Shown here: positions 1 through 64,000 of the stretch, piece after piece
Position numbering within the stretch: position 1 is the first letter of the stretch
How the letters are laid out: each line of letters starts with the position of its first letter
DNA from: an uncultured Methylomirabilota bacterium
GTDB taxonomy: Bacteria > Methylomirabilota > Methylomirabilia > Methylomirabilales > 2-02-FULL-66-22
Assembly (NCBI GenBank): GCA_963695995.1
Contig: CAVOIV010000029.1
Coordinates: forward strand, 19-64,018
Direction of reading: 5' to 3'
DNA: 64,000 nt
Position numbers and translations under genes: made by a program
Notes under the pieces: generated by a model
The model's input: only the letters and a program-made list of their open reading frames with translations
Told to the model about the DNA's origin: nothing
Database searches by the model: none

Positions 1-696
1 AGGTGGGTTGAAGTCCCACTCGGCCCGAGGCCCCGGGCCGATATCCGAAGGTGGGGGTAATGCCTCACCGGCCAGAGAAGATGGAAGGTATGGAGAGGCT
101 AATGAGGCACCACGGCGAAAGCCGGGAAACAGATAGGCCGACCTGGAGCCACCATCGACGATTCTTTGGAGGGCAGGGCGTCTACCGCGAGGTGGAGTCT
201 GAAAGGCTTGAGGAGAACCACCGGGTCGTAATCAACGGGAGCTATCCCGACAGATGAACCGGTCGGCCAAAGACGGAGCGAGGTCGAGCCCGCAGTATGG
301 GGGCGAAGGCATTTGGGTTCCACTCCGTCGCACCAAGGTGTGTGCGGGCGACACGGTGGGGAAGATGCGTCGATGACTCAGGGAGGCCTGGTATCGTCCG
401 GCGGAGAGGTATGGCTGGAATAGTGCGACACTCGCAGACGAAAGGGCGAGCAACGGAGAAAGCAAAGCCCAGCCTGAAGCCATCCGACGGTAGGCGCGGA
501 TATAAGCGCGAGCGAAATTCCGGCCGAGGCGGTGCCAGGAGTTGGATCGGGGCGCGGTACTCTTGAACGAGATCAGAGCAAAAGGTCTCGGATCGTCATC
601 GTTGAATGGCGACGCCGGACGGACCCAAAAGGCCGTGCGGAGGGGGAAGGCCCCGTACTGTGGGACAGAGCCGAATGACGAGGAACGGGCGAGTAC

Positions 697-2082
697 ATGA
701 CGGAAGTGCGGATAAGTTCGCGTTGCGAAAGACCCTGCGCCGGCATCGAGGATACCCCGGAGGCGTCGATTGGCACTGGAGGACGAGGACACCAGAGGCA
801 CAGGAAAGTCCATTCGTTGATCGACAAGGTCTATGATCGGAGCAATCTGACCGAAGCCTGGAAGCATGTCAGGGAGAACAAGGGCAGTGCCGGTATTGAT
901 GGCCTGACGATTGCCGCGTTCACGGAACGAGAGGATGAACTGCTCGCAAGACTGCATGAGCAGTTGCGCGATCGCACCTATCGGCCGCGAGCGGTGAAGC
1001 GGGTCGCGATACCGAAGGCGGGGGGAGGAACCAGAAATTTAGGTATCCCCTCTGTCATCGATCGTGTGGTTCAGCAGGCCCTGGTACAGAAGATGACATC
1101 CATCTTCGAACCGTTGTTTGCGGACTGCTCGTTCGGATATCGCCCCGGCCGGTCGCCGCATATGGCGATGCGGAAGGTGTGGCGTGAGATCAACGAGGGC
1201 AACCTGTGGATCTTAGACGCCGACTTGCGATCCTATTTTGACAAAATCGACCAGGAGCGATTGGTTGATCTGATCGCCAAGGAAATCAGCGACGGACGAG
1301 TTCTGCAACTGATCCGTAGTTTTCTCGAAGCCGGAGTGATTGTTGACGGCGCGTGGGAGCCGACCAAGACCGGCGTTCCGCAAGGCGGAGTTGCCAGTCC
1401 GTTGTGGTCGAACATCTATCTCACGCCGTTTGATCACGCGATGACCGAAGCCGGCTATCGGCTGACGCGCTGGGCGGACGACTTCGTCGTCGTTTGTCGC
1501 ACGCGTCAAGAAGCCGAGGCCGCGCTGGCGACGGCGCGCGCGTTCCTGCACGAGAGGCTCGGTGTCAGTCTGCATCCGGAAAAGACCCGCATCGTGCACA
1601 TCACGAACGGGTTTGAGTTTCTCGGCTACAAGATCAAACGGGGCAAAGGGCTCAAGCTGCCCGCACACAAGCGCACAGCTCGAACCAATCCGATGGGTCT
1701 TTATGCCGTTCCGAGGCAAAAATCGGTGGATCGGTTCAAGGATCAAATCCGCGGTCTGACTCGCCGAAATGCTCCGGTCCGGCTTCGCGAGGTGATCGAG
1801 GCGATCAACCCGGTCATCCGCGGCTGGGGGAACTATTACCGGAAGGCGCACGTACGAAAACTGTTCCATCGAATGGATGGTTGGATTGAACGTCGGCTAC
1901 GCTCATTCCTCGCCAAGAAATGGCGAAACACGGTGTGGCGACGATATCCGCTTCCACGGCTGGTGCAGGAGTTCGGACTTGTGCGGCTGATCTACCTCGT
2001 GCCCGGCATCAATCCGTCTTCGACGCCGCAATGGCGTCCGCACAGGAAAGCGGCTTGCGGGAAAACTGCACGAGCCGTTTGA
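697..2082 (+). CDS. Group II intron reverse transcriptase/maturase (no endonuclease domain evident)
   Basis: 461-aa ORF with RT motifs NKGSAGIDG, GIPSVIDRVVQQAL, GYRPGRS, LDADLRSYFDKI, GVPQGGVASPLWSNIYL and RWADDFVVV. The maturase X domain reads INPVIRGWGNYYR. The true start may be an internal TTG near 814. Confidence 0.9.
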   Translation: MTEVRISSRCERPCAGIEDTPEASIGTGGRGHQRHRKVHSLIDKVYDRSNLTEAWKHVRENKGSAGIDGLTIAAFTEREDELLARLHEQLRDRTYRPRAVKRVAIPKAGGGTRNLGIPSVIDRVVQQALVQKMTSIFEPLFADCSFGYRPGRSPHMAMRKVWREINEGNLWILDADLRSYFDKIDQERLVDLIAKEISDGRVLQLIRSFLEAGVIVDGAWEPTKTGVPQGGVASPLWSNIYLTPFDHAMTEAGYRLTRWADDFVVVCRTRQEAEAALATARAFLHERLGVSLHPEKTRIVHITNGFEFLGYKIKRGKGLKLPAHKRTARTNPMGLYAVPRQKSVDRFKDQIRGLTRRNAPVRLREVIEAINPVIRGWGNYYRKAHVRKLFHRMDGWIERRLRSFLAKKWRNTVWRRYPLPRLVQEFGLVRLIYLVPGINPSSTPQWRPHRKAACGKTARAV

Positions 2083-2255
2083 GCGAGCGGGCGGAGGCAG
2101 GGCGAAAGCTCCACCTCTCCCGACTCTACAGTGATGAAGGCCCTGTAATGGGGGTGGAGCGAAGGGAGCAGGCCATCGCAGTTGCGTTGGGCCAACCGGC
2201 AACGGGAGGAGCCTGACAATGCAACGGAAGGTGAGATGCCTTCTTGCGATGGCAC

Positions 2256-2287
2256 GAGCCGGAAGGCGAGAGTATCATATCCGGTTC
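2256..2287 (+). ncRNA. Group II intron domain V-like helix
   Basis: GAGCCGG...CCGGUUC closing helix with the AGC triad, about 170 nt after the maturase stop. The inner helix is not canonical as written, so there may be an indel here. Confidence 0.5.
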
Positions 2288-2322
2288 TGTGAGGGGCTCG
2301 GGGTGAAATTCCCCGGGTCTAC

Positions 2323-2406
2323 TCGGTCGCCGATCGAATGGCCCAGGACCTTCAACAAACCAATCTGTTCTCTTTCGTCATCTGACAAATGCGAATAGCC
2401 GCGCAT
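2323..2406 (-). pseudogene. IS30-family transposase, N-terminal HTH stub interrupted by the group II intron
   Basis: MRGYSHLSDDEREQIGLLKVLGHSIGDR matches the IS30-type N-terminal HTH pattern. The frame runs straight into the intron 3' end at 2322 and continues as nonsense. Confidence 0.45.
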
Positions 2407-2490
2407 GGCAACACTCCCTGAGGTCTCGATCCTGCCGATACCAAATCGGCGGGGGTGTTGCACCTCGCGTCGGAACTCAGGCTCTCGAGC

Positions 2491-2841
2491 TCACGCGATA
2501 TCCCGTTCAACCGGCTGGTGCTGAGTCAGGCGAATGTCCGCCGCATCAAGGCGGGCGTATCGATCGAGGAGCTCGCCGAGGCCATCGCCCGGCGGACGCT
2601 TCTGCAGATGGCAGGCCCGTTTATCCCCGCATTCGCCGGATGACGCATAATATTGCTCCAGAGGACCGGCTTGCATTTGCCCGATCGGGCGCATGATCTC
2701 GGCGGCGCCGAAGCCATCGGCGGTGGCGAGAATGATATTGGCGCGCCAGACATGCTTCTGCGGCGCGCTCCGATCCGCAACGATTGCTTCGAGCCGACGA
2801 CGATCGTCGCGGGTAACGTTGACCGCAATTCCTCCTCTCAT
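2491..2841 (-). pseudogene. IS630-family transposase, N-terminal fragment (degenerate)
   Basis: RRRLEAIVADRSAPQKHVWRANIILATADGFGAAEIMR is the typical IS630 HTH start. The expected next motif (GKxKPxxWRW) appears only in another frame (SGKCKPVLWSN), and there is no DDE domain. Confidence 0.6.
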
Positions 2842-3079
2842 CTTGAGAGTTTGCTGCTTCGAGCGTTCTGGGAATCCTCAGAATGCGGCAGACCACTAGA
2901 AAATTCCTCGTCCGGAAAAGCTTATCATTCGTTCGGTCGACACTTGGCGGCGCGCAGTCACTGAAGTCAAAGCGGGAGTTTGTTGGAAGGTCTTGAATTG
3001 ATTATATTGCTCACTCAATCAACATGCTGCCCACCTTGCAGAGCGCGCGTCGTGGCGAGCAATCTTTCGGGGAGAAATC

Positions 3080-3841
3080 ATGAGCGCAAACCGAGCCAAC
3101 GCCGCAAAATCGAAGTTGAATCGCAAGACCTACGAAAAGGAGCTGCGCAAGCTGCAAGTCCAGCTCTGTCGGCTGCAGGACTGGGTGAAGCACAAAGGAT
3201 TGCGCGTCATCATCGTGTTCGAGGGGCGCGATGCGGCCGGTAAGGGTGGCACCATCAAGGCGATCACCGAGCGGGTGAGCCCGCGCGTGTTTCGCGTTGT
3301 CGCACTGCCGGCACCCTCGGATCGAGAAAAGACGCAGATGTACTTTCAGCGCTACATCCCGCACTTTCCCGCCGCCGGCGAGGTCGTCATCTTCGATCGC
3401 AGCTGGTACAACCGGGCCGGGGTCGAGTACGTGATGGGATTTTGCACCGAGGAGCAGCATCGGCAATTTTTAATTCTGTGCCCGGAAGTCGAGCAGTATA
3501 TCGTCGATGGCGGCATTGTGCTGATCAAGTTCTGGCTGGAGGTCGGCAAGGAAGAGCAGGAGCGACGTTTCTTGGCTCGCATTCACGATCCCTTGCGACA
3601 ATGGAAGCTCAGCCCAATGGATCTCGAATCGTACGGGCGATGGTACCAATACTCGAAGGCCCGCGACGTGATGCTAAAAGCGACGAATACCAAGTTTGCG
3701 CCCTGGCACATCGTGCGTTCGGACGACAAGCGCCGAGCCCGACTCAATTGCATTTCGCATATCCTGAAAACGATTCCGCAAGGCAAGGCGCCGCGGTCGA
3801 AAGTTAAACTGCCCAAGCGCTCGAATTCAGGGCAGATATGA
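3080..3841 (+). CDS. ppk2: Polyphosphate kinase 2 (PPK2)
   Basis: Intact 253-aa ORF with Walker A FEGRDAAGKGG and the motifs FDRSWYNR, KFWLEV and WKLSPMD. GC is lower than the flanks. Confidence 0.93.
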   Translation: MSANRANAAKSKLNRKTYEKELRKLQVQLCRLQDWVKHKGLRVIIVFEGRDAAGKGGTIKAITERVSPRVFRVVALPAPSDREKTQMYFQRYIPHFPAAGEVVIFDRSWYNRAGVEYVMGFCTEEQHRQFLILCPEVEQYIVDGGIVLIKFWLEVGKEEQERRFLARIHDPLRQWKLSPMDLESYGRWYQYSKARDVMLKATNTKFAPWHIVRSDDKRRARLNCISHILKTIPQGKAPRSKVKLPKRSNSGQI

Positions 3842-4250
3842 TGATCAAGCAAGTCTCAGGCAGCAGAATTTCGTTGGTGAGATTTTCTAATCTAACGCGC
3901 GCTACCGCAATTAGCTCGCGGCCGCGATGCTCGCCACCGTTTTTGTGGGGGCCCGCTGCTCGCCCACTGGACGCAGACCTTTATGGGCAGCGCGGTGGGC
4001 ATTCTCGTGTCAGTTTCTTCCCTATACTTCTGCTCGGCGCACTATTTGGCAAGCTGGACGAAAGCCGCTTGGTCTGGGCCATCGCCGACTTTTTGACCAA
4101 GCCGAGAACGCCTAGCTATCCTCGCTGACGAAAAAAAAGAAACCGGGATGTCGAGTAGCTCAGGTATCGATGTATCTCAGATCGGCACGACGATCGTGCG
4201 GCTAATAGCATCCCGATCTTGACCGAGGTTCGGATTCGATTGCCGTCAGC

Positions 4251-4739
4251 TCATGTCCGGACGCGGAAAGCCCATGTGATGAGTGCAATACCCTGAACGA
4301 GCAGGAGCACACCAAATACAAGCGGCACTGCCAACGCGGCTGCCACTGACGAGCTGAGCAATAGCAATCCGACTACGACATTGATCGACCCCAGTATAAA
4401 CGAACCTATTCCTCCGCCTGTGAAGCTGCCAATAATATCCGACACGCCCATGATCAATCCATCTACGCCAAGGATCCTGACGAGCACGGTAGGCGCCGTC
4501 ACCGCGGCGAGTAGCGGGTGTTTCAATACAAGGATCCCGGACGCCACTCCGACGACGCCAACGAGGAGCGACCAGATCCATGGGACGGCGCGATCCGTGA
4601 AGACGCGTACTAGCGCCAGCACTCCGGTGATCAGCCAGTAGAAACCTAGAAATGTTGTCAGTGCGACTAGAGTTGCGCCAGGCTGAGTGATGAGCATTGC
4701 GCCCAAAACAAGCCCAGCGGACCCTTGGAGTAGGAACAC
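4251..4739 (-). CDS. HdeD/DUF308-family membrane protein, apparently 5'-truncated (GTG start)
   Basis: Repeated glycine-rich TM segments (WWVFLLQGSAGLVLGAMLI, WIWSLLVGVVGVASGILVL, GSFILGSINVVVGLLLL). A TGA lies just upstream of the first TM in frame. Confidence 0.7.
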   Translation of the reverse strand: MFLLQGSAGLVLGAMLITQPGATLVALTTFLGFYWLITGVLALVRVFTDRAVPWIWSLLVGVVGVASGILVLKHPLLAAVTAPTVLVRILGVDGLIMGVSDIIGSFTGGGIGSFILGSINVVVGLLLLSSSVAAALAVPLVFGVLLLVQGIALITWAFRVRT

Positions 4740-5269
4740 CCACCAGATTGTTGCGGCTCATTCCACGTCCCTGACACGAGCAACCGGACCGTGCCAACGC
4801 GCGGCGGATTGGTCGGCAGCGTGACGTCGTCGCCGACCGACTTGCCCAGGAGGGCCTTGGCCACAGGCGTCCCCGGCGTCACCACGCGGACCGAGCGGTC
4901 GCTGCCCGCGACCGGAATCTCCATCCCCCCGCACACCGGGAGGACGAGATAGAACGCCTCCACGGCGCCATCCGACGCACCCACACCCACGAGGCATCCG
5001 AGGGCCACGCGCTGCGGGTTCTCCGGCAGACGCATCCCCCGCAGGGTGCGCAGCTCGTGCTCCCGCTCCTGGATGTTCAAGGCCAGGGCATTCGCCAGGT
5101 ACGCGGACTCCTGGCCGAAGACCTCCCGCTTGCTCTTCATGACGTGCGGCGTGCTCAGCACCGCGTCCCGCGCCGCCCCGTACCCCGCCCGCAGCTCCTC
5201 GAGCTTCGCCTCCACCTGGGCGATGAGCGTGGTCACAAGCTTCCGCTTGTCGAGTCCTGCATCCAGCAT
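4667..5269 (-). CDS. GreA/GreB C-terminal-domain protein (Rnk-like) with an aberrant 3' extension
   Basis: The C-terminal part RVALGCLVGV...VVTPGTPVAKALLGKSVGDDVTL fits the GreA_C fold motif. The last ~35 aa (from about 4775 down) run into lower-GC DNA and overlap the hdeD-like ORF. Confidence 0.55.
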   Translation of the reverse strand: MLDAGLDKRKLVTTLIAQVEAKLEELRAGYGAARDAVLSTPHVMKSKREVFGQESAYLANALALNIQEREHELRTLRGMRLPENPQRVALGCLVGVGASDGAVEAFYLVLPVCGGMEIPVAGSDRSVRVVTPGTPVAKALLGKSVGDDVTLPTNPPRVGTVRLLVSGTWNEPQQSGGCSYSKGPLGLFWAQCSSLSLAQL

Positions 5270-5765
5270 CTGCTATCCCGTGCCAGACCGGACAACCGAT
5301 CATGGTGTGAATCTGCCCGACCCGACCCGCAGCGCGAATCGGCAGACTATAGAGCCTCTCATCTAGATCGGCAAGTCCGGTCAGCCCTTGCTGGCGAACC
5401 GTGATCAGCGGCAACGATTCCGCAGTGATCATGGCTCCGTTCGCAAGACAGGACACGCCTGAAGATGCCCTTGACAATAGCCTGGAGTATCGGGTAGAGC
5501 CTCTTGGGTGAAAGGCGAACCTGCCGGGCGTACGCGCAGTGTATGAGCGCCACCGCCTTTGGCGGCGGTGTATGCCGCGGCCCCGATGTGTCCTTTTGGG
5601 GCCGGGTGCATCGGTCGGTGCGCGGCGGTGGATCTCCTCCCGAAAGGAGGTGCGTTCTCGAAGAGCGTTGCCTCATCGACGCTGCGGAACCAATGGCGGA
5701 TTGATTTCGGTGGCAAACGGGCAATGAGCCTTGGCGCACTGTAGACTGGTCACAGGAGGAATACG

Positions 5766-6806
5766 ATGACACGGCGATCCGTACTTTCGGTCGGTCTCAC
5801 CCTGACCATCTTGTTGGTCGGCACGATCCTCGCCCCCCGCGAGAGCGTCTCCGGTACAGCCAACTTCCCCAAGATGGATATCAAGCTGGCCCATGTGATC
5901 CCTGCCGAAACCTCCGTGAACAAGGGCGCACTGAAGTTCGCGGAACTGATGAAGGAGCGCACCGGCGGGGCCATTAATGTCCAGGTGTTCCCGAATGGCC
6001 AGTTGGGCAGCGAGAAGGACATCGTCGAGCAGGTGCGGAACGGCCTCATCCATATGGCCACCATCGGAGGGACGTTTCTGGCCAACATTGACGGATGGGG
6101 GGCCATGGGGGTGTTTGCCATGCCGTACATCCTCAAGGCGGCCACCGAAGAAGAGCAGCTGGCCGTCATGAATCGGCTGGCCCGGGGACCCATCATGCAG
6201 GAGGCCACGGCGAAGGCCCCGGCGATCAGCGGCCTGCGCGCGCTGGACACGAACTGGTTCTACGGAATGCGGCACCTGACCACCGGGAAGAAGCAGGTGA
6301 CCAAGGCGGACGATCTCAAGGGGATGAAGATCCGCACGCCGGATGCGCCTCTGGCGCGTCTCCCCATGGCCGCGCTCGGCGCCGCCGTGACGCCGTTGTC
6401 CATGCAGGAAGTCTACTCGGCGCTCCAGATGGGGGTCGTGGACGGGCAGGAGAACCCGATCAACACCATCTACACGGCGAAGCTCTACGAAGTCCAAAAG
6501 TACATCACCCTCACCGGCCACCAGACGCAGAACCTCTGCGCGATCATCAACGAGAAGTTCTACCAAAGCCTGTCGCCGGAGCTACGGGCGCTGTTCGAGA
6601 AGACGGCGATGGAGGCCGGGGATTTCCAGAGCAATCTCCAGATCAAGGTGAATAAGGAGAATCTGGAGGATATGAAGAAGAAGGGCGTGGTCGTAAACAC
6701 GGTGAACCGGCCCGAGTTTGCGGAGAAGACGAAGAACGCCTGGAAGGACTTCGAGGGGAAGCTCGGCAAGGGACTGTACGAGAAGATCCTCGCAGCGCAG
6801 AACTAG
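5766..6806 (+). CDS. dctP: TRAP transporter substrate-binding protein (DctP family)
   Basis: Intact 346-aa ORF with a signal peptide and the motifs NVQVFPNGQLGSEKDIVEQVRNG and MGVVDGQENP. RBS AGGAGG is upstream. Confidence 0.9.
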   Translation: MTRRSVLSVGLTLTILLVGTILAPRESVSGTANFPKMDIKLAHVIPAETSVNKGALKFAELMKERTGGAINVQVFPNGQLGSEKDIVEQVRNGLIHMATIGGTFLANIDGWGAMGVFAMPYILKAATEEEQLAVMNRLARGPIMQEATAKAPAISGLRALDTNWFYGMRHLTTGKKQVTKADDLKGMKIRTPDAPLARLPMAALGAAVTPLSMQEVYSALQMGVVDGQENPINTIYTAKLYEVQKYITLTGHQTQNLCAIINEKFYQSLSPELRALFEKTAMEAGDFQSNLQIKVNKENLEDMKKKGVVVNTVNRPEFAEKTKNAWKDFEGKLGKGLYEKILAAQN

Positions 6807-6907
6807 GATACTCGACACGCGCAGGTGGGAGGGGGAGTCCGCCTCCCATCTGCCGGCACCATCCGCCTACCACGGTGGGCCGTCCCGGTCCATTGGAGGG
6901 AATCTGC

Positions 6908-7385
6908 GTGAGAGCCCTACGCCTCCTGGTTTCCAACGGCGAGGAGATCGCCTCCGGGTCGCTCCTTCGTCCTCATGTCGCTCGCCACCTTCGGAAACGT
7001 TGTGGCGCGGTACTTCTTCAATAGCCCGATCGAGTGGGCTGAGGAATTCTCCCGCTACGCCTTCATCTGGATCGTCTTCCTGGGGGCTGCCGTGTGCACC
7101 AAGCATGGGCGTCACATCGTGATTGACGGCCTTGCGCTCGCCCTCCCCCCCGGGTGCAGGCCGGTCTGCGGTGGCTCGTGGACGTCCTCACCTTCGCACT
7201 GATGGTCGTGTTGGCGTACTACGGCTGGCTCCTGACGATCTTCACGACGCAGCCCACGTCGACCCTGTACGTGCCGATGTCGGTCGTCTACGTGGTCGTG
7301 CCCGTGTCCGCGCTCATCGCGCTACGCTCCCTGGGGAGCCTCGGACGGCGCATCCGCAGAGCCGCGGCAGGGAGGCGGGCGATGA
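6908..7385 (+). CDS. dctQ: TRAP small permease (DctQ), frame-disrupted (about 2 breaks)
   Basis: GTG start after GGAGGG. VRALRLLVSNGEEIASGSLL continues in phase 0 (MSLATFGNVVARYFFNSPIEWAEE) and then phase 2 (LRWLVDVLTFALMVVLAYYG). One break lies in the C7 run at 7145-7151. Confidence 0.75.
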
Positions 7386-8658
7386 TCACGCTGTTTCTCC
7401 TGATGCTGGCCCTCTTCGCCATCGCCATGCCCGTCGCCTGGTCCATGGCCATGGCCAGCACCGTCTACATGGTCCTCGGCCCGAAGATCCCCTTGCAGGC
7501 TGTCATACAGCGGATGATCGGCGGGATCGACACGTTCCCGCTGCTGGCGATCCCCTTCTTCATTCTGGCCGGCAACCTGATGAACACGGGAGGCGTCACC
7601 GACCGACTGGTGCGTTTCTCGAAGGCCCTGGTCGGCCACATCCGGGGCGGACTGGCGCACGTGGTCGTGGTCACCAACATGATCATGGCCGGCATGTCCG
7701 GTTCGGGGATCGCGGACGCGGCGGGCTCCGGAGCGGTGCTCATCCCCGCGATGCAGCGGGCGGGGTACGGCGTGCCCTTTGCGGCAGCCGTCGTCGCCGC
7801 GGCCGGCACCATCGGTCCCATCATCCCCCCCAGCATTCCCTTCGTCATTTACGGCTCCCTGGCGAATACCTCCATCGGACGGCTCCTCTTGGCCGGCGCG
7901 GTGCCCGGCGTCCTGATGGGTATCATGCTCATGGCGTACATCTGCGTGGTCGCCAGGCGGCGCGGTTATCCGGCCGAGATGCGCGCAAGCCGCCGCGAGC
8001 TTGCAGGCGGCGCTCCAGGCCATTCCGCCCATGGGGATGCCGATCATCATCCTGGGCGGCATCATCGTCGGCGTCATGACGCCGACGGAGGCGGCGGCGG
8101 CCGGCGCGACGTATGCCTTCGTGCTCGGCTTCTTCGTCTACGGCGAACTGCGGCTCCGCGACCTCCCCAAGATTCTGACCGAGTCGGTTGGGAACGGCCG
8201 CCGTCGCCATCATCATTTCGGCGGCCCAGCCGATGAGCTGGATTCTCACCTACGAGCAGGCGCCCATGAAGGTGCTCGCCCTCTTCCAGGACGCGCAGTT
8301 GTCGAAGGCGGTGCTGCTGCTGATCTTCAACGTGATTCTGCTGATGCTCGGCTGCTTCATGGAAGGGTTGGCGGTGATGGTGATGGCGGTCCCCGTGTTG
8401 ATGCCGCTCCTCCAGTCGGCCGGGATCGATCCGCTCCACTTCGGGGTGGTGTTCGTCCTCAACGCCATGATCGGCACCATCACCCCGCCCGTCGGCACCA
8501 TCATGTACGTGGTCTGCGCCTTGGGCAAGATCTCGATCGGGCAGTTCAGCCGGGAGGCCTGGCCGTTGATCGTCACCCTCATTCTCTGCCTGGGGATTGT
8601 GACCTACGTGCCGATTCTCTCGACGTGGCTTCCGGATCTCTTGATGCCGCTGCGCTGA
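7382..8658 (+). CDS. dctM: TRAP large permease (DctM), frame-disrupted (2 breaks near 7995 and 8195)
   Basis: MITLFLLMLALF...FPLLAIPFFILAGNLMN...HIRGGLAHV continues in two other phases (IPPMGMPIIILGG..., then TAAVAIIISAAQPMSW...ITPPVG). Confidence 0.85.
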
Positions 8659-8933
8659 GGCGCAAGGAATTTCGCTTTGCGTCGGCGTAGACACCGCATT
8701 CTCGCCCACGCGCGTGTCGTCTGCCCTCACCAGGCGGTCCCATGTGGCCGCACGCACGCCCTCGATACGCACCGTCCCAGCAACTCTCAGGATGGGCTGC
8801 CCAGAATCTCGCCGGCCGTGTGGCGCGAAGCGCGGCCCATGCCAGAGACGAGGCCTGACGACGGGCCTTCGTCGCCGCCCGAACGAGCCTCCAGTGGCCT
8901 CCAAGCGCCTATTGCACACCGGAGCTTTCTCGC

Positions 8934-8962
8934 TTGACACTCCTCGTCGCCGGTGTTAGCGT
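8934..8962 (+). promoter_or_regulatory. Candidate sigma70-type promoter upstream of the LIV operon
   Basis: TTGACA, 17 nt, TAGCGT, about 190 nt upstream of the binding-protein start. Confidence 0.25.
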
Positions 8963-9153
8963 CCCCGCCAGTTCTGATTTCCCCCGTATCGTCTCCCCCG
9001 GTTCGGCCCTGCCCTGGCCGATCGCGCTCCGTCGGCCGTGGCGCCGGCCGGTTGTCTAGCTTCCTAGTCTTGTTCTTGTCTATCCGGTTCCGGTGGGACG
9101 GCTTCGCCAGCGAATGGCCGGAGGGGCATGAGGCGGCATAGGAGGGTCATGCC

Positions 9154-10453
9154 ATGCGGAACCGATCGGCTCACGGGACCAAGGGGTTGACGCGGCGGCA
9201 GGTCCTGAAGGGCTGCCGCCGGCGTCGGTGCGGGGGTTGGCTTCATCGGCAACTGGCGCTGGGCGCGGGCGCAGGCCAAGAAGCCGATCCTCATCGGCCT
9301 CACCTGCGATGCCACGGGCACTTTCGCCGATAGCGGCCAGGCCGAGCGGCGTGGGATGATCCTGGCCATCGAGGAGTTCAACGCCAAGGGCGGCGTCCTG
9401 GGCCGGCCCATCGAGCACAAATGGGAGGACACCGAAACCGACGCCTCCGTGGCCGTGCGCAAGGCGCAGCGGCTCATCGAGCGGGACAAGATCGACTTCA
9501 TGATGGGCGCCCTCTCGAGCGGCGTGGCCGCCCCGCTGTCGGAGCTGGCCCAGCGGTACGGGATCATCTACTTCAACAGCAACTCGAGCTCCGATACGGT
9601 CACCAACGAGAAGTGCCAGCGGGTGAATTTCGTCTGGGACGCCAACAACTGGATGTTCGCCAACGCCCTCGGCCCGCTGGTCGCCAAGGACCTGGGCAAG
9701 AAGTGGTTCCTCCTGACACACGACTATGTCTGGGGAAAGAACGCGACGGCCGTCACCCGGGACGTCATGAAGAAGGTGGGCGCGGAGGAGATGGGCGAGC
9801 TGTTCATCCCGCAGGGCGCGCGCGATTTCAGCGCCCAGCTCCTCCGGATCCGGAGCGTCAAGCCCCAGGTGGTGATCGCCAACATGGCGGGCATTGAGCA
9901 GACGGCCCTGCGGGAGCAGGCGGCCGAGTTCGGGGCCGAGAAGGACGCCGCCTGGGTCTTCCCACAGCAGGATTTCCCCGACATGGTGACGCTGGGACCG
10001 AAGAAGTCATTCGGGTATTTCTGCACCACGTGGCACTACACGCTGAACGAGCCCGGTGTGAAGGAGTTCACCGAGCGCTTCCGGAAGCGCTGGGCCAACG
10101 CGCCGATCCCCGTCCCGGACAACGTCTCCTGCAACGGGTACCTCGCCGCGCGGGAGCTGCTGCGCGCCGTCGAGCGGGCCGGCACGACGAAGAGCCATGA
10201 CGTCATCAAGGCGCTGGAAGGGCACGTGATCAAGGATAACTTCCGGAAGTATCCGTCGGTGATCCGGGAATGGGACCACCTGGTGGGGCAGATGCTCTAC
10301 CTGGCCCGCACCAAGAAGGAAAGCGAGATGAAAGAGAAGTACGACATGATCGATATGATGTCCGCCGTCCCACCCGAGGTCGCGTCGCCGCCGCGGGAGG
10401 TCTCCACGTGCAAGATGCAGTCGTACGCCGAGACCCCGGTCTACGGCGGATAG
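9154..10453 (+). CDS. livK: Branched-chain amino acid ABC transporter substrate-binding protein (LivK-like), 1 frame break near 9213
   Basis: RBS GGAGGG, then ATG and a Tat-like LTRRQVLKG. The mature part (KKPILIGLTCDATGTFADSGQAERRGMILAIEEFNAKGGVLG...) is in the next phase (ORF 9356..10453). Confidence 0.85.
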
Positions 10454-10537
10454 CCGTCCCGGTCGCCACCACCGCGGCATGTACGGCGCGGCGGCGGTGG
10501 ACCACCTCCCCTCGCCGTCCAGTGTGAGGATTCCCGC

Positions 10538-11410
10538 GTGCCTCCGGTAACCGAGCTGATCACGCACCTGCTCAACGGCCTCGTCCTCGGCCTCCTCTAC
10601 GCCGTCATCGCCCTGGGCTTCATGCTCATCCTGGGCACCATGGAGGTGATCAACTTCAGCCACGGCGCCCTCTTCGCCTTGGGAGGCTACTTGGCCCTCG
10701 CGCTCCAGCCGCACGTGGGCTGGTGGGCCGCGCTGGCACTGGCGCCCGTGGGGGTGGGGCTCGTCGGGCTGCTCATGGAGTTCGGCGTGCGCCGGACCTA
10801 CGGCAGGGACCCTCTCTTCGGGCTGCTCTTCACGTTCGGCGCTGCCTTGGCGCTGGAGGAGCTGATCCGGATCGTCTGGGGATCACGGGATACACCATCT
10901 CGGCCCCGGCCTTCGTCGCGGGGCCGTTCCAGGCGGGTTTCTTCTTTACTCCAAGTACCGGGTCCTGGTCGCTGTGCTCGCCGTGCTCCTGCTGGGCGCC
11001 GTCTGGTAGTTCCTTGACCGGACCCCGTACGGCGCGATCGTCAAGGCCGGCGCCTACGACAGCGAGATGGTTCGCGCCCTGGGGATCGATCTGGCCCGCG
11101 TGCGGAACCTGGTGTTCGCGCTCGGCACCTTCATGGCAGGCATCGCCGGCGTCATCGCGGCGCCCATGTGGAGCCTGAAGCCGACCATCGGCGCCGAGGC
11201 GGTGATGCCCGCCTTCATCGTCGTGGTGATCGGCGGGATCGGCTCCTTCTGGGGAGCCATCCTCGGCGGACTCATGGTGGGGCTGGCCAGCGGCCTGTCC
11301 AACCTGGTCGTGCCACGGGGTCTGTTCTGGTCATGTACCTGCTGCTGGCGGTCGTCCTGCTCTGGCGCCCCCGGGGACTGATGGGCCAGAAGAGCATGCT
11401 GGAGCTCTAA
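10538..11410 (+). pseudogene. livH: LivH-type ABC permease, 3 frame breaks plus an in-frame TAG
   Basis: LNGLVLGLLYAVIALGFMLILG...NFSHG runs through phases 2, 1, 0 and 2. In-frame TAG at 11007-11009 (AVW*FLDRTPYG). The tail MYLLLAVVLLWRPRGL lies in ORF 11168..11410. Confidence 0.8.
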
Positions 11411-11446
11411 TGCGATCAGTTCCTCGCCGAGTGGACCCCGCTGCCG

Positions 11447-13219
11447 ATGCTGGGCATGTTCGCCCTGTTCCTCGTCCTGCCGGCAATTCTTCCCTGGATC
11501 GGCGGCTACACCTACCTGGGCACGGAGGTCATGATCTGGGCCATCTTCGCCCTGGGCTACAACCTGCTGCTCGGCCATACCGGCCTCCCGGCGTTCGGCC
11601 ACGGCGCGTTCTTCGGATTGGGCGGCTACTTCCTGGGCATGAGCCAGAAGTGGGTGGACCGGGGGGCTCTGGCTGCCCCTGCTGATCGGCACGCTGGGGC
11701 GGCCGTTTGCGGCGCCGCGGTGGCGCTGTTCGTCGCTCGGAAGCGAGGAATCTATTTCGCGCTGCTGACCATCGCCTTCGGGACCATGTTCTGGTTCGCG
11801 GTCTTCGTCCTGGATGCCTGGACGGGGGGCGAGGACGGGCTGACCGGCATCAGGCGGCTCGCCGTGGGCATCCCCGGGCTCTTCGAGATCCCGCTGCAGG
11901 ATAACCTCGCCTTCTACTATTTCGTCTACGCCCTCTTCGTCGCCCTCACGGTCGTCCTCTGGCGCATCGTCCGCTCCCCCTTCGGCCAGGTCATCCAGGC
12001 GATCAAGCAGAGCGAGAGCCGGGCCTCCGCGCTGGGCTACGACACCGCCCGCTACAAGTGGGCGGTCTTCACCCTGAGCTGCGCCTTCGCGGGATTCGCC
12101 GGCGGGCTCTACAGCCTCGCCCGGTTCGGGGCGTTCCCGGAGCCGATGAGCCTGCACCAGTCGGGCAATGTGGTCCTCATGTGCCTCGTCGGCGGCGGGT
12201 TCGCCAGCTTCTACGGCCCCGTCCTGGGCGTCGCGGTCTTCCTGGTGCTGCGCGACCTCTTCTCCACCCTGACGGATCACTGGATGCTCCTGTACGGCCT
12301 CCTGTTCATGGCCATCATCCTGTTCTTGCCCGAGGGGATCCTCGGATTGACGCAGCGGAAGCGGCGGCCGGCGTCCTCCCACGACACCGGCGCGAGCCCA
12401 GGCGGCCCGCGGCGAGGGTGCCGCCTCCGGCGGACCCCGATGAGCGCCAGCGAGGCGACCGCTCCCCTCCTGGAGGCCCGCGGCCTGCGGAAGGCCTTCG
12501 GCGGCAACGTCGTCCTGGACGATGTCAATCTCCAGTTCCAGGCGAGGCGCGTCTCGGCCCTCATCGGGCCCAACGGGGCGGGCAAGACCACGTGCTTCAA
12601 CCTCCTCACCGGCGTCCTGGCCCCGGATCGAGGTGAGATCCGTTACCGTGGGCAGGACATCACGGGCCTGTCCCCCGACCGGCGCGCCCGCCTGGGGATG
12701 TGCCGTTCGTTCCAGATCCTGAACCTCTTCAACGACTACACCGTCCTGCAGAACGTCCGGGTGGCGGTGCCGGCCATGCGGCAGCGCGGCTTCAACCTCT
12801 GGACGCCCGCCGGCGCCGTGCGCGAGGCGGAGGACAAGGCCGCCGGCGTCATCCGACTGATCGGTCTGGCAGGGCGCGAACACGTCGAGGCGAAGTATCT
12901 GTCCTACGGCCAGCGCCGCCTCCTGGAGATCGGCGTGGCCCTGGCCGGCGAGCCCGACCTGCTCCTGATGGACGAACCGACGAGCGGCCTGGGCGGCCGC
13001 CCCCTGGAGACCCTTCGGGAGCTGGTCCAGCGCCTCTCGGAGGCGCTCACCATCGTGGTCATCGAACACGACATGAGCTTCGTCCTTTCCCTGTCCCACC
13101 ACATCAGCGTGCTCCACCAGGGCGCCGTGATCGCCGAGGGACCTCCCGCCGCGATCCGGGAAAACGCCGAGGTCCGCGAATGCTATCTGGGAACCCTCAA
13201 GTACGCCCGGCGGACGTGA
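11447..13219 (+). CDS. Fused LivM-type permease / LivG-type ATPase (590 aa single ORF)
   Basis: N-terminal half has permease motifs (GHTGLPAFGHGAFFGLGGY). C-terminal half is an ABC ATPase (GPNGAGKTT, LSYGQRRLLEIGVALA, LLLMDEP). A short out-of-frame patch sits at about 11657-11700. Confidence 0.85.
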   Translation: MLGMFALFLVLPAILPWIGGYTYLGTEVMIWAIFALGYNLLLGHTGLPAFGHGAFFGLGGYFLGMSQKWVDRGALAAPADRHAGAAVCGAAVALFVARKRGIYFALLTIAFGTMFWFAVFVLDAWTGGEDGLTGIRRLAVGIPGLFEIPLQDNLAFYYFVYALFVALTVVLWRIVRSPFGQVIQAIKQSESRASALGYDTARYKWAVFTLSCAFAGFAGGLYSLARFGAFPEPMSLHQSGNVVLMCLVGGGFASFYGPVLGVAVFLVLRDLFSTLTDHWMLLYGLLFMAIILFLPEGILGLTQRKRRPASSHDTGASPGGPRRGCRLRRTPMSASEATAPLLEARGLRKAFGGNVVLDDVNLQFQARRVSALIGPNGAGKTTCFNLLTGVLAPDRGEIRYRGQDITGLSPDRRARLGMCRSFQILNLFNDYTVLQNVRVAVPAMRQRGFNLWTPAGAVREAEDKAAGVIRLIGLAGREHVEAKYLSYGQRRLLEIGVALAGEPDLLLMDEPTSGLGGRPLETLRELVQRLSEALTIVVIEHDMSFVLSLSHHISVLHQGAVIAEGPPAAIRENAEVRECYLGTLKYARRT

Positions 13220-13948
13220 TGTCGACGGAGCGGCCCCTGCTGGTCGTCGAAGGCATCGACACCTTCTACGGGGATGCCCAGGCGCTGAACGGCCTGTCGC
13301 TCACCATCGGGTCCGGCGAGACGGTCTGCCTCCTGGGCCGGAACGGCCAGGGCAAGACCACCACCATCAAGAGCATCCTGGGCCTGGTCCCGCCGCGGAG
13401 AGGCCGCATCACCTTCGACGGCGCGGACATCACGCACCTGCCGACCCACCGGATCGCCAGCCGGGGGATCGCCTGGGTGCCGGACAACCGGCGGATCTTT
13501 CCGACGCTGACGGTGGAACGGAACCTGGAGATGGGGCTGCATCGGGCGCTGCCCTGGGCGGGAGACGGGGCGGAGTGGACGCTGGATCGGATCTACGCGC
13601 GCTTTCCCGATCCTCGGCGGACTGAGACACCGGAGCGGTGAGCACCTGAGCGGCGGCGAGGCTCAACTGGTCGCCATCGCCCGCGCCCTGCTCATGGGTC
13701 CCAAGCTGGTCCTCCTGGACGAGCCCTCGCAGGGCCTCGCGCCCAAGATCGTGGAGGACCTCATGGCCGTGATCGAGGAGATACGCGAGGAGGGTATCGC
13801 CATGCTCCTGGTGGAGCAGAACTCCTCGCTGGCGCTCGGCATCGCCCATCGCGCCTACGTCGTCGACGACGGCCACATCGTCCACACCTCAGGCGCGGCG
13901 GACCTCGACAATAACCCCGAGTTGAAGACCCGCCTCCTGGCCGTGTAA
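13219..13948 (+). CDS. livF: LivF-type ABC ATPase, 1 frame break near 13609
   Basis: GRNGQGKTTT Walker A. After ...IYARFP the frame shifts by +1 to ILGGLRHRSGEHLSGGEAQLVAIARALLMGPKLVLLDEPSQGLAP. The start overlaps the upstream stop (TGATG). Confidence 0.88.
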
Positions 13949-14090
13949 CAGGGCTCCGCCCCCACTTCCACCGACCCTCCCGGGGTCCTGCGCACGTCCG
14001 AGCCCACAGTGTCCGTCTCAGGTTCCCCAAGATGGGTACCCGGCAGATGGGCTGTTTTCAGCAGCCCGCCAAGCGACGCGGAGGTGAAAC

Positions 14091-15081
14091 ATGACGGAAG
14101 CACGCACACCGCAAGGGACGCCCATCGCCGTCATCGGGGCCGGCACCATGGGGGCGGGGATCGCGCAGATCTTCGCCCAGGCCGGATACCCCGTGCGCCT
14201 GCAGGCGCGGAAGCGCGAGACGCTGGAGGCGGCGCTTCGCCGGGTCCGCGTGAACCAGGACGAGCTGATCCGGCACGACCTCCTCGCTGCGACGGATGCC
14301 GAGGCGGCGCGCGGGCGGATCACGGTGACGCAGGATCTCAAGGAGGCCCTGGCTGGTGCCGCCTTCGTCAGCGAGAACATCCCCGAGCGGCTCGACGCTC
14401 AAGCAACCCCTCTTCGCCGAGCTGGATCGGCTGACGCCGCCCGAGACGATCCTTTCCACCAACACTTCCAGTCTGCCCATTACCCAGGTCGCCCGCGACA
14501 CGAAGCATCCGGAACGCGTGGTCGGCTTCCACTGGTTCAATCCGCCGCACCTGATTCCGTTGGTCGAGGTCATCCGCGGCGACCGGACGGCGGATGCGAC
14601 CATGGACGAGACCTATCGCCTGGCCCAGGCCATCGGCAAGTCCCCCATCCGGGTGCAGAAGGACATCCCGGGCTTCGTCGGGAATCGGCTCCAGCGCTCT
14701 CTGGAGCGAGAGTTCTTCTATCTGGAGCGGATCGGCGCCTGCAGCGGCGCGGACCTGGAGGTCGCGCTGAAGCAGGGTCTGGGCTTCCGCTGGTCGGTGG
14801 TGGGTCCGCTGGAGCACGCCGACCTGGCTGGCGTCGATACGCACTCGGCCACCGTGTCGCTGCTCTTCCCGCTCCTCTCCACCGACACCGAGCCGCCGCC
14901 CCTGTTCGCGGACCTGGTGGCCAAGGGCCGTCTGGGCGCGAAGACGGGCGCGGGCGTGTACGAGTACGGCCCGGGCGAGGTCGAGCGCATCCTGGCCCGA
15001 CGGAACACCATGCTGATTGACTTCATCAAGGTGCTGAAGAAGCACCCACCGCTGCGCGGGCCGAGCCTCCACGCCGAATAG
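14091..15081 (+). CDS. 3-hydroxyacyl-CoA / 3-hydroxybutyryl-CoA dehydrogenase family, 1 frame break near 14397
   Basis: IAVIGAGTMGAGIAQ Rossmann motif. After ENIPERLD the frame shifts by +1 to LKQPLFAELD...GFHWFNPPHLIPLVEV...GFVGNRL. Confidence 0.85.
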
Positions 15082-15345
15082 CAGACTTTCTCAACAGAAC
15101 GATCGAGGTGCGGACCAGCCGCACCCACGGGGTCGCTGACCTGGAGGCCAACACCGCCCTCACGCATCGCCTGTTCGCCCGGGTAAACGACCTACCTCGT
15201 CCGAAACAACCTGCGAAAAAGGGCCTCTGCGCCGAACAACTGCATACTTCTTTGTGCGCGTTCCGGGCGCCTCCTGATAGGATGTATCCGACTGATCGTA
15301 CTCCCGAACCTTCATCTTATGTCTGCCCATTGAGAGGAGCAAACG

Positions 15346-16314
15346 ATGCAAACTGCGCTGTGGCTGATCCTGGGTGTCTGTGTTGCTATGATGGGAACCG
15401 GAGGAGCCGCGACGGCTGCCGACTTTCCGAACAAGCCCATCCAGCTCGTCGTCCCCTACGCGGCGGGTGGATCCACCGATCTCCTGGCCCGCGCCGTAGG
15501 TCAGGTGGCCCCGAAGCACTTTCCGGTCCCGGTGGTCGTGGTGAACAAGGCTGGCGGCGGCGGGATCCCGGGACGGGTAGACGTCGTCCGCGCCAGGCCG
15601 GATGGGTACAACGTCCTCTTTGGTTACGGTTCGGGCGAGGACATTGTCGTCCCCCATCAGCGGCAACTCCCCTTCGACGTCTTCAAGGACTGGGAACCGG
15701 TCTGCCGGATCTCCATCCACTCGGTAGTCATGGTGGTACCTGCCACTTCGCCGCACAAGACCGCTCAGGAATTCGTGGCCTGGGCGAAAACCAAGGACAA
15801 CGTGGTGGGAGCCGTCGGCACCAAGGGCGGCGCGGCGGACATCAGCATGCACGCGTTCGCCACGGCCGGGGGGTTCAAGCTGACCACCGTTCCCGGGTCC
15901 GGAGGCGGTGAAGCGGTCACTCGCCTGGTGGGCGGCCATGCCGACATGGGCGGCTTCCATCCCAGCGAGGTCTTACCGCACATCAAGGCGGGGCGGCTGC
16001 GGGCCATCGGTGTGGCCCTCGACAAGCGCGACCCCTCGATCGAGACGCCGACGCTCCGGGAGGCTGGATACGACGTGGTGACGGCGGGTTCGGTCAAAGG
16101 CATGGCCGTGGCCAAGGGGACCCCGAAAGAGGTCATCACGTACTTGGCCGAGAAATGCAAAGCGGTCACCGAGGATCCGGAGTTCGCCAAGGTCATGAAG
16201 GATCTGGGGCAGCCCATCAACTTCCAGGGGCCGGAGGAGTACCGAACATGGCTGAAGCAAGCTTCGGACACCTACGCAACGCTCCTGAAGACGCTGGGGA
16301 TCGAAACGAAATAG
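15346..16314 (+). CDS. tctC: Tripartite tricarboxylate transporter substrate-binding protein (TctC/Bug family), orphan
   Basis: Intact 322 aa with a signal peptide and the motifs FPNKPIQLVVPYAAGGSTDLLARAV and GSGGGEAVTRLVGGHADM. No tctA or tctB lies nearby. Confidence 0.85.
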   Translation: MQTALWLILGVCVAMMGTGGAATAADFPNKPIQLVVPYAAGGSTDLLARAVGQVAPKHFPVPVVVVNKAGGGGIPGRVDVVRARPDGYNVLFGYGSGEDIVVPHQRQLPFDVFKDWEPVCRISIHSVVMVVPATSPHKTAQEFVAWAKTKDNVVGAVGTKGGAADISMHAFATAGGFKLTTVPGSGGGEAVTRLVGGHADMGGFHPSEVLPHIKAGRLRAIGVALDKRDPSIETPTLREAGYDVVTAGSVKGMAVAKGTPKEVITYLAEKCKAVTEDPEFAKVMKDLGQPINFQGPEEYRTWLKQASDTYATLLKTLGIETK

Positions 16315-16338
16315 TCTTCACCAAACCCAAAAAGGAGA

Positions 16339-17415
16339 GTGCCGATGCCAGGCGTTGATGACGGAATCCGATTTCCCGCACCGAAGCTGCGCGCGTGGAC
16401 GGAGCAGGTGTTCCAGAAGGTCGGCGTGAGCAAGGAGGATGCGGCCCTCCTCACCGACTCCTTGATCGAGGCCAATCTCCGCGGCGTGGACACGCACGGC
16501 ATCACGCGAATGCTCTGCGTGTACGTCAAGCGGATGCAGGTGGGTGTGGTGAATCCCAAGACGGAGCTCAAGGTGCTTCGCGAGCACCCGTCGACGGCCC
16601 TCATCGACTGCAAGAACAGCATCGGCCAGGTGGCCTCCAATGTCGCCATGCGGATGACCATCGAGAAGGCCAAGAAGACGGGCGTGGCCTTCGTGGCCAC
16701 CACCCACTCCAACCACTACGGCGCGGCCGCCTACTGGGCCATGATGGCTCTCGATCACGGCATGATCGGCCTCAGCTCCACCAATGCGCCTGCCGTCGTT
16801 GCCCCGACGGGCGGCCGGACGCCCATGCTCGGCACCAATCCGTTCGCCGTCGCCATCCCCGCGGGGCAGGAACAGCCGATGGTGCTCGACCTCGCCACGA
16901 CGGTGGTGGCCCGCGGTCGGATCCTGCTCTACGCCAAGCAGAACAAGCCCCTGGAGCCCGGCTGGGCCTTCGACGAGCTCGGCCGACCCACGGTTGACCC
17001 GCAGGCCGCCGTGAAGGGACTCCTGGCCCCCATCGGCGGCTACAAGGGGTACGGCATCGCGCTGGCCATCGACCTCCTCTGCGGCGTGATGACCGGCTCG
17101 AGTTACGGGACGCACTTCCCCGGCTTCCTGGCGGACAACCTGAAGGATCCGACGGATGTCGGCAGCATCTTCGCCGCGCTCAACGTCGAGAGCTTCATGG
17201 ATCTCTCCGAGTTCAAGGCGGCGATGGACAAGGCGATCCGGGAGATCAAGACGTCCACGAAAGCCGAGGGCGTGAAGCGGATCTACATCCCGGGCGAGAT
17301 CGAGCTGGAGACCAAGGCCGACCGGTTGAAGAACGGGATCCCGATTCCGGATGCGGTGGTCAAGGACTTCGCGGCGTTGGGGAAAGAGCTGGCGGTGGCG
17401 TTCCCGACGGCCTAA
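16339..17415 (+). CDS. Ldh2-family (malate/L-lactate/ureidoglycolate-type) dehydrogenase
   Basis: Intact 358 aa with LRGVDTHGITRM, HSNHYGAAAYWA and GGYKGYGIAL. Confidence 0.85.
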   Translation: MPMPGVDDGIRFPAPKLRAWTEQVFQKVGVSKEDAALLTDSLIEANLRGVDTHGITRMLCVYVKRMQVGVVNPKTELKVLREHPSTALIDCKNSIGQVASNVAMRMTIEKAKKTGVAFVATTHSNHYGAAAYWAMMALDHGMIGLSSTNAPAVVAPTGGRTPMLGTNPFAVAIPAGQEQPMVLDLATTVVARGRILLYAKQNKPLEPGWAFDELGRPTVDPQAAVKGLLAPIGGYKGYGIALAIDLLCGVMTGSSYGTHFPGFLADNLKDPTDVGSIFAALNVESFMDLSEFKAAMDKAIREIKTSTKAEGVKRIYIPGEIELETKADRLKNGIPIPDAVVKDFAALGKELAVAFPTA

Positions 17416-17509
17416 GCCCGACATTCATTCGCGAACAGGACTCGCGAATCCTCGCGGGCGAGACCCCCTCCTGCGATTGGTCCTTGGAAATTCGTCATTG
17501 GTCATTAGA

Positions 17510-17546
17510 CCCGGCTTATTCACGAATCCTTCGTGAATAAGCCGGG
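17510..17546. repeat. Perfect 17-bp inverted repeat with a 3-nt loop (hairpin or operator)
   Basis: CCCGGCTTATTCACGAA tcc TTCGTGAATAAGCCGGG. It is AT-richer than its surroundings, has no U-tract, and lies between the Ldh2-family gene and cinA. Confidence 0.6.
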
Positions 17547-17619
17547 CTAGCGGGTCACGCGTACAGGGGAACCGGCAACCGCCGGACCGAATCACCGGGC
17601 ACAAACGAGAGGCAGGTTC

Positions 17620-18866
17620 ATGAGCGTTCAGGCAGAACTGGTGGCGATCGGCTCGGAGCTCCTCCTGGGGCAGATCATCGACACGAACACGGCATTCATC
17701 GCGAAGCGCCTGGCGGAAATCGGCGTCGAGGTGGTCCGCACCGCCACCGTGGGGGATTCGCTCGAGCGGATGGAGGGCGTGCTCCGGGACGCGATCCGGC
17801 GGTCGCAGATCGTCATCACCACGGGCGGGATCGGCCCCACGGAGGACGACCTCACCCGCGAGGCGATTGCCAACGTGACCGGGCGGCCATTGACGTTTCA
17901 GCCGCACCTCATGGAGCAGATCAGGGCCCTCATCGAGCGACGAGGGTTCAAGATGGCCGAGAACAACCGCGTCCAGGCCTTCATCCCCGAGGGGTCGATC
18001 GCGATTGAGAACCCCAAAGGAACCGCCCCGGGCTTCATCGTGGAAGGAGACGGGTACTGTACCGCCACGCTCCCCGGCGTCCCATCGGAGATGTATTTCC
18101 TCCTGGACGCGACCGTGATCCCCTACCTCCGGACCCGATTCGGATCTAACGCAGGGAAGTATTGCGGTACAAGGTCCTCCGCGTCTGCGGACTCGGGGAG
18201 AGCGCCATCGGGCTCCAGATCAAGGATCTGATGAAGGAGAGCAAAAATCCGATCGTGGGGACGCTCGCGGCCATCGGCGACGTCCGCATCCGGATCGCCG
18301 CACGCGCGGACAGCCCCGAGGAAGCCGACACCCTGATCGGCGCCATGGAGAGCGAGATCCGTCGGCGCCTCGGCATCCTGATTTACGGCGTGGACGATGA
18401 GACGCTCCAGGGAAACACGGCGGCTCTTCTCGCGCGAAATGGGTTTCGCCTGGCCGTCGTCGAGACGTTCACGGGAGGCGCCATCGCCCATCGGTTTGCT
18501 GGAACGGGGAGCGCTGCGTTTTCCGAGGGAATCGTCCTTCCCGGCGTGGACGCGCAGCGGGGGTTCCTGGGGTGCTCGCCGGACGGTTACGAGACGCTCG
18601 TCAAGGAACCTGCCCGTCTCGCCGCTGCGCTGGCCGACACGGCACGATCCCGATTCGGCGTCGACGTGGCCCTGGCGAACGTCGGGGTGTTCCGGCCCGA
18701 GGAGGGCAGGCCCGAGCACAAGGGTGAGAGCCACACCGCGCTGGCGACGGCACGGGGTTCCGTTCCGAACAACCAGGTCCTCGGCGGGGAGCTTCCCATG
18801 GTCCGCGAACGCGCGACGATCCTGGCCATCGACCTGCTCAGGAAGACGCTCTTGGCGGAATCGTAG
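17620..18866 (+). CDS. cinA: CinA-family competence/damage-inducible protein (MoCF plus NMN deamidase domains), 1 frame break near 18150
   Basis: VAIGSELLLGQIIDTNTAFIAKRL...TTGGIGPTEDDLT, then the frame changes to YKVLRVCGLGESAI...AVVETFTGGAI. Confidence 0.85.
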
Positions 18867-18973
18867 CCCCCGCGACCTTACTCGCCAGCACCAGCTTTGG
18901 CGCTCCGGGTACGCAACGTTGGCGTTGGGTGATCTTGGCGAGAGGCGGTTGTCCTGGTTCCATAGGTAAATGT

Positions 18974-19012
18974 GCCCCAAACCCGAGGGGACGACCCTCG
19001 GGCTCGGGGGGC
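18974..19012. terminator. GC-rich hairpin between convergent cinA and dctP (candidate bidirectional terminator)
   Basis: GCCCC aaa CCCGAGG ggacgac CCTCGGG ctc ... GGGGC. No U-tract. Confidence 0.35.
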
Positions 19013-19031
19013 CGCCGGCAGGTTCAGCCGG

Positions 19032-20045
19032 CTACTTCCGCGTCGCCTCGATCGCCTTGAAGAGGCTGTCCACGTACTCCTTGCCGATCTCCTTCTCCGC
19101 CCACGCCTTGACCGGCGGCTGGGCGAGGTTGCGGAATTTCGCGAGCTCGGCGGGTGTGATCTCCGTGACCTCCATGCCGAGCTTCCCGAGGATCTCCTTG
19201 GCGTTCTTGTCCTGATCGCTCGTCATCTTGCGGTGGATAGCCGTGGCCTTCTGCGTGCCCTCCTCCACCGCCTTCCGCTCGACGGCCGAGAGGCCCTGGT
19301 AGTACTTCTCGTTGATCGTGTAGCCATGGACGCTCCAGACGTGGCCGTCCAGGGTGATGTACTTCTGGTACTGGTACAGGCTGGCGGCCAGGATGTTGGT
19401 CACGCCGTTTTCCTGCCCGTCCACGACCTTCTGCTGCAGGGCCGTCGGCAGCTCCGCCCAGGGGATCGCCGAGGGGCTGGCGCCGAGGGAATTGACGAGG
19501 GTTTGGAACACGGGGCTGGGCATGACGCGCATCTTGAGCCCCTTCATGTCGTCAGGGGTGTGGATGGGCCGCTTGCTGTTGGTGAAGTGGCGTACCCCGT
19601 TGTCGGCGAACGACAGCAGCCGCACCCCGGTCTTCTTGATCATGTCGTCGGAGAACTCCTTCAGCCAGGGGCTGTCGTACACCCGCCACGCGTGCTCGTG
19701 GTTCTCGTAAAGGAACGGGATGCCGAGAACTCCGACGGGCTTGTAGATCACGGCGATGGCGCCGTCATGGGCCACGGCCATGTCCAGCGTGCCGAGCCGG
19801 AGCCCCGACATGGTGTCGGCGTCGTTTCCGAACTGGCCGGCCGGAAAGATCTCGACCTTGATGGAGCCGTTGGTCGCCTTCTCGACGTGCTCCTTGAACG
19901 CGAGTGCGGCGGCATGCTTCGGCTGGTCGGGCCGGGCAGGCTGGAAATGGGCATACTTGAGCACCTTTTGCTGCGCGAACGCGTTCACCGGAAGGGCGAG
20001 CAATACGACCGCCAGGACTATGAGATACCCGCTTCTCCGCTTCAT
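19032..20045 (-). CDS. dctP: TRAP transporter substrate-binding protein (DctP family)
   Basis: MKRRSGYLIVLAVVLLALPVNAFAQQ signal peptide, FPAGQFGNDADTMSGLRLG and QQKVVDGQENG. RBS GGAGGAGG. This is the C-terminal third of the 1001-aa track ORF. Confidence 0.9.
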   Translation of the reverse strand: MKRRSGYLIVLAVVLLALPVNAFAQQKVLKYAHFQPARPDQPKHAAALAFKEHVEKATNGSIKVEIFPAGQFGNDADTMSGLRLGTLDMAVAHDGAIAVIYKPVGVLGIPFLYENHEHAWRVYDSPWLKEFSDDMIKKTGVRLLSFADNGVRHFTNSKRPIHTPDDMKGLKMRVMPSPVFQTLVNSLGASPSAIPWAELPTALQQKVVDGQENGVTNILAASLYQYQKYITLDGHVWSVHGYTINEKYYQGLSAVERKAVEEGTQKATAIHRKMTSDQDKNAKEILGKLGMEVTEITPAELAKFRNLAQPPVKAWAEKEIGKEYVDSLFKAIEATRK

Positions 20046-20071
20046 GGCACCTCCTCCTTCTCTCTTCAGGG

Positions 20072-21361
20072 TTAACGAGCGAACCCGAACCATCTGGGCA
20101 GGGTCACGCTGATCGCCGGGATGTACACAACCATCGCAAGCACCACCATGAGCGCAAATATCATGGGCAGGATGGCCCGCGAGAGCTTCGCGAAGTTCAG
20201 TTGGCCGACGGCCGTGATGATGAAGAGGACGGCACCCACGGGGGGCGTCACCATGCCGATCGTGATGTTGAGTACGAAGGCCATGGCGAAGTGCAGCGGA
20301 TCGATCCCCACCTGGTCCGCCACGGGGGCGAGCACGGGCACCAGGATGATCACGGCGGGGAGAGTATCGATGAACAGCCCGCAGATCAACACGAAGATCG
20401 CGACGAGCGTTATGATGATGGTTGGGTTGCGGCTCAGGCCGGTGATGTACGCCGCGACGGTCTGCGGGACCTGGACCAGCGTCAGGATATTGGCGAACAG
20501 GGATGCCATGGAGACGATCACCAGGGCCGCCGAGCTGACGAGCGCGCTCTGCACCACGACCTTGGGAAGAATCCGCAGAGTCAGTTTCTTGGTGACGAAG
20601 AATCCGATGAAGAGGGCGTAGAACACCCCCACGGCGGAGGCCTCGGTAGCCGTGAAGATGCCGCCCAGGATCCCGCCGATGATGATCACCGGCATGAGCA
20701 AGGCCGGGACGGCCCGCCACATACTGAGCAGCCGCTCCCGCCAGCCCACCAGGGGCGAGCGGAACAGGTAGTTGCGTCGGACCGCCGTCACGTGGTTCAC
20801 CAGACAGAGGGCCAGGCCCATGAGGATGCCGGGAACCACGCCGGCCAGAAACAGCCCCGCCACGGTCACCTTGCTGTCGGTGATGGCGTAGATCACCATG
20901 ATGATGCTGGGGGGAATGATGGGCCCGATGGTGGCGTTGGCGGCGGTCAGGGCCGCGGAGTAATACTCGTCGTACCCCGCCTTCTTCATCATGCGCATGA
21001 CCAACGCGCCGGGGCCCGCGGCGTCTGCCAGCGCGGAGCCGCTGATCCCGGAGAAGATCATCTCCGTCAGCACGTTGACATGCCCGAGGCCGCCCCGGAT
21101 GTGGCCGACCAGGTTGTTGGTGAAGCGGAGCAGGGACATGGTGATGCCGCTCGCACTCATGAGGTCGGCCGCCAGGATGAAGAACGGGACCGCCATCAGG
21201 GGGAAGGAGTTGATCCCGTTGAAGAACCGCTGGGGCACGGTCAGGAGCGACAGCTTGCCGTCCGCCAGCAGGGCCAGGAATCCCGACCCACCCATGCTGA
21301 TGGCGACGGGAAAGCCGATCGCCATACCCAGGAAGAAGGTGACGATGAGTGTGATCCCCAT
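20072..21361 (-). CDS. dctM: TRAP large permease (DctM), intact
   Basis: 429 aa with FPLMAVPFFILAADLMS, HIRGGLGHVNV, GPIIPPSI and MVTPPVG. Confidence 0.92.
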   Translation of the reverse strand: MGITLIVTFFLGMAIGFPVAISMGGSGFLALLADGKLSLLTVPQRFFNGINSFPLMAVPFFILAADLMSASGITMSLLRFTNNLVGHIRGGLGHVNVLTEMIFSGISGSALADAAGPGALVMRMMKKAGYDEYYSAALTAANATIGPIIPPSIIMVIYAITDSKVTVAGLFLAGVVPGILMGLALCLVNHVTAVRRNYLFRSPLVGWRERLLSMWRAVPALLMPVIIIGGILGGIFTATEASAVGVFYALFIGFFVTKKLTLRILPKVVVQSALVSSAALVIVSMASLFANILTLVQVPQTVAAYITGLSRNPTIIITLVAIFVLICGLFIDTLPAVIILVPVLAPVADQVGIDPLHFAMAFVLNITIGMVTPPVGAVLFIITAVGQLNFAKLSRAILPMIFALMVVLAMVVYIPAISVTLPRWFGFAR

Positions 21362-21364
21362 GAA

Positions 21365-21880
21365 CTACGCCTCCTCCCCCGAGAGGTCTTCCAGGACGTG
21401 CCCCGGTGTGAACCGCCTGTCCGCGTAGTTGCGGAACATGAGCACGAGGTGCACGGCGAAGAGGAGGGTGCCGATGGGGATCGCCAGGGACGGGATGCCG
21501 AGGGAGATGTTCAGGACGGGGGTCTCCTGGTTCCAGACGAAGACGGCGAACTGGAAGCCGAGAACTGTCACCGCCCCGAGAAAAGCGAGTACGAGGCCCC
21601 CAACCACCATCCTCAGCTTCCGGCCCAGCGCAACGGGCAGGCCGTCGTGCAACATCTCCAGGGCCACGTGACGACCCTCGCGCAAGGCGAGGCCGGCGCC
21701 AAGGTAGGCGATCCAGATCATCAGGTACTGGGAGACCTCCTCTGCCCAGATGATCGAGAAGTTGAACACGTACCGGGTGATGACGTTGACGAAGACCAAG
21801 GTCGCCATCACGGCCATCATGAGGAAGATGACCGCCCGGTTGGCCGCGACGAGGTACCGCTCGAATCGACTCTCGGGCAT
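21365..21880 (-). CDS. dctQ: TRAP small permease (DctQ), intact
   Basis: 171 aa with FVNVITRYVFNFSIIWAEEVSQYLMIWIAYLGAG, immediately upstream of dctM. Confidence 0.88.
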   Translation of the reverse strand: MPESRFERYLVAANRAVIFLMMAVMATLVFVNVITRYVFNFSIIWAEEVSQYLMIWIAYLGAGLALREGRHVALEMLHDGLPVALGRKLRMVVGGLVLAFLGAVTVLGFQFAVFVWNQETPVLNISLGIPSLAIPIGTLLFAVHLVLMFRNYADRRFTPGHVLEDLSGEEA

Positions 21881-21916
21881 GGGGAACCTCCGAAGAAATG
21901 AGGTACCGGACAGCTT

Positions 21917-22093
21917 TCAGAGTCCAAGAGCGCGAAATTGGGGCGACACGGAGACAACTCTCCGGCGCATCGCCGCAAGGTGGGCGAGCAAAGCCTCGAA
22001 GTCCGCCGCGCTCGTGAAAAACGCCCGGTTGTTGCACCGGGCGACCACGTGCACCCTACTGCCTGGGGCCACGATTCGCAGCGCGCGGGGCAT
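21917..22093 (-). pseudogene. IS200/IS605-type Y1 transposase (RAYT-like), N-terminal stub
   Basis: MPRALRIVAPGSRVHVVARCNNRAFFTSAADFEALLAHLAA fits the Y1_Tnp N-terminus (PR..R...pG..yHV..RgN.R). It ends after about 58 aa. Confidence 0.5.
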
Positions 22094-22384
22094 CGAGACT
22101 CGACGGACGGGGCGTACGAGATCATCCGCCAACAAATACGATGTCACAGCGATCCCCCCTGCTCGACGCGCGCCCAAGATTTCAATTTCTCTATCCGTAC
22201 AACCAAGTAGTGACGCACCAAGAGGTGTCCGGTACCTTTACTGCGCACCGCACCGGCTGCCGCGCAAGTGCAGGCACGGTATCACGAGTCGCCCATCGTC
22301 TCAAGCGAACGCCGTACTGTAACATGACCGGTGGAATTCTGGGGACGCCATACTGATTTGAGGAATGGATCGGGGGGTGAAGCC

Positions 22385-22486
22385 ATGGCGCGCATTGCCC
22401 GGGCGGTCGCCCCCGGCATCCCGCGCCGCACCACCCAGCGGGGGAACCGGCGGCACGGCAGCGGAGCGGGCGGGGAATCGAATTGA
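22385..22486 (+). pseudogene. Second Y1 transposase (RAYT-like) N-terminal stub, facing the first
   Basis: MARIARAVAPGIPRRTTQRGNRR resembles MARxxRxxxPGxPHHVTQRGNRR. It stops after 33 codons. Confidence 0.4.
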
Positions 22487-22752
22487 CACCCGGAGACCGC
22501 CATGTTAACCATCTCGTCACGCAGGAGAGATGCGGCAGTCCCGTTTCGCGATGCCTTCGGGGAATCGAACGCGAACCCGCTCACGGCACGACAAGCGAGG
22601 GTCGGAGCAGTGGCAGGCCAGGGGGATCGCTCTGCCAGGATCTCCTGGGCCGACGCGCATCACGAACGCCGTCACGTTTCCTCCGTCTTCCTCATCGCGC
22701 AGCACACTCACCTCGACCCTCCTCGGGGCGACGAGACGCCGGGGTACCGGGT

Positions 22753-25127
22753 ATGGCATTCAATCGACGCAGAGTATTGGCTCGGGTTCTGGGGCTCACG
22801 CTGCTCTGGCTGGCCCTGGCGTCTCCCGGTCCGGCGCGGGCGCAAGATGCGGCGAGTCCCATCCCGGCCGCAGAGATCGCGTCGCGGGCCGCTGAGGTCG
22901 CTGCCCTGCTGGCGAATGTGGACAGCCTGTCCGCTCCGGGCCCCGAAATGCAGGCGATCGAGCAAGAGTTGCCCGAGATGAGCAAGCGCCTCCAGGAGCG
23001 ATGGGAGCGTCTCCCGCGACGCTTGGCAAGCGATCCGTCCGCGCCCGCACTCCAGGGGCTGGCCGTCGTCTGGCAAGGGATGCGGACGGAGCTGAACGAG
23101 TGGACCGACACGCTTGGCGCAACGAGGGACGAATCTCCAGCGCGAGCTCAAGCGTCTGTCCGACCTGGATGACACGTGGGCGCGGTCCCTCAAGGAGATC
23201 CAGAGCGCTCAGGTCCCGCCGCAACTGATCGCGGAGATTCATGCCATGCGCGACGGGATCAACTCGGCGCGGACGCGGGTGAACTCGCGCCTGGCCGAGG
23301 TGCTGGTGTTGGAGTATCGCGTCTCCCTGGAGCAGCGGCGCGCCGATCAGGCGCTGGCGCGGATCGCACGGGCGCGGTCGGAGCTGTTCAGTCGTCTGGG
23401 CGTGCGGAATGCGCTGCCCATCTGGAGTCCCGATCTCTGGGCCAGAGCCCAGGGGCAATTCGTCACGGGTCTCCGTGACGCCGGCCTGCGCTGGTGGAAT
23501 ACCCTGGCGGGTGAAGGGGAGGATCAGGCGAAACGGGTCGCCCTGCATATTCTGGGATGTCTTCTCCTGTTCGCCCTTCTGCTGCGGGCCCGTCGCCTGG
23601 TCGCGCTGTGGACCGCCTCGGATCGGCGCGCAGGCGTCAACTGGATGCTGCAGCGGCCGGCCTCCGCGGCGCTCGCCCTCGCCATCTTCGCCTCGCCGTG
23701 GATCTATCCGACCTACTCGTTTGCACTCTTTGCCACCTCGCGGTTCATTTCCATCTTCCCGGCGATTCGCCTCCTCCTCGCTCTCGTTCCGGCCGGGGTG
23801 TCCCGCGGCCTGTATGCCTTCGGGGTGGTCCTCGCGCTGGAGGCGTTCCGACCGCTGCTCTTTCCGGCACGGGATCTCGAGCACGTGCTCTTCCTGGCTG
23901 ACCTCCTGGCCGGAGGCCTGCTGGTCGGCTGGATGTGGCGGGCGACACGCCGCGTCGCTCCAACGGGTGACACGCGGACCGGCGAGGGCGGCCCCCCTGA
24001 TCGCGCTCTGGCCTTGATCCTGTCGTTGACCTTCATCCTGGCGTTCCTGGCGGGAATGGCGGGCTATCTGCAACTGGCCCGTCTACTGGCCACCGCCGCG
24101 GTGCGGAGCGCGTACGCGTGGCTGACCATCCGCGTGGTGGTCTGGCTGGTCCAGTTGCTGGTCGCCTGTTTCCTCTGGGCGCGCCCGCTCGGGGCGCTCG
24201 CGTCGGTGCAGCGGAATCGGACCTATGTCGAGGGACGAGCCGGTCTCGTCCTGACCTGGATCGGGTTTGCGACCTGGCTCTTGGTCCCATTGAGCGCGCT
24301 GACGATTTCCGACAACGCGATCGCGGTGGCTCGGACCGTGCTGGACACTGGATTCGGGTGGGGAACGATCCAGATCACCCTCGGCGATGTCCTGCTCTTT
24401 GGCGCGACGGCGTGGGCGGCGTTTACCCTGTCCGCCGTCGTTCGCGCCATGCTCGAAGGGGATGTCTTTCCGCGCGTTCGTCTCGCCGAAGGCGTGCCCC
24501 TCGCCTTGGCGAACCTGGCGCACTACGCGATCCTGTTCGTCGGGTTCGTCGTGGCACGTGACGTTCTTGGGCGTCGACCTGACGAAGGTCACCATCCTGG
24601 TGGGGGCCTTCGGCGTCGGCGTCGGGTTCGGCTTGCAGACGGTCGTGAACAATTTCGCCTCGGGGCTGATCCTCCTGTTTGAGCGGCCCATTCGCGTGGG
24701 AGACGTGGTGCAGGTCGGGGATATCCAGGGCGAGGTCCGTCACATCGGGATCCGGGCCAGTACCGTGCGAACCTGGAAGGGCGCGGACGTGTTCATACCC
24801 AATGCGCAGCTGGTGACCGAGAAAGTCACGAACTGGACCTACACGGATCGCAGGCTCCGGATTGACCTCCGCATCGTTGCGGCTGCGGCCAGCGATCCTG
24901 GGCGGGTGAAGGAGTTGGTGTGCGGGATTGCGCGCAGCCACCCAGACGTCTTGCGCGAGCCGCCCCCGGCGGCCTTCTCCATCGGTTTCGGAGACAGCGG
25001 GCTCACGTTTGAGCTCCGGGTATGGACGAATCGGTTCGAGCGATCTGATGCGATCCGGAGTGAGTTGGCTGAGACCGTATCCGCTGCCCTGACCGAGGCG
25101 AAGATCGCTCACACCACGGTGGGATGA
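22753..25127 (+). CDS. Large MscS-family mechanosensitive channel (MscK/KefA-like), 2 frame breaks near 23118 and 24557
   Basis: Signal peptide, then a coiled periplasmic domain and multiple TMs. The MscS core reads GFGLQTVVNNFASGLILLFERPIRVGDVVQVGDIQGEVRHIGIRASTVRTW. Confidence 0.85.
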
Positions 25128-25357
25128 GCGACGACCAGCGGCTGACACAACGGCCGGGGAGAAGGCGCCACCCGGTCCCGATGGAAGTGACACCTGCCGG
25201 GTTGAGCCAGCATCTGCTCGATCGGCGGGATCGTCGGGTCCAACCTGGGCGATTGGGAGACGAGAGGCGGCAGAGCCACACGGGCGCGGGGCGTCGGGAT
25301 GCGAAGGGGCCAGGGCGCACACTCGCGACCGCGAGGACCCAAGGCGATGGACGATCC

Positions 25358-25684
25358 TCAGTCCGCACCGGCGGCCGCGAGGGCCGGGAGCCGCCGGATC
25401 TTTCGGATCGCCTTGGCAGCCGGCGAACGCGTGGCATGGTACAGGTCCCAGGCCAGCTGCAGGTTGAGCCAGAATTGGGCCTCCATCCCGAACAGACGCT
25501 CCAGCCGGAGGGCCGTGTCGGGCGTCATGCCCCGCTTCCCGTGGACGAGTTCGTTCACCCGGGGGAACGAGACCCCGATCCGGTCGGCCAGCTCCATCTG
25601 CGATATTCCCAGCGGCGTCAGGAACTCCTCGAGGAGCATCCTGCCAGGATGCGTCGGCGGTCCATGGGTTGGAATGCGTACCAT
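25358..25684 (-). CDS. higA: HigA-family antitoxin (XRE HTH)
   Basis: PTHPGRMLLEEFLTPLGISQMELADRIGVSFPRVNELVHGKRGMTPDTALRLERLFGMEAQFWLNLQ. RBS GGAGGGG is upstream. Confidence 0.88.
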   Translation of the reverse strand: MVRIPTHGPPTHPGRMLLEEFLTPLGISQMELADRIGVSFPRVNELVHGKRGMTPDTALRLERLFGMEAQFWLNLQLAWDLYHATRSPAAKAIRKIRRLPALAAAGAD

Positions 25685-25697
25685 CGTCGTCCCCTCC

Positions 25698-25884
25698 TCA
25701 CTGCGCCAGCGCGGCGGACGACCACGCATACCACTGGGTGTCCTCGGTGAGCACGTCCAGGAAGCGTTTGAGGAAGATCGATTTGTTCCTCGGACCCACT
25801 CCGGCACTGTCGCTGCTTCCCAATATTCTCAGCGCGTGATCCCCTGCGACGGTTTCGTCGGCCGGCCCAAGACGCCCTGACCCA
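25698..25884 (-). pseudogene. higB: Possible HigB (killer-protein family) toxin remnant, N-terminal half only
   Basis: DHALRILGSSDSAGVGPRNKSIFLKRFLDVLTEDTQ loosely follows the HigB N-terminal pattern (K.L..LF..G...G.p.....ri..RL..id.A). There is no start codon, the stop comes about 45 aa early, and the stop is 13 nt before higA. GC is lower here. Confidence 0.3.
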
Positions 25885-27292
25885 TTACAGGGGTAGCCTC
25901 GGCCTGGATTGACCTGCGCGTGGAGGGCCGGAACGCCTGAGTGGTCCACGGCGAAACGGACGGCGGCGGCGGACCGCCCGCCGCGTCGGGGAAGCCCGGC
26001 GCCGGCGTAGGGTCCGGATCCCAATCGCCAGCAAGGCCACAGCGGCAACCCCACCCAGGCCGAGTCCGAACTTCTTCCCAAGTTGCATGAAGCGCGGATT
26101 CTTGTCCACCTGCATCTGTGCGTCGGCTCGCAGGCGATCGATATCCGGGAAGCCGGCCATGATCCGGAGGGCGGCGTCCGTGTGCGCAAGGCTCCGCCGG
26201 TACTCCCCGGCAAAGTAGGCGTTCACTCCCTGGCTCCACTCTCGCATGAAGAGGGTGTCCGGCTCCGGCACGACGCCGATCTGCCGGGTGAATTCGCGGA
26301 CCGAGTCCACCGGAATCAGAAAGTTGAAGCCCTGGATCGCCTGATCGCCCTCGATCGTGGTCGAGATGAAGGTCGCCACGCCGATCACGTCGCCCTGGAG
26401 ATTGAACGCCGGCCCGCCGCTGTTCCCCCACGTGATGGACGCATCGGTCTGGATCACCCGCCGATTGGTCAGGTCGATTTTGAATCCGGAGACGCGCCCC
26501 ACCGTCACCGACGCCTCCAACTGCGAGTGCCGGCTCAGGAAGTCATGGTTCAGGACCACCCCCGGGTACCCGAGCACGAAGACCTGCTCGCCCAATCTGA
26601 GGTTCGCGCTGCTCGGCGCCAGGCGGACCGTGGGCAGGTCGTGCGCATCGATCTTGAGGAGCGCGACGTCCTTCCCCGAGCGCTCCGGCTCGAGCCCGGC
26701 GCCCGCGGATGCGCGCGTGCTCGCGGACGGCGCCTCTGCCGGCTTGATCGCGGGGCTATACGCCTTGATCTCGGCCGCGTAGGTCTCCCCCGTCGACAGG
26801 TGCACCTGGAGCCGCTTGAATAACTGCACCTTCCCGCGGTTGACGGGGTCTGCCGCAATGGCCCGCAGCCGGATCTTCCGGGCGCCATCCGGGACCATCG
26901 CCAGCGCCGGTCCGCAGGCCTGGTCGACCGCCCGCTTCAGGAAATCCTGGGTCAGCCTCGCCTCGTTCATGTCGTAATACTGGGTGACGACGTGACCGTT
27001 GGTGGCGATGTACCCGTCCGGGTGCACAATGAAGCCGCTCCCGGTCTCGTAGGTGGGATCCGGCCGCACACGCCGGACGGGACCGGTGCCGCAGTTCACC
27101 GTGACGTCGGCGGCGATCTCGTTGCTGATCAGGATGACCGCCGGCTTCACCCGCAGGATGCTCGCCTCGAAGCTGGATGTCGTCCGCGCCGACAGCGACG
27201 CCGCCTCCGGGCAACGGCCAGAGGCCGACGAGAAAGAGCCCGAGGGTACGGCGTCCGGTCCGGAAGAGCCGATGCCGGAAGCTGGGATGCAC
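25885..27292 (-). CDS. Trypsin-like (S1C/DegP-type, no PDZ) serine protease with N-terminal signal anchor and C-terminal TM, 1 frame break near 27210
   Basis: Catalytic triad contexts are TNGHVV, KDVALLKID and TWGNSGGPAF. C-terminal segment is GLGLGGVAAVALLAIGI followed by an Arg-rich tail. The N-terminal segment MHPSFRHRLFRTGRRTLGLFLVGLWPLP lies in the adjacent phase. Confidence 0.8.
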
Positions 27293-27509
27293 CAGGGGAT
27301 CGTCATGGTGGCACCAGCGTATCCGGGCTACCGGTCAAAGGCAAGAGGCGAAGAGCGCCCACCACGGAATGGCGATCGGAAGGGGCCCACGGACGTGCGC
27401 CGTCCGGTGGAGGGGTGCGGTGACCACAGCCCCGCTGGCACACGCCCGCTCGATCGTGGCCGTCGCCCCGCACGTCGGCGCCGGATTCCAGGCGCCAGGG
27501 CAAATCCCC

Positions 27510-27538
27510 TTGACGGGCGACTTTTACCAGCCTACATA
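27510..27538 (+). promoter_or_regulatory. Candidate sigma70-type promoter
   Basis: TTGACG, 17 nt, TACATA, about 190 nt upstream of the 27732 gene. Confidence 0.35.
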
Positions 27539-27731
27539 GGAAGCGGGAGCGCCGTGCTGTGCTACGCGCTGCCACCACGACACAGGGCATGGCACAAGGT
27601 GGCTCCGAGCCGGGCGAAGGAGGCCCTCGATTCCCGCAAACGCGGCGAGGCGAGGGTGGGAGGGCTTGCCCGAGGCACGCGGAGGCCGCGCCTACAGCCT
27701 GTGGAAACCTCGGGTGAGGAGGAGGTGGACC

Positions 27732-28181
27732 ATGAAGCGGACACGGTCGGGCGGGCGGAGCCGGGTGGGGATCGGTATCTTTCTCGCGGGCGCTGCAATG
27801 TGGATGCTCGCGCAGTCCGCCCCGGTGACGGCGGCCGGGGATCCCTCGGCCGAGCTCAAGACCGCGGTCACGCACGCCGGGTTTGCCGCCAAGTATGAGT
27901 CCATGAAGGAGGTCACACTGCACCTCCACCATGCGCTCAACTGCCTGGTGGGCCCGCAAGACAAGCTGTTCGACGCTGCGGCGGGCAATCCGTGCCAAGG
28001 CCAGGGTAACGGGTACCTGCCAGACCAGAAGGCGGCGAAACGGGAAAACAACCAGTACTACGAAGTGTGGTGGGCGGCGCAAATCGCGGGGCAGGCCCTC
28101 GCGTCTGACAACCTGGGAGCGGCGAAGGCTGCGGCGCGTATCGTGAACATGGTGCTCGACAATGCCGCAAAGGCGCAGTAG
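27732..28181 (+). CDS. Secreted helical protein of unknown function (HLHH / two-Cys motif)
   Basis: RBS GAGGAGGAGG, signal peptide GIGIFLAGAAMWMLAQSAPVTAA, then ...EVTLHLHHALNCLVGP...GNPCQGQGNG. I recognise no family. Confidence 0.6.
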   Translation: MKRTRSGGRSRVGIGIFLAGAAMWMLAQSAPVTAAGDPSAELKTAVTHAGFAAKYESMKEVTLHLHHALNCLVGPQDKLFDAAAGNPCQGQGNGYLPDQKAAKRENNQYYEVWWAAQIAGQALASDNLGAAKAAARIVNMVLDNAAKAQ

Positions 28182-28212
28182 GTCGGGCCCATCTGCCCCG
28201 AGGTGAACGGGG

Positions 28213-28611
28213 ATGCTCTTTCATCCCTTCGCGGTCCATTTCCCCCTGGCGCTCTGGCTCACGAGTACCTTTTTTGATCTCCTGGCCTGGCGCCACGAGG
28301 ACCCCGTCTACCGGCGCACCGCGTACTGGCTGGTGGGGCTCGGACTCCTGGGCGCGCTTGTTAGCATTGTCTCGGGGTGGATCGACCTGTTGGAGCAAGA
28401 GCGGCAAGGCGTCGGACCCGGATTGCTTCTGCGACACCGCCTGCACAGCGGAGTGGCCTATGCCGCGACGGTGGTGTACGCGGTCAACCTCGGGTGGCGG
28501 TTCCGGTCAGAGAACCGCCTCGCCGGCACGCTGCTCGTGCTCTCGCTGGTCGGGGCGGTGCTGACCGCGATCGCCGGGTACTTGGGCGCGGATTTGCGGA
28601 CCGTGATGTGA
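28213..28611 (+). CDS. DUF2231-family membrane protein
   Basis: MLFHPFAVHFPLALWLTSTFFDLLAW start and 4 predicted TMs, typical of DUF2231. Confidence 0.7.
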   Translation: MLFHPFAVHFPLALWLTSTFFDLLAWRHEDPVYRRTAYWLVGLGLLGALVSIVSGWIDLLEQERQGVGPGLLLRHRLHSGVAYAATVVYAVNLGWRFRSENRLAGTLLVLSLVGAVLTAIAGYLGADLRTVM

Positions 28612-28837
28612 CGGCGAAGAGCGGAAGAGGGCAAAACACTTTCCATCTTCCTCGGACTGCCACGCTTCTCTGATCGAGTCCGAATCCAGCGGCCGAAACC
28701 GAAGCCGCGCGTTGCCTCGGGGTCCGCGCAGCCGCTGCGGAACACAAAGGGCCCAAAGGCCGGCTCGGTCTCTGACAAAGACCCGACCAGGTGAATCGGC
28801 CCCCGGTTTGAAACGCTCTCCAATGGAGGGAATGACG

Positions 28838-29360
28838 ATGCGGATCCGCCTCAGCGTAATGGCCGTGGCCCTGATCGCGGTGCCCGTGGCAGCCGCCCAG
28901 GTCAGCGTGCCTATGGCCCTGGTGACCGAGCAGGGGGTTGGGGCCACGATCGGCACGGTGGCGTTGATGGATAGCCCTGGCGGGTTGGTCATGACGCCCG
29001 AACTCGCCGGCCTGCCCCCCGGCGGTCATGGCTTTCATGTCCACGCGCGCGGCGACTGCGGGGTGACCCTGACCGAGGGCAAACCCGTTCCGGCCGGCGC
29101 CGCGGGCGGCCACTTCGATCCCCACGGGACCGGCACGCATCTCGGCCCGACCGGCACCGGCCATCTCGGGGACCTGCCGGTCCTGGAGGTCGTCTACCGA
29201 TGGTCGCGGTACCACGGCGGTAATTGCCCCACGCCTCACGGTCGCCCAGGTCCGGGGGCTCGCGCTCGTGATCCACGCCGGGGGCGACAACTACGCCGAC
29301 CAGCCGGCCCCACTGGGCGGCGGCGGCCTGCGCATCGCCTGCGGCACCATTCCGCGGTGA
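28838..29360 (+). CDS. sodC: Periplasmic Cu,Zn superoxide dismutase, 1 frame break near 29197
   Basis: [21 protein letters not shown] and [11 protein letters not shown], then a +1 shift to [51 protein letters not shown]. Confidence 0.88.
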
Positions 29361-29524
29361 CCCCGGCGCCCCGGGCGCCACGAGGCGCCGGACGACACGA
29401 CGGGCCGGGGAATAGAAGGGGACGTTCCGCCCTCAGCCACGTTGCGGCGACGTGGAGAATCGGCTACCGGAAAAACCGGCTGAGATCCCGGCTAGCGGCG
29501 CGGGTTGCAGGTTGAGGCGGGGAA

Positions 29525-29560
29525 CACGACGGCCTCGGGTTAGGACCCGAGGCCGTCGTG
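29525..29560. terminator. Perfect 16-bp GC hairpin between convergent sodC and the SDR gene (candidate bidirectional terminator)
   Basis: CACGACGGCCTCGGGT tagg ACCCGAGGCCGTCGTG. No U-tract. Confidence 0.4.
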
Positions 29561-29665
29561 GTGTCTGGGAAGCCGGGCGCTCGGCGGCGGTGCGGTCTTC
29601 GCCGCTCAGATCTTGCTTCTGGTCCCCTTGTGCGTTTTGTGCGTCTTTTGGGGAACCCTTCGCTC

Positions 29666-30430
29666 TCAGTGGAAGGTCATGGCGCCGTTGATGCCCAGAA
29701 CCTCGCCGCTCACGAAGCTGGCGGCGGGGGACGCGAGATAGGCCACCGCGCCGGCGATCTCCTCCGCGGCGCCTTCGCGGCCGAGGGGAATGGTTCTCAC
29801 CGTATTGGCGCGCCCCTCGGGGGTGCTGAAGCGCTCGTGGAACTGCGTGGCGATCTGGCCGGGGGCCACGGCGTTGACGCGGATGCCCTTGGGGCCCACT
29901 TCCTTGGCCAGCGCCCGGGTGAATCCGACGATGGCGGCCTTGCTGGTGGCGTACACCGTCGCGCCGCCTCCGCCACCAGTGAAGGCGGCGGCCGACGCCA
30001 TGTTCACGATGTTCCCCGACTGCTGGGGAAGCATGTGGCGCAGGGCGGCGCGGCACATCCAGAATGTCGAGGTCAGGTTCACGTCCATGATGGTGCGGAA
30101 TAGCTCGTCGGGCATCTCGGCGATGGGGCAGCGCTGCACCAGGAAGCCGGCGTTGTTCACCAGGATGTCGAGCCCTCCCAGCGCCTTCAGCGTTGCCGCG
30201 ACCACCCGGTCCGGTTCGCCGGCCTTGGCCAGATCCGCCTGGATGCCGACGGCCCTCGAGCCACCGATCTTGACGGCGGCCACCACCGCCTCCGCGCTGG
30301 TGGCACTGTTGAAGTAGTGGACCGCGACCGACGCGCCCTGCTCGGCCAACGCCAGGGAGATGGCTCTCCCGATCCCCGAGGCCCCGCCTGTCACCAGGGC
30401 CACTTTCCCATCCAGCCGGAAGTTGCTCAT
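29666..30430 (-). CDS. SDR-family oxidoreductase (FabG-like)
   Basis: Intact 254 aa with TGGASGIG, NNAG and YATSKAA. Confidence 0.88.
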   Translation of the reverse strand: MSNFRLDGKVALVTGGASGIGRAISLALAEQGASVAVHYFNSATSAEAVVAAVKIGGSRAVGIQADLAKAGEPDRVVAATLKALGGLDILVNNAGFLVQRCPIAEMPDELFRTIMDVNLTSTFWMCRAALRHMLPQQSGNIVNMASAAAFTGGGGGATVYATSKAAIVGFTRALAKEVGPKGIRVNAVAPGQIATQFHERFSTPEGRANTVRTIPLGREGAAEEIAGAVAYLASPAASFVSGEVLGINGAMTFH

Positions 30431-30493
30431 GGCCGCTCCTCTCTCGGTGTCTTTGTCCGACCCGTGTCACCCGTTCTGCATGCCGCGGCACCA

Positions 30494-31516
30494 TCAGTGG
30501 GGTTCCGGTGCTATACCGCGACCGCCTGGCCGCTCTGCAGCGAGCGCTCGAGCGGCATCCAGCATGCGCATCACGTTCAGCACCTCGCGTCCGGAGGCCA
30601 CAGGCGTTCGCCCCTCTCGCAGCGCGCCCGCGAACTCGGCGAGCTGGCGCGTGTAGAGGCTCGGTGCCTGCAACCCTTCCAGGAGCACCTCGCCGTTCTT
30701 TTCCAGCCGGTACACGTTCTCGAACGGCGGACCCGCGGGGCGCTCGACAAGCCGGAATTGCCCCTTGGTGCCAACCACCAACGCCTCATGGACGGCGGGG
30801 CTGGTGCTGAGCGACAGATGTACGCTGGCGACTTTTCCGTCCGCAAACCGGCAGAGAATGTCCGCCTCATCCTCACCTTCCCACGCGGAGTTGGTGCGGG
30901 CGCCGGTCGCGTAGACGGTCTGCGGCGTCTTGCCGAACCACCAGAAGACGCTGTCGAGGGAATGACTGCCCTGGAGAAAGATGACCAGCCCGCCGGCCTG
31001 GGCCGCCGAGCGCCACCAGTCGGTGGGCGGTTGCGCGAAGGAGACGAGAAAAGTGATATGGACCCGGATGAGATCCCCGATCTCCGGCAGGCGCCGCACC
31101 ATGGTCTCGACGGCGTCCGAGAAGCGGCGGCTCTGGGCCACCATCAAGGTCACGCCGGCGGCATCGGCGGCTCGCACCATGGCCTCGGCGGACGCGGTGT
31201 CGAGCGCCATCGGCTTCTCGACCAGGATGTGCTTCCCCGCCTTGGCGGCATCGCAAACGATCGCGGCGTGGGAATCGTTCGGCGTCGTGACGACCACCGC
31301 CTGGACGGCGGGATCGCGGAGGAGTTGCCGGTAATCGTCATAGACGCCGGCGACGCCGAACTCTCGCGCCGTCGCCTCGGCCCGATCACGCCGACGACCG
31401 GCAATCGCCACGACGCGAACCTGATCCGACAGGTTCGCCGCGGCCTTCAGGTGCGCCTGCGCGATGCGTCCGCAGCCGATGAAACCCAATTGAAGCGGCG
31501 CTCTGCCATCTGCCAT
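30494..31516 (-). CDS. Gfo/Idh/MocA-family oxidoreductase
   Basis: Intact 340 aa with LGFIGCGRIAQAH and LVEKPMA. Confidence 0.85.
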   Translation of the reverse strand: MADGRAPLQLGFIGCGRIAQAHLKAAANLSDQVRVVAIAGRRRDRAEATAREFGVAGVYDDYRQLLRDPAVQAVVVTTPNDSHAAIVCDAAKAGKHILVEKPMALDTASAEAMVRAADAAGVTLMVAQSRRFSDAVETMVRRLPEIGDLIRVHITFLVSFAQPPTDWWRSAAQAGGLVIFLQGSHSLDSVFWWFGKTPQTVYATGARTNSAWEGEDEADILCRFADGKVASVHLSLSTSPAVHEALVVGTKGQFRLVERPAGPPFENVYRLEKNGEVLLEGLQAPSLYTRQLAEFAGALREGRTPVASGREVLNVMRMLDAARALAAERPGGRGIAPEPH

Positions 31517-32627
31517 TATGCGCCTCCCAGGAATCGCTAGGACCCGAGCCCCGAAACATCCTCGAGGGCTCTCGGTTCAGTTCTGTCGACTTACCCCCTG
31601 ATCCCCAATCCCTAGCCCCCAGCCCCTGTCTAGGCCTTTGAGCAGCGGCTCTTTTCCACGAAGCTTCGAGCCCTGTGTACACATCCGGGTTCACCGGAGA
31701 GTACGGCCGCTGTCCGCGGAGAACGGCGATCGCCGCCTCGGCCGTCTTGCGCTTCAGGTCCGTGACGGATTGATCCGAGTACCAGCCCGCGTGAGGTCCC
31801 AGGATCACGTTCGGGAACGAAAGCAGCGGAGAGTCGGCCGGGATCGGTTCTTGTTCGAGCGTGTCCAGCGCCGCACCGCCGAGCTGGCCATCTTGCAGCG
31901 CGCCGCAGAGGGCTTTGGTGTCCACGAGGCCGCCGCGTGCGGTGTTTACCAACAGGGCGGTCGGCTTCATCAGCCGCAGGGCGGCCTCGTTGATGAGGTG
32001 CTTGGTCGCGGCGCTCAGGGGGAGGTGAAGCGAGATCAGGTCGGCCTCCCTGAGGAGCGTCTCGAACGACACGGACCGCACCCCCTCCGGAAGCGTCGTC
32101 AGGTACGGATCGTACCCGATCGCCGTCATCCCGACGCCCATCGCTTTCCGCGCGAAGCACGCGCCGATGCGCCCCAACCCGATCACGCCCACCACTTTCT
32201 TGTGCAGGCGGTACATGGGGGTCTTCATCGTGGCATTCCAGGTTCCGCCGCGGATGGCCCGATCGTACAGGACGACCCCGCGCCAGAGGGCCAGCCCCAT
32301 CGCCAAGGCGTGATCCGAAACCTCCTCCATGCAGTAATCCGGGACGTTGGCGACCACCACGCCCCGCTCGGTGGCCGCTTGCAGGTCCACGGTGTCCACC
32401 CCCACGCCGTACCGGACCGCGACCCGGCAGCGGGGAAGTCCGTCGAGCACCCGTCCGGTGATGGGCGCGTACTGGAGGATGATGGCGTCGGCGTCCCGCG
32501 CGACGGCCACGACGTCGTCCTCGGTCTTGGCCTGGTGCAACCGGTACTCCACGCCGGCGGCGCGCAGCACCGCCTCCTCGGGAGCGATGGTCCCATGATC
32601 ACAATCCGTGATGACGACCAGTGGCAT
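31386..32627 (-). CDS. D-isomer-specific 2-hydroxyacid dehydrogenase; the last ~100 codons are a probable read-through artefact
   Basis: VGVIGLGRIG, LVNTARGGLVD and HAGWYS. The recognisable protein ends near ...PVNPDVY (about 31660). The ORF then runs through a C/G-tract spacer and overlaps the next gene by 131 nt. Confidence 0.8.
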   Translation of the reverse strand: MPLVVITDCDHGTIAPEEAVLRAAGVEYRLHQAKTEDDVVAVARDADAIILQYAPITGRVLDGLPRCRVAVRYGVGVDTVDLQAATERGVVVANVPDYCMEEVSDHALAMGLALWRGVVLYDRAIRGGTWNATMKTPMYRLHKKVVGVIGLGRIGACFARKAMGVGMTAIGYDPYLTTLPEGVRSVSFETLLREADLISLHLPLSAATKHLINEAALRLMKPTALLVNTARGGLVDTKALCGALQDGQLGGAALDTLEQEPIPADSPLLSFPNVILGPHAGWYSDQSVTDLKRKTAEAAIAVLRGQRPYSPVNPDVYTGLEASWKRAAAQRPRQGLGARDWGSGGKSTELNREPSRMFRGSGPSDSWEAHNGRWQSAASIGFHRLRTHRAGAPEGRGEPVGSGSRRGDCRSSA

Positions 32628-32679
32628 GAGTCCTCTCCTTCAATAAATCGGATGAACAGCGGTTCGGCGGCGCGGAGTG

Positions 32680-33558
32680 TCACGCAGTTCCGGCTCCGTT
32701 CGATCGCGCATAGTGGTCGAGAATGAACCGGGCAATACTGTGCTTGCCGGGAAGGTCCGGGAGATCCGTGAGGGGGAACCAGCGCGCGTCTTCGAGCTCC
32801 GTGTGGTCGGGGCGGACTACGCCGCCGGCGTAGGTGGCCACGAATCCGACCATGAGCTGGCTCGGAAACGGCCAGTACTGGCTGGCGACGTATTGGAGAT
32901 CGCGGACCTCCACGCCGACCTCTTCGCGGATCTCGCGGCGGGCGGCGGCCTCCAGCGACTCGCCGATGTCCACGAACCCCGCCACCAGTCCATATCGGCC
33001 TTTCGCCCAGAACGACTTCCGGGTGAGGAGGATACGGTCGCCGTCCCGGATCAGGACGATCACGGCCGGGTGCAGGTGCGGGTAATGGTCGTACTTGCAG
33101 CGAAGGCAACGCTTCCCCCGCTCCCCTTTGATGGCGACCGTCGGCTCGCCGCAGCGGGGGCAGTGCCAACTGGTCTCCTCCCAGTACGTCGCCTGCTGCG
33201 CCAGGCCGCAGAGCGAGAGCAGGTCATCGCTCAGCTCGATCTGTCCCGGCGCCAGCTTTTCGCGACGGAAACCCGGCGGCGGCTCCAGGCCCGGCTCCAC
33301 CGCCCCCGCCCAGCATGGCACGCCGAGATAGGTGCCGAAGTGGACGATGCTCTCCACTTTGCCCGTGAAGCCCGCAGGGATTGCGCCCACCGGAATCCGG
33401 TCGGCGCCCTGACGCTGCTCCAACAGGAAGATGTTTTGATTCTGAGTCAGGAACCAGCGGCCCTCCCGATCCGAGGGCGCGGCGCTGATGTCGGCCGGAA
33501 CGAAGCGGCCCTGGAAGCTCTCTAGGTTGAACGGCAAGTTGTCTGCGGATGGACGCAT
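32680..33558 (-). CDS. nudC: NADH pyrophosphatase (Nudix, zinc-ribbon)
   Basis: CPRCG...CLRC zinc ribbon and Nudix box GFVDIGESLEAAARREIREEVGV. Confidence 0.85.
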   Translation of the reverse strand: MRPSADNLPFNLESFQGRFVPADISAAPSDREGRWFLTQNQNIFLLEQRQGADRIPVGAIPAGFTGKVESIVHFGTYLGVPCWAGAVEPGLEPPPGFRREKLAPGQIELSDDLLSLCGLAQQATYWEETSWHCPRCGEPTVAIKGERGKRCLRCKYDHYPHLHPAVIVLIRDGDRILLTRKSFWAKGRYGLVAGFVDIGESLEAAARREIREEVGVEVRDLQYVASQYWPFPSQLMVGFVATYAGGVVRPDHTELEDARWFPLTDLPDLPGKHSIARFILDHYARSNGAGTA

Positions 33559-33574
33559 CGGTACCTCGGCTGTC

Positions 33575-34579
33575 CTATCGGTTGTCGGCGGCCGCCCGGG
33601 CGGTCGCCATGCGGGAGGCCAATCGCACCGCCTGCTGGAAGGCGCCCGGGTTCGCGACACCCTTTCCGGCGATGTCGAAGGCAGTCCCGTGCGCCGGTGT
33701 GGTGGTGACCACGGACAGGCCGCCCTGGATCGTCACCCCCTGATCGAATCCCAGGAGCTTCGTGGCGATCTGCCCCTGGTCATGATACATGATCACGACG
33801 CCCTGAAACTCCCCTTTTCTGGCGCGGAGGAAGATGGTGTCGGCCGGGAAGGGACCGATGGCGGGTATCCCCTCTGCCCGGGCCCGGGCCACCGTCGGCT
33901 CGATGATCTCGATCTCCTCGGTGCCGCAGAGGCCATGCTCGCCGCCGTGCGGATTCAAGGCCGCGACTCCGATCTTCCCGTCCGGGACCCCGGTCTCTTT
34001 CAAGGTCTGGTGCAGCATCCGGATCGCCAGCATGATCCGGTCCGGGCGGATACTCGCGGCGACGTCCTTGAGGGGAATGTGCGACGTGACCCGGGTGGTG
34101 ACCAGCCCGGCGGCGGCGTTGATCTCGCTCACGTCGCGGTCGCCCAGCCACTCCGCAAAGAGGTGCAACTCGTCCTTGTGCGGGTTGCCCCCCTTGTTCA
34201 GGGCCTCCTTGTTGAGCGGGCCGAAAACGACCCCCTCCACATGCTTGGCCCGCGCCATGTCCATCGCGACCTTCAGCATCTCGATGGTCAGCGTCCCCGC
34301 CGCAGCGCTGAGAACCCCGTGCGGAAACGCCTGCTCGGGCCACCCCGGGTCCACCACCGGAACGGTGCCCGCCGGAACGTTGCCGGCTTTGTCGGCGTCG
34401 CAGCGGGCCGCCGGCACGCTCACCTTGGCCACCTGCATCCCACGCTGCAAGAGCCACATCGGGCCGACCACCACGGGCTGGCAGGCCGCCGTCATGTCGG
34501 CAGCGGCCAGGCTCTTCGCGATCAGTTCCGGTCCGATTCCTGCCGGATCACCCAGCACCCACGCCAATCTTGGTTTCAT
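33575..34579 (-). CDS. pdxA: PdxA-family 4-hydroxythreonine-4-phosphate dehydrogenase-like protein
   Basis: LGDPAGIGPEL, ALNPHGGEHG and PAHGTAFDIAGKG. The start is the internal Met of track ORF 33575..34978. Confidence 0.85.
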   Translation of the reverse strand: MKPRLAWVLGDPAGIGPELIAKSLAAADMTAACQPVVVGPMWLLQRGMQVAKVSVPAARCDADKAGNVPAGTVPVVDPGWPEQAFPHGVLSAAAGTLTIEMLKVAMDMARAKHVEGVVFGPLNKEALNKGGNPHKDELHLFAEWLGDRDVSEINAAAGLVTTRVTSHIPLKDVAASIRPDRIMLAIRMLHQTLKETGVPDGKIGVAALNPHGGEHGLCGTEEIEIIEPTVARARAEGIPAIGPFPADTIFLRARKGEFQGVVIMYHDQGQIATKLLGFDQGVTIQGGLSVVTTTPAHGTAFDIAGKGVANPGAFQQAVRLASRMATARAAADNR

Positions 34580-34644
34580 CCCTGACTCCGTTTCTCCGTT
34601 CCACCCAAAATGAAAACCGTAGAATGTACGCGATCGCACAGATC

Positions 34645-35847
34645 TCAACGCGGCTCGCGGCTCGCGGCTCGCGGCTCTTGACGAACGATCCGCCCGGCCT
34701 GCATGACGAGCAGGACATCGGCGACGCAGCCTACGTCCTGCAGGGCATTGCCTCGGACAACCACCAGGTCGGCCGCTGCACCCTCGCGGACCGCCCCGCG
34801 GTCCCCTGCGAGGCCCAAAGCTTGCGCCGCACTGGCCGTCGCGGCCTTCAAGAGGATCGGCGGCGCTCCCCCGAGGTCTTGAAGCGTCTTGAGTTCGTAG
34901 GCCAGTCGGCCATGCATCGCATCGGTCCCGACCAGCAGCGGCACCCCGACCCGCAGAGCCTTCCGGACGACCTCGCACACCTCGTCAATCCGCCGCTTCG
35001 CGTCCTCGCGCGCGGGTCCCGGCGGGAGGTGCCCCAGGACACCTTCCGGGTGGGTCAGGACGCCCACCGTGGGGCATAGCCACGTCCCTCGTTTTGCCAT
35101 CGCCTCCAGCTGCCAGTCCGTGAGCAGCCACCCGTGATCGATCACGTCCACGCCTGCCGCGATACAGGCGTCGGCGGCTTCCCCCCCGAAGCAGTGGGAG
35201 CTCATGCGCTTGCCCGCGGCATGGGCCTTCGACGCCGCAGCAGAGAGCTGTGCGAGCCCATAGAAAGGCTGGAGCACGTCCGCGAGCCCGCCGAAGACGC
35301 TCCCGGAGGAGAACAGCTTGATCCAATCTGCGCCGGCGGCAAGATTCTGCTCCACGCACCGACCGATCGCCTCGACGTCATCCACGATGCAGGTCGCCAC
35401 CACGCCGCCCGTGCAGCGGGAGGACTTGATGCCCCGCCCGGATACGGCGAGCCGCGGTCCTTGCAGCACTCCGTCGCGAATGGCATCCCGCACCTGGACG
35501 TCGAAGAACTCCCGATCCCCGTTGAGCTTCGCCGTCGTGACCCCGGATTCCAGGTCCGCACGGAGGCCCTGCACGCCGGCCAGGACGTGCCGCACGGCCG
35601 GGTCCCGCATCTGCGCCTTGATGTCCCCGGTCTGGTGGTTGATCCCGAGGTGCGTGTGCAGATCGAACAGACCGGGCAGGATCGTCGCCTCGCCGAAATC
35701 GAGGACCTCGACGGCGTCCGCGGCGAGGGGGGCGCATTCCCTCTCGATCCGCGCGATGCGATCGCCGTCCACCCGCACGGCCACCGGCCGGGCGCCCCAG
35801 CCAGCATCGCCGTCCCACAGGCAGGACGCCCGGATCAGGAATCCCAT
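34645..35847 (-). CDS. Amidohydrolase-family metallohydrolase
   Basis: PGLFDLHTHL (HxH), DWIKLF and GTDAMHG. Confidence 0.8.
   Translation of the reverse strand: MGFLIRASCLWDGDAGWGARPVAVRVDGDRIARIERECAPLAADAVEVLDFGEATILPGLFDLHTHLGINHQTGDIKAQMRDPAVRHVLAGVQGLRADLESGVTTAKLNGDREFFDVQVRDAIRDGVLQGPRLAVSGRGIKSSRCTGGVVATCIVDDVEAIGRCVEQNLAAGADWIKLFSSGSVFGGLADVLQPFYGLAQLSAAASKAHAAGKRMSSHCFGGEAADACIAAGVDVIDHGWLLTDWQLEAMAKRGTWLCPTVGVLTHPEGVLGHLPPGPAREDAKRRIDEVCEVVRKALRVGVPLLVGTDAMHGRLAYELKTLQDLGGAPPILLKAATASAAQALGLAGDRGAVREGAAADLVVVRGNALQDVGCVADVLLVMQAGRIVRQEPRAASREPR
34650..34677. repeat. Perfect tandem heptanucleotide repeat (GCGGCTC) x4
   Basis: Four exact units. They encode the last 9-10 residues (EPRAASREPR) of the amidohydrolase and lie about 70 nt upstream of pdxA. 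Confidence 0.9.
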
Positions 35848-36064
35848 CGCGCGCCTCCCCCCCCGTCGTGCCTCACCGTGGGTCACTCCCGGTGGTTCCG
35901 CCACAAAGGTGCGGGGGACTATATCACAGCCGTCGCGCCGGCTCCACGCAGGAGCGCCGTCTGCAGAACCAAGAGGACATTCGGAGGGGTCGGCACCGGA
36001 ACGCCGTCGCGATCGAGGGATGGCAGACAGAGTTCACCGGCAGAAAGAGCGGACGCATCGTCGG

Positions 36065-36922
36065 CTACTCGACGACTCGCATCGCCCGCAGCACGTAACG
36101 CGCGCCCCCGTCGACTGCTTCCCCCTCGAGGCGGCCGGCGGCGACCCGGAGGGTGAACTGCAGCGGGGGCGAATCGGGCATCCACGGCGACCGTTCCAGG
36201 ACCAGGGACAGGGTGTCCCCGCGCAGGCGGCCGGCGCCGGCAAGGCCCCAGCGTCGCAGCCATACGGTCGCCGAGGCGGTCTGGAAGCGCTGCACGACGT
36301 CGATCGCCACGGACTCCTCGCCGCCCGGCCCGGTCAGCGTCCCGCGCCAGTATCCCGCGATCCGGGCCGGCACCGTCCAGAGAAAGACCGTGCTCTCCTT
36401 CCTGAGTCCGATGGTCTTCTCCGGCGCCGCGACCACCAGGCGGCGATCGGGCTCCCAATCGCCCATGTCCCAGTCGTGCGACACCACGCGGGTGCCGGGC
36501 TTGAGATCGAACAGGATGCGCGGCCGGAGCTCCAGGTTGACTTCCGGCAGCAGGTACATGGTCACCACCGTGGCATGCCGAAAGTCCGCCAGAAAGATGT
36601 CCTGGTGGAGAAACTCCACCTTGTCGGACACGCCCGCGCGCGCCGCGTTCGCCCGGCTCTCCGCGATCAGGGTGGGGTCGTAATCGATCCCCAGGCCGCG
36701 CGCCTGGTGCTGCGTGGCCGCGGCGATGACGATGCGGCCGTCGCCCGAGCCGAGGTCCACCACGTAGTCCTGCGGCCCCACCTCGGCAATCGCGAGCATC
36801 GCCTCCACGACGCTGGTCGGCGTTTGAATGTAGGGCACCTCGTCCGCATGTGCCGTCAACATCCCGGCCAGCACCGCCCCGAAGAGAAGCCCACCCAGGA
36901 TCGCGGGCCACGGCGACCGCAT
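36065..36922 (-). CDS. Class I SAM-dependent methyltransferase with N-terminal signal/TM
   Basis: VVDLGSGDGRIV motif I and N-terminal WPAILGGLLFGAVLAGML. Confidence 0.75.
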   Translation of the reverse strand: MRSPWPAILGGLLFGAVLAGMLTAHADEVPYIQTPTSVVEAMLAIAEVGPQDYVVDLGSGDGRIVIAAATQHQARGLGIDYDPTLIAESRANAARAGVSDKVEFLHQDIFLADFRHATVVTMYLLPEVNLELRPRILFDLKPGTRVVSHDWDMGDWEPDRRLVVAAPEKTIGLRKESTVFLWTVPARIAGYWRGTLTGPGGEESVAIDVVQRFQTASATVWLRRWGLAGAGRLRGDTLSLVLERSPWMPDSPPLQFTLRVAAGRLEGEAVDGGARYVLRAMRVVE

Positions 36923-36998
36923 CACGTTCCCCTTGTCCTTCGGCTCCGCGCGCGGCACGGTGTCGCGTCCCGCGGCCGGAAGCCCGGCTGCTCGGCGC

Positions 36999-37763
36999 TT
37001 ATTCGAGGGCGAACCCTTGCCTCTTGAGGACGTCCCGCAGTTCCGTCCGCGCCGGCTGCGCGGCCCGTCGCGCCGAGTGTTCCAGCCATCCGTACGACTC
37101 CATCTGACCCGGCTTGCCCGGAACGGGCACTTGCCGCCCTTCGTAGATCCCGGTCGCGATCATGGTCTGGTCGTACTCGGCCAGCGCCGCATCCCGGTGC
37201 GCTGGATCGTACGTCTCCCGGTACAGGATCGCCGAAGTGGGGAGGCGCGGCCGGACGACCGGCGGGGCGACGGGCCAGCCCAGGGTCATGCCTACCACGG
37301 GAAACACCAGGCGCGGAAGCGTGAGGAGGTCGATCACCTTTTGCGCGTCGTTACGGATGCTTCCCAGGTAGCAGATCCCGAGCCCCAGGGATTCCGCGGC
37401 CAGCACGGCGCTCTGGGCGGCAATGCCGACGTCCACGGCACACATGAGGAAGTTCTCGACGTAGTCCGTCACCTGCGTATAGCCCCGCAACTCGCACGCC
37501 CGGTCGAGTCGCCGGAGATCCGCGCACCACACCAGCACGACCGGCGCCCGGCCGACGTGCTCCTGCCCGCAGATCTCGGCCAGACCCGCCCGCGTCGCCG
37601 CCTCCGTCACGGCCACGACGCTCACCATCTGGAGATTCGAGGAGGTGGAGGCCCGCTGGGCGGCGTGGACCACCGTTTCGATCGTCTCCAGCGAAACGGG
37701 GTCGGCCTTGTGCTTTCGGACGGACCCGTGGCGATGCATGAGTTCAAGCGTCGGCGTGGTCAT
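36999..37763 (-). CDS. NfsA-like NADPH nitroreductase
   Basis: Intact 254 aa with HRHGSVRKHK, STSSNLQ and ICYLGSIRND. Confidence 0.8.
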   Translation of the reverse strand: MTTPTLELMHRHGSVRKHKADPVSLETIETVVHAAQRASTSSNLQMVSVVAVTEAATRAGLAEICGQEHVGRAPVVLVWCADLRRLDRACELRGYTQVTDYVENFLMCAVDVGIAAQSAVLAAESLGLGICYLGSIRNDAQKVIDLLTLPRLVFPVVGMTLGWPVAPPVVRPRLPTSAILYRETYDPAHRDAALAEYDQTMIATGIYEGRQVPVPGKPGQMESYGWLEHSARRAAQPARTELRDVLKRQGFALE

Positions 37764-37828
37764 ACGCTCTCCTTGTGTGTAGCGACGGTCGCCCGATTGC
37801 CCACTCGATACGCCCCTGCCCAGGCGAA

Positions 37829-37857
37829 CAGATAGGCGCAGACGGTTATCCTGTCAA
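37829..37857 (-). promoter_or_regulatory. Candidate sigma70-type promoter for the nitroreductase gene
   Basis: On the minus strand: TTGACA, 17 nt, TATCTG, about 65 nt upstream of the ATG at 37763. Confidence 0.3.
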
Positions 37858-38287
37858 GTGGAAATGCCGCTCGATCGTCCGGGACGGACATTGGTACCGG
37901 CGGGCGACGAACGGTCGGACGCGGAACACTGACGCGGATCGGGTTGACCGGGGTGAAGAGACCCAGGAGGCAGTCGGAGGAAAGAAGGAAGGGCATCCGT
38001 TCAGCCAAGGCGCGAGTGCTGGGGTGGCCGTCCAGCTCGCTGTCACCGTCTCCGGGGCCCTGGCGTCGAATGCCCTGGGTGTACGGTAGGCCGCTAAGCA
38101 GGAGGAGGCAAGCGAAAAGATGACCCGCGGGACAGCGGCGCTGGGGGCCTGATGCCGATTGGGGTGTCCGGCTGCGACGTCCGCGGGTTTGCGGTAACAG
38201 TCCGGCCGTTGGGCTCGCTCAGTCGTTCCCGCCCCGCCGCAGAACATCGCAAGCCCGAGATACGTGGGCGTTATGCCATATGGGCCG

Positions 38288-38316
38288 ATGACGTGCCGCG
38301 TGCGATGTCCTATATT
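38288..38316 (+). promoter_or_regulatory. Candidate promoter in an AT-rich patch
   Basis: ATGACG, 17 nt, TATATT, about 290 nt upstream of the 38609 gene. Confidence 0.3.
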
Positions 38317-38608
38317 TATTGTAAGGGGCTGTGTTGTCGCGTCTGGTGTCCGCTTGGTAGAGGCTCCCATGCAGAGCCGGTCGGTCCTGTTTGCGGCCAT
38401 CCGGATCGTGGACGAACCGGGCGCCTGCATCCACGTGACGGGAAAGGAGCCGCAGAGGAGGAGAGCGTGAGACGTTAGCGTGAAACGTGAGGCGGAAGGC
38501 GTATGGCGGGACATGGCCCCGGAGCCCTGGTGGGGGTGGTCCAAGGGCGTCGCAGCAGCATCATGGCCCGCCGAGCGCAGAAGGGCGAGGCCCACAGGGA
38601 GGTGCGCG

Positions 38609-39433
38609 ATGAAATGGATCACGTTCTCTCGGAAAATGGGAACCAATGGAACCGAAGTGGCCAAGCGGGTGGCCAGCGGCCTCGGGTATCCGCTCTACGA
38701 CACGAAAGCGATCAACCACATGGCCGAGGAGCTGGGCATCCTGGGGAGCGTGCGCGAGGTCGACGAGAAGGTGCCTTCCATGCTTCACAGAGTTTTTTCC
38801 CATGCCCCCATGGTCTATCTCGAACGACTCTACTCGGTGATCTATGAATTGGCCAGACAGGGAAATGCCGTCTTCCTGGGCAGGGGAAGTCACATCCTCT
38901 TGCGCGACTTTCCCTGTGCCCTGCACGTTCGGGTGACCGCATCGCCGGAGACCTGCATTCGGACCTTGATGAACCAAGGACTCAACCGGGACGCGGCTGC
39001 CCGGGCGATCAAGCACGGCGATGACGAACGGAGCGCGTTCGTCAAATTCGCCTTCGGGGTGGACTGGGAGATTCCCGAGCGCTATGACCTCGTCCTCAAC
39101 ATGGACAAGCTGACCGTGAACCTGGCGGTCGCCACGGTGCTCCACATGGCTCGTTCCTCGGAAATCTCCGAGGCCTCCGCAGAAGCCGTCACGTCCCTGG
39201 AAATCATGGCCCTGACCAGTAGGGCGGAGGCCGCCCTGGTCGAGGCAGGTTTCGGACGCGGACTCTATGCCTCTCTGTCCGTTTCCGTGGTGGAGCCGCA
39301 GAAGGTCCGCGTGAGCGGCAACGTGGACATGCCGGAGCGGAAAGTCAAGGCCGAGACCGTCTTGAGGTCGGTCAAGGGCGTTGAATCGGTCGAGAACGCC
39401 ATCCAAGTGGTGAGGGTCCCGATCGGAGTATGA
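38609..39433 (+). CDS. Cytidylate-kinase-like (AAA_28) protein fused to a C-terminal BON domain
   Basis: ITFSRKMGTNGTEVAKRVASGLGYPLYD at the N-terminus. C-terminal VRVSGNVDMPERKVKAETVLRSVKGVESVENAIQV is BON-like. Confidence 0.7.
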   Translation: MKWITFSRKMGTNGTEVAKRVASGLGYPLYDTKAINHMAEELGILGSVREVDEKVPSMLHRVFSHAPMVYLERLYSVIYELARQGNAVFLGRGSHILLRDFPCALHVRVTASPETCIRTLMNQGLNRDAAARAIKHGDDERSAFVKFAFGVDWEIPERYDLVLNMDKLTVNLAVATVLHMARSSEISEASAEAVTSLEIMALTSRAEAALVEAGFGRGLYASLSVSVVEPQKVRVSGNVDMPERKVKAETVLRSVKGVESVENAIQVVRVPIGV

Positions 39434-39524
39434 AGTCCTCGCGCGAGGCAGGCCAGGTTTGCGCAGGGAGCGCGCCTGACGCGAGGCACACGAATGGTCG
39501 TGGGCCTGGCGGATGTCCGCGGAC

Positions 39525-40472
39525 TCAGCCGGGCAGCCGAACGCCGAGGGCCCAGCAGAGGGTGGAGAACGTCACGAAGGCACACGCCGTCGAGACGAGA
39601 ATCGCCGCCGCGATACGTTCCGCGTTGGCACCCTGTCGTTCGGCGAACAAAAATACCGAACCGCCCACGGGCAGCGCGGCGGCCAGAACCAGCGTGTGCA
39701 CTTCGAGCGGCGTGAGGTGGAACACAAACACCGCCAGCAGACCCGCGAGACCCGGATGAAGCAGCAGCTTGGCGCTGGCGATCACCAGAACGTCGGCGCC
39801 CCAGGCGCCGGCGGCCGGCCGGTACAGTGACACCCCGATGGTGAAAAGCGCCACCGGCCCCGCTGCCTGACCCAGCAGGCGGGCGAACTGGTCCACGGGG
39901 CCCGGCAGGCGCAACTCCCCGGCAGAAAACGCACTCCCCGCAATCACCGCCCACGCGAGCGGGTTCTGGGCGGCGTGGATCAGCGCTCCCGCTAGTGCGG
40001 CGCGCACGCCACCCGCGCCCCGATTCCCCAGCGACGCGCACGCCAGCGCTGCCGAAGTCACCACGAGCAGGTCAGCCATACCCGCCGCAATCAGCGGCGG
40101 CAGCGCGGCCTGGCCCAGGAGTGCCGGCAGCAGCGGGATGCCCATGTAGCCCCAATTCGACCACGCCACCGCGAGTGCCGCAAAGGTGGCGTCGCGCACC
40201 CCTTCACCGGCCACGAAGCGCATCGCCGCCGCAAAGAGCGCAAGCACCGTGAGGCCGGTCACCATGTAGGCCAGGAATACCGGAACATTGACGATATCCT
40301 GGAACGGCGCCCCAGCGGCAAAGCGAAACAGCATGCACGGGAGCGCGAAATACAGGACGAAGGTGTTGAGGGCGGGCACTGCGTTGTCCGGCAGCAGGCG
40401 ATACCGCGCGGCGAGGTACCCGCACAGCACGAGCGCAAAGAAGGGGGCGGTGACGTTGAGGATGGCGATCAT
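39525..40472 (-). CDS. AEC-family (auxin efflux carrier) transporter
   Basis: Intact 315 aa with FFALVLCGYLAARYRLL and FVLYFALPCMLF, and about 10 TMs. Confidence 0.85.
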   Translation of the reverse strand: MIAILNVTAPFFALVLCGYLAARYRLLPDNAVPALNTFVLYFALPCMLFRFAAGAPFQDIVNVPVFLAYMVTGLTVLALFAAAMRFVAGEGVRDATFAALAVAWSNWGYMGIPLLPALLGQAALPPLIAAGMADLLVVTSAALACASLGNRGAGGVRAALAGALIHAAQNPLAWAVIAGSAFSAGELRLPGPVDQFARLLGQAAGPVALFTIGVSLYRPAAGAWGADVLVIASAKLLLHPGLAGLLAVFVFHLTPLEVHTLVLAAALPVGGSVFLFAERQGANAERIAAAILVSTACAFVTFSTLCWALGVRLPG

Positions 40473-40732
40473 GCGTTACCGGCAGAGATGAGGAGCGAGC
40501 GACCGGTGCGTGCGGGGTGCGGTGCCCCAAGCGGGCGCGAGGCTATCGCCCGCGCGGCCGGGTGTCAATGGGAAAGCACCCCGTCCTCGGCCGGACGCAG
40601 GCCAATTTGCGGTCGGAATGGGCGAAATGCGGCGCGCCACCCGGGACCACGGGACGTCTCGGCCCCACGTGGACCGGATGATCGTGGCGATACGAACCCT
40701 CCTTCGTTCCACGGGCGGCCATCGCCGACCCG

Positions 40733-41536
40733 TCACTTCACGCCGACGGCCTTGAAGAACGTGTAACAGAAGGTCCCATCCGGCTCCGCTGTCCGTTCCA
40801 GATCCCGGATGCCCTTGCCCCAGGACTCCGCGTCGATCATTTTCCGCCGAATCGCTTCCGCGCCCGCCCCTTCCACCATGGCCGTGAAGGTCTTCCGGAT
40901 GAAACCGTCCACCAGCGCCGGTCGGGTTGCATCGACGTAGACCATGCGTGGGGAGACGCGCACGTCGCGGACACCGGCCTCGACGAGCAGCGGGTAGAGG
41001 CGGCGGCCGATCAACGCATCGCCGCCGGCTTGCCGCTGCAACTCTACCAGGCATTGAACGGCGCGCCGGGCGGAGGCGCTCTCCGGGTGGAAATAGGCCG
41101 ACCCGTGATCCCCCTCGATGACGGTGAGGGTTCCTCCCGGCTTCAGGACGCGCCCCAGGTGCGCCAGCGCCTTCCCGGGGTCCGCCAGGTGCTCCAGGAC
41201 GAAGCAGACGAAGACGTGGTCGAAATGCGCCAGGGGGAATGGGAGCGAGAAGATGTCCCCCTGCCGGAAGGTGACGTTCGTCAGGCCGGCCGCGCCCACC
41301 CGCTCCTTCGCCTGCGCCAGGGAGTCCGGCGAGATGTCCACCGAGACGAAGCTCGCACCCGGGCTCTTCCCGGCCAGCGTGACCGTCTGGGCGCCGACGC
41401 CGCAGCCCGCTTCGAGCACGAGACTGCCGGCGGGATAGCTGGTGTCGCAATGGAGGAGGTCGGTCGAGCGCCGAGGCCTGATCCGTCAGTCGCCCGCCTC
41501 GGTTGCGGAATAGCCGTGCACGTACTCAGTGGTCAT
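40733..41536 (-). CDS. Class I SAM-dependent methyltransferase, N-terminus disrupted by a short out-of-frame patch with an in-frame TGA
   Basis: MTTEYVHGYSATEAGD, then TGA at 41486-41488. The same phase resumes with STDLLHCDTSYPAGSLVLEAGCGVGAQT...LKPGGTL. The expected RLTDQASAL is in another phase. Confidence 0.8.
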
Positions 41537-41545
41537 CCGCACACC

Positions 41546-42291
41546 TCACGATTCCATCGCGGCTTGCCGATTCTGGGCCCGGTCGCTGTCGCTGTCTCCC
41601 CGGAGCGTCTGCGTCATGAGGCCGAGGACCTGGTCGAGACGCTCGGGGTCCTTCGTGCGCAGATCGGTGATGATCAGGTGGGACGCGCCGGGGGCCACGT
41701 ACACGGCGCGCTCCTTGGTATTCGCGGCGGACTCGTAGATCCTTTGGATCACGCCGGGCGGGATCACCGGGTCACGCTCTCCCGCCACCACGAGAAGCCG
41801 TCCGGCGAAACCGGAGAGGATGTCCCAGGCGTCCGACGCCTCCCAGCTCTTCGGGCGCCGGATGATCTCGGTGAAGCCGCCGTTGAACGGCACCGCGTAC
41901 GCCTCGGCCGCGTACATGGCCGGGCCGATGAGAACCAGGTTGGCGATGTCGTAGCGCCGCAGCAGCGTGACTGCGGTGTAGCCGCCCATGCTGGCGGCCA
42001 GGATGGAGAACGGCTGCGGCAGGGATGTGGCCTCGAGTACGGCGCAGGCCTGCTCGGTTCGGCTCCGGAGGCTGGTGGACCTCAGGTCGCCTCCGGTGTC
42101 GCCGTGGCCGATGCAATCGAAGGCCACCGAGCCGATGCCGTGCGCCCAGAAGTGCTCTCGGAGCTCCCGAAAGCGCTCTCGACAGCCAGCGGCCGGCGCC
42201 GTGCAACACCAGGAGGCGCGGCGGTTCCGCTGCCGGCCAGGACGTCTCCGACGAGCAGGTGGCCGTCGAACGAAACGCGGAAGCCGCGCAT
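41546..42291 (-). CDS. Alpha/beta hydrolase, 2 frame breaks near 42230 and 42195
   Basis: MRGFRVSFDGHLLVGDVLAGSGTAAP, then LLVLHGAGR, then ERFRELREHFWAHGIGSVAFD...ILAASMGGY in three successive phases. The start overlaps the recD stop (TGATG). Confidence 0.8.
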
Positions 42292-44154
42292 CACCCGGTC
42301 CCCCACAGGGCATCGCGCAGCCCGGAGGAGCGGGTGAGGCAACGGGAGACAGCGGCGGCGAAGACCTCGGCGCTGCCCCAGATCTCGACGCGGGAGCGGG
42401 CGCGCGTGAGGCCGGTGTAGACAAGCTCGCGCGTCATGACCGGCGTGAGCTCGTCCGGGAGGATCAGCAGGATCTCGTCCGCTTCGGAGCCCTGGCTCTT
42501 GTGGACCGTGGCGGCATAGGCAGTCTCGTGCTCGGGCAGCCGGGCGGGCGGCGAGCCGTCGCAGGCCGCCCTCGGCCGTGCGGAAGAAGACGCGGAACCT
42601 GCCGCTCCGCCGCCGGGTCGGCCAGCGTGATGCCCAGGTCCCCGTTGAAGAGGCGAAGGTTGTAGTCGTTCGCCGTGACCAGCACCGGTCGGCCGTGGTA
42701 CCAGGGCGTCCGCGGGCGAATCGCGCGTCGCGACTCCAGGCAGCTCGCGATGAGCGTGTTCAGGGCCTCGACGCCGTAGGGACCGGTGCGGTGGGCGCAC
42801 AGGACGCGGAACCGCTCCAGGGCCGTCAGGGCCGCCTCGGGGGTCTCGGCAGCCAGGTACGCCCCCAGCCTTTCCGCGATCTCGGCGAGCCGCGACGCGA
42901 GATCCCGGGGCGACTCCAATGGACGCCAGACGATATCCTCGCACTCGCCTCGCGTCGAGGAGGTCCAGGGCCGATCGGCCGTCCCCCCGGTTCACGAGGT
43001 GCGCCAGTCGGCCGATGCCGCTGTCCTGGCCGAAGCGGTAGCTCCGCGTGAGCTGGACGATGGCGTCGCGGATCGGCGGCCCCGATTCGTCCGCCGATCC
43101 ATCGCGGGACGCTGCGCCGCCCGCGTCCGCCGGATCGTGTCCGGTCACCTCGATCAATCGCCGCCGAAAGGCCGGCGAGAATCCCGGCGAGTCGCCGCAG
43201 ATGTCGCCCAGCACCGCGCCGGCCTCGACCGAGGCGAGCTGGTCCTTGTCCCCGAGCAGGATCAGGCGCGCCGTTCTCGGCACGGCCCGGACCAGCTTCG
43301 CCATGAGGGCCAGGTCCACCATGGAGGCCTCGTCCACGACCAGGACGTCCACCGGCAAGGGATTGTCCCGATCGTGCCGGAAGTCGACCGACCCCGGCCG
43401 GAAACCCAGCAGCCGGTGGATCGTCGTCGCCTCGACGGGGATGGCATCGCGAATGCGGGCATCCACCGGCAGCGTCTCCCGGCTGGCGCGGATGGCCTCC
43501 TGCATCCTCGCCGCCGCCTTGCCCGGTGGGGGCCGCGAGGGCGATGCGGAGGGGGGCCGCGCGCCTGCTCCAGCAGCAGGGCGAGGATGCGCACCACGGT
43601 GGTGGTCTTGCCCGTCCCCGGACCGCCGGAGATGACGCAGAAGCGCTTCAGCGCGGCCACGGCGGCGGCCAGGCGCTGCCGGTCCGCTTCGCCTCGGCCG
43701 CAGGCGGGAAGAGCCGATCGAGCGCCGTCCCGCAGGCGCCGCGGGTCCACATCGGCCGGATCGTCGGCGATGCGGGCCTGGAGGTCCGAGCGACGAGCTC
43801 GTGCTCGTAGGCCCAGTAGCGATACAGATACAGGCGGCCGGCCTCGTCCAGGATGAGCGGCGCGTAGTCGCCCGGCCGGCCCACCACCTGGTGTCGTCGC
43901 AGGGCCTCGCACCAGACGCGCGAGCGGCGGGGCGAGCCCCGGCTCGCCCTCGCCCAGCGCGGCGAGCGGCTGCCCGGCGGCGTCGGCCAGGCTCACGCAG
44001 ATGTGCTCCCTGGCTCGTCGCGCGGCAGACCAGGCGCGCGGCGAGCGCGAGGAGGGGATCCTCGCTGCCCGGCCAGCCGCGACAGCAGCCGGGCCATGTG
44101 CGCGTCCAGGCCGCCGGTCTCGGCGATCGCCTGCGCGTTCGCCCAGATCTTCAT
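42291..44154 (-). pseudogene. recD: RecD (exodeoxyribonuclease V alpha), at least 10 frame breaks
   Basis: [37 protein letters not shown] and [12 protein letters not shown] are spread over all three phases (ORFs 43262..44194, 43648..43887, 42291..43505, 42464..42919). Confidence 0.88.
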
Positions 44155-44168
44155 GCCACATCTCCTGG

Positions 44169-44320
44169 CAGAGCGACAAGAGACTCGTCTTCACCCAGGC
44201 TGCTCAAAAAGGTCCAGATGCAAGGCGGCACGCCGGAGGCCGAGCGAGGCGTACTGGAGGTACGCCGCAGCGAGTGCCGAGGCGGGCCAACGCCGCAGAT
44301 GGGCCTTTTTCAGCAGCCTG
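44169..44320. repeat. Imperfect-palindrome intergenic repeat (MITE/ERIC-like), copy 1
   Basis: Homologous to 51203-51348 and 54803-54949. The 125-bp core at 44196-44320 has near-perfect 21-bp terminal inverted repeats (CAGGCTGCTCAAAAAGGTCCA / TGGGCCTTTTTCAGCAGCCTG). Confidence 0.85.
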
Positions 44321-47300
44321 AGGCCAGGTACCGATCCAGCGCGACGATCAACGCCTCGGAGGGCCGGTCGCGATAGACGCCGAAGTCCGGGCCTCGCGCC
44401 GGATCCATCCCCCGCACGAACAGGTAGAACACGCCGCCGAAGTCCCGCTCGTACCGGTACTCCGGCAGCCGCTGCGAGAGATACCGGGTGAGCGCGACGG
44501 TGTAGATCAGGTACTGCAGGTCGTAGGCTTCCCGGGCCATCACCTGGGGCAGCCGCTCCGCCCGGTAGGCGTCCGGTCCCTCGCCCAGCCAGTTCGACTT
44601 GTAGTCCGCGAGGTAATAGCGGCCTCCCGCCTCGAAGACCAGGTCCATGGAGCCGGTCATGTAGCCTCGCACCGGGTCGAATGCTCAGCTCCTGGATCCG
44701 GCCCTCGGATGGCTCCGTCGTGGCCGTGCTGCGCGGAGCAGGGCGGTCAGCCGTCGCGGATCGAGGCGGGCCACCGGATAGTGGAACATCAGCTCGTCCA
44801 GCCGCTCCGCGCGCGCCACGCGGGCCAGGCAGAGACCGGTGGCGGCATCCAGCGGCGTCCGCAGGACGCTTCTCCACCATGTCCGCCACGGCGGTCTGCC
44901 AGGCCACATCGAAGCCGTGCTCGCGGAGCGCGTCGCCGCGCGGCCGCCTCGATGCACGGTCCCGGTCGGCCCGCGCGAAATCCAGCGAGGCGAAGAGGGC
45001 GTGCATGAAGATTCCCGCCCGGACGCCGCGCGGGAAGTCGGCGATGTCGGACGGGGCGCCTGGCCCGGCAGGACCGTCCGTCCGCCTCGCTCCGGCGAGG
45101 GGGCGGCATCGTAATCCGGCGCCTCCCGATGGCTGCCCGCCGTGAGCCCCGAGAAGCTGGTGACCTGCCAGCCCTTCGGGATCCGTCCCGGCGAAGGGCC
45201 GCGCCTGGAGCGACTCCGGGACGGGTGCCGAGGGGACGGGCGCCGGCGGCTCCGCCGGGGAGACGCTCTCGACCGCGATCACGCCCCCGGCGCTCTGCGC
45301 CAGCCGCATGAGATCCGCCAGGACCTCCCGGTCGCTCGAGGCCCTTGGCCCGCTCGCGGACGGAGGCCGCCCGGTCCGCCCCCGCGCGCCAGCTCCGCCG
45401 GCTGATGCAGCAGGTAGGCCAGCCCCGACAGCTCCCCCCCGTTGATGTTCCCCCACACGACCGTGCAGCGATGCTCGGCGCGCGTCAGGGCAACGTACGC
45501 GAGCCGCAGATGCTCCGCCAGCGCCTCGCGCTCGGCCAGCGCCCGCGCCTCGTCGAACCGGTCCGATCCCGCGTCCAGCGTGGGCGCGATTCTCGGCGGC
45601 CGGGTCGTGGAACAGCACGCCGAGCTCCTTCGTCCTTGCCGCGCAGCGAGCACGTCCCACAGGAACGGGCAGAAGACCACCGGGTACTGCAGGCCCTTGC
45701 TCTTGTGGATGGTGGCGATCTTCACCAGGTTCTCGTCGCTCTCCAGGCGAAGCTGGGCCTCCTCGGGCGCCGTCTCTCCATTCTGCCGGTGGGCCGCCAG
45801 CCAGTCGATCAGGCCTTCCATCCCCAGGTGGTCCGCGGCGGCCGCAGCCTGCAGCAGTTCCGTGAGGTGCAGGACGTTGGTGAGCCGCCGCTCGCCGTCC
45901 TCGAATCGCCAGGAGGCGCGCCGCCACACCCTCCGCCTTCATCAGCCGGCGGAACATCTGGACGAATCCCTGGTCCCGCCAGAGCGTCTGGTACTCCAGG
46001 AACGCGTTCGCCCGCGCCTCCCAGGCCGCCTCGTCCTCGCCGAGCGACCTCCAGCGCGTTCCCGCCGAGGCCGAAGAGATCCGTGGCCAGGGCGGCCCGG
46101 ACCAGCGACTCGCGCCCCGGCTGCGCCACGGCCAGGAGGACGCGCTCGATCTCCGCCGCCTCGTGCGTCTCGAAGACGCTCGCCTCGCCGAGCTGGACGC
46201 TGGCGACGCCCCGCGCGAGGAGCGCCGCCCGCACCCGGTCGGCCTGGGCGTTGGTCCGCACCAGGACCGCGATGTCCCCGCCGCGGAGCGCCGTCTCCCC
46301 GATCCGGGCCTCGCCCCGGCCGGCCGCCGCGAGAAGCCGCGCGATCTCGGCCGCCGTGGCCTGGATCGCCGCGTCCGCGGCCTTCCCCTTGGGCAGCGGC
46401 TCGCGCTCGTCCGCGCGGGAGAGGCACCAGATCCGGAGCGGCGCATCGGCGTCCCCCGCCACCGAGAGGACGTTGCGCTCCTTCTCGGCCGGCCGCACCG
46501 GGAGGAACTCGATCTCGTCGAACAGGAACGGGCTCGCCCGCACCGCCGAACACGGCGTTCACCGCCCGGACCAGCCCGGGGGCGGAGCGCCAGTTCCGAT
46601 CCAGCGTTCGCCTCGCCTCCGCGTCGCGGCCCGCCGCCAGATAGGCGAAGATGTCCGCACCCCGGAAGCCGAAGATGGCCTGCTTGGGATCCCCCACCAG
46701 GAAGACCGGGAGCCGGCTTGCGCCGTAGATCCGCCTGAAGATCGAGTACTGGACGGGATCGGTGTCCTGGAACTCGTCGATCAGCGCCGCGGAGTAACGC
46801 CGGCGCAGGCCCGCGGCCAGCGCCGCGCCGTGCGGGGCCTCGAGCGCGCTGGTCCAGGCGCAGCAGGAGATCCTGGTACGCGGTGAGCTGCCGGCGCTCC
46901 TTCCGCACGGCCAGCTCTCGCCGGCAGTAGTCGAGGAGCTCCAGCTTGAGCGTCTTGGCCCGGAACGCGAGGTACTCCACCAGCGACTGCCAGGCCTCCG
47001 TCAGCCGCTCGCAGGCCGCGAAGAACGGGTGGGCCGGCGGGGCGCACCCCTTCTTGGCGGCCGGACCGCAACGCGCCCGACCGTGAACTTCTCGACGCGG
47101 GCACACCAGGCGGCGTGCGCCTCGGCCGGCCGCAGGAAGGCATCGATCTCGTCCAGCCAGACCGGGAGGGATCTCGGCGGGTACTTGGAGGCGTTCAGCG
47201 AGGTCTGGCTGCGAAGCAGCGTCTCGATCGCCGCCCGGTCCGCGTCCCAGAGACCCCGTGCCTCGCGGTAGCGGGTCTCGTAGAGCGCCTCGGCCTCGGA

Positions 47301-47948
47301 AGAATCGGCCGGCGGCGTTGGGGGTCGGACGGTAAGCGACATCCTCCGCAGGTACGGCCGCACGCTCCTGGCGAGCTCCTCCGGGCTCCACCCCCGCCGC
47401 AGCAGATACCCCACCAGGAGCCGTGATCCCCGGTAGAGGCGCTTCCGCCAGAAATCGTCCACGACCTCTTGCAGGATCTCCCCCTCGTCCGGGACCAGCT
47501 CGGCCTCGAACGGCTGGCCGCTCTCGAAGGCACCCTCCTTGAGCACACGCTGGCAGAAACCGTGGATGGTGAGGATCGCCGCCTCGTCGAACCCCTGGAC
47601 CGCCTGGGCGAGCCGGCGTGCGGCCGCGGCGCGCTCCGGGATGCGGGCCAGCAATCCGGCCAGGACCCCGTCCCTGGGATTCGCCAGGACCCCGCGTTCA
47701 AACGCCCCGCGTGCCGCTTCCAGTCTGGCGCGGATCCGGTCGCGCAGCTCCGCCGTGGCGGCCACCGTGAAGGTGACGACCAGGATCTGATCCACCGGCC
47801 GGCCGCCCTCCAGCACCAGCCGCAGGTAGAGATCCGCCAGAGTGTGGGTCTTCCCCGTCCCGGCGCTGGCCTCGATGAGGTGGAGACCTTCCAGGGGCTC
47901 CGCCAGGATGTCCAGCGGTCGGGTCCGGCCGTGCGCCCGCCCGCTCAT
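44310..47948 (-). pseudogene. recB: RecB (exodeoxyribonuclease V beta), at least 12 frame breaks
   Basis: EASAGTGKTHTL, LIDEFQDTDPVQ, GDPKQAIFGFRGAD, TIHKSKGLQYPVVF, YVALTRA and the nuclease motif DLVFEAGGRYYLADYKSN are scattered over three phases. The start overlaps the recC stop (ATGA). Confidence 0.9.
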
Positions 47949-50900
47949 GGCCGTCGGTGCTCCAGCATGGGCAAGAACACCTCCCGCGCCAGCCGCTCGA
48001 AGTCGGCGTCCAGCGGGTCCTGGCTCCGAAACACCAGGCGGTGGTACGGGTCCTGTCCTTCCGGGGTCTTCTTCGAGAAGTCGTTTCCGACCCAGACCGT
48101 GCGGGCGGCCGCCAGCGCCCGCTCTTCGCCCTGGCCCTTCTGCAGGCGCTCGGCGTAGGCGAAACTCGCCTCCGGAAAGAGATGCAGGGGCTGCGAGAGT
48201 CCCGCCCAATAGATCCCGGCCAGCGCCGCGAGACGCGGCAGCGGATCCTCGACCGGTCCCAACAGGATCGTCTCCTCCTCGCCGACCCAGCAGCTCTCGC
48301 GGGCCACCCCCGGCGGCCGAAGGCTATTCAGGAGCAGGTGCCGGAGCCAGAGCGCGATCCAATCTTTCGGCTTGGCCGTGGTCAGCCGGTAATCCAGGAG
48401 ACCCTGCCCGCTCACGCCCGTCAGCCAGCCGGTCAGCCGGATGGGGCCGAGGTCGCAGTCCACGGGGATCGGGTCCGGCCGCTCGGCGGGTCGCCGCTCT
48501 TCGAGGCGCCTGGCGAAGGCCTCGACCTTCTCCGCCTCCCCGGCGAAGAGCACCTCTCCCACGCGGCCCTGCGGCAGTCGCCCGCCGCCTCGGGCGACCT
48601 CCCAGGCGTCGGCCGGCGAGCCACCGGCGAGCCGGAGGTCGAGCAGCTCCTGTCGCAGCTCGTAGGCGGCCAGCCCGTCGAGGGTGAACGGCTCACGACT
48701 CTCCAGCAGCCCTTCCTGCTCCTCCAGGTGGATCCGCAGCCGCTCGCGGACCAGGTACTTCACCGGCTGCCGAAAGAAACGGATGAAGCGGGCCACATCC
48801 ACCGTGCGCCACTCGCCCGGCGGCTCCGCCAGGGGGTGCGCCAGGAACGGCTGCGGGCCGGGGGAGGTCCGCCACCGCCGGCTGGCCTCGCAGAATTCCT
48901 CCGAGTAGCTGAAGAGCTGCGACCCGGCCCCGCCGCCCCGGAAGTAGCGCGGGCTGAAGGCGTGCAGCGGATGGCGCGTGACCAGCCGGTCGCGGAGCGT
49001 GCCTTCACCCTCCGGAGGAGCGAACCCGCGCTCCGCGTAGTCCAGGAGCTCGCTCACCAGAACCGAGGGCGGGAGTTTCGCGTTGTCCCGGTTGCTCTGC
49101 CCCACGTAGCTCAGGTACAGGACGCGGCGTGCCGAGACGACGGCCTCCAGGAACAGATAGCGGTCGTCGTCGCGGCGGGACCGGTCGCCGGTGCGGACGT
49201 TCTCGCTCATCAGGTCGAAGCCCGGCGCACGCCGGCTGCGCGGATAGCTCCCGTCGTTCAGCCCGATGAGGCAGACCACCTGGAAGGGGACGCTCCGCAT
49301 CGGGAGCATGGCACAGAACGTCACCCGCCCCGCCAGGAAGCGCCCGCCGCCCCGCGGATCTCCCAGCGCGGCCTGGAGCGCGGACCGGACGACGGCGAGC
49401 GAGACCGGAGTGCCGAAGTCGGCCTGGGCCGCCTCCGCAGCAAGCGCCGCGGCCGCCCGGCGGATGTCGGCGACCTGCTCCTCCTCGTCCTCGTCGGCAT
49501 CCAGGAAGCGGCCGAGGAGGCGCACGAGGAGGTCCGCCCATCCTGCGACCGGGCGGGCGCGCGACAGCTCTTCCCGCGCGGCGAAGAGGGCCTCGGCGAA
49601 GGAGCAGAGCCGACCCAGAATCCGGCTGGCCGCCCCCTCGATCTCGTCGTAGGGCAGGATGCCCTCGAAGAGCCGCCGCCCGCCCGCGGGCAGGGCGTAG
49701 CCCAGCAGCAGCCGGTCCAGGCCGGCGCGCCAGGTGTGCTCCGCGGTCGCAGGCAGGTCGAGGGCCGCGCGGCTCTCCCCGTCCACCCCCCAGCGCACCC
49801 CCGTGGCCCGGACCCAGTCCTGGATCTGCGGCCAGGTCGCCCTCCGCGATGCCGAACCGCCGGCGCACCGGCTCGATCTCCAGCAGGCCCAGCACCTGCT
49901 CCGCCCCGAAGCGGCCCTCCGCGATTTCCAGCAGCGAGAAGAAGGCAGTTACCACCGGGCTCTCCGCCCGCTGACGGCGATCCGCGATGCTGAAGGGAAT
50001 CCGCCGGTCCGGCTCCGCGGTGCCGAAGACTGCCTCGATGAACGGGGCGTAGGCCTCGATGTCCGGGGTCATGACGGCGACATCCCCCGGCTCGAGCCCT
50101 GGGTCCGCCTCGAACAGGGCCAGGAGCTGATCGTAGAGGACCTCCACCTCGCGCATGGGGCCGTGACAGGAGTGGACCTGGACCGAACAGTCATCGGAGC
50201 GGAGGCGGGTGCGGGGAGCGCCGTCCTCCCCCCGGTTCCGCAGGGTGAGGATGTCGGTCTGGAGACAGTGGAGCAGGGTGTCCTCGCCGGGCTCCTCGAA
50301 CTCCCCCAGCTCGTGCGGGTCGTAATCCAGGAGCAGCCCGAGGAAATCCCGCCCCTGCTTGCCGCAGGCGGCCAGCAGGCTGTTGCCGGTCTCTAGGTAT
50401 AGCTCGCGCGGATCCCGGTCTTTGACGCGCCGGGCGATCTCGCGCGCGGATCGAATCTCGGCCCAGAACTGCCGGCAGGGGTTGAGCAGGAAGAGATGGA
50501 CGTCCAGGCGCTCGGCCAACCGGGCGAAGACCTCGAGCTGCGCCGGCGGCAGCGTCGGGATGCCGAAGAGGCTGAGCCGGGAGGGGAGCCCGAACGGTTC
50601 GGACGGCACACCGTCGAGCGCGGCCAGGAAACGCGCCTGCACCCGCACCCGGTGGATGCCCCCGACCGACCGGACCAGCTCGCGCCAGAGGGGCGCGTGC
50701 CAGGACTCCCCGCCCCCCCGCTCCCAGTCCAGGATCCAGTCCGGCCGGTAGACCAGATACTGGTCGAACAGGTCGGCGATCCGCGAGGCGAGCTGATGGC
50801 GGCGGAGGTCGTCCTCGGCATCCGCGAGATAGGCGCGGAGCGGGGCGAAGACCTCTCCGCCGGCGATGGTGGGGAGCAGTCCCATCAGACGCCAGACCAG

Positions 50901-51167
50901 GACCTCCCGATCGTAGGGGGAGTGGTCCGGCACGTCGAAGAGGATCCGGCCGAAGAGCTTCCAGACCAGGCTGGAGGGGAGGGGGAAGTCGATGTTGGCG
51001 GAGACGCCGAGGCGGTCCGCCAGCCGCATCCGGAGCCAGCGGGCCATCCCGTTGCTCTGGACCGCGATGGTCTCGGGCGTGAGCGGCGGAGCGAGGGGGA
51101 CGCGCAGGACCTCGGCCAGGTCGTCCGCCAGCCGCTCCAGGCGGTTACTCTGATGGAGGATCAGCAT
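47945..51167 (-). CDS. recC: RecC (exodeoxyribonuclease V gamma), 1 frame break near 49810
   Basis: MLILHQSNRLERLADDL...IAVQSNGMARWL in ORF 49005..51257 continues in ORF 47945..49798 (RWGVDGESRAALDL...). Confidence 0.9.
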
Positions 51168-51202
51168 CCGGCGCACCCCAGAGCCATCAGGACCGTCCCT
51201 AG

Positions 51203-51348
51203 CAGGATGCTGACAAAACTCGTTTTCACTCAGGCTGCTCAAAAGGTCCAGCCGCAAGGCGGACGCCCATCGAGCGGGCGTACTAGCGGTACGTCGCAGC
51301 GCCGCGCGAGCGCGAGCAACGCAGCAGATGGGCCTTTTCAGCGACCTG
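51203..51348. repeat. Imperfect-palindrome intergenic repeat (MITE/ERIC-like), copy 2, flanked by CTAG/CTAG
   Basis: CTAG at 51199-51202 and at 51349-51352. The termini are CAGGATGCTGACAAAA on the left and the reverse complement CAGGTCGCTGAAAAGG on the right. Confidence 0.85.
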
Positions 51349-53255
51349 CTAGATGATCTGGCTGTGGTAGCTGGCCTGAACGTCCTCGCACCAGTTCCCC
51401 ACGTTCCAGACGCCGTAGGCGCCGAGGCCGCCCAGCGGATCGGGTCCGTAGTAGACCGGCACGTGCACCAGCGAGAGCCCCTCGTGCCGGGACGCCTCCG
51501 TCAGGGCGACCCACAGCGCGTCCGGGGTGTCGCCGCCCGAGAGCGCCTTCACCCCGGGCACCGCCGAGGCCAGGCGGACGTAATCCACCGGCACCGCGTC
51601 ATGCGTCCGGAACGCCTCGCCGTACTGCGCCTCCTGCAAGCCCGAGATGGCCGCCATCCGACGATTGTCCAGCAGGAGGATCGTCCCGCGGGCGCCGTGC
51701 AGGACGCCGTCCACCAGGACCTGCGGATTCATGAAGAACGACCCGTCCCCGCTGAAGGCGATCCCGTACTGCGGCCGGTCCGCCACGCCCGACGCGAGGA
51801 GTGCGCTCACCGCAAACCCCATGTGCGAGGCCCCTGTCTCCGTGATCGTCTGGTTCGGCTCGTCGTCCTCCGCCACCTGGAATCCGACCGCCTGCACATC
51901 GCCGGCGTCGAAGAACTTCACGGCGCGAATGCTGTTGGCGAAGTCGCAGGCGATCTTGATCGCTGCGGGCTGCGTCAGGACGGGCCGCCCCCACATCGGC
52001 GTCGCGCAGGACCGGGTGGGCGTAGCGCTCGGCCTTGAGGGCTTGCCATTCCCGCTTCTTCGCCGCCGTGGCGTCGAGCCAGGCCTCGGCCCGTCCCAGG
52101 TCGACCCCGCCCTGCTTCTGGAGCGCCTCCCGGAGCTGACCGATCACGACCCCGATATCCCCCGCCAGGGCCACGGTCCGGTTGTAGTGGGTGACGTCGC
52201 CGAGGTCCGCGTTGATGTTGATCACGGCGGACGCCGACGCGTAGCCCGTCCCCGAGCAATCCGCCTGACACACCCCCCGCGACCCGATGACGATCAGGAG
52301 GTCGGCGTGGCTGGTCGCATAGTTGCCGGAGAGCGACCCCTTGCTCCCCATCACGCCCATGTTCCGCGGGTGCTCGTCGGGCAGCACCCCGAGCGCGCCG
52401 GGCGACAGCACGGCGACGCGCACCGATCGCCTCGACGAGGGCCCGCACCTGCCGGGCAAAGGCGCGGGCGCCACCGCCCACCTTGACGACGATCCGGCGA
52501 TGCGTCTGGATGAGCCCGAGCGCTGCGGCCACGATCGCCGGATCCCCGACCGCCATGGGTGGCGGCGCGAGCGGCCCGGGAAGCGCCTCCAGGTTCAGGC
52601 GCGCGATCCGCGCCGGCTGGGTATTGAGCGGCAGGAGCAGAAAGAACGGACCGGCCCGGAACGAGCGGTGGACGGCCAGGCTCCCGCGGCGCAGCGCCGC
52701 GCGCAGGGCCTCGGGCGTGTGCAGGACGTAGGACTCGCCCATCAGGGCCGTGAGCTGGCCGAAGAGGCCCTGCGCGTGCTTGGGGATGGCCTGCATGTTC
52801 GGCCCCTCCCCGTGGGTCGTCTCGTCCCCGTAGATGTGGTAGACGCCGATCCCGTTGGACGCGGCGGCGAGCGAGCCCGCAAAGGCATGCAGCGCCCCCG
52901 GCCCGATGGAGGTCACCACCGCGGCCGTCTCGCCGTAGTGCCACTTCAGCGCGGTGGCCGCGTGGGCCATGGCGGTCTCGTGGCGGAAGTTGTAGGTCCG
53001 CGTGAGGCCGGCGGCCTCATAGACCCGGAGCACCTCCGCGAGATCCGTGGAGCCGTGCCCGAAGACCGCCAGGTACTTCCGCACGCCTTGCTTCAGGAGG
53101 CCCAGGACCAGACCTTCCGCCAGCGTCGTGTCGATCGGATTGGGGAGCGTGCCGCCCGCCAGCGCCGCCTCGAGGCCGCCCGCCTCCGCGATCGTCTGCG
53201 CCCGCCGCTCCATGGCGATCAGCCGCGCGACGTGCTGCTTCGGAATCTGCCCCAT
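51349..53255 (-). CDS. Thiamine-pyrophosphate-dependent enzyme (acetolactate synthase / IolD-like), 2 frame breaks near 52440 and 52005
   Basis: FGHGSTDL...FRHETAMAHAA at the N-terminus, a middle domain, and the TPP motif GDGSFFMN...LLLDN. The protein runs through three successive phases. Confidence 0.8.
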
Positions 53256-53487
53256 AGTTGCGACCTCCCTCACGTCCCTACCCCGATGCGGTTGCCGGCT
53301 CGGAGAGCGTAGTCTACACTGACCCGCCAAGGTGGACGCAAGCGCTTTCTGTCGGCCCGCCGCGACCGGCCCGGTGTGCGTACCAGGGCGCCCCGGGTCG
53401 CCGCGAGACCGAATGCGTGCGGGGGGCTGGCACGCCTTCCGCCGCCCCCCGCAGATCGGTGGCTCCCGTGAATCCCCGGCCGCGCTC

Positions 53488-54784
53488 TCAGTGTGCCTTC
53501 CCGGCAGCCGTGTAGGCCTGATCCAGGATCTGGCTCACGTGGCGCACCTGGACGGGCAGGCCCTTGCGGCGCGCGCCGTAGCTCAGATGCATCATGCAGG
53601 CCGGGCATTCGGTGGCCAGGATGGCCGCGCCGGTCTTCTCCACATTGCCCATCTTCCGATCCAGGACCCCCGTGGCCTCTTCGTGGTGGAGGAAGGTGTA
53701 GCTCCCCGCCGCGCCGCAGCACCAGTCGGCCTCCGGCAGCTCCTTGTACGTCATGCCCGGCACGGACTTCAGGAGCTTTCGCGGTTGCGCGGTGATCTTG
53801 GCGAATCGGTTGGATAGGTGGCACGGGTCGTGGTAGGTGACCGTCCCCGAGAGCGTCCCGAGGCTCCCGTTCGCCCCGACCCCCACCAGGAACTCGCTGA
53901 AGCTCTGGATCTTCTTGGACAGGGCCGCGGCCTTCTCGGCATGGACCGGGTCGCCCTTGAGCAGATCGCCGTAGTCCTTCAGGTGCGCGCTGCAGCTCCC
54001 GCACTCCGAGACGATGGCGTCCAGTTCCATGGCCGGCGCCAGGCGATCCACGTTCTTCCGGGCGATGTCGCGGGCGGCGTCGAGATCGCCGTAGGAGTGC
54101 GCCGGCCGGCCGCAGCAGGTGTTGTTCGAGGACGGTGACGCGCAGCCGTTCCTGCGCCAGGACGCGCAGCGTGGCCTCGACCACCTCGGGAAACTGGAAG
54201 CTGAGCCCGCAGGAGACGAAGTAGCCGATCCGGTGCTTCACCGTGGCGGGCGCCGGCACCTGCGCGCGCTCCCCGCGCAGGAACGGCTTCGCGATGGACG
54301 GGGGCGCCACCTGGTTGGCCGACCGCCAAGTCGCTTGTCCACGAGGCCCAGGAGGCCGGTCTTCTCCGCCAGCGTCGGCCAGCCCGTGGCGTTTCGCCCA
54401 GAGCGCCATTCGGCCGCCCAACTCGATCTTCTTGCTGTCCGACAGGATCGTCCGGAACAGGATGCGCTGCCACACCGGCTGTCCGTGGCGGGTGATGTAG
54501 GCGTGCCGGATCGCGGTCACGACCTCGTCGGTCTTGAGCGCCGGGAAGCAGTGCGCCGTGCAGCCCCGACAGAGCAGGCAGTCCTCCAGCGCGTGTACCA
54601 CCTCAGGCGTGAGCTCGAGGTTGCCCAGCATCAGGCCGCGGGCGATGGCCATACGGCCGCGGGAGAGGGAGTGCTCCTCGCCCGTCACCCGGAACACCGG
54701 GCAGCCGGCCTGGCAGAATCCGCACCGATTGCACTTCGCGATGGCCTCGTGCAGGGGAAGCAGTTCCGCGATCGCCATGGCCAC
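53488..54784 (-). CDS. glcF: Glycolate oxidase iron-sulfur subunit (GlcF-like), at least 1 frame break near 54120
   Basis: CNRCGFCQAGCP and CLLCRGCTAHCP clusters, then CCG-domain motifs (NTCCGRP, YHDPCHL, WCCGAAG) in ORF 53488..54051. Confidence 0.85.
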
Positions 54785-54802
54785 ACTCCCTGATAGGCTT
54801 AG

Positions 54803-54949
54803 GGTTCCTGTAAACCCGATTCCCCAGGCTGCTCAAAAAGGCTCAGATGCAAGGCGGCATGCCGTAGACCGAGCGAGGCGTACTGGAGGTACGCCGCAGC
54901 GAGTGGCGAGGCGGGCCAACGCCGCAGATGGGCCGTTTTCAGCGAACTG
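54803..54949. repeat. Imperfect-palindrome intergenic repeat (MITE/ERIC-like), copy 3, flanked by TTAG/CTAG
   Basis: The core at 54825-54949 is near-identical to copy 1. It abuts the glcE TAG stop (54950-54952). Confidence 0.85.
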
Positions 54950-56315
54950 CTAGAGCCCGCCGAGGAATCGTCCCGGGTTGCAAAGTCCCCGAGGATCGAA
55001 TTCCGTCTTGAGTCGCCGCATCACGCCGAAACCGTCGCCCGGCTTTCCCCACGCGTCCATGCGCGCCTTGAGAGAGGCGGGGGCGTCCTGCAGGATCAGG
55101 CTCCCCTCCACCGCCTCCGCCTCGCGCCGCAAGCCTTCCAGCGCATCGGCCAGTACCTCGTCCGGCGGCGCCTTCGGGCCGAGCAGGTAGCACGCCCAGA
55201 CGACGCCGTTGCCGGCGTGCGCGATCACGGTCGCGTGCATCCCGTGGCGGCGGCCCAGCGCCCCGGCGGACGCCAGCAGCTCGCCGGTCCGTCCGATGGG
55301 GACCGCGATCTTGCAGAGAGCGCGGGTGGCCGGGGGGACCGGAAGAAGGCCGAAGACGTTGCGGATGGCGTCCCAGGCCAGGACCGTCTTCCCGTCCGGG
55401 AGAGGCGTCGCGCGGCCGCCCCGGTCCCGGAAAATCGTGGCGAAATCCCGCGCCTGTCGCTCGACCGTCGCTGCGCTCCCGGCCAACGCCACGGCGAGGC
55501 CGTAGGCGCCGGCGGGCGCCTCCAGACCGAGACGCGGCGCCAGCAGTGCCACCGCTGCGGGATCCAGGAGATCCAAGGCCTCCGGAAGCAGCACCGATTC
55601 CAGTGTCGTCGCCACGACGGCGGTCGCCTGCGAAAGCTCCGGGAACCACCCGACGACGCCGGCCCGCACTGCGGGCACGGGTAAGAGCTTGAAGGTGACC
55701 TCCGTGACGATGCCCAGCGTGCCCAGGCTTCCGATGAACAGCTTGTTCATGTCGTAGCCCGAGACGTTCTTGATGACCTTGCCGCCGCAGTGGATACGCT
55801 CCCCGTCGGGCAGGGCCACCCGCATGCCCAGCACCCAGTCCCGCGCGGTCCCGTAGAGGAGCCGGCGACGGCCCGCTCAGGTTGGTCGCCACCAGGCCGC
55901 CGACGGTGACCTTGCCGTCGGCCGGCGGGTCGAGCGGGAGGATCTCGCTCTTCTGGGCGAGCGTCGCCTGGAGGCCGGCGAGCTTCACGCCCGCCTCGAC
56001 CGTCACGCAGAGGTTGGCGGCGTCGAACTCGACGATCCGGTCGAGTCGGTCGAGCGGCATCGCCACGTCCGCGCGGGCCGGGCGGTTCCCCAGCCCGATG
56101 GCGGTCCCGCCCCCCCAGGGGATGACCGCCGCGTTGGCGGCGGCGCAGGCTGCCAGGACCTTGGACACCTCGTCCTGCGTCCCCGGCCGAACCACGACCC
56201 CCGGCAGCACGCCGTCCACGCCGAGCTTGACCGTGGCGGCGGGACCGACGCCCACGTGCTCGGCGCCGACGATCTTCTCCAGTTGCCCGCGGAGTCCTGC
56301 GAGGTCAGGCTGCAC
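54950..56315 (-). CDS. glcE: Glycolate oxidase FAD-binding subunit (GlcE-like), 1 frame break near 55860
   Basis: FAD_PCMH N-terminus (VVVRPGTQDEVSKVL...IPWGGGTAIG) continues in ORF 54950..55834 (GMRVALPDGERIHCGGKVIKNVSGYDM). Confidence 0.82.
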
Positions 56316-57706
56316 GGCGCACCTCCTCCGGAAGCGGGAACATCTTCCCGGGATTGGCGAGGTTCTTCGGGTCGAAGGCCTGCTTGACTCGCACCTGGCT
56401 GCGGATGTCGGCCTCGGTGAAGACCAGGCGCATGGCGTCGATCTTCTCCAGACCCACGCCGTGCTCCCCGCTGATGGTGCCGCCCATCTCCACGCAGAGC
56501 TGCAGGATCTCCATCCCGGCCTTCATGACTCGGGCCTTCTGGTCCGCGTCCCGCCAGTCGAACAGGATCAGGGGATGCAGATTACCGTCGCCGGCGTGGA
56601 ACACGTTGGGGATCTGGAGATTGTACTTCTGGCCCACCTCGGCCACCTTGCGGAGTACTTTGGGCAAGGCGGTGCGGGGGACCGTGCCGTCGCAGACCAG
56701 GTAGCTCGGCGTGATCCGCGCCACCGCCCCGAAAGCGCCGCGCCGGCCGGCCCAGAGCAAGGCCCGCTCGGCGTCGTCCTTGGCGACCCGGACCTCGCGC
56801 GCGCCGTGCGTCGTGCACAGATCCACGATGGCCTGTGTCTGGGCTTCCAGGTCGTCCGTCGAGCCCGTCCACCTCGATGATGAGCACCGTCGCGCAGTCC
56901 AGGGGCAGACCGCAGTGGATCGACTCTTCCACCGCCTTGATGACCAGCTGGTCCATCATCTCCAGCGTGGCCGGGACCATACCGGCGGCCACGATGGCCG
57001 AGACGGTCTCGCTGCCTTCTTCGATGCCGTCGTAGATCGCCAGCATCGTCTTCACCCCTTCGGCGAGCCGCACGATGCGCACCACCACCTCGGTGCAGAT
57101 CCCGAGCGTGCCCTCGCTGCCCACGAAGACCCCGGTGAGATCGTAGCCCGGCGTGTCGGCAGCCTTGCCGCCGATCGTCGCCACCTCGCCGTCCGGCAGG
57201 ACCACGGTCAGCCCCAGCACGTGGTTGGTGGTCACGCCGTACTTGAAGCAGTGGGGGCCGCCGGAGTTCTCGGCCACGTTGCCGCCCAGGGTGGCCGCCT
57301 TCTGGCTGGCGGGATCGGGAAGGTACTGGTAGCCGAGGGGCGCCAGCGCGGTGCCCAGCTCCAGATTGAAGAGCCCGGGTTGCACCCGGGCCCGCAGATT
57401 GGAGCGGTCCACCTCCAGGATCCGGTTCATCCGGATCATCTCGAGGACGATCCCGCCCTTGAAGGGAATGGTGCCGCCACTGAGGTTCGTTCCCCCGCCG
57501 CGCGGCACGAAGGGGACGTCGTACTTGTTGCAGGCCCGCACGACGCCGGCCACCTCGTCCGTCGAGGCGACGAAGACGACCGCATCCGGCCGCCGCTCCT
57601 CGAGATAGGCATCGTACTGGTAGAGCTGAAGATCGACACCGGAGTCCTTGACGTTCGCCTTGCCCACGATCTGTCGGAGTTCATCCACGAATGGTCTGGG
57701 AACCAT
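56305..57706 (-). CDS. glcD: Glycolate oxidase subunit GlcD (FAD-linked oxidase), 1 frame break near 56850
   Basis: VPFVPRGGGTNLSGG and GGNVAENSGGPHC, then ORF 56305..56826 (NVFHAGDGNLHPLI, SGEHGVGLEK). Confidence 0.88.
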
Positions 57707-58042
57707 CGCTTGCCCTCCTTTGCTCGCGAATCAGGAAAGGCATGACGGAAGTGGTTAAGGGAACGGACAAGTCGGCCCATGGCGCCTCCCGCCGGAACGG
57801 AACAGGCCGCGCGTGGCGCCAGCTTCAACCTGACGCTACGGCTACCTCGGGCTGCCGTCAAGGAGCATCCGGAGAGGTTGTCGGGCAGACCGGACAAGGG
57901 TTCGGCATGCGGTGTCGCGCGGCCCCCGAAGGCGCGGGGCGGCCGACATGACAACCGAGACCTGAAGGAGTATCCTGCTTCGGGGTGTCCGGCCGCGCGC
58001 CGTGCGCGCCGCCGGTCCCTGTCAGGGGGACTCGACGACACC

Positions 58043-59276
58043 ATGCGATTGCCCGCCGGCCTGCGCGCGCTCCACCATCGCGACTTTCGCCTGTTCATCT
58101 CCGGCCAGCTCGTCTCGCTGATCGGGACCTGGATGCAGAGCGTCGCCCAATCCTGGCTGGTCCTGGAATTGACCAACTCTCCATTCAAGCTCGGCCTGAT
58201 CGGCACGCTGCAGTTCGGGCCGATGCTGGGCTTTTCCTTCGTGGCCGGTGCCATCGCCGACCGATTGCCCAAGCGCCGCTTGATCATCGGCACCCAGACC
58301 GCGCTCATGCTCCAGGCGTTTACACTGGCGCTCCTGGCCCGGACGGGCCACGTGCAGTACTGGCACGTGGCCGTCCTGGCCGTGTGCTATGGACTCGCCA
58401 ACACGCTCGACATGCCCACCCGGCAGTCCTTCATCGTGGAGATGGTCGGCAAGGACGACCTCGCCGAGCGCCATCGCCCTCAACTCCGCCATGTTCAACG
58501 GGGCGCGGATGATCGGGCCGGCCGTCGCCGGCCTGCTGGTGGATCGGTTCGGCGTGGCCCCCGCCTTCGGGCTGAACGGGCTGAGCTTCGTGGCCGTGAT
58601 CCTCGCCCTGGCGGCGATGCGGACCGAGGGCTTGCCGCGCGAGCGGGAGGGCACGACCGTCCGGCAGGACATCGCGGCGGGCCTCCGCTACGCCGTCGGG
58701 ACGCCCCTCGTCGCGCTGATCCTGAGCCTGCTCCTGGTCGTCAGTCTCTTCGTGATCAACCACAACGTCCTCGTGCCGCTCTTGGCGCGCGACGTCCTCC
58801 ACGAAGGGGCGCACGGGTTCGGCCTGCTCATGGCCGCCCTGGGAATCGGCGCGGTAGTCGGGGCGCTCGCCCTGGCCATGCTGGGTCGAAGCCGGCCGCC
58901 CCTGCCCCTCCTCATCATCGCCGCGGCCATGGCCTCGGCGCTCACGCTCGGGCTGGCGGTGATCCGCCACTTCCCGTCCGCCGTCGTCCTCCTGGCCCTG
59001 ACCGGCCTCTCCCAGATCGTGTTCATGGCCAGTTGCAACACCACGCTGCAGATGGTGGTCCCGGACAGGCTGCGAGGGCGGATCATGAGCCTGTACGCCT
59101 TCGTGTTTGTCGGTGTGACACCGATCGGCTCGTTTTTCGTGGGGGCGCTGGCGGAGTGGTTCGGGACGCCGATGGCGTACGCGGCGGGCGGCGGCCTGGG
59201 GCTGCTCTCCGTCCTGGCGCTCACCCTCCTGTGGTGGCGCGGCTGGGGACGCGCCGCCTCGCGTCCGGAGGTCTAG
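58043..59276 (+). CDS. MFS transporter (EntS/DUF894-like), 1 frame break near 58470
   Basis: LRALHHRDFRLFISGQLVSLIGTWMQSVAQSWLV...DRLPKRR continues at +1 in ORF 58389..59276 (AIALNSAMFNGARMIGPAVAG...). Confidence 0.82.
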
Positions 59277-59360
59277 AAGCACCTTCGCGAGCGCCTTCCC
59301 GTGTTCGGCCGGGTAACCAGGATCGTCTTCGAGTGGTCGTCGTTCGCACTCGGAAACTCC

Positions 59361-59389
59361 TTGCGGAGGCCCGCTCCATTCCCTATACT
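59361..59389 (+). promoter_or_regulatory. Candidate sigma70-type promoter upstream of dxr
   Basis: TTGCGG, 17 nt, TATACT, about 125 nt upstream of the dxr ATG. Confidence 0.3.
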
Positions 59390-59515
59390 AGGCTTCCACC
59401 CCGAATCCTCTGATCTGCCCGCATTTTTCGTGGTTTTCTCCTGCGAGGCGGGGTTGCCGTGGACTCGGAGGCGAGCCGGGGGAGCGGCTTGCCCGCCCGC
59501 AACGTTCGAGGCGAC

Positions 59516-60665
59516 ATGAAGCGACTGGCGATTCTGGGTTCGACGGGATCCATCGGGACGCACACGCTGGATGTGGTGGCGAGCCATCCGGACCAGTTCG
59601 AGGTCGTGGCGCTGGCGGCCGGCAACAACGTGGACCTGCTGGAGCGGCAGGTCCGCCGGTTCCGCCCCCGGTTTGTCGCGCTGGCCGACGAAACGCGAGC
59701 GCGGGAGCTGGCCCGACGCCTGGACTCCCTGACGACCGAGGTGGGTTGGGGGAGCGACGGGGTGCTGCCAGGCGGCCGCCGACACCGGGGCGGACATGGT
59801 CGTGTCGGCCATCGTGGGCGGGGCCGGCCTGGTGCCGACCATGGCGGCGCTTCGCGCCGGGAAGACGCTGGCGCTGGCCAACAAGGAAACCCTGGTGATG
59901 GCGGGAGCCTTGGTGACCGCCGAGGCCCGGGCCCGCGGGACGCGGATCCTGCCCGTGGACAGCGAGCACTCCGCCATCTTCCAGTGCCTGGACAATGGCG
60001 ACACCGGCTCGGTCCGGCGGATCGTCCTCACGGCCTCCGGCGGGCCGTTCCGGACGCTGCCCCAGAAGGCGTTTGCCGCCATCACGCCCGAGGACGCCCT
60101 GCGGCACCCCACCTGGTCCATGGGGAAGAAGATCACCATCGACTCGGCCACGCTGGTCAACAAGGGGCTGGAGGTGATCGAGGCCCAGTGGCTGTTCGGG
60201 CTGCCGGTGGACCAGGTGGACGTCATCGTGCATCCCCAGAGCGTCGTCCACTCCATGGTGGAATACGTGGACGGCTCGTTCCTGGCCCAGCTCGGGGTGC
60301 CGGACATGCGGCTGCCGATCCAGTACGCCCTGACGTACCCCGAGCGGCGGGTCTGCCCCGCCGCGCGACTGGCCCTGGAAGAGCTGCGCGTGTTGACGTT
60401 CGAGGCGGTGGACCGGGAGAAATTCCCCTGTCTGGACCTGGCGTACGAGGCGGCGCAGGGCGGGCGGCTCGTGGCCGGCGGTCCTGAACGCCGCCAACGA
60501 GGTGGCCGTCCAGTGGTTCCTGGATCGCCGCATCGGCTTCGACGAGATTCCCGCGGTCATCCGGAAGGCCCTGGATGCCCACCCCCATCGCGCCATCTCC
60601 AGCGTGGAGGACGTCCTGGAGGTGGACCGGAAGGTGCGAGAGCGAGACTCGAGCAGCGAGCCTAG
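59516..60665 (+). CDS. dxr: 1-deoxy-D-xylulose-5-phosphate reductoisomerase, at least 2 frame breaks (near 59770 and 60475); 3' end uncertain
   Basis: LAILGSTGSIGTHTLDV, LALANKETLV, DSEHSAIFQC, LTASGGPF and NKGLEVIEA lie in three successive +1 phases. The phase carrying the C-terminal helix stays open past the rseP start, so the stop at 60663-60665 is provisional. Confidence 0.88.
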
Positions 60666-60733
60666 AGCCGCGATGCAGGATCGGCGCTCATCTAGGCTCG
60701 TGGCTCGGCACTGGCTCGAACAGTGGAGTTCGC

Positions 60734-62086
60734 ATGACGATACAGACGATCGTGGCAGCGGTGGTGGTCCTCGGGGCGCTGATCTTCTTCCACGAGCTCG
60801 GCCACTTCCTGGTGGCCAAGCGGGCGAAGGTCGGGGTCCTGAAGTTCTCCCTGGGTTTCGGCCCGAAGCTCGTGGGCGTGAAGCGCGGCGAGACGGAGTA
60901 CCTGCTGTCCGCCCTCCCGCTCGGCGGCTACGTCAAGATGATCGGCGAGGACCCGGGCGACGAGTCGCCCGAGGCGACCGACCCGGCGCGCTCCTTTTCG
61001 AAGAAGAGCGTCGGCACCCGGTCGCTCATCATCCTGGCCGGGCCGCTGGCCAACCTCATCCTCCCCGTCCTGATCTTCTGGGGCATCTTCATGTTCGTCG
61101 GCCAGTCCTACTTCCTGCCGGTGGCGGGCTCGCCGGAGAAGGATTCGCCGGCGGCCAAGGCGGGCCTCACCGTGGGGGACCGAGTCCAGGCGATCGACGG
61201 ACAACCCATCGAGCGGTGGGACGAGGTCGAGACGGCCCTGCGGACGTCGGCGGGCCGGCCGCTGACGCTGACGATTCTTCGCGACGGGCGGACCACGGAT
61301 GTCCAGGTGGAGCCGCGGGTACAGAAGACGCGGGACCTCTTCGGTCAGGACGATCGAGGTGTGGGATCTTGGGCTGCACCCGCTGGTGTCCACCCGGATC
61401 GGGCAGGTCCTGCCGGGCCAGGCGGCGCAGCAGGCCGGCATCCGCAGCGGCGATCGCGTCGTGGCGGTGAACGGCAACCCCGTGGGCGAGTGGGACCAGC
61501 TCGCCAAGATCATCCACGGCAGCCCCGGCACGCCGCTCACGCTCACGCTCGAGCGGGAGGGGCAGCGCCACGAGGTCGAGGTGACCCCGCGGAGCACCAA
61601 GCAGCAGGGGCCCAGCCGGCGAGGAGGAGATCGGCCTGATCGGGATCGGGCCGGCGCCGGAATCCCAGCTTCGCCGCCTGAATCCCGTCTCTGCTGCGTG
61701 GGCGGGCGTGACGAAGACGGTGGATCTCTCGGTCCTGGTCGTGACCGGGCTTCGTGAAGCTGGTCCAGGCGAAGATCTCGCCCAAGACCATCGGCGGGCC
61801 GATCCTCATCGCCCAGATGGCCGGCGAGGTGGCCCAGCGGGGCATCGATGGATCTGCTCTCGTTCACGGCGCTCCTGTCCATCAACCTGGCGATCCTCAA
61901 TCTCCTGCCGATTCCCGATTCTGGACGGCGGGCACCTGCTCTTTTCGCTTGATCGAGTGGCTGCGGGGCAAGCCGGTCAGCCTGCGCAAGCGGGAGATCG
62001 CCCAGCAGGTGGGCATGGTGCTCCTCGTGGGGCTCATGGTCTTCGCGTTCTACAACGACATCTTCCGCTGGCTGGGCCAGCCATGA
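60734..62086 (+). pseudogene. rseP: RseP-type site-2 metalloprotease (M50, PDZ), about 6 frame breaks
   Basis: FFHELGHFLVAKR, LGGYVKM, PDZ segments, LSINLAILNLLPIP, ILDGGHLLF and [11 protein letters not shown] appear in phases that advance by +1 six times. Confidence 0.88.
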
Positions 62087-62094
62087 GTCGGGCC

Positions 62095-63261
62095 ATGGAG
62101 TATCGCGCCGATCCGTCGCGAGGCGACGGACTTCGGCCCGTTCACCGAGGTCGCCCCCCTCCGCATCGCGTCCGCCCGCTCCTACGGCCGGCGGCCGACG
62201 CGCCAGATCCAGCGTGGGCAAGGTGCCGGTCGGCGGGAATGCGCCCATCTCGGTCCAGTCCATGACCAAGACCGACACGCGCGACGTCCAGGCGACCGTG
62301 GACCAGATCTGGGCGCTGGAGGCGGCGGGGTGCGAGATCGTGCGGGTGGCGGTCCCGGACGCCGACGCGGCGGCGGCGATCGGCCGGATCCGATCCCAGA
62401 TCCGCATTCCCGCTCATCGTGGACATCCACTTCGATTACCGGCTGGCCCTCCAGTGCCTGGAGGCCGGCGTGGATTGCCTGCGGATCAACCCCGGCAACA
62501 TCGGGGCCACCTGGCGGGTGCAAGAAGTGACCAAGGCGGCGGCCGAGCGCAAGGTGCCCATCCGGATCGGCGTGAACGCGGGGTCGCTGGAGAAGCATCT
62601 CCTGCAGCGGTTCGGCGAGCCGACGCCGGAAGCCCTGGTGGAGAGCGCGCTCTTCCACATCCGGATCCTGGAGGAGCTGAACTACCCCGAGATGAAGATC
62701 TCGCTCAAGTCGTCCGACCCGCGGATGATGATCGAGGCCTACCGGCTGCTGGCCGACAAGGTCCCGTACCCGTTCCACCTGGGGGTGACGGAGGCCGGGA
62801 CCGCCTTCACGGGGGCGATCAAGTCGGCGGTCGGGATCGGGACGCTGCTGGCCGAGGGGATCGGCGACACCATCCGGGTGAGCCTGACGGAGGATCCGAC
62901 CGAGGAGATCCGGGCCGGCTTCGAGATCCTGAAGGCCCTCGGACTCCGGAAGCGGGGACTCAACGTGATCGCCTGTCCCTCCTGCGGCCGGGTGGAGATC
63001 GACCTGGTCGGGCTGACCAAAGAGGTCGAGAAGCGGCTGGAGGCGCTCAACATCCAGCGGACGCTGAACGTGGCGGTGATGGGCTGCGCGGTCAACGGCC
63101 CGGGCGAGGCCCGCGGGGCGGACATCGGGATCGCCGGCGGCCACGGGGTCGGGATCCTGATCAAGAAGGGGCAGATCGTCCGGAAGGTCAAGGAGTCGGA
63201 GCTGGCCGACGTCCTGGTGGAAGAGGTGCAACGGTTGGCCGCCCAGAGCCGGCGGACGTAG
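62095..63261 (+). CDS. ispG: 4-hydroxy-3-methylbut-2-enyl-diphosphate synthase, 2-3 frame breaks (near 62212 and 62410, possibly 62115)
   Basis: RRPTRQIQ, then [22 protein letters not shown]...CEIVRVAVP, then [13 protein letters not shown]...RINPGNIG...CPSCGR...[11 protein letters not shown]. The start codon is uncertain. Confidence 0.88.
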
Positions 63262-63436
63262 CGACGTCAAGCGCGCCGGCGGTCTGTCCGGCAGCCGAGG
63301 AGGGAGGATCCGCACGGCGTCCTCCTCCTTTCTGTTTTCCGTCGTTCATTCTGTGGGGCCGGTTTCGCTTGGCCCCGCCGCCGGGGCCGCCGGTGGGCCG
63401 CGGCCACTCTACGACTCCCCTCACGAGGAGGGCGCG

Positions 63437-64000
63437 ATGCGCTGGTCACGTTCGCTGATCCCGACACTGAAGGAAGACCCGGCGGACGCCGAGGCCGTCA
63501 GCCACAAGTTGATGGTCCGGGCGGGCCTGGTCCGGCAGCTGGCGGCCGGGATCTACGTGTACCTCCCGCTGGGACAGCGGGTGATGGAGAAGATCATCGC
63601 CATCATCCGGGAGGAGATGAACGCCATCGGCGGGCAGGAGATCACCATGCCGGTCATCCACCCGGCGGAGCTTTGGCAGCAGTCGGGCCGCTGGGACACC
63701 ATCGGCGGCGAGATGTTCCGGCTCAAGGACCGGAACCAGCGCGACATGTGCCTGGGCATGACCCACGAAGAGGTCATCGCCTGGCTGGCGGCCCGCGAGA
63801 TCCGCTCCTACCGGGACCTGCCGCAGATCTGGTATCAGATCCAGACGAAAGAGCGCGACGAGGCCCGGCCCAAGAGCGGCGTGCTCCGGACGCGGGAGTT
63901 CGTCATGAAGGACTCCTACAGCCTGGACCGGGACGTCGCCGGCCTGGAGGTGCAGTACGAGGCCCACCGGCAAGCCTACTGCGCGATCTACGACCGCTGC
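63437..64000 (+). CDS. proS: Prolyl-tRNA synthetase, 5' part (runs off the window)
   Basis: RBS GAGGAGGG, then [46 protein letters not shown]...[20 protein letters not shown]. The frame is open to the window end, so it is absent from the ORF track. Confidence 0.9.

Follow-up and report, generated by a model that had tools for sequence, protein, structure and literature searches.

Genuine pseudogene decay in bacteria is deletion-biased. Frame breaks may also be introduced by sequencing: protein-truncating indel errors are well described in long-read assemblies and MAGs of modest coverage (PMC9262707, PMC13087279, preprint 10.1101/2021.08.23.457338), and the frameshift errors of long-read assemblies, their effects and their correction are treated in the same works and in PMC12007338. 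The window analyzed here, a stretch of 64,000 nucleotides from the draft genome of an uncultured Methylomirabilota bacterium (assembly GCA_963695995.1), has about 60–90 reading-frame breaks in its deposited sequence. Comparison with related genomes indicates, with a probability of about 0.93, that they are errors of the deposited consensus and not mutations of the organism.

Reading-frame breaks in the window

The genes of the window were aligned, in a CDS-guided manner, to the intact orthologues of a congener, G005 (92% identical). For the liv and glc genes the references were G007, G002, G004, G021 and G012. The nearest named relatives are distant, i.e. Methylomirabilota MAGs with 75–79% protein identity. 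Against G005 the window has 83 uncompensated frame-changing indels, including 64 of +1, 8 of -1 and 4 of +2; the liv and glc genes bring about 16 extra events (about 11 of +1 and 5 of -1). The initial annotation, which relied on reading-frame phases, had listed about 60 breaks, mostly net +1: their places and their bias are confirmed, and the count was slightly low. The +1 steps it had put at about 13609, 14397, 24557 and 29197 and the six in rseP are all recovered by the alignments (Table 1). It had also placed some breaks in homopolymers: the C-run at 7145-7151 carries a deletion, and the G-runs at about 11661 and about 11698 correspond to the +1/-1 pair in livM.

The breaks are dense in recD (12 breaks, about 1 per 155 bp), recB (17–21, 1 per 170–210 bp) and the group formed by dxr (3), rseP (6) and ispG (3–4), with 1 per 290 bp; these values agree with the earlier estimate of one per about 170–300 bp. 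The stretches first described as free of breaks are mostly clean, with exceptions. Events occur at 30544 and 31529, and a gene of 331 aa is lengthened to 413 aa by +1 insertions at 31639 and 31676. The interval 37782-37887 is a diverged 5' region, and a pair of events lies at 41466 and 41498.

The gene names initially proposed are backed by partial NCBIfam matches for dctM, the livK/H/F-type genes, the 3-hydroxyacyl-CoA dehydrogenase, cinA, the HtrA protease, sodC, the TPP enzyme, the glcD/E/F-like genes, the MFS gene, dxr, rseP and ispG, and by Pfam matches for recC and recD. The recB fragment of the window has no match in Pfam; here the name rests on the orthologue in G005, a full-length match to TIGR00609. 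The G005 orthologues of dxr, rseP and ispG are likewise full-length family matches. A scan of the window against Rfam gave zero matches.

Table 1. Broken genes of the window, with the positions of their frame-changing events
Feature	Coordinates	Strand	Events and matches
dctQ-like + dctM, TRAP transporter	6893..8656	+	+1 6968, -1 7151 (C-run), +1 7365, -2 8003, -2 8189; dctM family match spans only profile positions 1-193 of 405
livK/H/M/G/F-like, branched-chain/urea-type ABC transporter cluster	8925..13947	+	vs G007 (94% nt identity) and G002 (91%); partial family matches; substrate-binding gene +1 about 9127 and about 9213; livH -1 at 10887, 10947, 11317; livM +1 11419, +1 11652, -1 11699, +1 12397; ATPase gene +1 about 13600
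3-hydroxyacyl-CoA dehydrogenase	14125..15058	+	+1 C 14398
cinA	17620..18856	+	+1 A 18144 and 18153; CinA match ends at profile position 172 of 414
Large membrane protein (initially mscS-like)	22670..25127	+	+1 G 23112 and 24558; 96% nt identity to an intact 822-aa ORF of G005
HtrA-type protease (-) and sodC (+)	25885..29360	mixed	protease +1 27171, -1 27299; sodC +1 T about 29193
recD	42297..44154	-	12 insertions (11 one-base, 1 two-base), zero deletions, net +13; split Pfam matches
Spurious ORF, 1066 aa	44191..47391	-	open across the recB frame shifts; no family match
recB	44317..47950	-	20 insertions and 1 deletion between 44685 and 47082; 17 uncompensated
recC	47945..51167	-	uncompensated +1 49833; two compensated +1/-1 pairs at 48996-49019
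Thiamine-pyrophosphate enzyme	51349..53250	-	+1 about 52000 and 52419
glcF-like, glcE-like, glcD	53502..57706	-	vs G004, G021 and G012, mutually consistent; glcF-like +1 at 54378, 54329, 54321, 54153, 54128 and -1 54140; glcE-like +1 55866; glcD +1 56861
MFS transporter	58043..59276	+	+1 G 58466
dxr, rseP, ispG	59516..63246	+	window ORFs match families only in part; dxr +1 59766, +1 60457, +2 60636; rseP +1 at 61353, 61614, 61747, 61846, 61917, 61949; ispG +1 62118, 62213, 62407, -1 63247

The path of the 1066-aa ORF follows for the most part either the true recB frame or the stop-poor +2 frame. The corresponding frame segments of recB in G005 contain only 2 stops 3' of the first insertion, and 4 over the whole of recB. 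When single recB insertions were undone one at a time, no nearby stop resulted. A process preserving the ORF was considered since its openness seemed non-random, and was judged a coincidence of the 72% GC: the ORF stays open across the shifts because the +2 frame of such a gene is poor in stops.

Extent and sequence context of the indels in the draft

The draft comprises 70 contigs and 5.9 Mb, with a normal gene content. In a genome-wide sample of 191 orthologues, taken from 20+ contigs, 123 (64%) are broken; the 199 kb examined contain 336 events, i.e. 1.69 per kb. Insertions of one base outnumber deletions of one base 253 to 51, the latter making up 1 in 6 one-base events. The inserted base may be any of the four, at any codon phase; the phase counts (91/74/88) are indistinguishable from an even distribution, and the positions of the events along the genes are even by decile. 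The gene rpoB, which lies at 177-181 kb of contig C28 and in G005 is a single open frame of 1328 aa, bears 16 insertions and 1 deletion in the draft; its guided frame nevertheless has 0 stops and gives a protein identity of 96.8%. Judged by marker genes, the draft is 76.9% complete, as against 98% for G005.

The density of events is patchy (variance over mean of 2.1 in 500-bp bins), and 55% of these bins are clean. In the window the error-dense patches lie at 42.5-47.1, 54.1-54.4 and 61.3-62.4 kb. Private indels are absent from the 1.56 kb of the 16S rRNA gene, which is compatible with this patchiness given the share of clean bins, but lends no support to an origin by error. Insertion density is flat between 60 and 72% GC and rises to 3.05 per kb above 72%, as compared with about 1.7. 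A GC-driven failure of polishing was considered and set aside, the overall Spearman rho being 0.02; GC is a minor factor at most.

A concentration of the indels in homopolymers, the subtype typical of older nanopore, 454 and Ion data, was tested and not found. Among the 253 insertions of +1, 178 (70%) have no identical neighbor, against 132 (52%) expected (z = 6).

Origin of the frame breaks

In dxr, rseP and ispG all of the one-base insertions within the CDS (11/11) are private to the window when seven congeners are compared; each congener has 0–1 private frame-shifting indels in these genes, against 11 in the window. The sister-genome orthologues in G005 are intact and full-length, and the insertions are private to this assembly. 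With the frame guided by the orthologues, dN/dS is 0.205 for the broken genes and 0.188 for the unbroken ones, which shows, as judged from substitutions, that purifying selection on the broken genes is the same as on the intact ones. Stop codons in the guided frames number only 2 altogether, both close to poorly aligned ends. RecB reaches 87% protein identity to that of G005 with 0 stops, despite 21 shifts. The indels are also indifferent to essentiality, as rpoB illustrates, and to phase and position. The initial annotation had favored a consensus artefact, and these data strongly support it: the breaks are private, genome-wide, evenly spread over codon phases and gene positions, strike rpoB 17 times and leave dN/dS unchanged.

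In terms of errors of the deposited consensus, the draft would carry, in each kb of coding sequence, about 1.7 frame-changing indels left uncorrected, with insertions making up about 5/6 of the one-base events. The errors would be blind to gene function, codon position and position within the gene, and clustered in patches several kb long. Their source is most likely a low-depth and incompletely polished single-molecule (long-read) consensus. Error density would then track local read depth, and the inserted bases would presumably lack support in the reads. On the strength of the sequence comparisons, the organism most likely has intact, working copies of all the underlying genes (recBCD, dxr, rseP, ispG, liv, glc and the others). 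A few of the events could be genuine differences, for instance the -2 ones in dctM or some that lie at the ends of genes.

An artefact of another kind, the collapse of mixed strains, would keep both alleles side by side at polymorphic sites and so produce one-base insertions unlike their neighbor. The patchiness of the events and the excess of inserted bases unlike both neighbors (70% vs 52%) speak for it. But polymorphism favors third codon positions, so that insertions should flank position 3, whereas the phases are even; and insertion density has no link with substitution divergence (rho 0.07). Given the evenness of the phases, the “both alleles kept” model is unsupported, and strain collapse appears improbable.

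Still less probable is that the insertions are real, i.e. that most genes of the lineage were recently inactivated in an insertion-biased burst of mutation or by mass pseudogenization. They are indeed present in the deposited sequence. However, 64% of the sampled genes are broken, among them rpoB, dxr, ispG and rseP, and a cell with such an rpoB would not be viable. The signs of pseudogenization (deletion bias, nonsense mutations, relaxed selection, sparing of essential genes) are absent here: the ratio of 253:51 is opposite to the deletion bias of bacterial pseudogene decay, nonsense substitutions are essentially missing, dN/dS is unchanged, and rpoB, dxr and ispG are hit. Moreover, the events favor neither a codon phase nor a part of the gene, and the genome, at 5.9 Mb, is large and of normal gene content. 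Just as unlikely is the particular form of a real burst of non-homopolymer single-base insertions, caused e.g. by a defective polymerase or repair, in a non-viable or relic lineage and too recent for other decay to have set in.

Translation that reads across the extra bases, whether by quadruplet codons or by programmed +1 frameshifting, would suit the prevalence of +1 events and the long ORFs open across many shifts, such as the 1066-aa ORF, but it is effectively refuted and hardly credible, since the 252 insertions examined share no context (96 distinct four-base contexts, the commonest occurring only 14 times), any base is inserted at any codon phase, 54/54 tRNAs have ordinary anticodon loops, 1 in 6 one-base events is a deletion and the 1066-aa ORF is accounted for by its stop-poor +2 frame.

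Consequences and comparison with known systems

The biological importance of the breaks is nil, the genes being almost certainly intact in the organism. Their importance for users of the draft is real: gene calling would go wrong for about two thirds of its genes, giving truncated, fused or chimeric proteins or spurious ORFs like the one over recB. Any gene catalogue, pseudogene count, completeness estimate or metabolic reconstruction based on the draft would be wrong, e.g. in showing the MEP pathway or RecBCD as “lost”. The assembly belongs to a set described as one genome per species, and is therefore probably the sole genome there for its species. The insertion-biased signature, which avoids homopolymers, may help to spot other assemblies of the same making.

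Among known systems, endosymbionts that rescue frames by slippage at poly(A) tracts also have frameshifted yet conserved genes. Their slippage needs long homopolymer tracts, whereas the insertions of the draft lie mostly outside runs, in a large and GC-rich genome. Genuine pseudogene accumulation, as in reductive evolution, Mycobacterium leprae and recent host-restricted pathogens, shares with the draft its many frameshifted genes; but that decay is deletion-biased, comes with nonsense mutations and relaxed dN/dS, and spares essential genes, none of which holds here. As for long-read assemblies, the nanopore consensus indels of the literature mainly concern homopolymer length, in contrast to the ratio of about 5:1 between insertions and deletions found here and the 70% without an adjacent identical base. 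In other respects the likeness is close: in assemblies whose errors are measured by IDEEL-type tests of protein length and mended with tools such as proovframe or Kastor, as in this draft, private single-base indels fragment conserved genes genome-wide, marker completeness is lowered, and the density of errors differs from place to place, as it should if it depends on coverage.

Frame breaks in the window and their polarity

The window corresponds to C29:19-64018 of the draft assembly G000, which has 5.94 Mb in 70 contigs at ~66% GC. Among the genomes compared, its congener G005 is closest (~92% DNA identity), with 6 contigs, 98% completeness and 5.4 Mb. Of named public records, Methylomirabilota MAGs come nearest, with 75-79% protein identity. 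The synteny of G005 spans 5.8-59.3 kb of the window, and a second, separate syntenic block covers 59.35-64 kb. Plain blastn of the window against this DNA gives 164 gaps, among them 84 one-base insertions and 33 one-base deletions in the window. The intact high-GC3 ORFs of G005 were each globally aligned to their window counterpart, and pairs of indels offsetting each other within 30 nt were discounted. Uncompensated frame-changing events then number 83, including 64 +1 (one extra base in G000), 8 -1 and 4 +2. The liv transporter cluster and the glcDEF-like genes lack a close G005 counterpart and were compared with other genomes, G007 and G002 (91-94% identity) and G004, G021 and G012 (80-88%), which agree with one another at these genes.

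The breaks noted by the initial annotation (about 60) are confirmed; it slightly under-counted them, and all its named positions are recovered within a few bases. Its gene names hold through partial NCBIfam/Pfam matches of window ORF fragments, except for recB, named only via its G005 orthologue; in G005, dxr, rseP, ispG, recB and recC give full-length family matches scoring over the curated cut-offs. The stretches it held to be clean are largely so, but they do contain +1 insertions at 31639 and at 31676, paired events at 41.47-41.50 kb and, at 37.78-37.89 kb, a 5' region that has diverged. The indels of the diverged 5' gene part are mixed in sign and size, unlike the isolated +1 pattern elsewhere, and probably reflect genuine divergence of the N-terminal region.

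Breaks by gene, and other features located by coordinates
Feature	Position	Observation	Compared with
recD		12 insertions, 0 deletions	G005
recB		20 insertions and 1 deletion, 17 uncompensated	G005
recC		1 uncompensated event and two compensated pairs	G005
rseP		six +1	G005
dxr		3 events	G005
ispG		3-4 events	G005
livH		three -1	non-G005 references
livM		+1, +1, -1, +1	non-G005 references
liv ATPase gene	near 13600	+1	non-G005 references
glcF		five +1, one -1	non-G005 references
glcE, glcD		one +1 each	non-G005 references
Dense patches	42.5-47.1 kb; 61.35-62.41 kb	6-8 events per kb	
ORF of 1066 aa	44191-47391 (-)	open across the recB insertions	
Repeat of ~125 nt	44196-44320; 54820-54916; 51236-51366	also on many other G000 contigs	
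5' part of gene 37000-38046 (-)	37782-38046	~270 nt, 14 small indels	G005
Low-GC region	1-5800	GC 58-61%	64-73% elsewhere
Synteny break	59333-59352		G005
16S rRNA gene	G000:C28:262381-263942	~450 bp off contig end	

When dxr-rseP-ispG of the window is aligned with its counterparts in seven congeners, 11 isolated one-base columns, all in coding sequence, are exclusive to the window, while each congener carries 0-1 private frame-shifting indels. Because these columns are private to the window, the events are insertions that arose on the lineage of G000 or when it was assembled; deletions in G005 are ruled out as their source.

Other features of the window concern its organization. The MFS gene upstream of the synteny break maps to ~779 kb of G005:C2 and dxr-rseP-ispG to ~923 kb; homology with G004 and G012 begins exactly at 59352-59353, and the G005 genes upstream of dxr are missing from the G000 assembly. 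Either a real rearrangement or a mis-join is possible. For the low-GC region, the syntenic part of G005 offers only a short 77% match (4803-5466); the region may be variable or acquired. The interspersed intergenic repeat of ~125 nt, bounded by inverted repeats at its termini (CAGGCTGCTCAAAAAGG ... CCTTTTTCAGCAGCCTG), resembles MITE- or REP-like elements; two query copies give 314 blastn matches over G000 (an estimated 150 copies, roughly), and it is multicopy in G005 as well (92-97% identity).

Selection, genomic scope and essential genes

Four independent lines (selection, scope, essential genes, completeness) point to an artefact. When the window is projected onto the G005 codon frame, extra bases being skipped, pooled dN/dS is 0.205 in broken genes against 0.188 in unbroken ones, with 2 stop codons over all aligned genes. 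RecB, despite 21 shifts, keeps 87% protein identity and has no stop in 1203 codons.

A further 400 kb of G005, from its two largest contigs, were compared with the entire G000 assembly. There, one-base insertions occur at 1.84 per kb and deletions at 0.75 per kb, over 23 contigs. At least one uncompensated break affects 123 of 191 orthologous coding sequences (64%; 199 kb compared), which together hold 336 events (1.69 per kb) with a +1 to -1 ratio of 253:51. Insertions are evenly spread over codon phases (91/74/88) and over gene deciles.

A family search finds rpoB as one open frame of 1328 aa in G005 and as eight fragments in differing frames in G000. When aligned directly, rpoB of G000 has 16 insertions of one base and a single deletion over 3.96 kb, and the guided frame restores 96.8% protein identity with 0 stops. 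No cell is known to be viable with rpoB broken in this way, and a dead gene would not keep such identity. Marker-gene completeness is 76.9% for the 5.9 Mb of G000 (77% vs 98% for its 5.4-Mb congener), the low value being what broken markers produce. The 16S rRNA gene, 98.4% identical to that of G005, showed no private indel, which with so patchy an indel density counts neither for nor against an artefact.

We consider it very probable (about 93%), on sequence grounds, that the breaks are a genome-wide consensus or assembly artefact, which upholds the reading of the initial annotation and extends it to the whole genome. The breaks are not a biological feature, and the "pseudogenes" of the window, recBCD and the genes of the MEP pathway among them, are best handled as intact genes that the assembly renders wrongly.

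Alternative explanations

Strain collapse, in which the consensus keeps both SNP alleles side by side, would account for inserted bases unlike their neighbours, but the insertions would then be expected beside third codon positions, and the even phases do not show this. Quadruplet decoding or programmed frameshifting that reads through the extra bases is rejected, since 252 sites present 96 different four-base contexts and the anticodon loops are ordinary in all 54 tRNAs of G000. A tRNA-SeC is likewise encoded in G000.

The 1066-aa ORF over recB looked non-random, and gives no match in the family search. Segment by segment, it mostly keeps either to the true frame or to the +2 frame, in which stops are rare. 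The matching frame segments of G005 contain 2 stops past the first insertion and 4 over the whole recB, and undoing single insertions one by one exposes no nearby stop. We reject an ORF-preserving process at recB, the open frame being a by-product of 72% GC; it shows how the assembly would feed long chimeric "proteins" into gene catalogues.

Signature of the probable errors

The inserted bases (C 90, G 78, A 53, T 32) approximate genome composition, G and C being commonest. An identical neighbour is lacking for 178 of 253 (70%), against 132 expected under random insertion (z = 6), and deletions too fall mostly outside runs. Density is over-dispersed (variance over mean 2.1 in 500-bp bins), and several-kb clean stretches adjoin the dense patches of the window. 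It has no relation to substitution divergence (rho 0.07) nor to GC, save above 72% GC (3.05 vs ~1.7 per kb). This insertion-dominated, substitution-poor profile, outside homopolymers and patchy at the kb scale, fits an incompletely polished single-molecule consensus of low and uneven depth.

The truncation of proteins by indels of long-read assemblies is well documented and is coverage-dependent (PMC9262707, PMC13087279, PMC12007338, preprint 10.1101/2021.08.23.457338). The nanopore consensus error of the literature is of the homopolymer-length type (PMC9262707), from which the signature of G000 differs.

Follow-up and report, generated by a model that had tools for sequence, protein, structure and literature searches.

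The present end of recB in the stretch of DNA analyzed here (the window; 64,000 nt) falls within a copy of a repeat that lies between recB and recD, which raises the question of where the recB stop codon comes from, what has become of the native end of the gene, and whether the two subunit genes remain coupled. We regard it as highly probable that a 152-bp MITE, mobilized by an IS5-family transposase, was inserted between the last conserved RecB residue and an old stop/start overlap of recB and recD, that a stop codon in its terminal inverted repeat (TIR) now ends recB, and that the native end of the gene was displaced.

Layout of the junction and quality of the assembly

The recB end had been placed correctly by the first-pass annotation (...DRYLASGC-TGA, stop at 44312-44310) when the minus strand is read: the gene ends ...GTC GCG CTG GAT CGG TAC CTG GCC TCA GGC TGC TGA AAAAGGCCCATCTGC..., for a RecB C-terminus of ...ALDRYLASGC-stop. 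The recB frame is broken upstream of 44672 in the window assembly, and only its last 120 codons are open. Gene identities were assigned through the orthologues in the sister-species genome G005; RecD scored 401.8 bits against TIGR01447 (cut-off 310) and also matched Pfam RecD_N, and the C-terminal half of RecB matched NCBIfam TIGR00609 with E = 2e-129, with a score below the full-length cut-off since only half of recB was submitted. The RecB of G005 was also aligned with E. coli RecB (1w36_B; E = 5e-90), and the alignment extends only as far as ...DRYLA, at residue 1173 of 1180; the insertion thus lies after the last alignable residue. The features of the junction are summarized in Table 1.

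Table 1. Features of the recB-recD junction in the window (positions 44151-44672)
Feature	Position	Strand	Remarks
3' part of recB	44313..44672	-	Open frame, 120 codons; end of the nuclease domain, ...FYLFVRGMDPARGPDFGVYRDRPSEALIVALDRYLASGC
Current recB stop TGA	44310..44312	-	Inside a terminal inverted repeat of the MITE, at the base of its hairpin stem
MITE hairpin body	44196..44320	.	125 bp; ~26-nt imperfect terminal inverted repeats CAGGCTGCTSAAAAAGG...
MITE outer terminal repeat ('tail')	44169..44195	.	27 nt; diverged third terminal-repeat copy
Relic of the pre-insertion recB end	44151..44168	-	CCA GGA GAT GTG GCA TGA (= ..GDVA-stop)
recD Shine-Dalgarno AGGAGA	44161..44166	-	6 nt 5' of ATG
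recD start codon ATG	44152..44154	-	The G005 orthologue starts at the same ATG

The 125-bp hairpin that had been described between the two genes was found as expected: CAGGCTGCTGAAAAAGG... runs from 44320 onward, and its inverted partner ...CCTTTTTGAGCAGCCTG reaches to 44196. The 125-nt core is predicted to fold as a single long hairpin of -68.6 kcal/mol in the mRNA sense, with the recB UGA paired in the base of the stem, and the predicted fold of the 206-nt junction has a z of -3.2 versus shuffles. The tail follows (GGTGAAGACGAGTCTCTTGTCGCTCTG, running to 44169) in a variant that is found also in two relatives (L035 and L045). The distance from the element to the recD ATG at 44154, with its ribosome-binding site AGGAGA, had been estimated at about 15 nt and was measured as 14 nt (CC-AGGAGA-TGTGGC-ATG). 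This copy is flanked by GCCT towards recB and by CCAG towards recD. Neither is a YTAR tetranucleotide, in agreement with the first-pass annotation as far as the window is concerned, but the absence on the recD side is secondary, since three relatives have retained CTAG there.

The genes recC, recB and recD and a neighboring gene are frameshifted in the window assembly. An alignment with seven relatives revealed 17 private insertions of 1-2 nt within 2.2 kb of recB/recD in the window, and no private indels in three control sequences; the only private gaps of the window, of 12 nt and 4 nt, are both at alignment ends. When compared with G005, small insertions amount to 4-12 per kb in recD/recB (42-47 kb) and to 0-4 per kb in recC, the neighboring genes (48-53 kb) and at 58 kb. 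Frame-breaking insertions span 42300-47900 (recD, recB) and are found also at 49790 (recC) and at 51600-53300.

With all three genes frameshifted, 17 private insertions that are matched by none in three relatives, and a concentration of insertions at 42-47 kb, recBCD might be read as a decaying pseudogene operon in this organism and the MITE insertion as part of the decay; any effect on expression would then be irrelevant here. We consider this unlikely, as all 17 private small events are insertions of 1-2 nt at an indel-to-substitution ratio of ~1:1, the neighboring TPP-enzyme gene carries such insertions too, the completeness of the genome (5.9 Mb) is only 77%, and element-bearing alleles that were assembled elsewhere have open recB ends and recD starts. 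The terminal branch of the window is short (0.0085; few private substitutions), and insertions alone, accompanied by so few substitutions, resemble consensus error rather than decay. The private insertions are probably consensus errors of a strain-mixed long-read assembly, and small insertions of this kind probably account for the completeness estimate as well.

A misassembly at the junction itself, caused by the repeat, would have to be considered for an element so highly repeated in an assembly so error-prone, but is very improbable: the ...GGC TGC TGA junction with its TIR-donated stop is found in five independent metagenome contigs, and a collapsed form of it in the 6-contig genome of a sister species. 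The recB-recD junction, as distinct from the frames around it, is corroborated by independent assemblies.

The repeat family and its IS5-family relatives

The repeat at 44169-44320 is an IS5-derived MITE, i.e. a non-autonomous DNA transposon. Searches of the window's own genome (5.94 Mb, 66% G+C) with BLAST and iterated nhmmer yielded ~205 copies, of which 180 are near full length. Over 138 nt the window copy agrees with the family consensus at 98% identity (E = 8e-63), and with ~205 genome copies (nhmmer) the repeat match at recB is far beyond chance. Alignment of the copies with their flanks revealed that the repeat unit exceeds the hairpin, which is preceded by a conserved 27-nt tail (plus-strand consensus CAGGATGCTGAAAAACCCGTTTTCGCC); the unit of 152 bp therefore comprises the 27-nt outer terminal repeat and the 125-nt hairpin, and has no coding capacity. 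Terminal inverted repeats are present as CAGGCTGCTSAAAAAGGYCCA at both hairpin ends and as the outer CAGGATGCTGAAAAAC.

The 152-bp unit is bounded on both sides by YTAR (CTAG, TTAG, CTAA, TTAA). In a set of 25 copies whose flanks both contain TA, 12 have the same tetranucleotide on the left as on the right, versus 4.8 under random pairing and never more than 11 in 2000 shuffles, which indicates a 4-bp target duplication for the family; for the recB copy in the window this duplication is absent. The MITE is present in 18 of the 20 genus genomes searched and in one genome of a second family, and orthologous recB-recD sites are polymorphic for its presence. A scan of 43-56 kb against Rfam (E <= 1) gave no match for the repeat, its sole hit being a chance P10, and a literature search for MITEs in Methylomirabilota found no paper describing this family.

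Two more copies are found in the window at 51203-51348 and 54803-54949, flanked by CTAG/CTAG and TTAG/CTAG, respectively; the hairpin end of each adjoins a CTAG. Variant subfamilies that share the terminal repeats and differ in their interiors are represented in the own genome at C29:122868-123000 and C57:80464 and in the window at ~14055; one of them is AT-rich with TTCGAA palindromes, and another has GGGTACCC in its interior. A simple pattern search of the own genome for further collapsed hairpins yielded none, its matches being tails or variant subfamilies. A first-pass search of G022, a 3.8-Mb genome from the second family of the order, gave 716 candidate matches, far above the count of any genome of the window's genus, which suggests a MITE burst in G022. 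Apart from the MITE, the window contains two pairs of long inverted repeats of ~70% complementarity (7508-7853 with 20887-21232, and 6418-6521 with 19341-19444), the partners lying some 13 kb from each other; these are probably oppositely oriented paralogous genes.

Four-bp duplications at YTAR are the known target rule of IS5 elements (ISfinder), of which IS5 of E. coli is the textbook member. Autonomous elements with matching ends are found in relatives. The genome G028 encodes an IS5-family transposase (L071; NF033581, 274 bits, cut-off 140) in a 1333-bp element bounded as CTAG|CAGGATGCGGAAAAAG...CCGCACCCTG|CTAG, and an IS end in G014, of the same genus as the window, reads CTAG|CAGGATGCTGAAAAAC (L072), its first 16 nt being identical to the consensus MITE tail. 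The elements of G028 and G014 (NF033581 transpos_IS5_4 type) have in common with the repeat the terminal CAGGATGC(T/G)GAAAAA and the CTAG flanks, and it is from these shared ends and the shared target that the repeat is classified as an IS5-derived MITE, which would be mobilized by an IS5-family transposase. In contrast to such IS elements, the MITE has 152 bp and no transposase gene; an additional copy of the terminal repeat lies inside it, and the interior of its hairpin is long and GC-rich. No full-length parent IS with matching ends was found in the window's own genome assembly; IS4/IS5-like genes on contigs C8 and C50 of this genome were rejected as parents because of other ends or because they are broken.

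Many copies of the family lie at the ends of genes. A stop triplet abuts the hairpin end in 84 of the 123 oriented copies in the own genome, with an upstream frame that looks coding by GC3 in 50 of these 84. An in-frame TAR inside the YTAR can only be the gene's own stop, and such copies therefore sit exactly on native stops. In ten own-genome copies, that at recB included, a coding-looking frame runs into the terminal repeat in phase 1 and is closed as xGC-TGA. In G005 and G014, whose sequences are far cleaner, 30 loci were examined; 15 copies there adjoin the stop of an open reading frame of at least 100 codons, and in four cases (L087, L090, L095, L106) AGC-TGA caps an open frame upstream that is between 102 and at least 299 codons long. 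As the ten frames of the own genome and the four of G005 and G014 all end xGC-stop, capping is a property of the family, and the recB copy is not special in this respect.

Empty, full and decayed junctions in relatives

Junctions were collected from genomes of the genus (NC10/Methylomirabilota MAGs) and from metagenome contigs with the RecB C-terminus as probe. In six element-free lineages the recB stop overlaps the recD start, either as GTGA, with RecB ending ...LAQGEVA (L037), ...LAQGAVA (L009) or ...LARGDAA (L044), or as ATGA, with RecB ending ...LASGDGGRG (G018/L008/L043), ...LAVGDGGR (G013) or ...FAEGGAR (G004/L041/L042); one further empty junction (L006) has a short spacer. One base is likewise shared by the two genes in E. 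coli K-12. The earlier assumption that recB and recD are normally coupled is thus borne out, and in the window the overlap has given way to a spacer of 155 nt that separates the new stop from the recD ATG.

Seven distinct alleles carry the element or its remnant. The full element with its tail is found in the window, in L038/L040, in L045 (with an enlarged hairpin) and in L046 (with a near-consensus tail); the full hairpin is found without the tail in L036; the hairpin is collapsed to 22 nt (CTGGGCTCTTTTGAGCAGCCTG) with the tail present in L035, and collapsed with the tail absent in G005/L039. The recB end GCC TCA GGC TGC TGA of the window recurs in four independent metagenome alleles (L038/L040, L045, L046), and L036 reads ACA GGC TGC TGA. 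The collapsed alleles have lost 103 nt of the hairpin, with the genes intact, and their RecB ends ...SGLF-TGA (CTC TTT TGA) with a stop from the other terminal repeat. The natural decay products (L035, L036, L002/L039) thus comprise the reduction of the hairpin to 22 nt and the loss of the 27-nt tail between direct CA(G/T)CCTG repeats.

The similarity of the recB end to the repeat terminus might be coincidental, or the boundary misplaced, if orthologues without the element had the same C-terminus, and the Ser and Gly of ...ASGC do occur in an element-free orthologue (G018, ...LASGDGGRG). However, none of the aligned C-termini from element-free relatives ends ...GC, and none has Cys-TGA at this position; the TGC TGA is located 7-12 nt within a terminal repeat that ~200 copies have conserved, and the collapsed alleles draw their stop from the other terminal repeat. 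We therefore rate coincidence as extremely unlikely. The proposal that (S)GC-stop derives from the terminal repeat holds for the Cys codon and the TGA; the Ser and Gly are also ancestral, as seen in G018, so that only Cys and the stop are clearly new.

The first-pass annotation had further concluded that the insertion replaced the native 3' end of recB. The native end was instead displaced, and it is still legible 3' of the element as CCAGGAGATGTGGCATGA, adjoining and overlapping the recD ATG. This relic is in frame with recB; it agrees with the recB end of L037 (CAG GGA GAA GTG GCG TGA) at 14 of 18 positions in an ungapped comparison by eye, and, as in L037, it finishes with a stop/start overlap, its TGA (44153-44151) having kept the recB frame. 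The two CAGG tetranucleotides, of which the first is at 44320 and the second at 44167, are 153 nt apart. In L035, L045 and L046 the site of the relic reads CTAGGAGAC, i.e. CTA GGA GAC GTG GCA TGA in L035 and L045 and CTA GGA GAC GCG GCA TGA in L046, and the recD-side CTAG of these three relatives is the canonical target of the family. The CCAG of the window, the first four bases of the relic, is therefore a mutated CTAG target site, and the native recB end now serves only as Shine-Dalgarno site and start for recD.

The recB-side target copy is absent in all element-bearing alleles (GCCT|CAGG in those with a tail, ACTA|CAGG in L036), and since the recB copy shows no target-site duplication, its mechanism of insertion is reconstructed, not observed. 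In the simplest reconstruction, an ancestor reading ...GCC YTA GGA GAC GTG GCA TGA would have received the element in a YTAR site (TTAG or CTAG) that lay five codons upstream of the native stop, and in a reading phase (YTA|G) in which the terminal repeat gives an immediate stop, yielding ...YTA GCA GGC TGC TGA; a 3-nt in-frame deletion would then have removed the recB-side target copy to yield ...TCA GGC TGC TGA. The undeleted form (L/I-A-G-C-stop) is found at other loci in the cleaner genomes (L106, TTA GCA GGC TGC TGA; L095, ATA GCA...). An alternative route, with an ancestral CAG-to-TAG nonsense mutation that created CTAG, followed by the insertion and a 2-nt deletion, is less parsimonious than the phase-1 insertion and 3-nt deletion, though neither is provable.

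In a maximum-likelihood tree of 2.2 kb flanking recB/recD, the element-bearing alleles are not united, and a single-origin clade of these alleles was rejected (AU test for monophyly, p = 3e-7); simple vertical inheritance is therefore not claimed. Full and collapsed hairpins each occur both with and without the tail, so that all four combinations are represented, which suggests recombination among populations. Given this together with the incongruent tree, a single insertion needs later recombination between populations, or recurrent deletions. The shared unusual recB-side junction argues for one insertion, and the incongruence is then indicative of either recombination among populations or chimerism of metagenome contigs. 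The divergence between window positions 40000-62000 and the syntenic block in sister species G005 (C2:779000-798900; L084) ranges from ~4% (50-53 kb) to ~15% (47-49 kb), and the locus looks mosaic. The allele is old and tolerated: it is present in several diverged populations, with the hairpin collapsed or the tail lost in some of them.

Consequences for RecB and RecD, and known systems

For RecB, the insertion has exchanged four to six variable residues for Gly-Cys, or for Ser-Gly-Cys with a hybrid Ser codon. Four to five native codons, none of them conserved, persist with the ATGA overlap as non-coding sequence that carries the recD Shine-Dalgarno and start, and an untranslated spacer of 155 nt with a hairpin of -68 kcal/mol would stand in for the stop/start overlap. 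The recD gene keeps its start and Shine-Dalgarno, which formerly lay inside recB; with the overlap lost, RecD would have to be initiated independently at its own AGGAGA/ATG. All element-bearing alleles have ATG and a GGAGA-type Shine-Dalgarno, and three of the six overlap-type element-free alleles (L037, L009, L044) have a GTG start and weaker sites. The predicted mean unpaired probability of the ribosome-binding region is 0.41-0.53 in full and 0.12-0.47 in empty alleles; for the window it is 0.46, no lower than in element-free alleles. These values fit a change from coupled to independent recD initiation, in a comparison of few and related sequences.

The first-pass annotation had also suggested that the hairpin might alter the RecB:RecD ratio or mRNA decay, and both could be affected. 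A scan for promoters and terminators on both strands of 43900-44600 gave no such signal; the hairpin is followed by GGUGAAGACGAG in the mRNA sense, which differs from the GC-rich hairpin plus U tract of an intrinsic terminator. In a further reading, quite unlikely in our estimate, the long hairpin in place of the overlap would reduce the synthesis of RecD relative to RecB or uncouple the two to the point that part of the enzyme pool is RecBC without RecD, which in E. coli is nuclease-poor, Chi-independent and hyper-recombinogenic; the element would then be a heritable switch of recombination and anti-phage nuclease activity, and such a switch would fit the mosaic, recombining look of the locus among populations.

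The hairpin might also be a selected regulatory device that tunes the RecB:RecD ratio or stabilizes the recC-recB message, for example as a 3'-exonuclease barrier, as an RNase III site, or as a ribosome-stalling structure at the stop codon. The hairpin is intact in at least five diverged populations, with the recB stop codon in its stem base, and recD has the stronger Shine-Dalgarno and ATG in element-bearing alleles; by analogy, repression of translation has been proposed or reported for stable MITE or REP stems near stop codons (so a passage in the discussion of PMC5896051, with its ref. 41). However, two allele types (L035, G005/L039) have dispensed with most of the hairpin while the genes stayed intact, the MITE lies behind or inside many unrelated genes, the junction lacks promoter or terminator signals in the scan described above, and a near-neutral insertion would persist likewise. 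Selection for regulation is improbable on this balance, and we retain the reading of a tolerated MITE insertion whose TIR supplies the recB stop.

Abundant short palindromic repeats that are co-transcribed with neighboring genes are represented by the Correia elements of Neisseria and the enterobacterial REP/BIME, which are reported to affect mRNA processing, stability or translation where they lie near stop codons. REP units are ~35 nt long, lack flanking duplications and depend on RAYT, and Correia elements duplicate TA. The present family differs from REP/BIME in its unit of 152 bp and its flanking YTAR duplications, and the recB-recD MITE differs from Correia and REP elements in that no RNase III, IHF or promoter function is predicted for it and it has no Rfam match. 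A parallel is found in Coxiella burnetii, where QMITE1 and QMITE2 extend by 1-50 bp into the 3' ends of functional genes, among them the repair genes recN, ruvB and mutT, and where in one case the MITE supplies C-terminal residues with a stop just downstream (PMC5896051). The recB-recD case resembles these in the overlap with a gene 3' end; it differs in host phylum, sequence and parent element, in that one and the same site can be followed through its empty, full and decayed states, and in that the MITE breaks a stop/start overlap between two subunits of one enzyme.

The recB-recD junction is thus a well-resolved but ordinary instance of a known MITE effect and is not conceptually new. It provides a natural series of a MITE remodeling a gene end, in which related populations preserve the site before insertion, the complete insertion and two products of its decay, and with the original stop/start overlap displaced and still legible. 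This MITE family routinely gives host genes their stop codons (xGC-TGA). Gene callers will give altered C-termini at such sites in NC10/Methylomirabilota MAGs. For the organisms, the junction indicates that the coupling of two subunits in the main double-strand-break repair enzyme can be broken and yet be tolerated.

What the first reader, a model, noticed from the sequence alone, without database searches (positions are those of the whole stretch)
51199..52000. Unnamed ~146-bp imperfect-palindrome repeat flanked by a perfect CTAG duplication (best-preserved of three copies)
51203-51348 is homologous to 44169-44320 and 54803-54949. The shared core runs CAGGCTGCTCAAAA(A)GG..CAG...GGCGTACT.G.GGTACG.CGCAGC...GCAGATGGGCC.TTTTCAGC..CTG.
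The outer termini are inverted repeats. The left end is CAGGATGCTGACAAAA and the reverse complement of the right end is CAGGTCGCTGAAAAGG.
A second, internal copy of the terminal repeat starts at 51231. It lets about 118-125 bp fold into one long hairpin with a central GCGTAC/GTACG stem.
The element is bracketed by CTAG at 51199-51202 and 51349-51352, which looks like a target-site duplication.
The copies differ by 1-nt indels, so they are not coding. All three have the same orientation and sit between co-directional minus-strand genes.
This is the signature of a MITE or an ERIC/REPIN-like structured repeat, but I cannot match it to any named family. (The end coordinate is padded into the adjacent gene only to mark context. 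The element itself ends at 51348.)
Basis: seen in the sequence. Interest (0 to 1): 0.72.

Follow-up and report, generated by a model that had tools for sequence, protein, structure and literature searches.

The report
New IS5-derived miniature transposon (MITE)
The 146-bp repeat is a miniature, gene-less transposon that borrows the enzyme of an IS5-type jumping gene and inserts at CTAG, usually right behind stop codons; it is a previously undescribed family of an ordinary kind of element.

Summary
Window 51203-51348 is a 146-bp element with terminal inverted repeats, an internal ~118-bp hairpin and CTAG on both sides. Homologous copies lie at 44169-44320 and 54803-54949, and a decayed fourth copy lies at 13949-14068.

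It is a MITE.
- **Empty site:** two near-identical syntenic metagenome contigs carry a single CTAG exactly where the window has CTAG-element-CTAG.
- **Target duplication:** across 45 copies from other genomes, the 4-bp flanks match far more often than chance, with consensus YTAR.
- **Autonomous partner:** full-length 1.28-1.35-kb insertion sequences have the same ends (CAGGMTGCTGAAAAAC) and CTAG duplications. They encode an IS5-family transposase. The closest named relative is ISAzs10.

More than 125 copies were found, mostly in Methylomirabilota/Rokubacteria MAGs. There is no Rfam, literature, plasmid, phage or E. coli match.

YTAR is rare in this 67% G+C DNA and often coincides with TAG/TAA stop codons. 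This explains why copies abut gene ends inside operons.

The hairpin shows compensatory changes and folds better on one strand. That hints at an RNA- or ssDNA-level role, which remains unproven.

Verdict: a new member of a known kind, of moderate interest.

The parts
51203..51348 (+). Complete MITE copy (146 bp). It comprises the outer-left inverted repeat (51203-51218), a spacer to 51230, a hairpin core (51231-51348), and the right inverted repeat (51333-51348).
   Evidence: The insertion boundaries are fixed to the base by the empty sites in L113 and L115.
51199..51202 (.). Left copy of the 4-bp target-site duplication CTAG.
   Evidence: the empty sites have a single CTAG.
51349..51352 (.). 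Right copy of the duplication CTAG. On the minus strand, 51351-51349 is the TAG stop codon of the upstream TPP-enzyme gene.
44169..44320 (+). Older MITE copy. It has a degenerate outer-left end (44169-44195) and a near-perfect 125-nt hairpin (44196-44320). TGA at 44310-44312 (minus strand) terminates recB.
   Evidence: (z=-7.2). Relatives L238 and L239 have recB and recD overlapping by 4 nt with no element.
54803..54949 (+). Older MITE copy. It has a degenerate left end (54803-54824) and a hairpin (54825-54949). It is flanked by TTAG (54799-54802) and CTAG (54950-54953). CTA at 54950-54952 is the stop codon of the glcE-like gene.
   Evidence: The element is present at the same glcE/glcF junction in all six syntenic contigs L112-L117.
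13949..14068 (+). Decayed fourth copy. Only the right end (about 14030-14068) is still recognisable. It starts directly after the TAA stop codon (13946-13948) of a plus-strand gene.
   Evidence: E=0.002; family D6.
51120..51171 (-). Start of recC, the gene downstream of the 51203 copy. The ATG lies about 30 nt beyond the left duplication.
   Evidence: Searches give the same gene order in L113 and L115.

Best explanation
**What it is.** It is a non-autonomous DNA transposon (MITE) derived from, and mobilised in trans by, an IS5-family insertion sequence of the ISAzs10-like group (NCBIfam transpos_IS5_4).

**How it moves.** The DDE transposase recognises the 16-19-bp terminal inverted repeats (CAGGMTGCTGAAAAAC). 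It inserts the element at a YTAR tetranucleotide with a 4-bp staggered cut, so the target is duplicated. The left end of the MITE is the transposase-proximal end of the parent. The rest is a ~125-nt imperfect palindrome whose base is the other inverted repeat.

**Why it sits at gene ends.** YTAR is very rare in this 67% G+C genome, and many YTAR sites are TAG/TAA stop codons. The duplication regenerates the stop codon. Insertions immediately behind genes are therefore harmless and persist, even inside operons such as glcE-glcF, TPP enzyme-recC and recB-recD.

**Shown here:** boundaries, duplication, an empty site, copy number, a partner IS with the same ends and the same duplication, and hairpin covariation.

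**Inferred:** that this transposase moves this element, and that persistence at stop codons reflects target availability plus purifying selection.
For: - **Empty/filled pair:** the flanks are about 100% identical. The window has CTAG + 146 bp + CTAG where L113 and L115 have one CTAG.
- **Duplication statistics:** among 45 copies, 15 have perfect 4-bp left/right matches against 6.1 expected (0 of 20000 permutations reach 15). Six of these are non-CTAG (CTAA, TTAG, CCAG) against 1.7 expected (p=0.002). The consensus is YTAR.
- **Autonomous elements:** ten elements of 1282-1347 bp have CAGGMTGCTGAAAAAC at both ends, and nine are flanked by CTAG on both sides.
- **Transposase family:** the protein has DUF772 + DDE_Tnp_1 and scores 270-286 bits on NF033581 IS5_4 (cut-off 140).
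- **Shared left end:** the first 19 nt of the transposase-proximal end of the high-G+C elements L169 and L199 equal the MITE consensus left end, CAGGATGCTGAAAAACCCG.
- **Named relative:** ISAzs10 is 62% identical in protein. Its structure is TTAG|CAGGCCGCGGAAAAAGG...CCTTTTTCCGCGTCCTG|TTAG.
- **Sibling MITE families:** many other short elements of 88-281 bp use the same inverted repeats and YTAR flanks.
- **Copy number:** 127 full copies were found in 111 genome loci.
- **Literature:** a YTAR duplication is documented for IS5 (PMC10359306).
- **Stop-codon adjacency:** a stop codon abuts the element exactly in 37 cases at the right end and 13 at the left. A further 12 and 4 genes use the TGA inside the terminal repeat.
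- **Target rarity:** the window has only 49 YTAR sites, 10 of them at called stop codons.
Against: - No transposase gene or full-length IS lies in the window or in the 111 genome loci. The partners come from unbinned metagenome contigs, so co-residence in the same genome is not shown.
- The interior of the hairpin has no counterpart in the full-length IS copies.
- A plain MITE model does not by itself predict three observations. These are the compensatory changes in the hairpin, the consistently better folding of one strand (119 of 126 copies), and the roughly 3:1 orientation bias at gene ends.
- The copies at 44169 and 54803 no longer show an intact duplication.
- Firmicutes copies are flanked by 18-23-nt duplications instead of YTAR.
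Confidence: 0.92

Rival explanations
1. The hairpin is primarily a structured non-coding RNA or cis-regulatory RNA element (for example an sRNA gene, an mRNA 3'-end stabiliser or an attenuator). On this reading its spread is secondary.
For: - 19 of 33 pairs show double-sided changes, and 94.7% of cells are paired. Double-sided changes number 129, against 34 in shuffles and 23-60 in slid controls.
- G-U pairs outnumber A-C pairs 183 to 21.
- The plus strand folds better in 119 of 126 copies.
- A tandem G-A pair and a C-C mismatch are conserved.
- Firmicutes copies have a TTGACA-N16-TAGGAT/AAAAAT promoter-like site directly upstream in the same orientation.
Against: - Presence/absence with a precise 4-bp duplication shows it is a transposon.
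- No Rfam family matches.
- The window copies have no promoter-like or terminator-like site.
- In most copies the flanking mRNA would carry the weaker minus-strand version.
- The apparent terminators in Firmicutes are duplicated target hairpins.
- The TTGACA lies inside the inverted-repeat homologue: 13 of 18 positions of CAGACCGTTGACAAACCC align with CAGGCTGCTGAAAAACCC when compared by eye from the sequences.
- Covariation in terminal repeats is expected from co-evolution with transposases, and many G-U pairs are inherited from a few master copies.
Confidence: 0.05
2. It is a REPIN/REP-type element moved by a RAYT (HUH/Y1) transposase acting on single-stranded hairpins, or an IS200/IS605-type palindrome-associated element.
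For: - It has a long imperfect hairpin with strand asymmetry and conserved mismatches.
- It sits in intergenic positions near gene ends.
- A second, small REP-like hairpin family is nested in it.
Against: - True terminal inverted repeats plus a 4-bp duplication are not made by HUH/Y1 enzymes.
- A DDE IS5-family partner has identical ends.
- No recurrent neighbouring gene was found other than common paralogues.
Confidence: 0.02
3. It is a chance similarity, or a local segmental duplication with no mobility.
For: None. With only three copies in one window, this could not be excluded from the sequence alone.
Against: - More than 125 copies occur in dozens of MAGs, next to unrelated genes.
- A polymorphic insertion exists.
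Confidence: 0.01

Closest known systems
ISAzs10-like IS5-family insertion sequences (NCBIfam NF033581 transpos_IS5_4); E. coli IS5 for the target rule
   Same: - The terminal repeats are of the same type (CAGG-N-GC-N-GAAAAA).
- Both make a 4-bp YTAR/CTAG/TTAG target duplication (PMC10359306; bioRxiv 10.1101/2023.04.27.538605 for ISXo1).
- The left 19 nt of the MITE consensus are identical to the transposase-proximal end of the high-G+C members L169 and L199.
   Different: - The window element is 146 bp, has no gene, and has an interior unrelated to the IS.
- It carries a third, internal copy of the terminal repeat that closes a 125-nt hairpin.
Bacterial MITEs that sit inside operons or fold as RNA hairpins: Chunjie (Geobacter), Correia/NEMIS (Neisseria), ERIC (enterobacteria); review PMC10969869
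   Same: - They are small, have inverted repeats plus a duplication, and occur in many copies.
- They sit in intergenic or intra-operon positions and have long hairpin potential when co-transcribed.
- Sizes vary and truncated copies exist.
   Different: - The sequence is unrelated, with no match in E. coli genomes, plasmids or phages.
- The host phylum differs (Methylomirabilota).
- The target is YTAR, so insertion falls exactly at stop codons.
- No processing or expression data exist for this element.
REPINs / REP-BIME elements with RAYT transposases
   Same: Both are abundant intergenic imperfect palindromes near the 3' ends of genes.
   Different: REPINs have no terminal-repeat/duplication structure and are linked to a Y1 HUH enzyme. 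This element has a proven 4-bp duplication and a DDE partner.

Membership tests
MITE (miniature inverted-repeat transposable element) | Short (under about 300 bp) with no coding capacity of its own | tested here: met
   The element is 146 bp. Copies differ by indels and lengths range from 97 to 205 bp.
MITE (miniature inverted-repeat transposable element) | Terminal inverted repeats | tested here: met
   CAGGATGCTGACAAAA pairs with the reverse complement of CCTTTTCAGCGACCTG in the window. The consensus CAGGMTGCTGAAAAAC is present in the 45 copies of the TSD set, out of 61 with a detectable outer-left repeat.
MITE (miniature inverted-repeat transposable element) | Target-site duplication, shown by an empty site | tested here: met
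   CTAG-element-CTAG in the window corresponds to a single CTAG in L113 and L115. In a permutation test on 45 copies, 0 of 20000 permutations reached the observed count.
MITE (miniature inverted-repeat transposable element) | Multiple dispersed copies | tested here: met
MITE (miniature inverted-repeat transposable element) | An autonomous element with matching ends and the same duplication | tested here: met
   Ten full-length IS copies have the same inverted repeats and CTAG flanks. They were not shown to reside in the same genome as the window.
MITE (miniature inverted-repeat transposable element) | Mobilisation in trans by that transposase | not testable with these tools
   This needs a transposition assay.
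IS5 family (for the partner element) | DDE transposase of the IS5 type | tested here: met
   Pfam finds DUF772 + DDE_Tnp_1. NCBIfam NF033581 scores 286 and 270 bits against a cut-off of 140. IS1182 scores 204 bits, below its cut-off of 270.
IS5 family (for the partner element) | 4-bp duplication at YTAR and a length of about 1.2-1.4 kb | tested here: met
   Searches (1282-1347 bp; CTAG in 9 of 10; ISAzs10, TTAG), and PMC10359306.
REPIN / REP-RAYT | No target duplication, and an associated RAYT (Y1 HUH) gene | tested here: not met
   A duplication is proven. No recurrent associated gene was found in the neighbourhood clustering.
ERIC | Sequence homology to the enterobacterial ~127-bp ERIC consensus | tested here: not met
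   blastn in distant mode against 5,426 complete E. coli genomes gave no match.
Any Rfam RNA family | A covariance-model match | tested here: not met
   There were 0 hits at gathering thresholds in the window. No hit on the element at E<=1 was found in four loci.

The most novel reading that the evidence does not exclude
The conserved 125-nt hairpin may be more than filler. It could be a functional single-stranded module read on the plus strand of the element. One possibility is an RNA transcribed inward from the promoter embedded in the left inverted repeat, as the Firmicutes copies suggest. Such an RNA might modulate the parent transposase or have been exapted as a small RNA. Another possibility is a single-stranded-DNA structure that aids transposition.

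This would explain three things:
- the compensatory changes;
- the one-strand G-U bias kept even in Firmicutes and Deltaproteobacteria variants;
- the conserved C-C and tandem G-A mismatches.
Probability: 0.15. Interest if true: 0.6.

Novelty: new member of a known kind. Interest (0 to 1): 0.35.

Why it matters
- **Annotation:** it gives a name and a mechanism to an abundant unannotated repeat of Methylomirabilota/Rokubacteria genomes. This will help gene calling, because the element supplies or abuts stop codons and is easily mis-translated. It will also help assembly and strain typing, because filled and empty alleles exist.
- **Target choice:** it is a clear example of how a rare palindromic target (CTAG/YTAR) in high-G+C DNA channels a transposon to the base right after stop codons. 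Operons can then be colonised without gene damage.
- **A testable lead:** the strand-biased, covarying hairpin is a modest lead for an RNA-level role of a MITE.

Tried and rejected
- **Rfam:** gathering thresholds on the whole window and E<=1 on four loci gave nothing on the element.
- **Literature:** searches for six sequence strings, and for Rokubacteria plus MITE, gave nothing.
- **Other collections:** plasmids, phages, viral contigs and E. coli genomes gave no match.
- **Autonomous IS in held sequence:** none was found in the window or the 111 genome loci, using solitary inverted repeats, long inverted repeats and tblastn.
- **Recurrent neighbour genes:** only two large paralogue clusters recur; by eye they look like dehydrogenases (one member) and ABC ATPases (one member confirmed by Pfam).
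- **Empty sites among the first loci:** L070 versus L056 and L053 versus L070 are orthologous but too diverged to be clean.
- **Empty site for the 44169 copy:** relatives lack the element but the junction sequence differs, so it is not a clean pair.
- **attC reading:** rejected on reading the sequence (no tool run), because there is no RYYYAAC/GTTRRRY core.
- **TA duplication (IS630-like) reading:** rejected, because the non-CTAG flanks CTAA/CTAA and TTAG/TTAG match over all four bases.
- **Stand-alone ncRNA gene with its own terminator in Firmicutes:** weakened, because the 'terminators' are duplicated target hairpins and the -35 box lies in the inverted-repeat homologue.
- **Source organism:** identifying it by cluster look-up returned no name.

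Full report
**Observation.** The window has 67.3% G+C. Reading the three regions and aligning them confirms one repeat family in the same orientation.
- A profile of the 125-nt core finds 44196-44320, 51231-51348 and 54825-54949 at E=1e-30 to 1e-39. It also finds a right-end fragment at 14030-14066 (E=0.002).
It also has an internal third copy of the repeat at 51231 and CTAG on both sides.
- The core folds into one long hairpin. The copy at 44196 gives -78.8 kcal/mol (z=-7.2) and the copy at 54825 gives z=-3.0. The copy at 51231 alone is not significant (z=-1.5).

**Context.** All neighbouring genes are on the minus strand.
- The 44169 copy lies between recB and recD. The recB reading frame ends at a TGA inside the element (44310-44312).
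- The 51203 copy lies between a TPP-dependent enzyme gene and recC. The TPP gene's TAG stop is part of the right CTAG.
- The 54803 copy lies between a glcE-like and a glcF-like gene. The glcE-like stop is part of the right CTAG.
- recB, recC, recD and glcF are split over several frames. Close homologues cover only 44-45% of the window ORFs. This points to indel errors in the assembly, or to pseudogenes.

**Spread.**
Almost all are Methylomirabilota/Rokubacteria/NC10 MAGs. A few contigs are labelled as other soil phyla, three are Firmicutes MAGs and three are Deltaproteobacteria MAGs.
- These loci hold 127 full copies.
- There is no match in Rfam, in the paper library, in plasmids, phages or viral contigs, or in E. 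coli genomes.

**Proof of mobility.**
- Homologues of the window's GlcF led to six syntenic metagenome contigs with the order glcD-glcE-glcF-TPP enzyme-recC.
- In L113 and L115 the TPP-recC spacer is 31 nt and reads ...CAGCCAGwTCAT CTAG GGACGGTCC....
- The window reads ...CAGCCAGATCAT CTAG [146 bp] CTAG GGACGGTCC..., with otherwise identical flanks. The element boundaries and the 4-bp duplication are therefore exact.
- The copy at the glcE/glcF junction is present in all six relatives, so it is older.
- For the recB/recD copy, relatives have overlapping recB and recD genes and no element. The junction has diverged, so that pair is not clean.

**Target rule.**
- Among 45 copies with a recognisable outer-left repeat, 15 have identical 4-bp flanks against 6.1 expected. 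Six of those are non-CTAG (CTAA x3, TTAG x2, CCAG) against 1.7 expected. The consensus is YTAR.
- This excludes a TA-only duplication.
- YTAR is the documented duplication of IS5 (PMC10359306) and of ISXo1 (bioRxiv 10.1101/2023.04.27.538605).

**Autonomous partner.**
- A metagenome scan looked for the outer-left repeat not followed by the hairpin. This pattern had zero hits in the 117 earlier loci.
- The scan returned ten full-length elements of 1282-1347 bp with CAGGMTGCTGAAAAAC at both ends. Nine are flanked by CTAG on both sides.
- They encode a 355-365-aa protein with DUF772 + DDE_Tnp_1. It scores 270-286 bits on NCBIfam IS5_4 (cut-off 140).
- The high-G+C members L169 and L199 share their first 19 nt (CAGGATGCTGAAAAACCCG) with the MITE consensus left end.
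- The closest named relative is ISAzs10 of Azospirillum sp. B510. Its transposase is 62% identical, and its structure is TTAG|CAGGCCGCGGAAAAAGG...CCTTTTTCCGCGTCCTG|TTAG.
- The same scan shows many other 88-281-bp elements with these repeats and YTAR flanks but other interiors. This IS group has therefore spawned a swarm of MITE families.
- No transposase lies in the window or the 111 genome loci.

**Why the element sits at stop codons.**
- Of 119 copies with enough flank, a high-GC3 ORF ends exactly at the right end in 37 cases (TAG 24, TAA 9, TGA 4). A further 12 ORFs use the TGA inside the terminal repeat. The left end shows 13 and 4 such cases.
- The window has only 49 YTAR sites. It has 25 CTAG sites against 194 expected from composition. 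Ten of the YTAR sites overlap called stop codons.
- Target rarity, regeneration of the stop codon by the duplication, and purging of insertions in coding DNA explain the pattern.
- The roughly 3:1 orientation bias is not explained by the palindromic target.

**The hairpin.**
- On 60 copies no more than 93% identical to each other, 94.7% of cells pair. Nineteen of 33 pairs show double-sided changes. There are 129 such cells, against 34 in shuffles and 23-60 in slid controls.
- G-U pairs outnumber A-C pairs 183 to 21.
- The plus strand is more stable in 119 of 126 distinct copies, by 9 kcal/mol on average. This includes the Firmicutes and Deltaproteobacteria variants.
- A C-C mismatch and a tandem G-A pair are conserved.
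- Part of this signal can come from inheritance from master copies, and from co-evolution of the inverted repeats with transposases. The remainder is a real but unproven hint of a function as a single strand.
- The window copies have no sigma-70-like promoter or intrinsic terminator.

**Firmicutes copies.**
- The Firmicutes copies first looked like stand-alone RNA genes, with TTGACA-N16-TAGGAT/AAAAAT sites directly upstream.
- However, the -35 box lies inside a homologue of the left inverted repeat. Compared by eye from the sequences, CAGACCGTTGACAAACCC matches CAGGCTGCTGAAAAACCC at 13 of 18 positions.
- The downstream 'terminators' are 18-23-nt direct duplications of a local hairpin on both sides of the unit. 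These copies are also insertions, but with long duplications.

**Verdict.** This is a previously undescribed MITE family derived from ISAzs10-like IS5-family elements. It is a new member of a known kind. The only open and mildly novel point is whether the strand-biased hairpin does something.

Noticed in passing
L031 1574-1750; inside long copies such as L110 4203-4365, L028 5653-5816 and L007 6306-6510: A second repeat is present: a ~22-nt hairpin of the form GGTACCC(A)NCC-loop-GGNTGGGT with compensatory stem changes. It is nested at variable positions in MITE copies of 143-205 nt and also stands alone (21 inside, 7 outside). It looks REP-like.
   Followed up: partly
L016 3570-3760; L067 7490-7665; L046 1560-2150: Firmicutes (Limiplasma) copies are flanked by 18-23-nt direct duplications of a local GC-rich hairpin instead of YTAR. 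L046 holds three tandem units with a period of 188 nt. From memory, long duplications are described for the IS1182 family, which is the second-best NCBIfam hit of the partner transposase.
   Followed up: partly
window 42291-51257 and 53270-54784: recD, recB, recC and glcF are each split over two or more reading frames. The deposited RecD (P0121) is a 343-aa truncation on a 135,469-nt contig. These are probably indel errors of the assembly, or else pseudogenes.
   Followed up: partly
window about 53280-53400; L112-L114 about 4290-4510; absent in L115 1982-2058: A different indel of about 157 nt lies in the glcF-TPP enzyme spacer. It contains a GC hairpin followed by a T run. It is present in the window and most relatives but absent in L115.
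   Followed up: no
window, whole: CTAG is about eight-fold under-represented (25 observed against 194 expected from base composition). Only 49 YTAR sites occur in 64 kb.
   Followed up: yes
L118-L237, for example L121, L157, L165, L216, L226/L235, L228: Many unrelated short elements (88-281 bp) share the CAGGCTGCTGAAAAAC inverted repeats and YTAR flanks but have different, often hairpin-forming, interiors. This is a swarm of sibling MITE families of the same IS5 group.
   Followed up: partly
L112 2655-2958: At the glcE/glcF junction, one relative carries two adjacent copies of the element (2655-2779 and 2805-2958).
   Followed up: no
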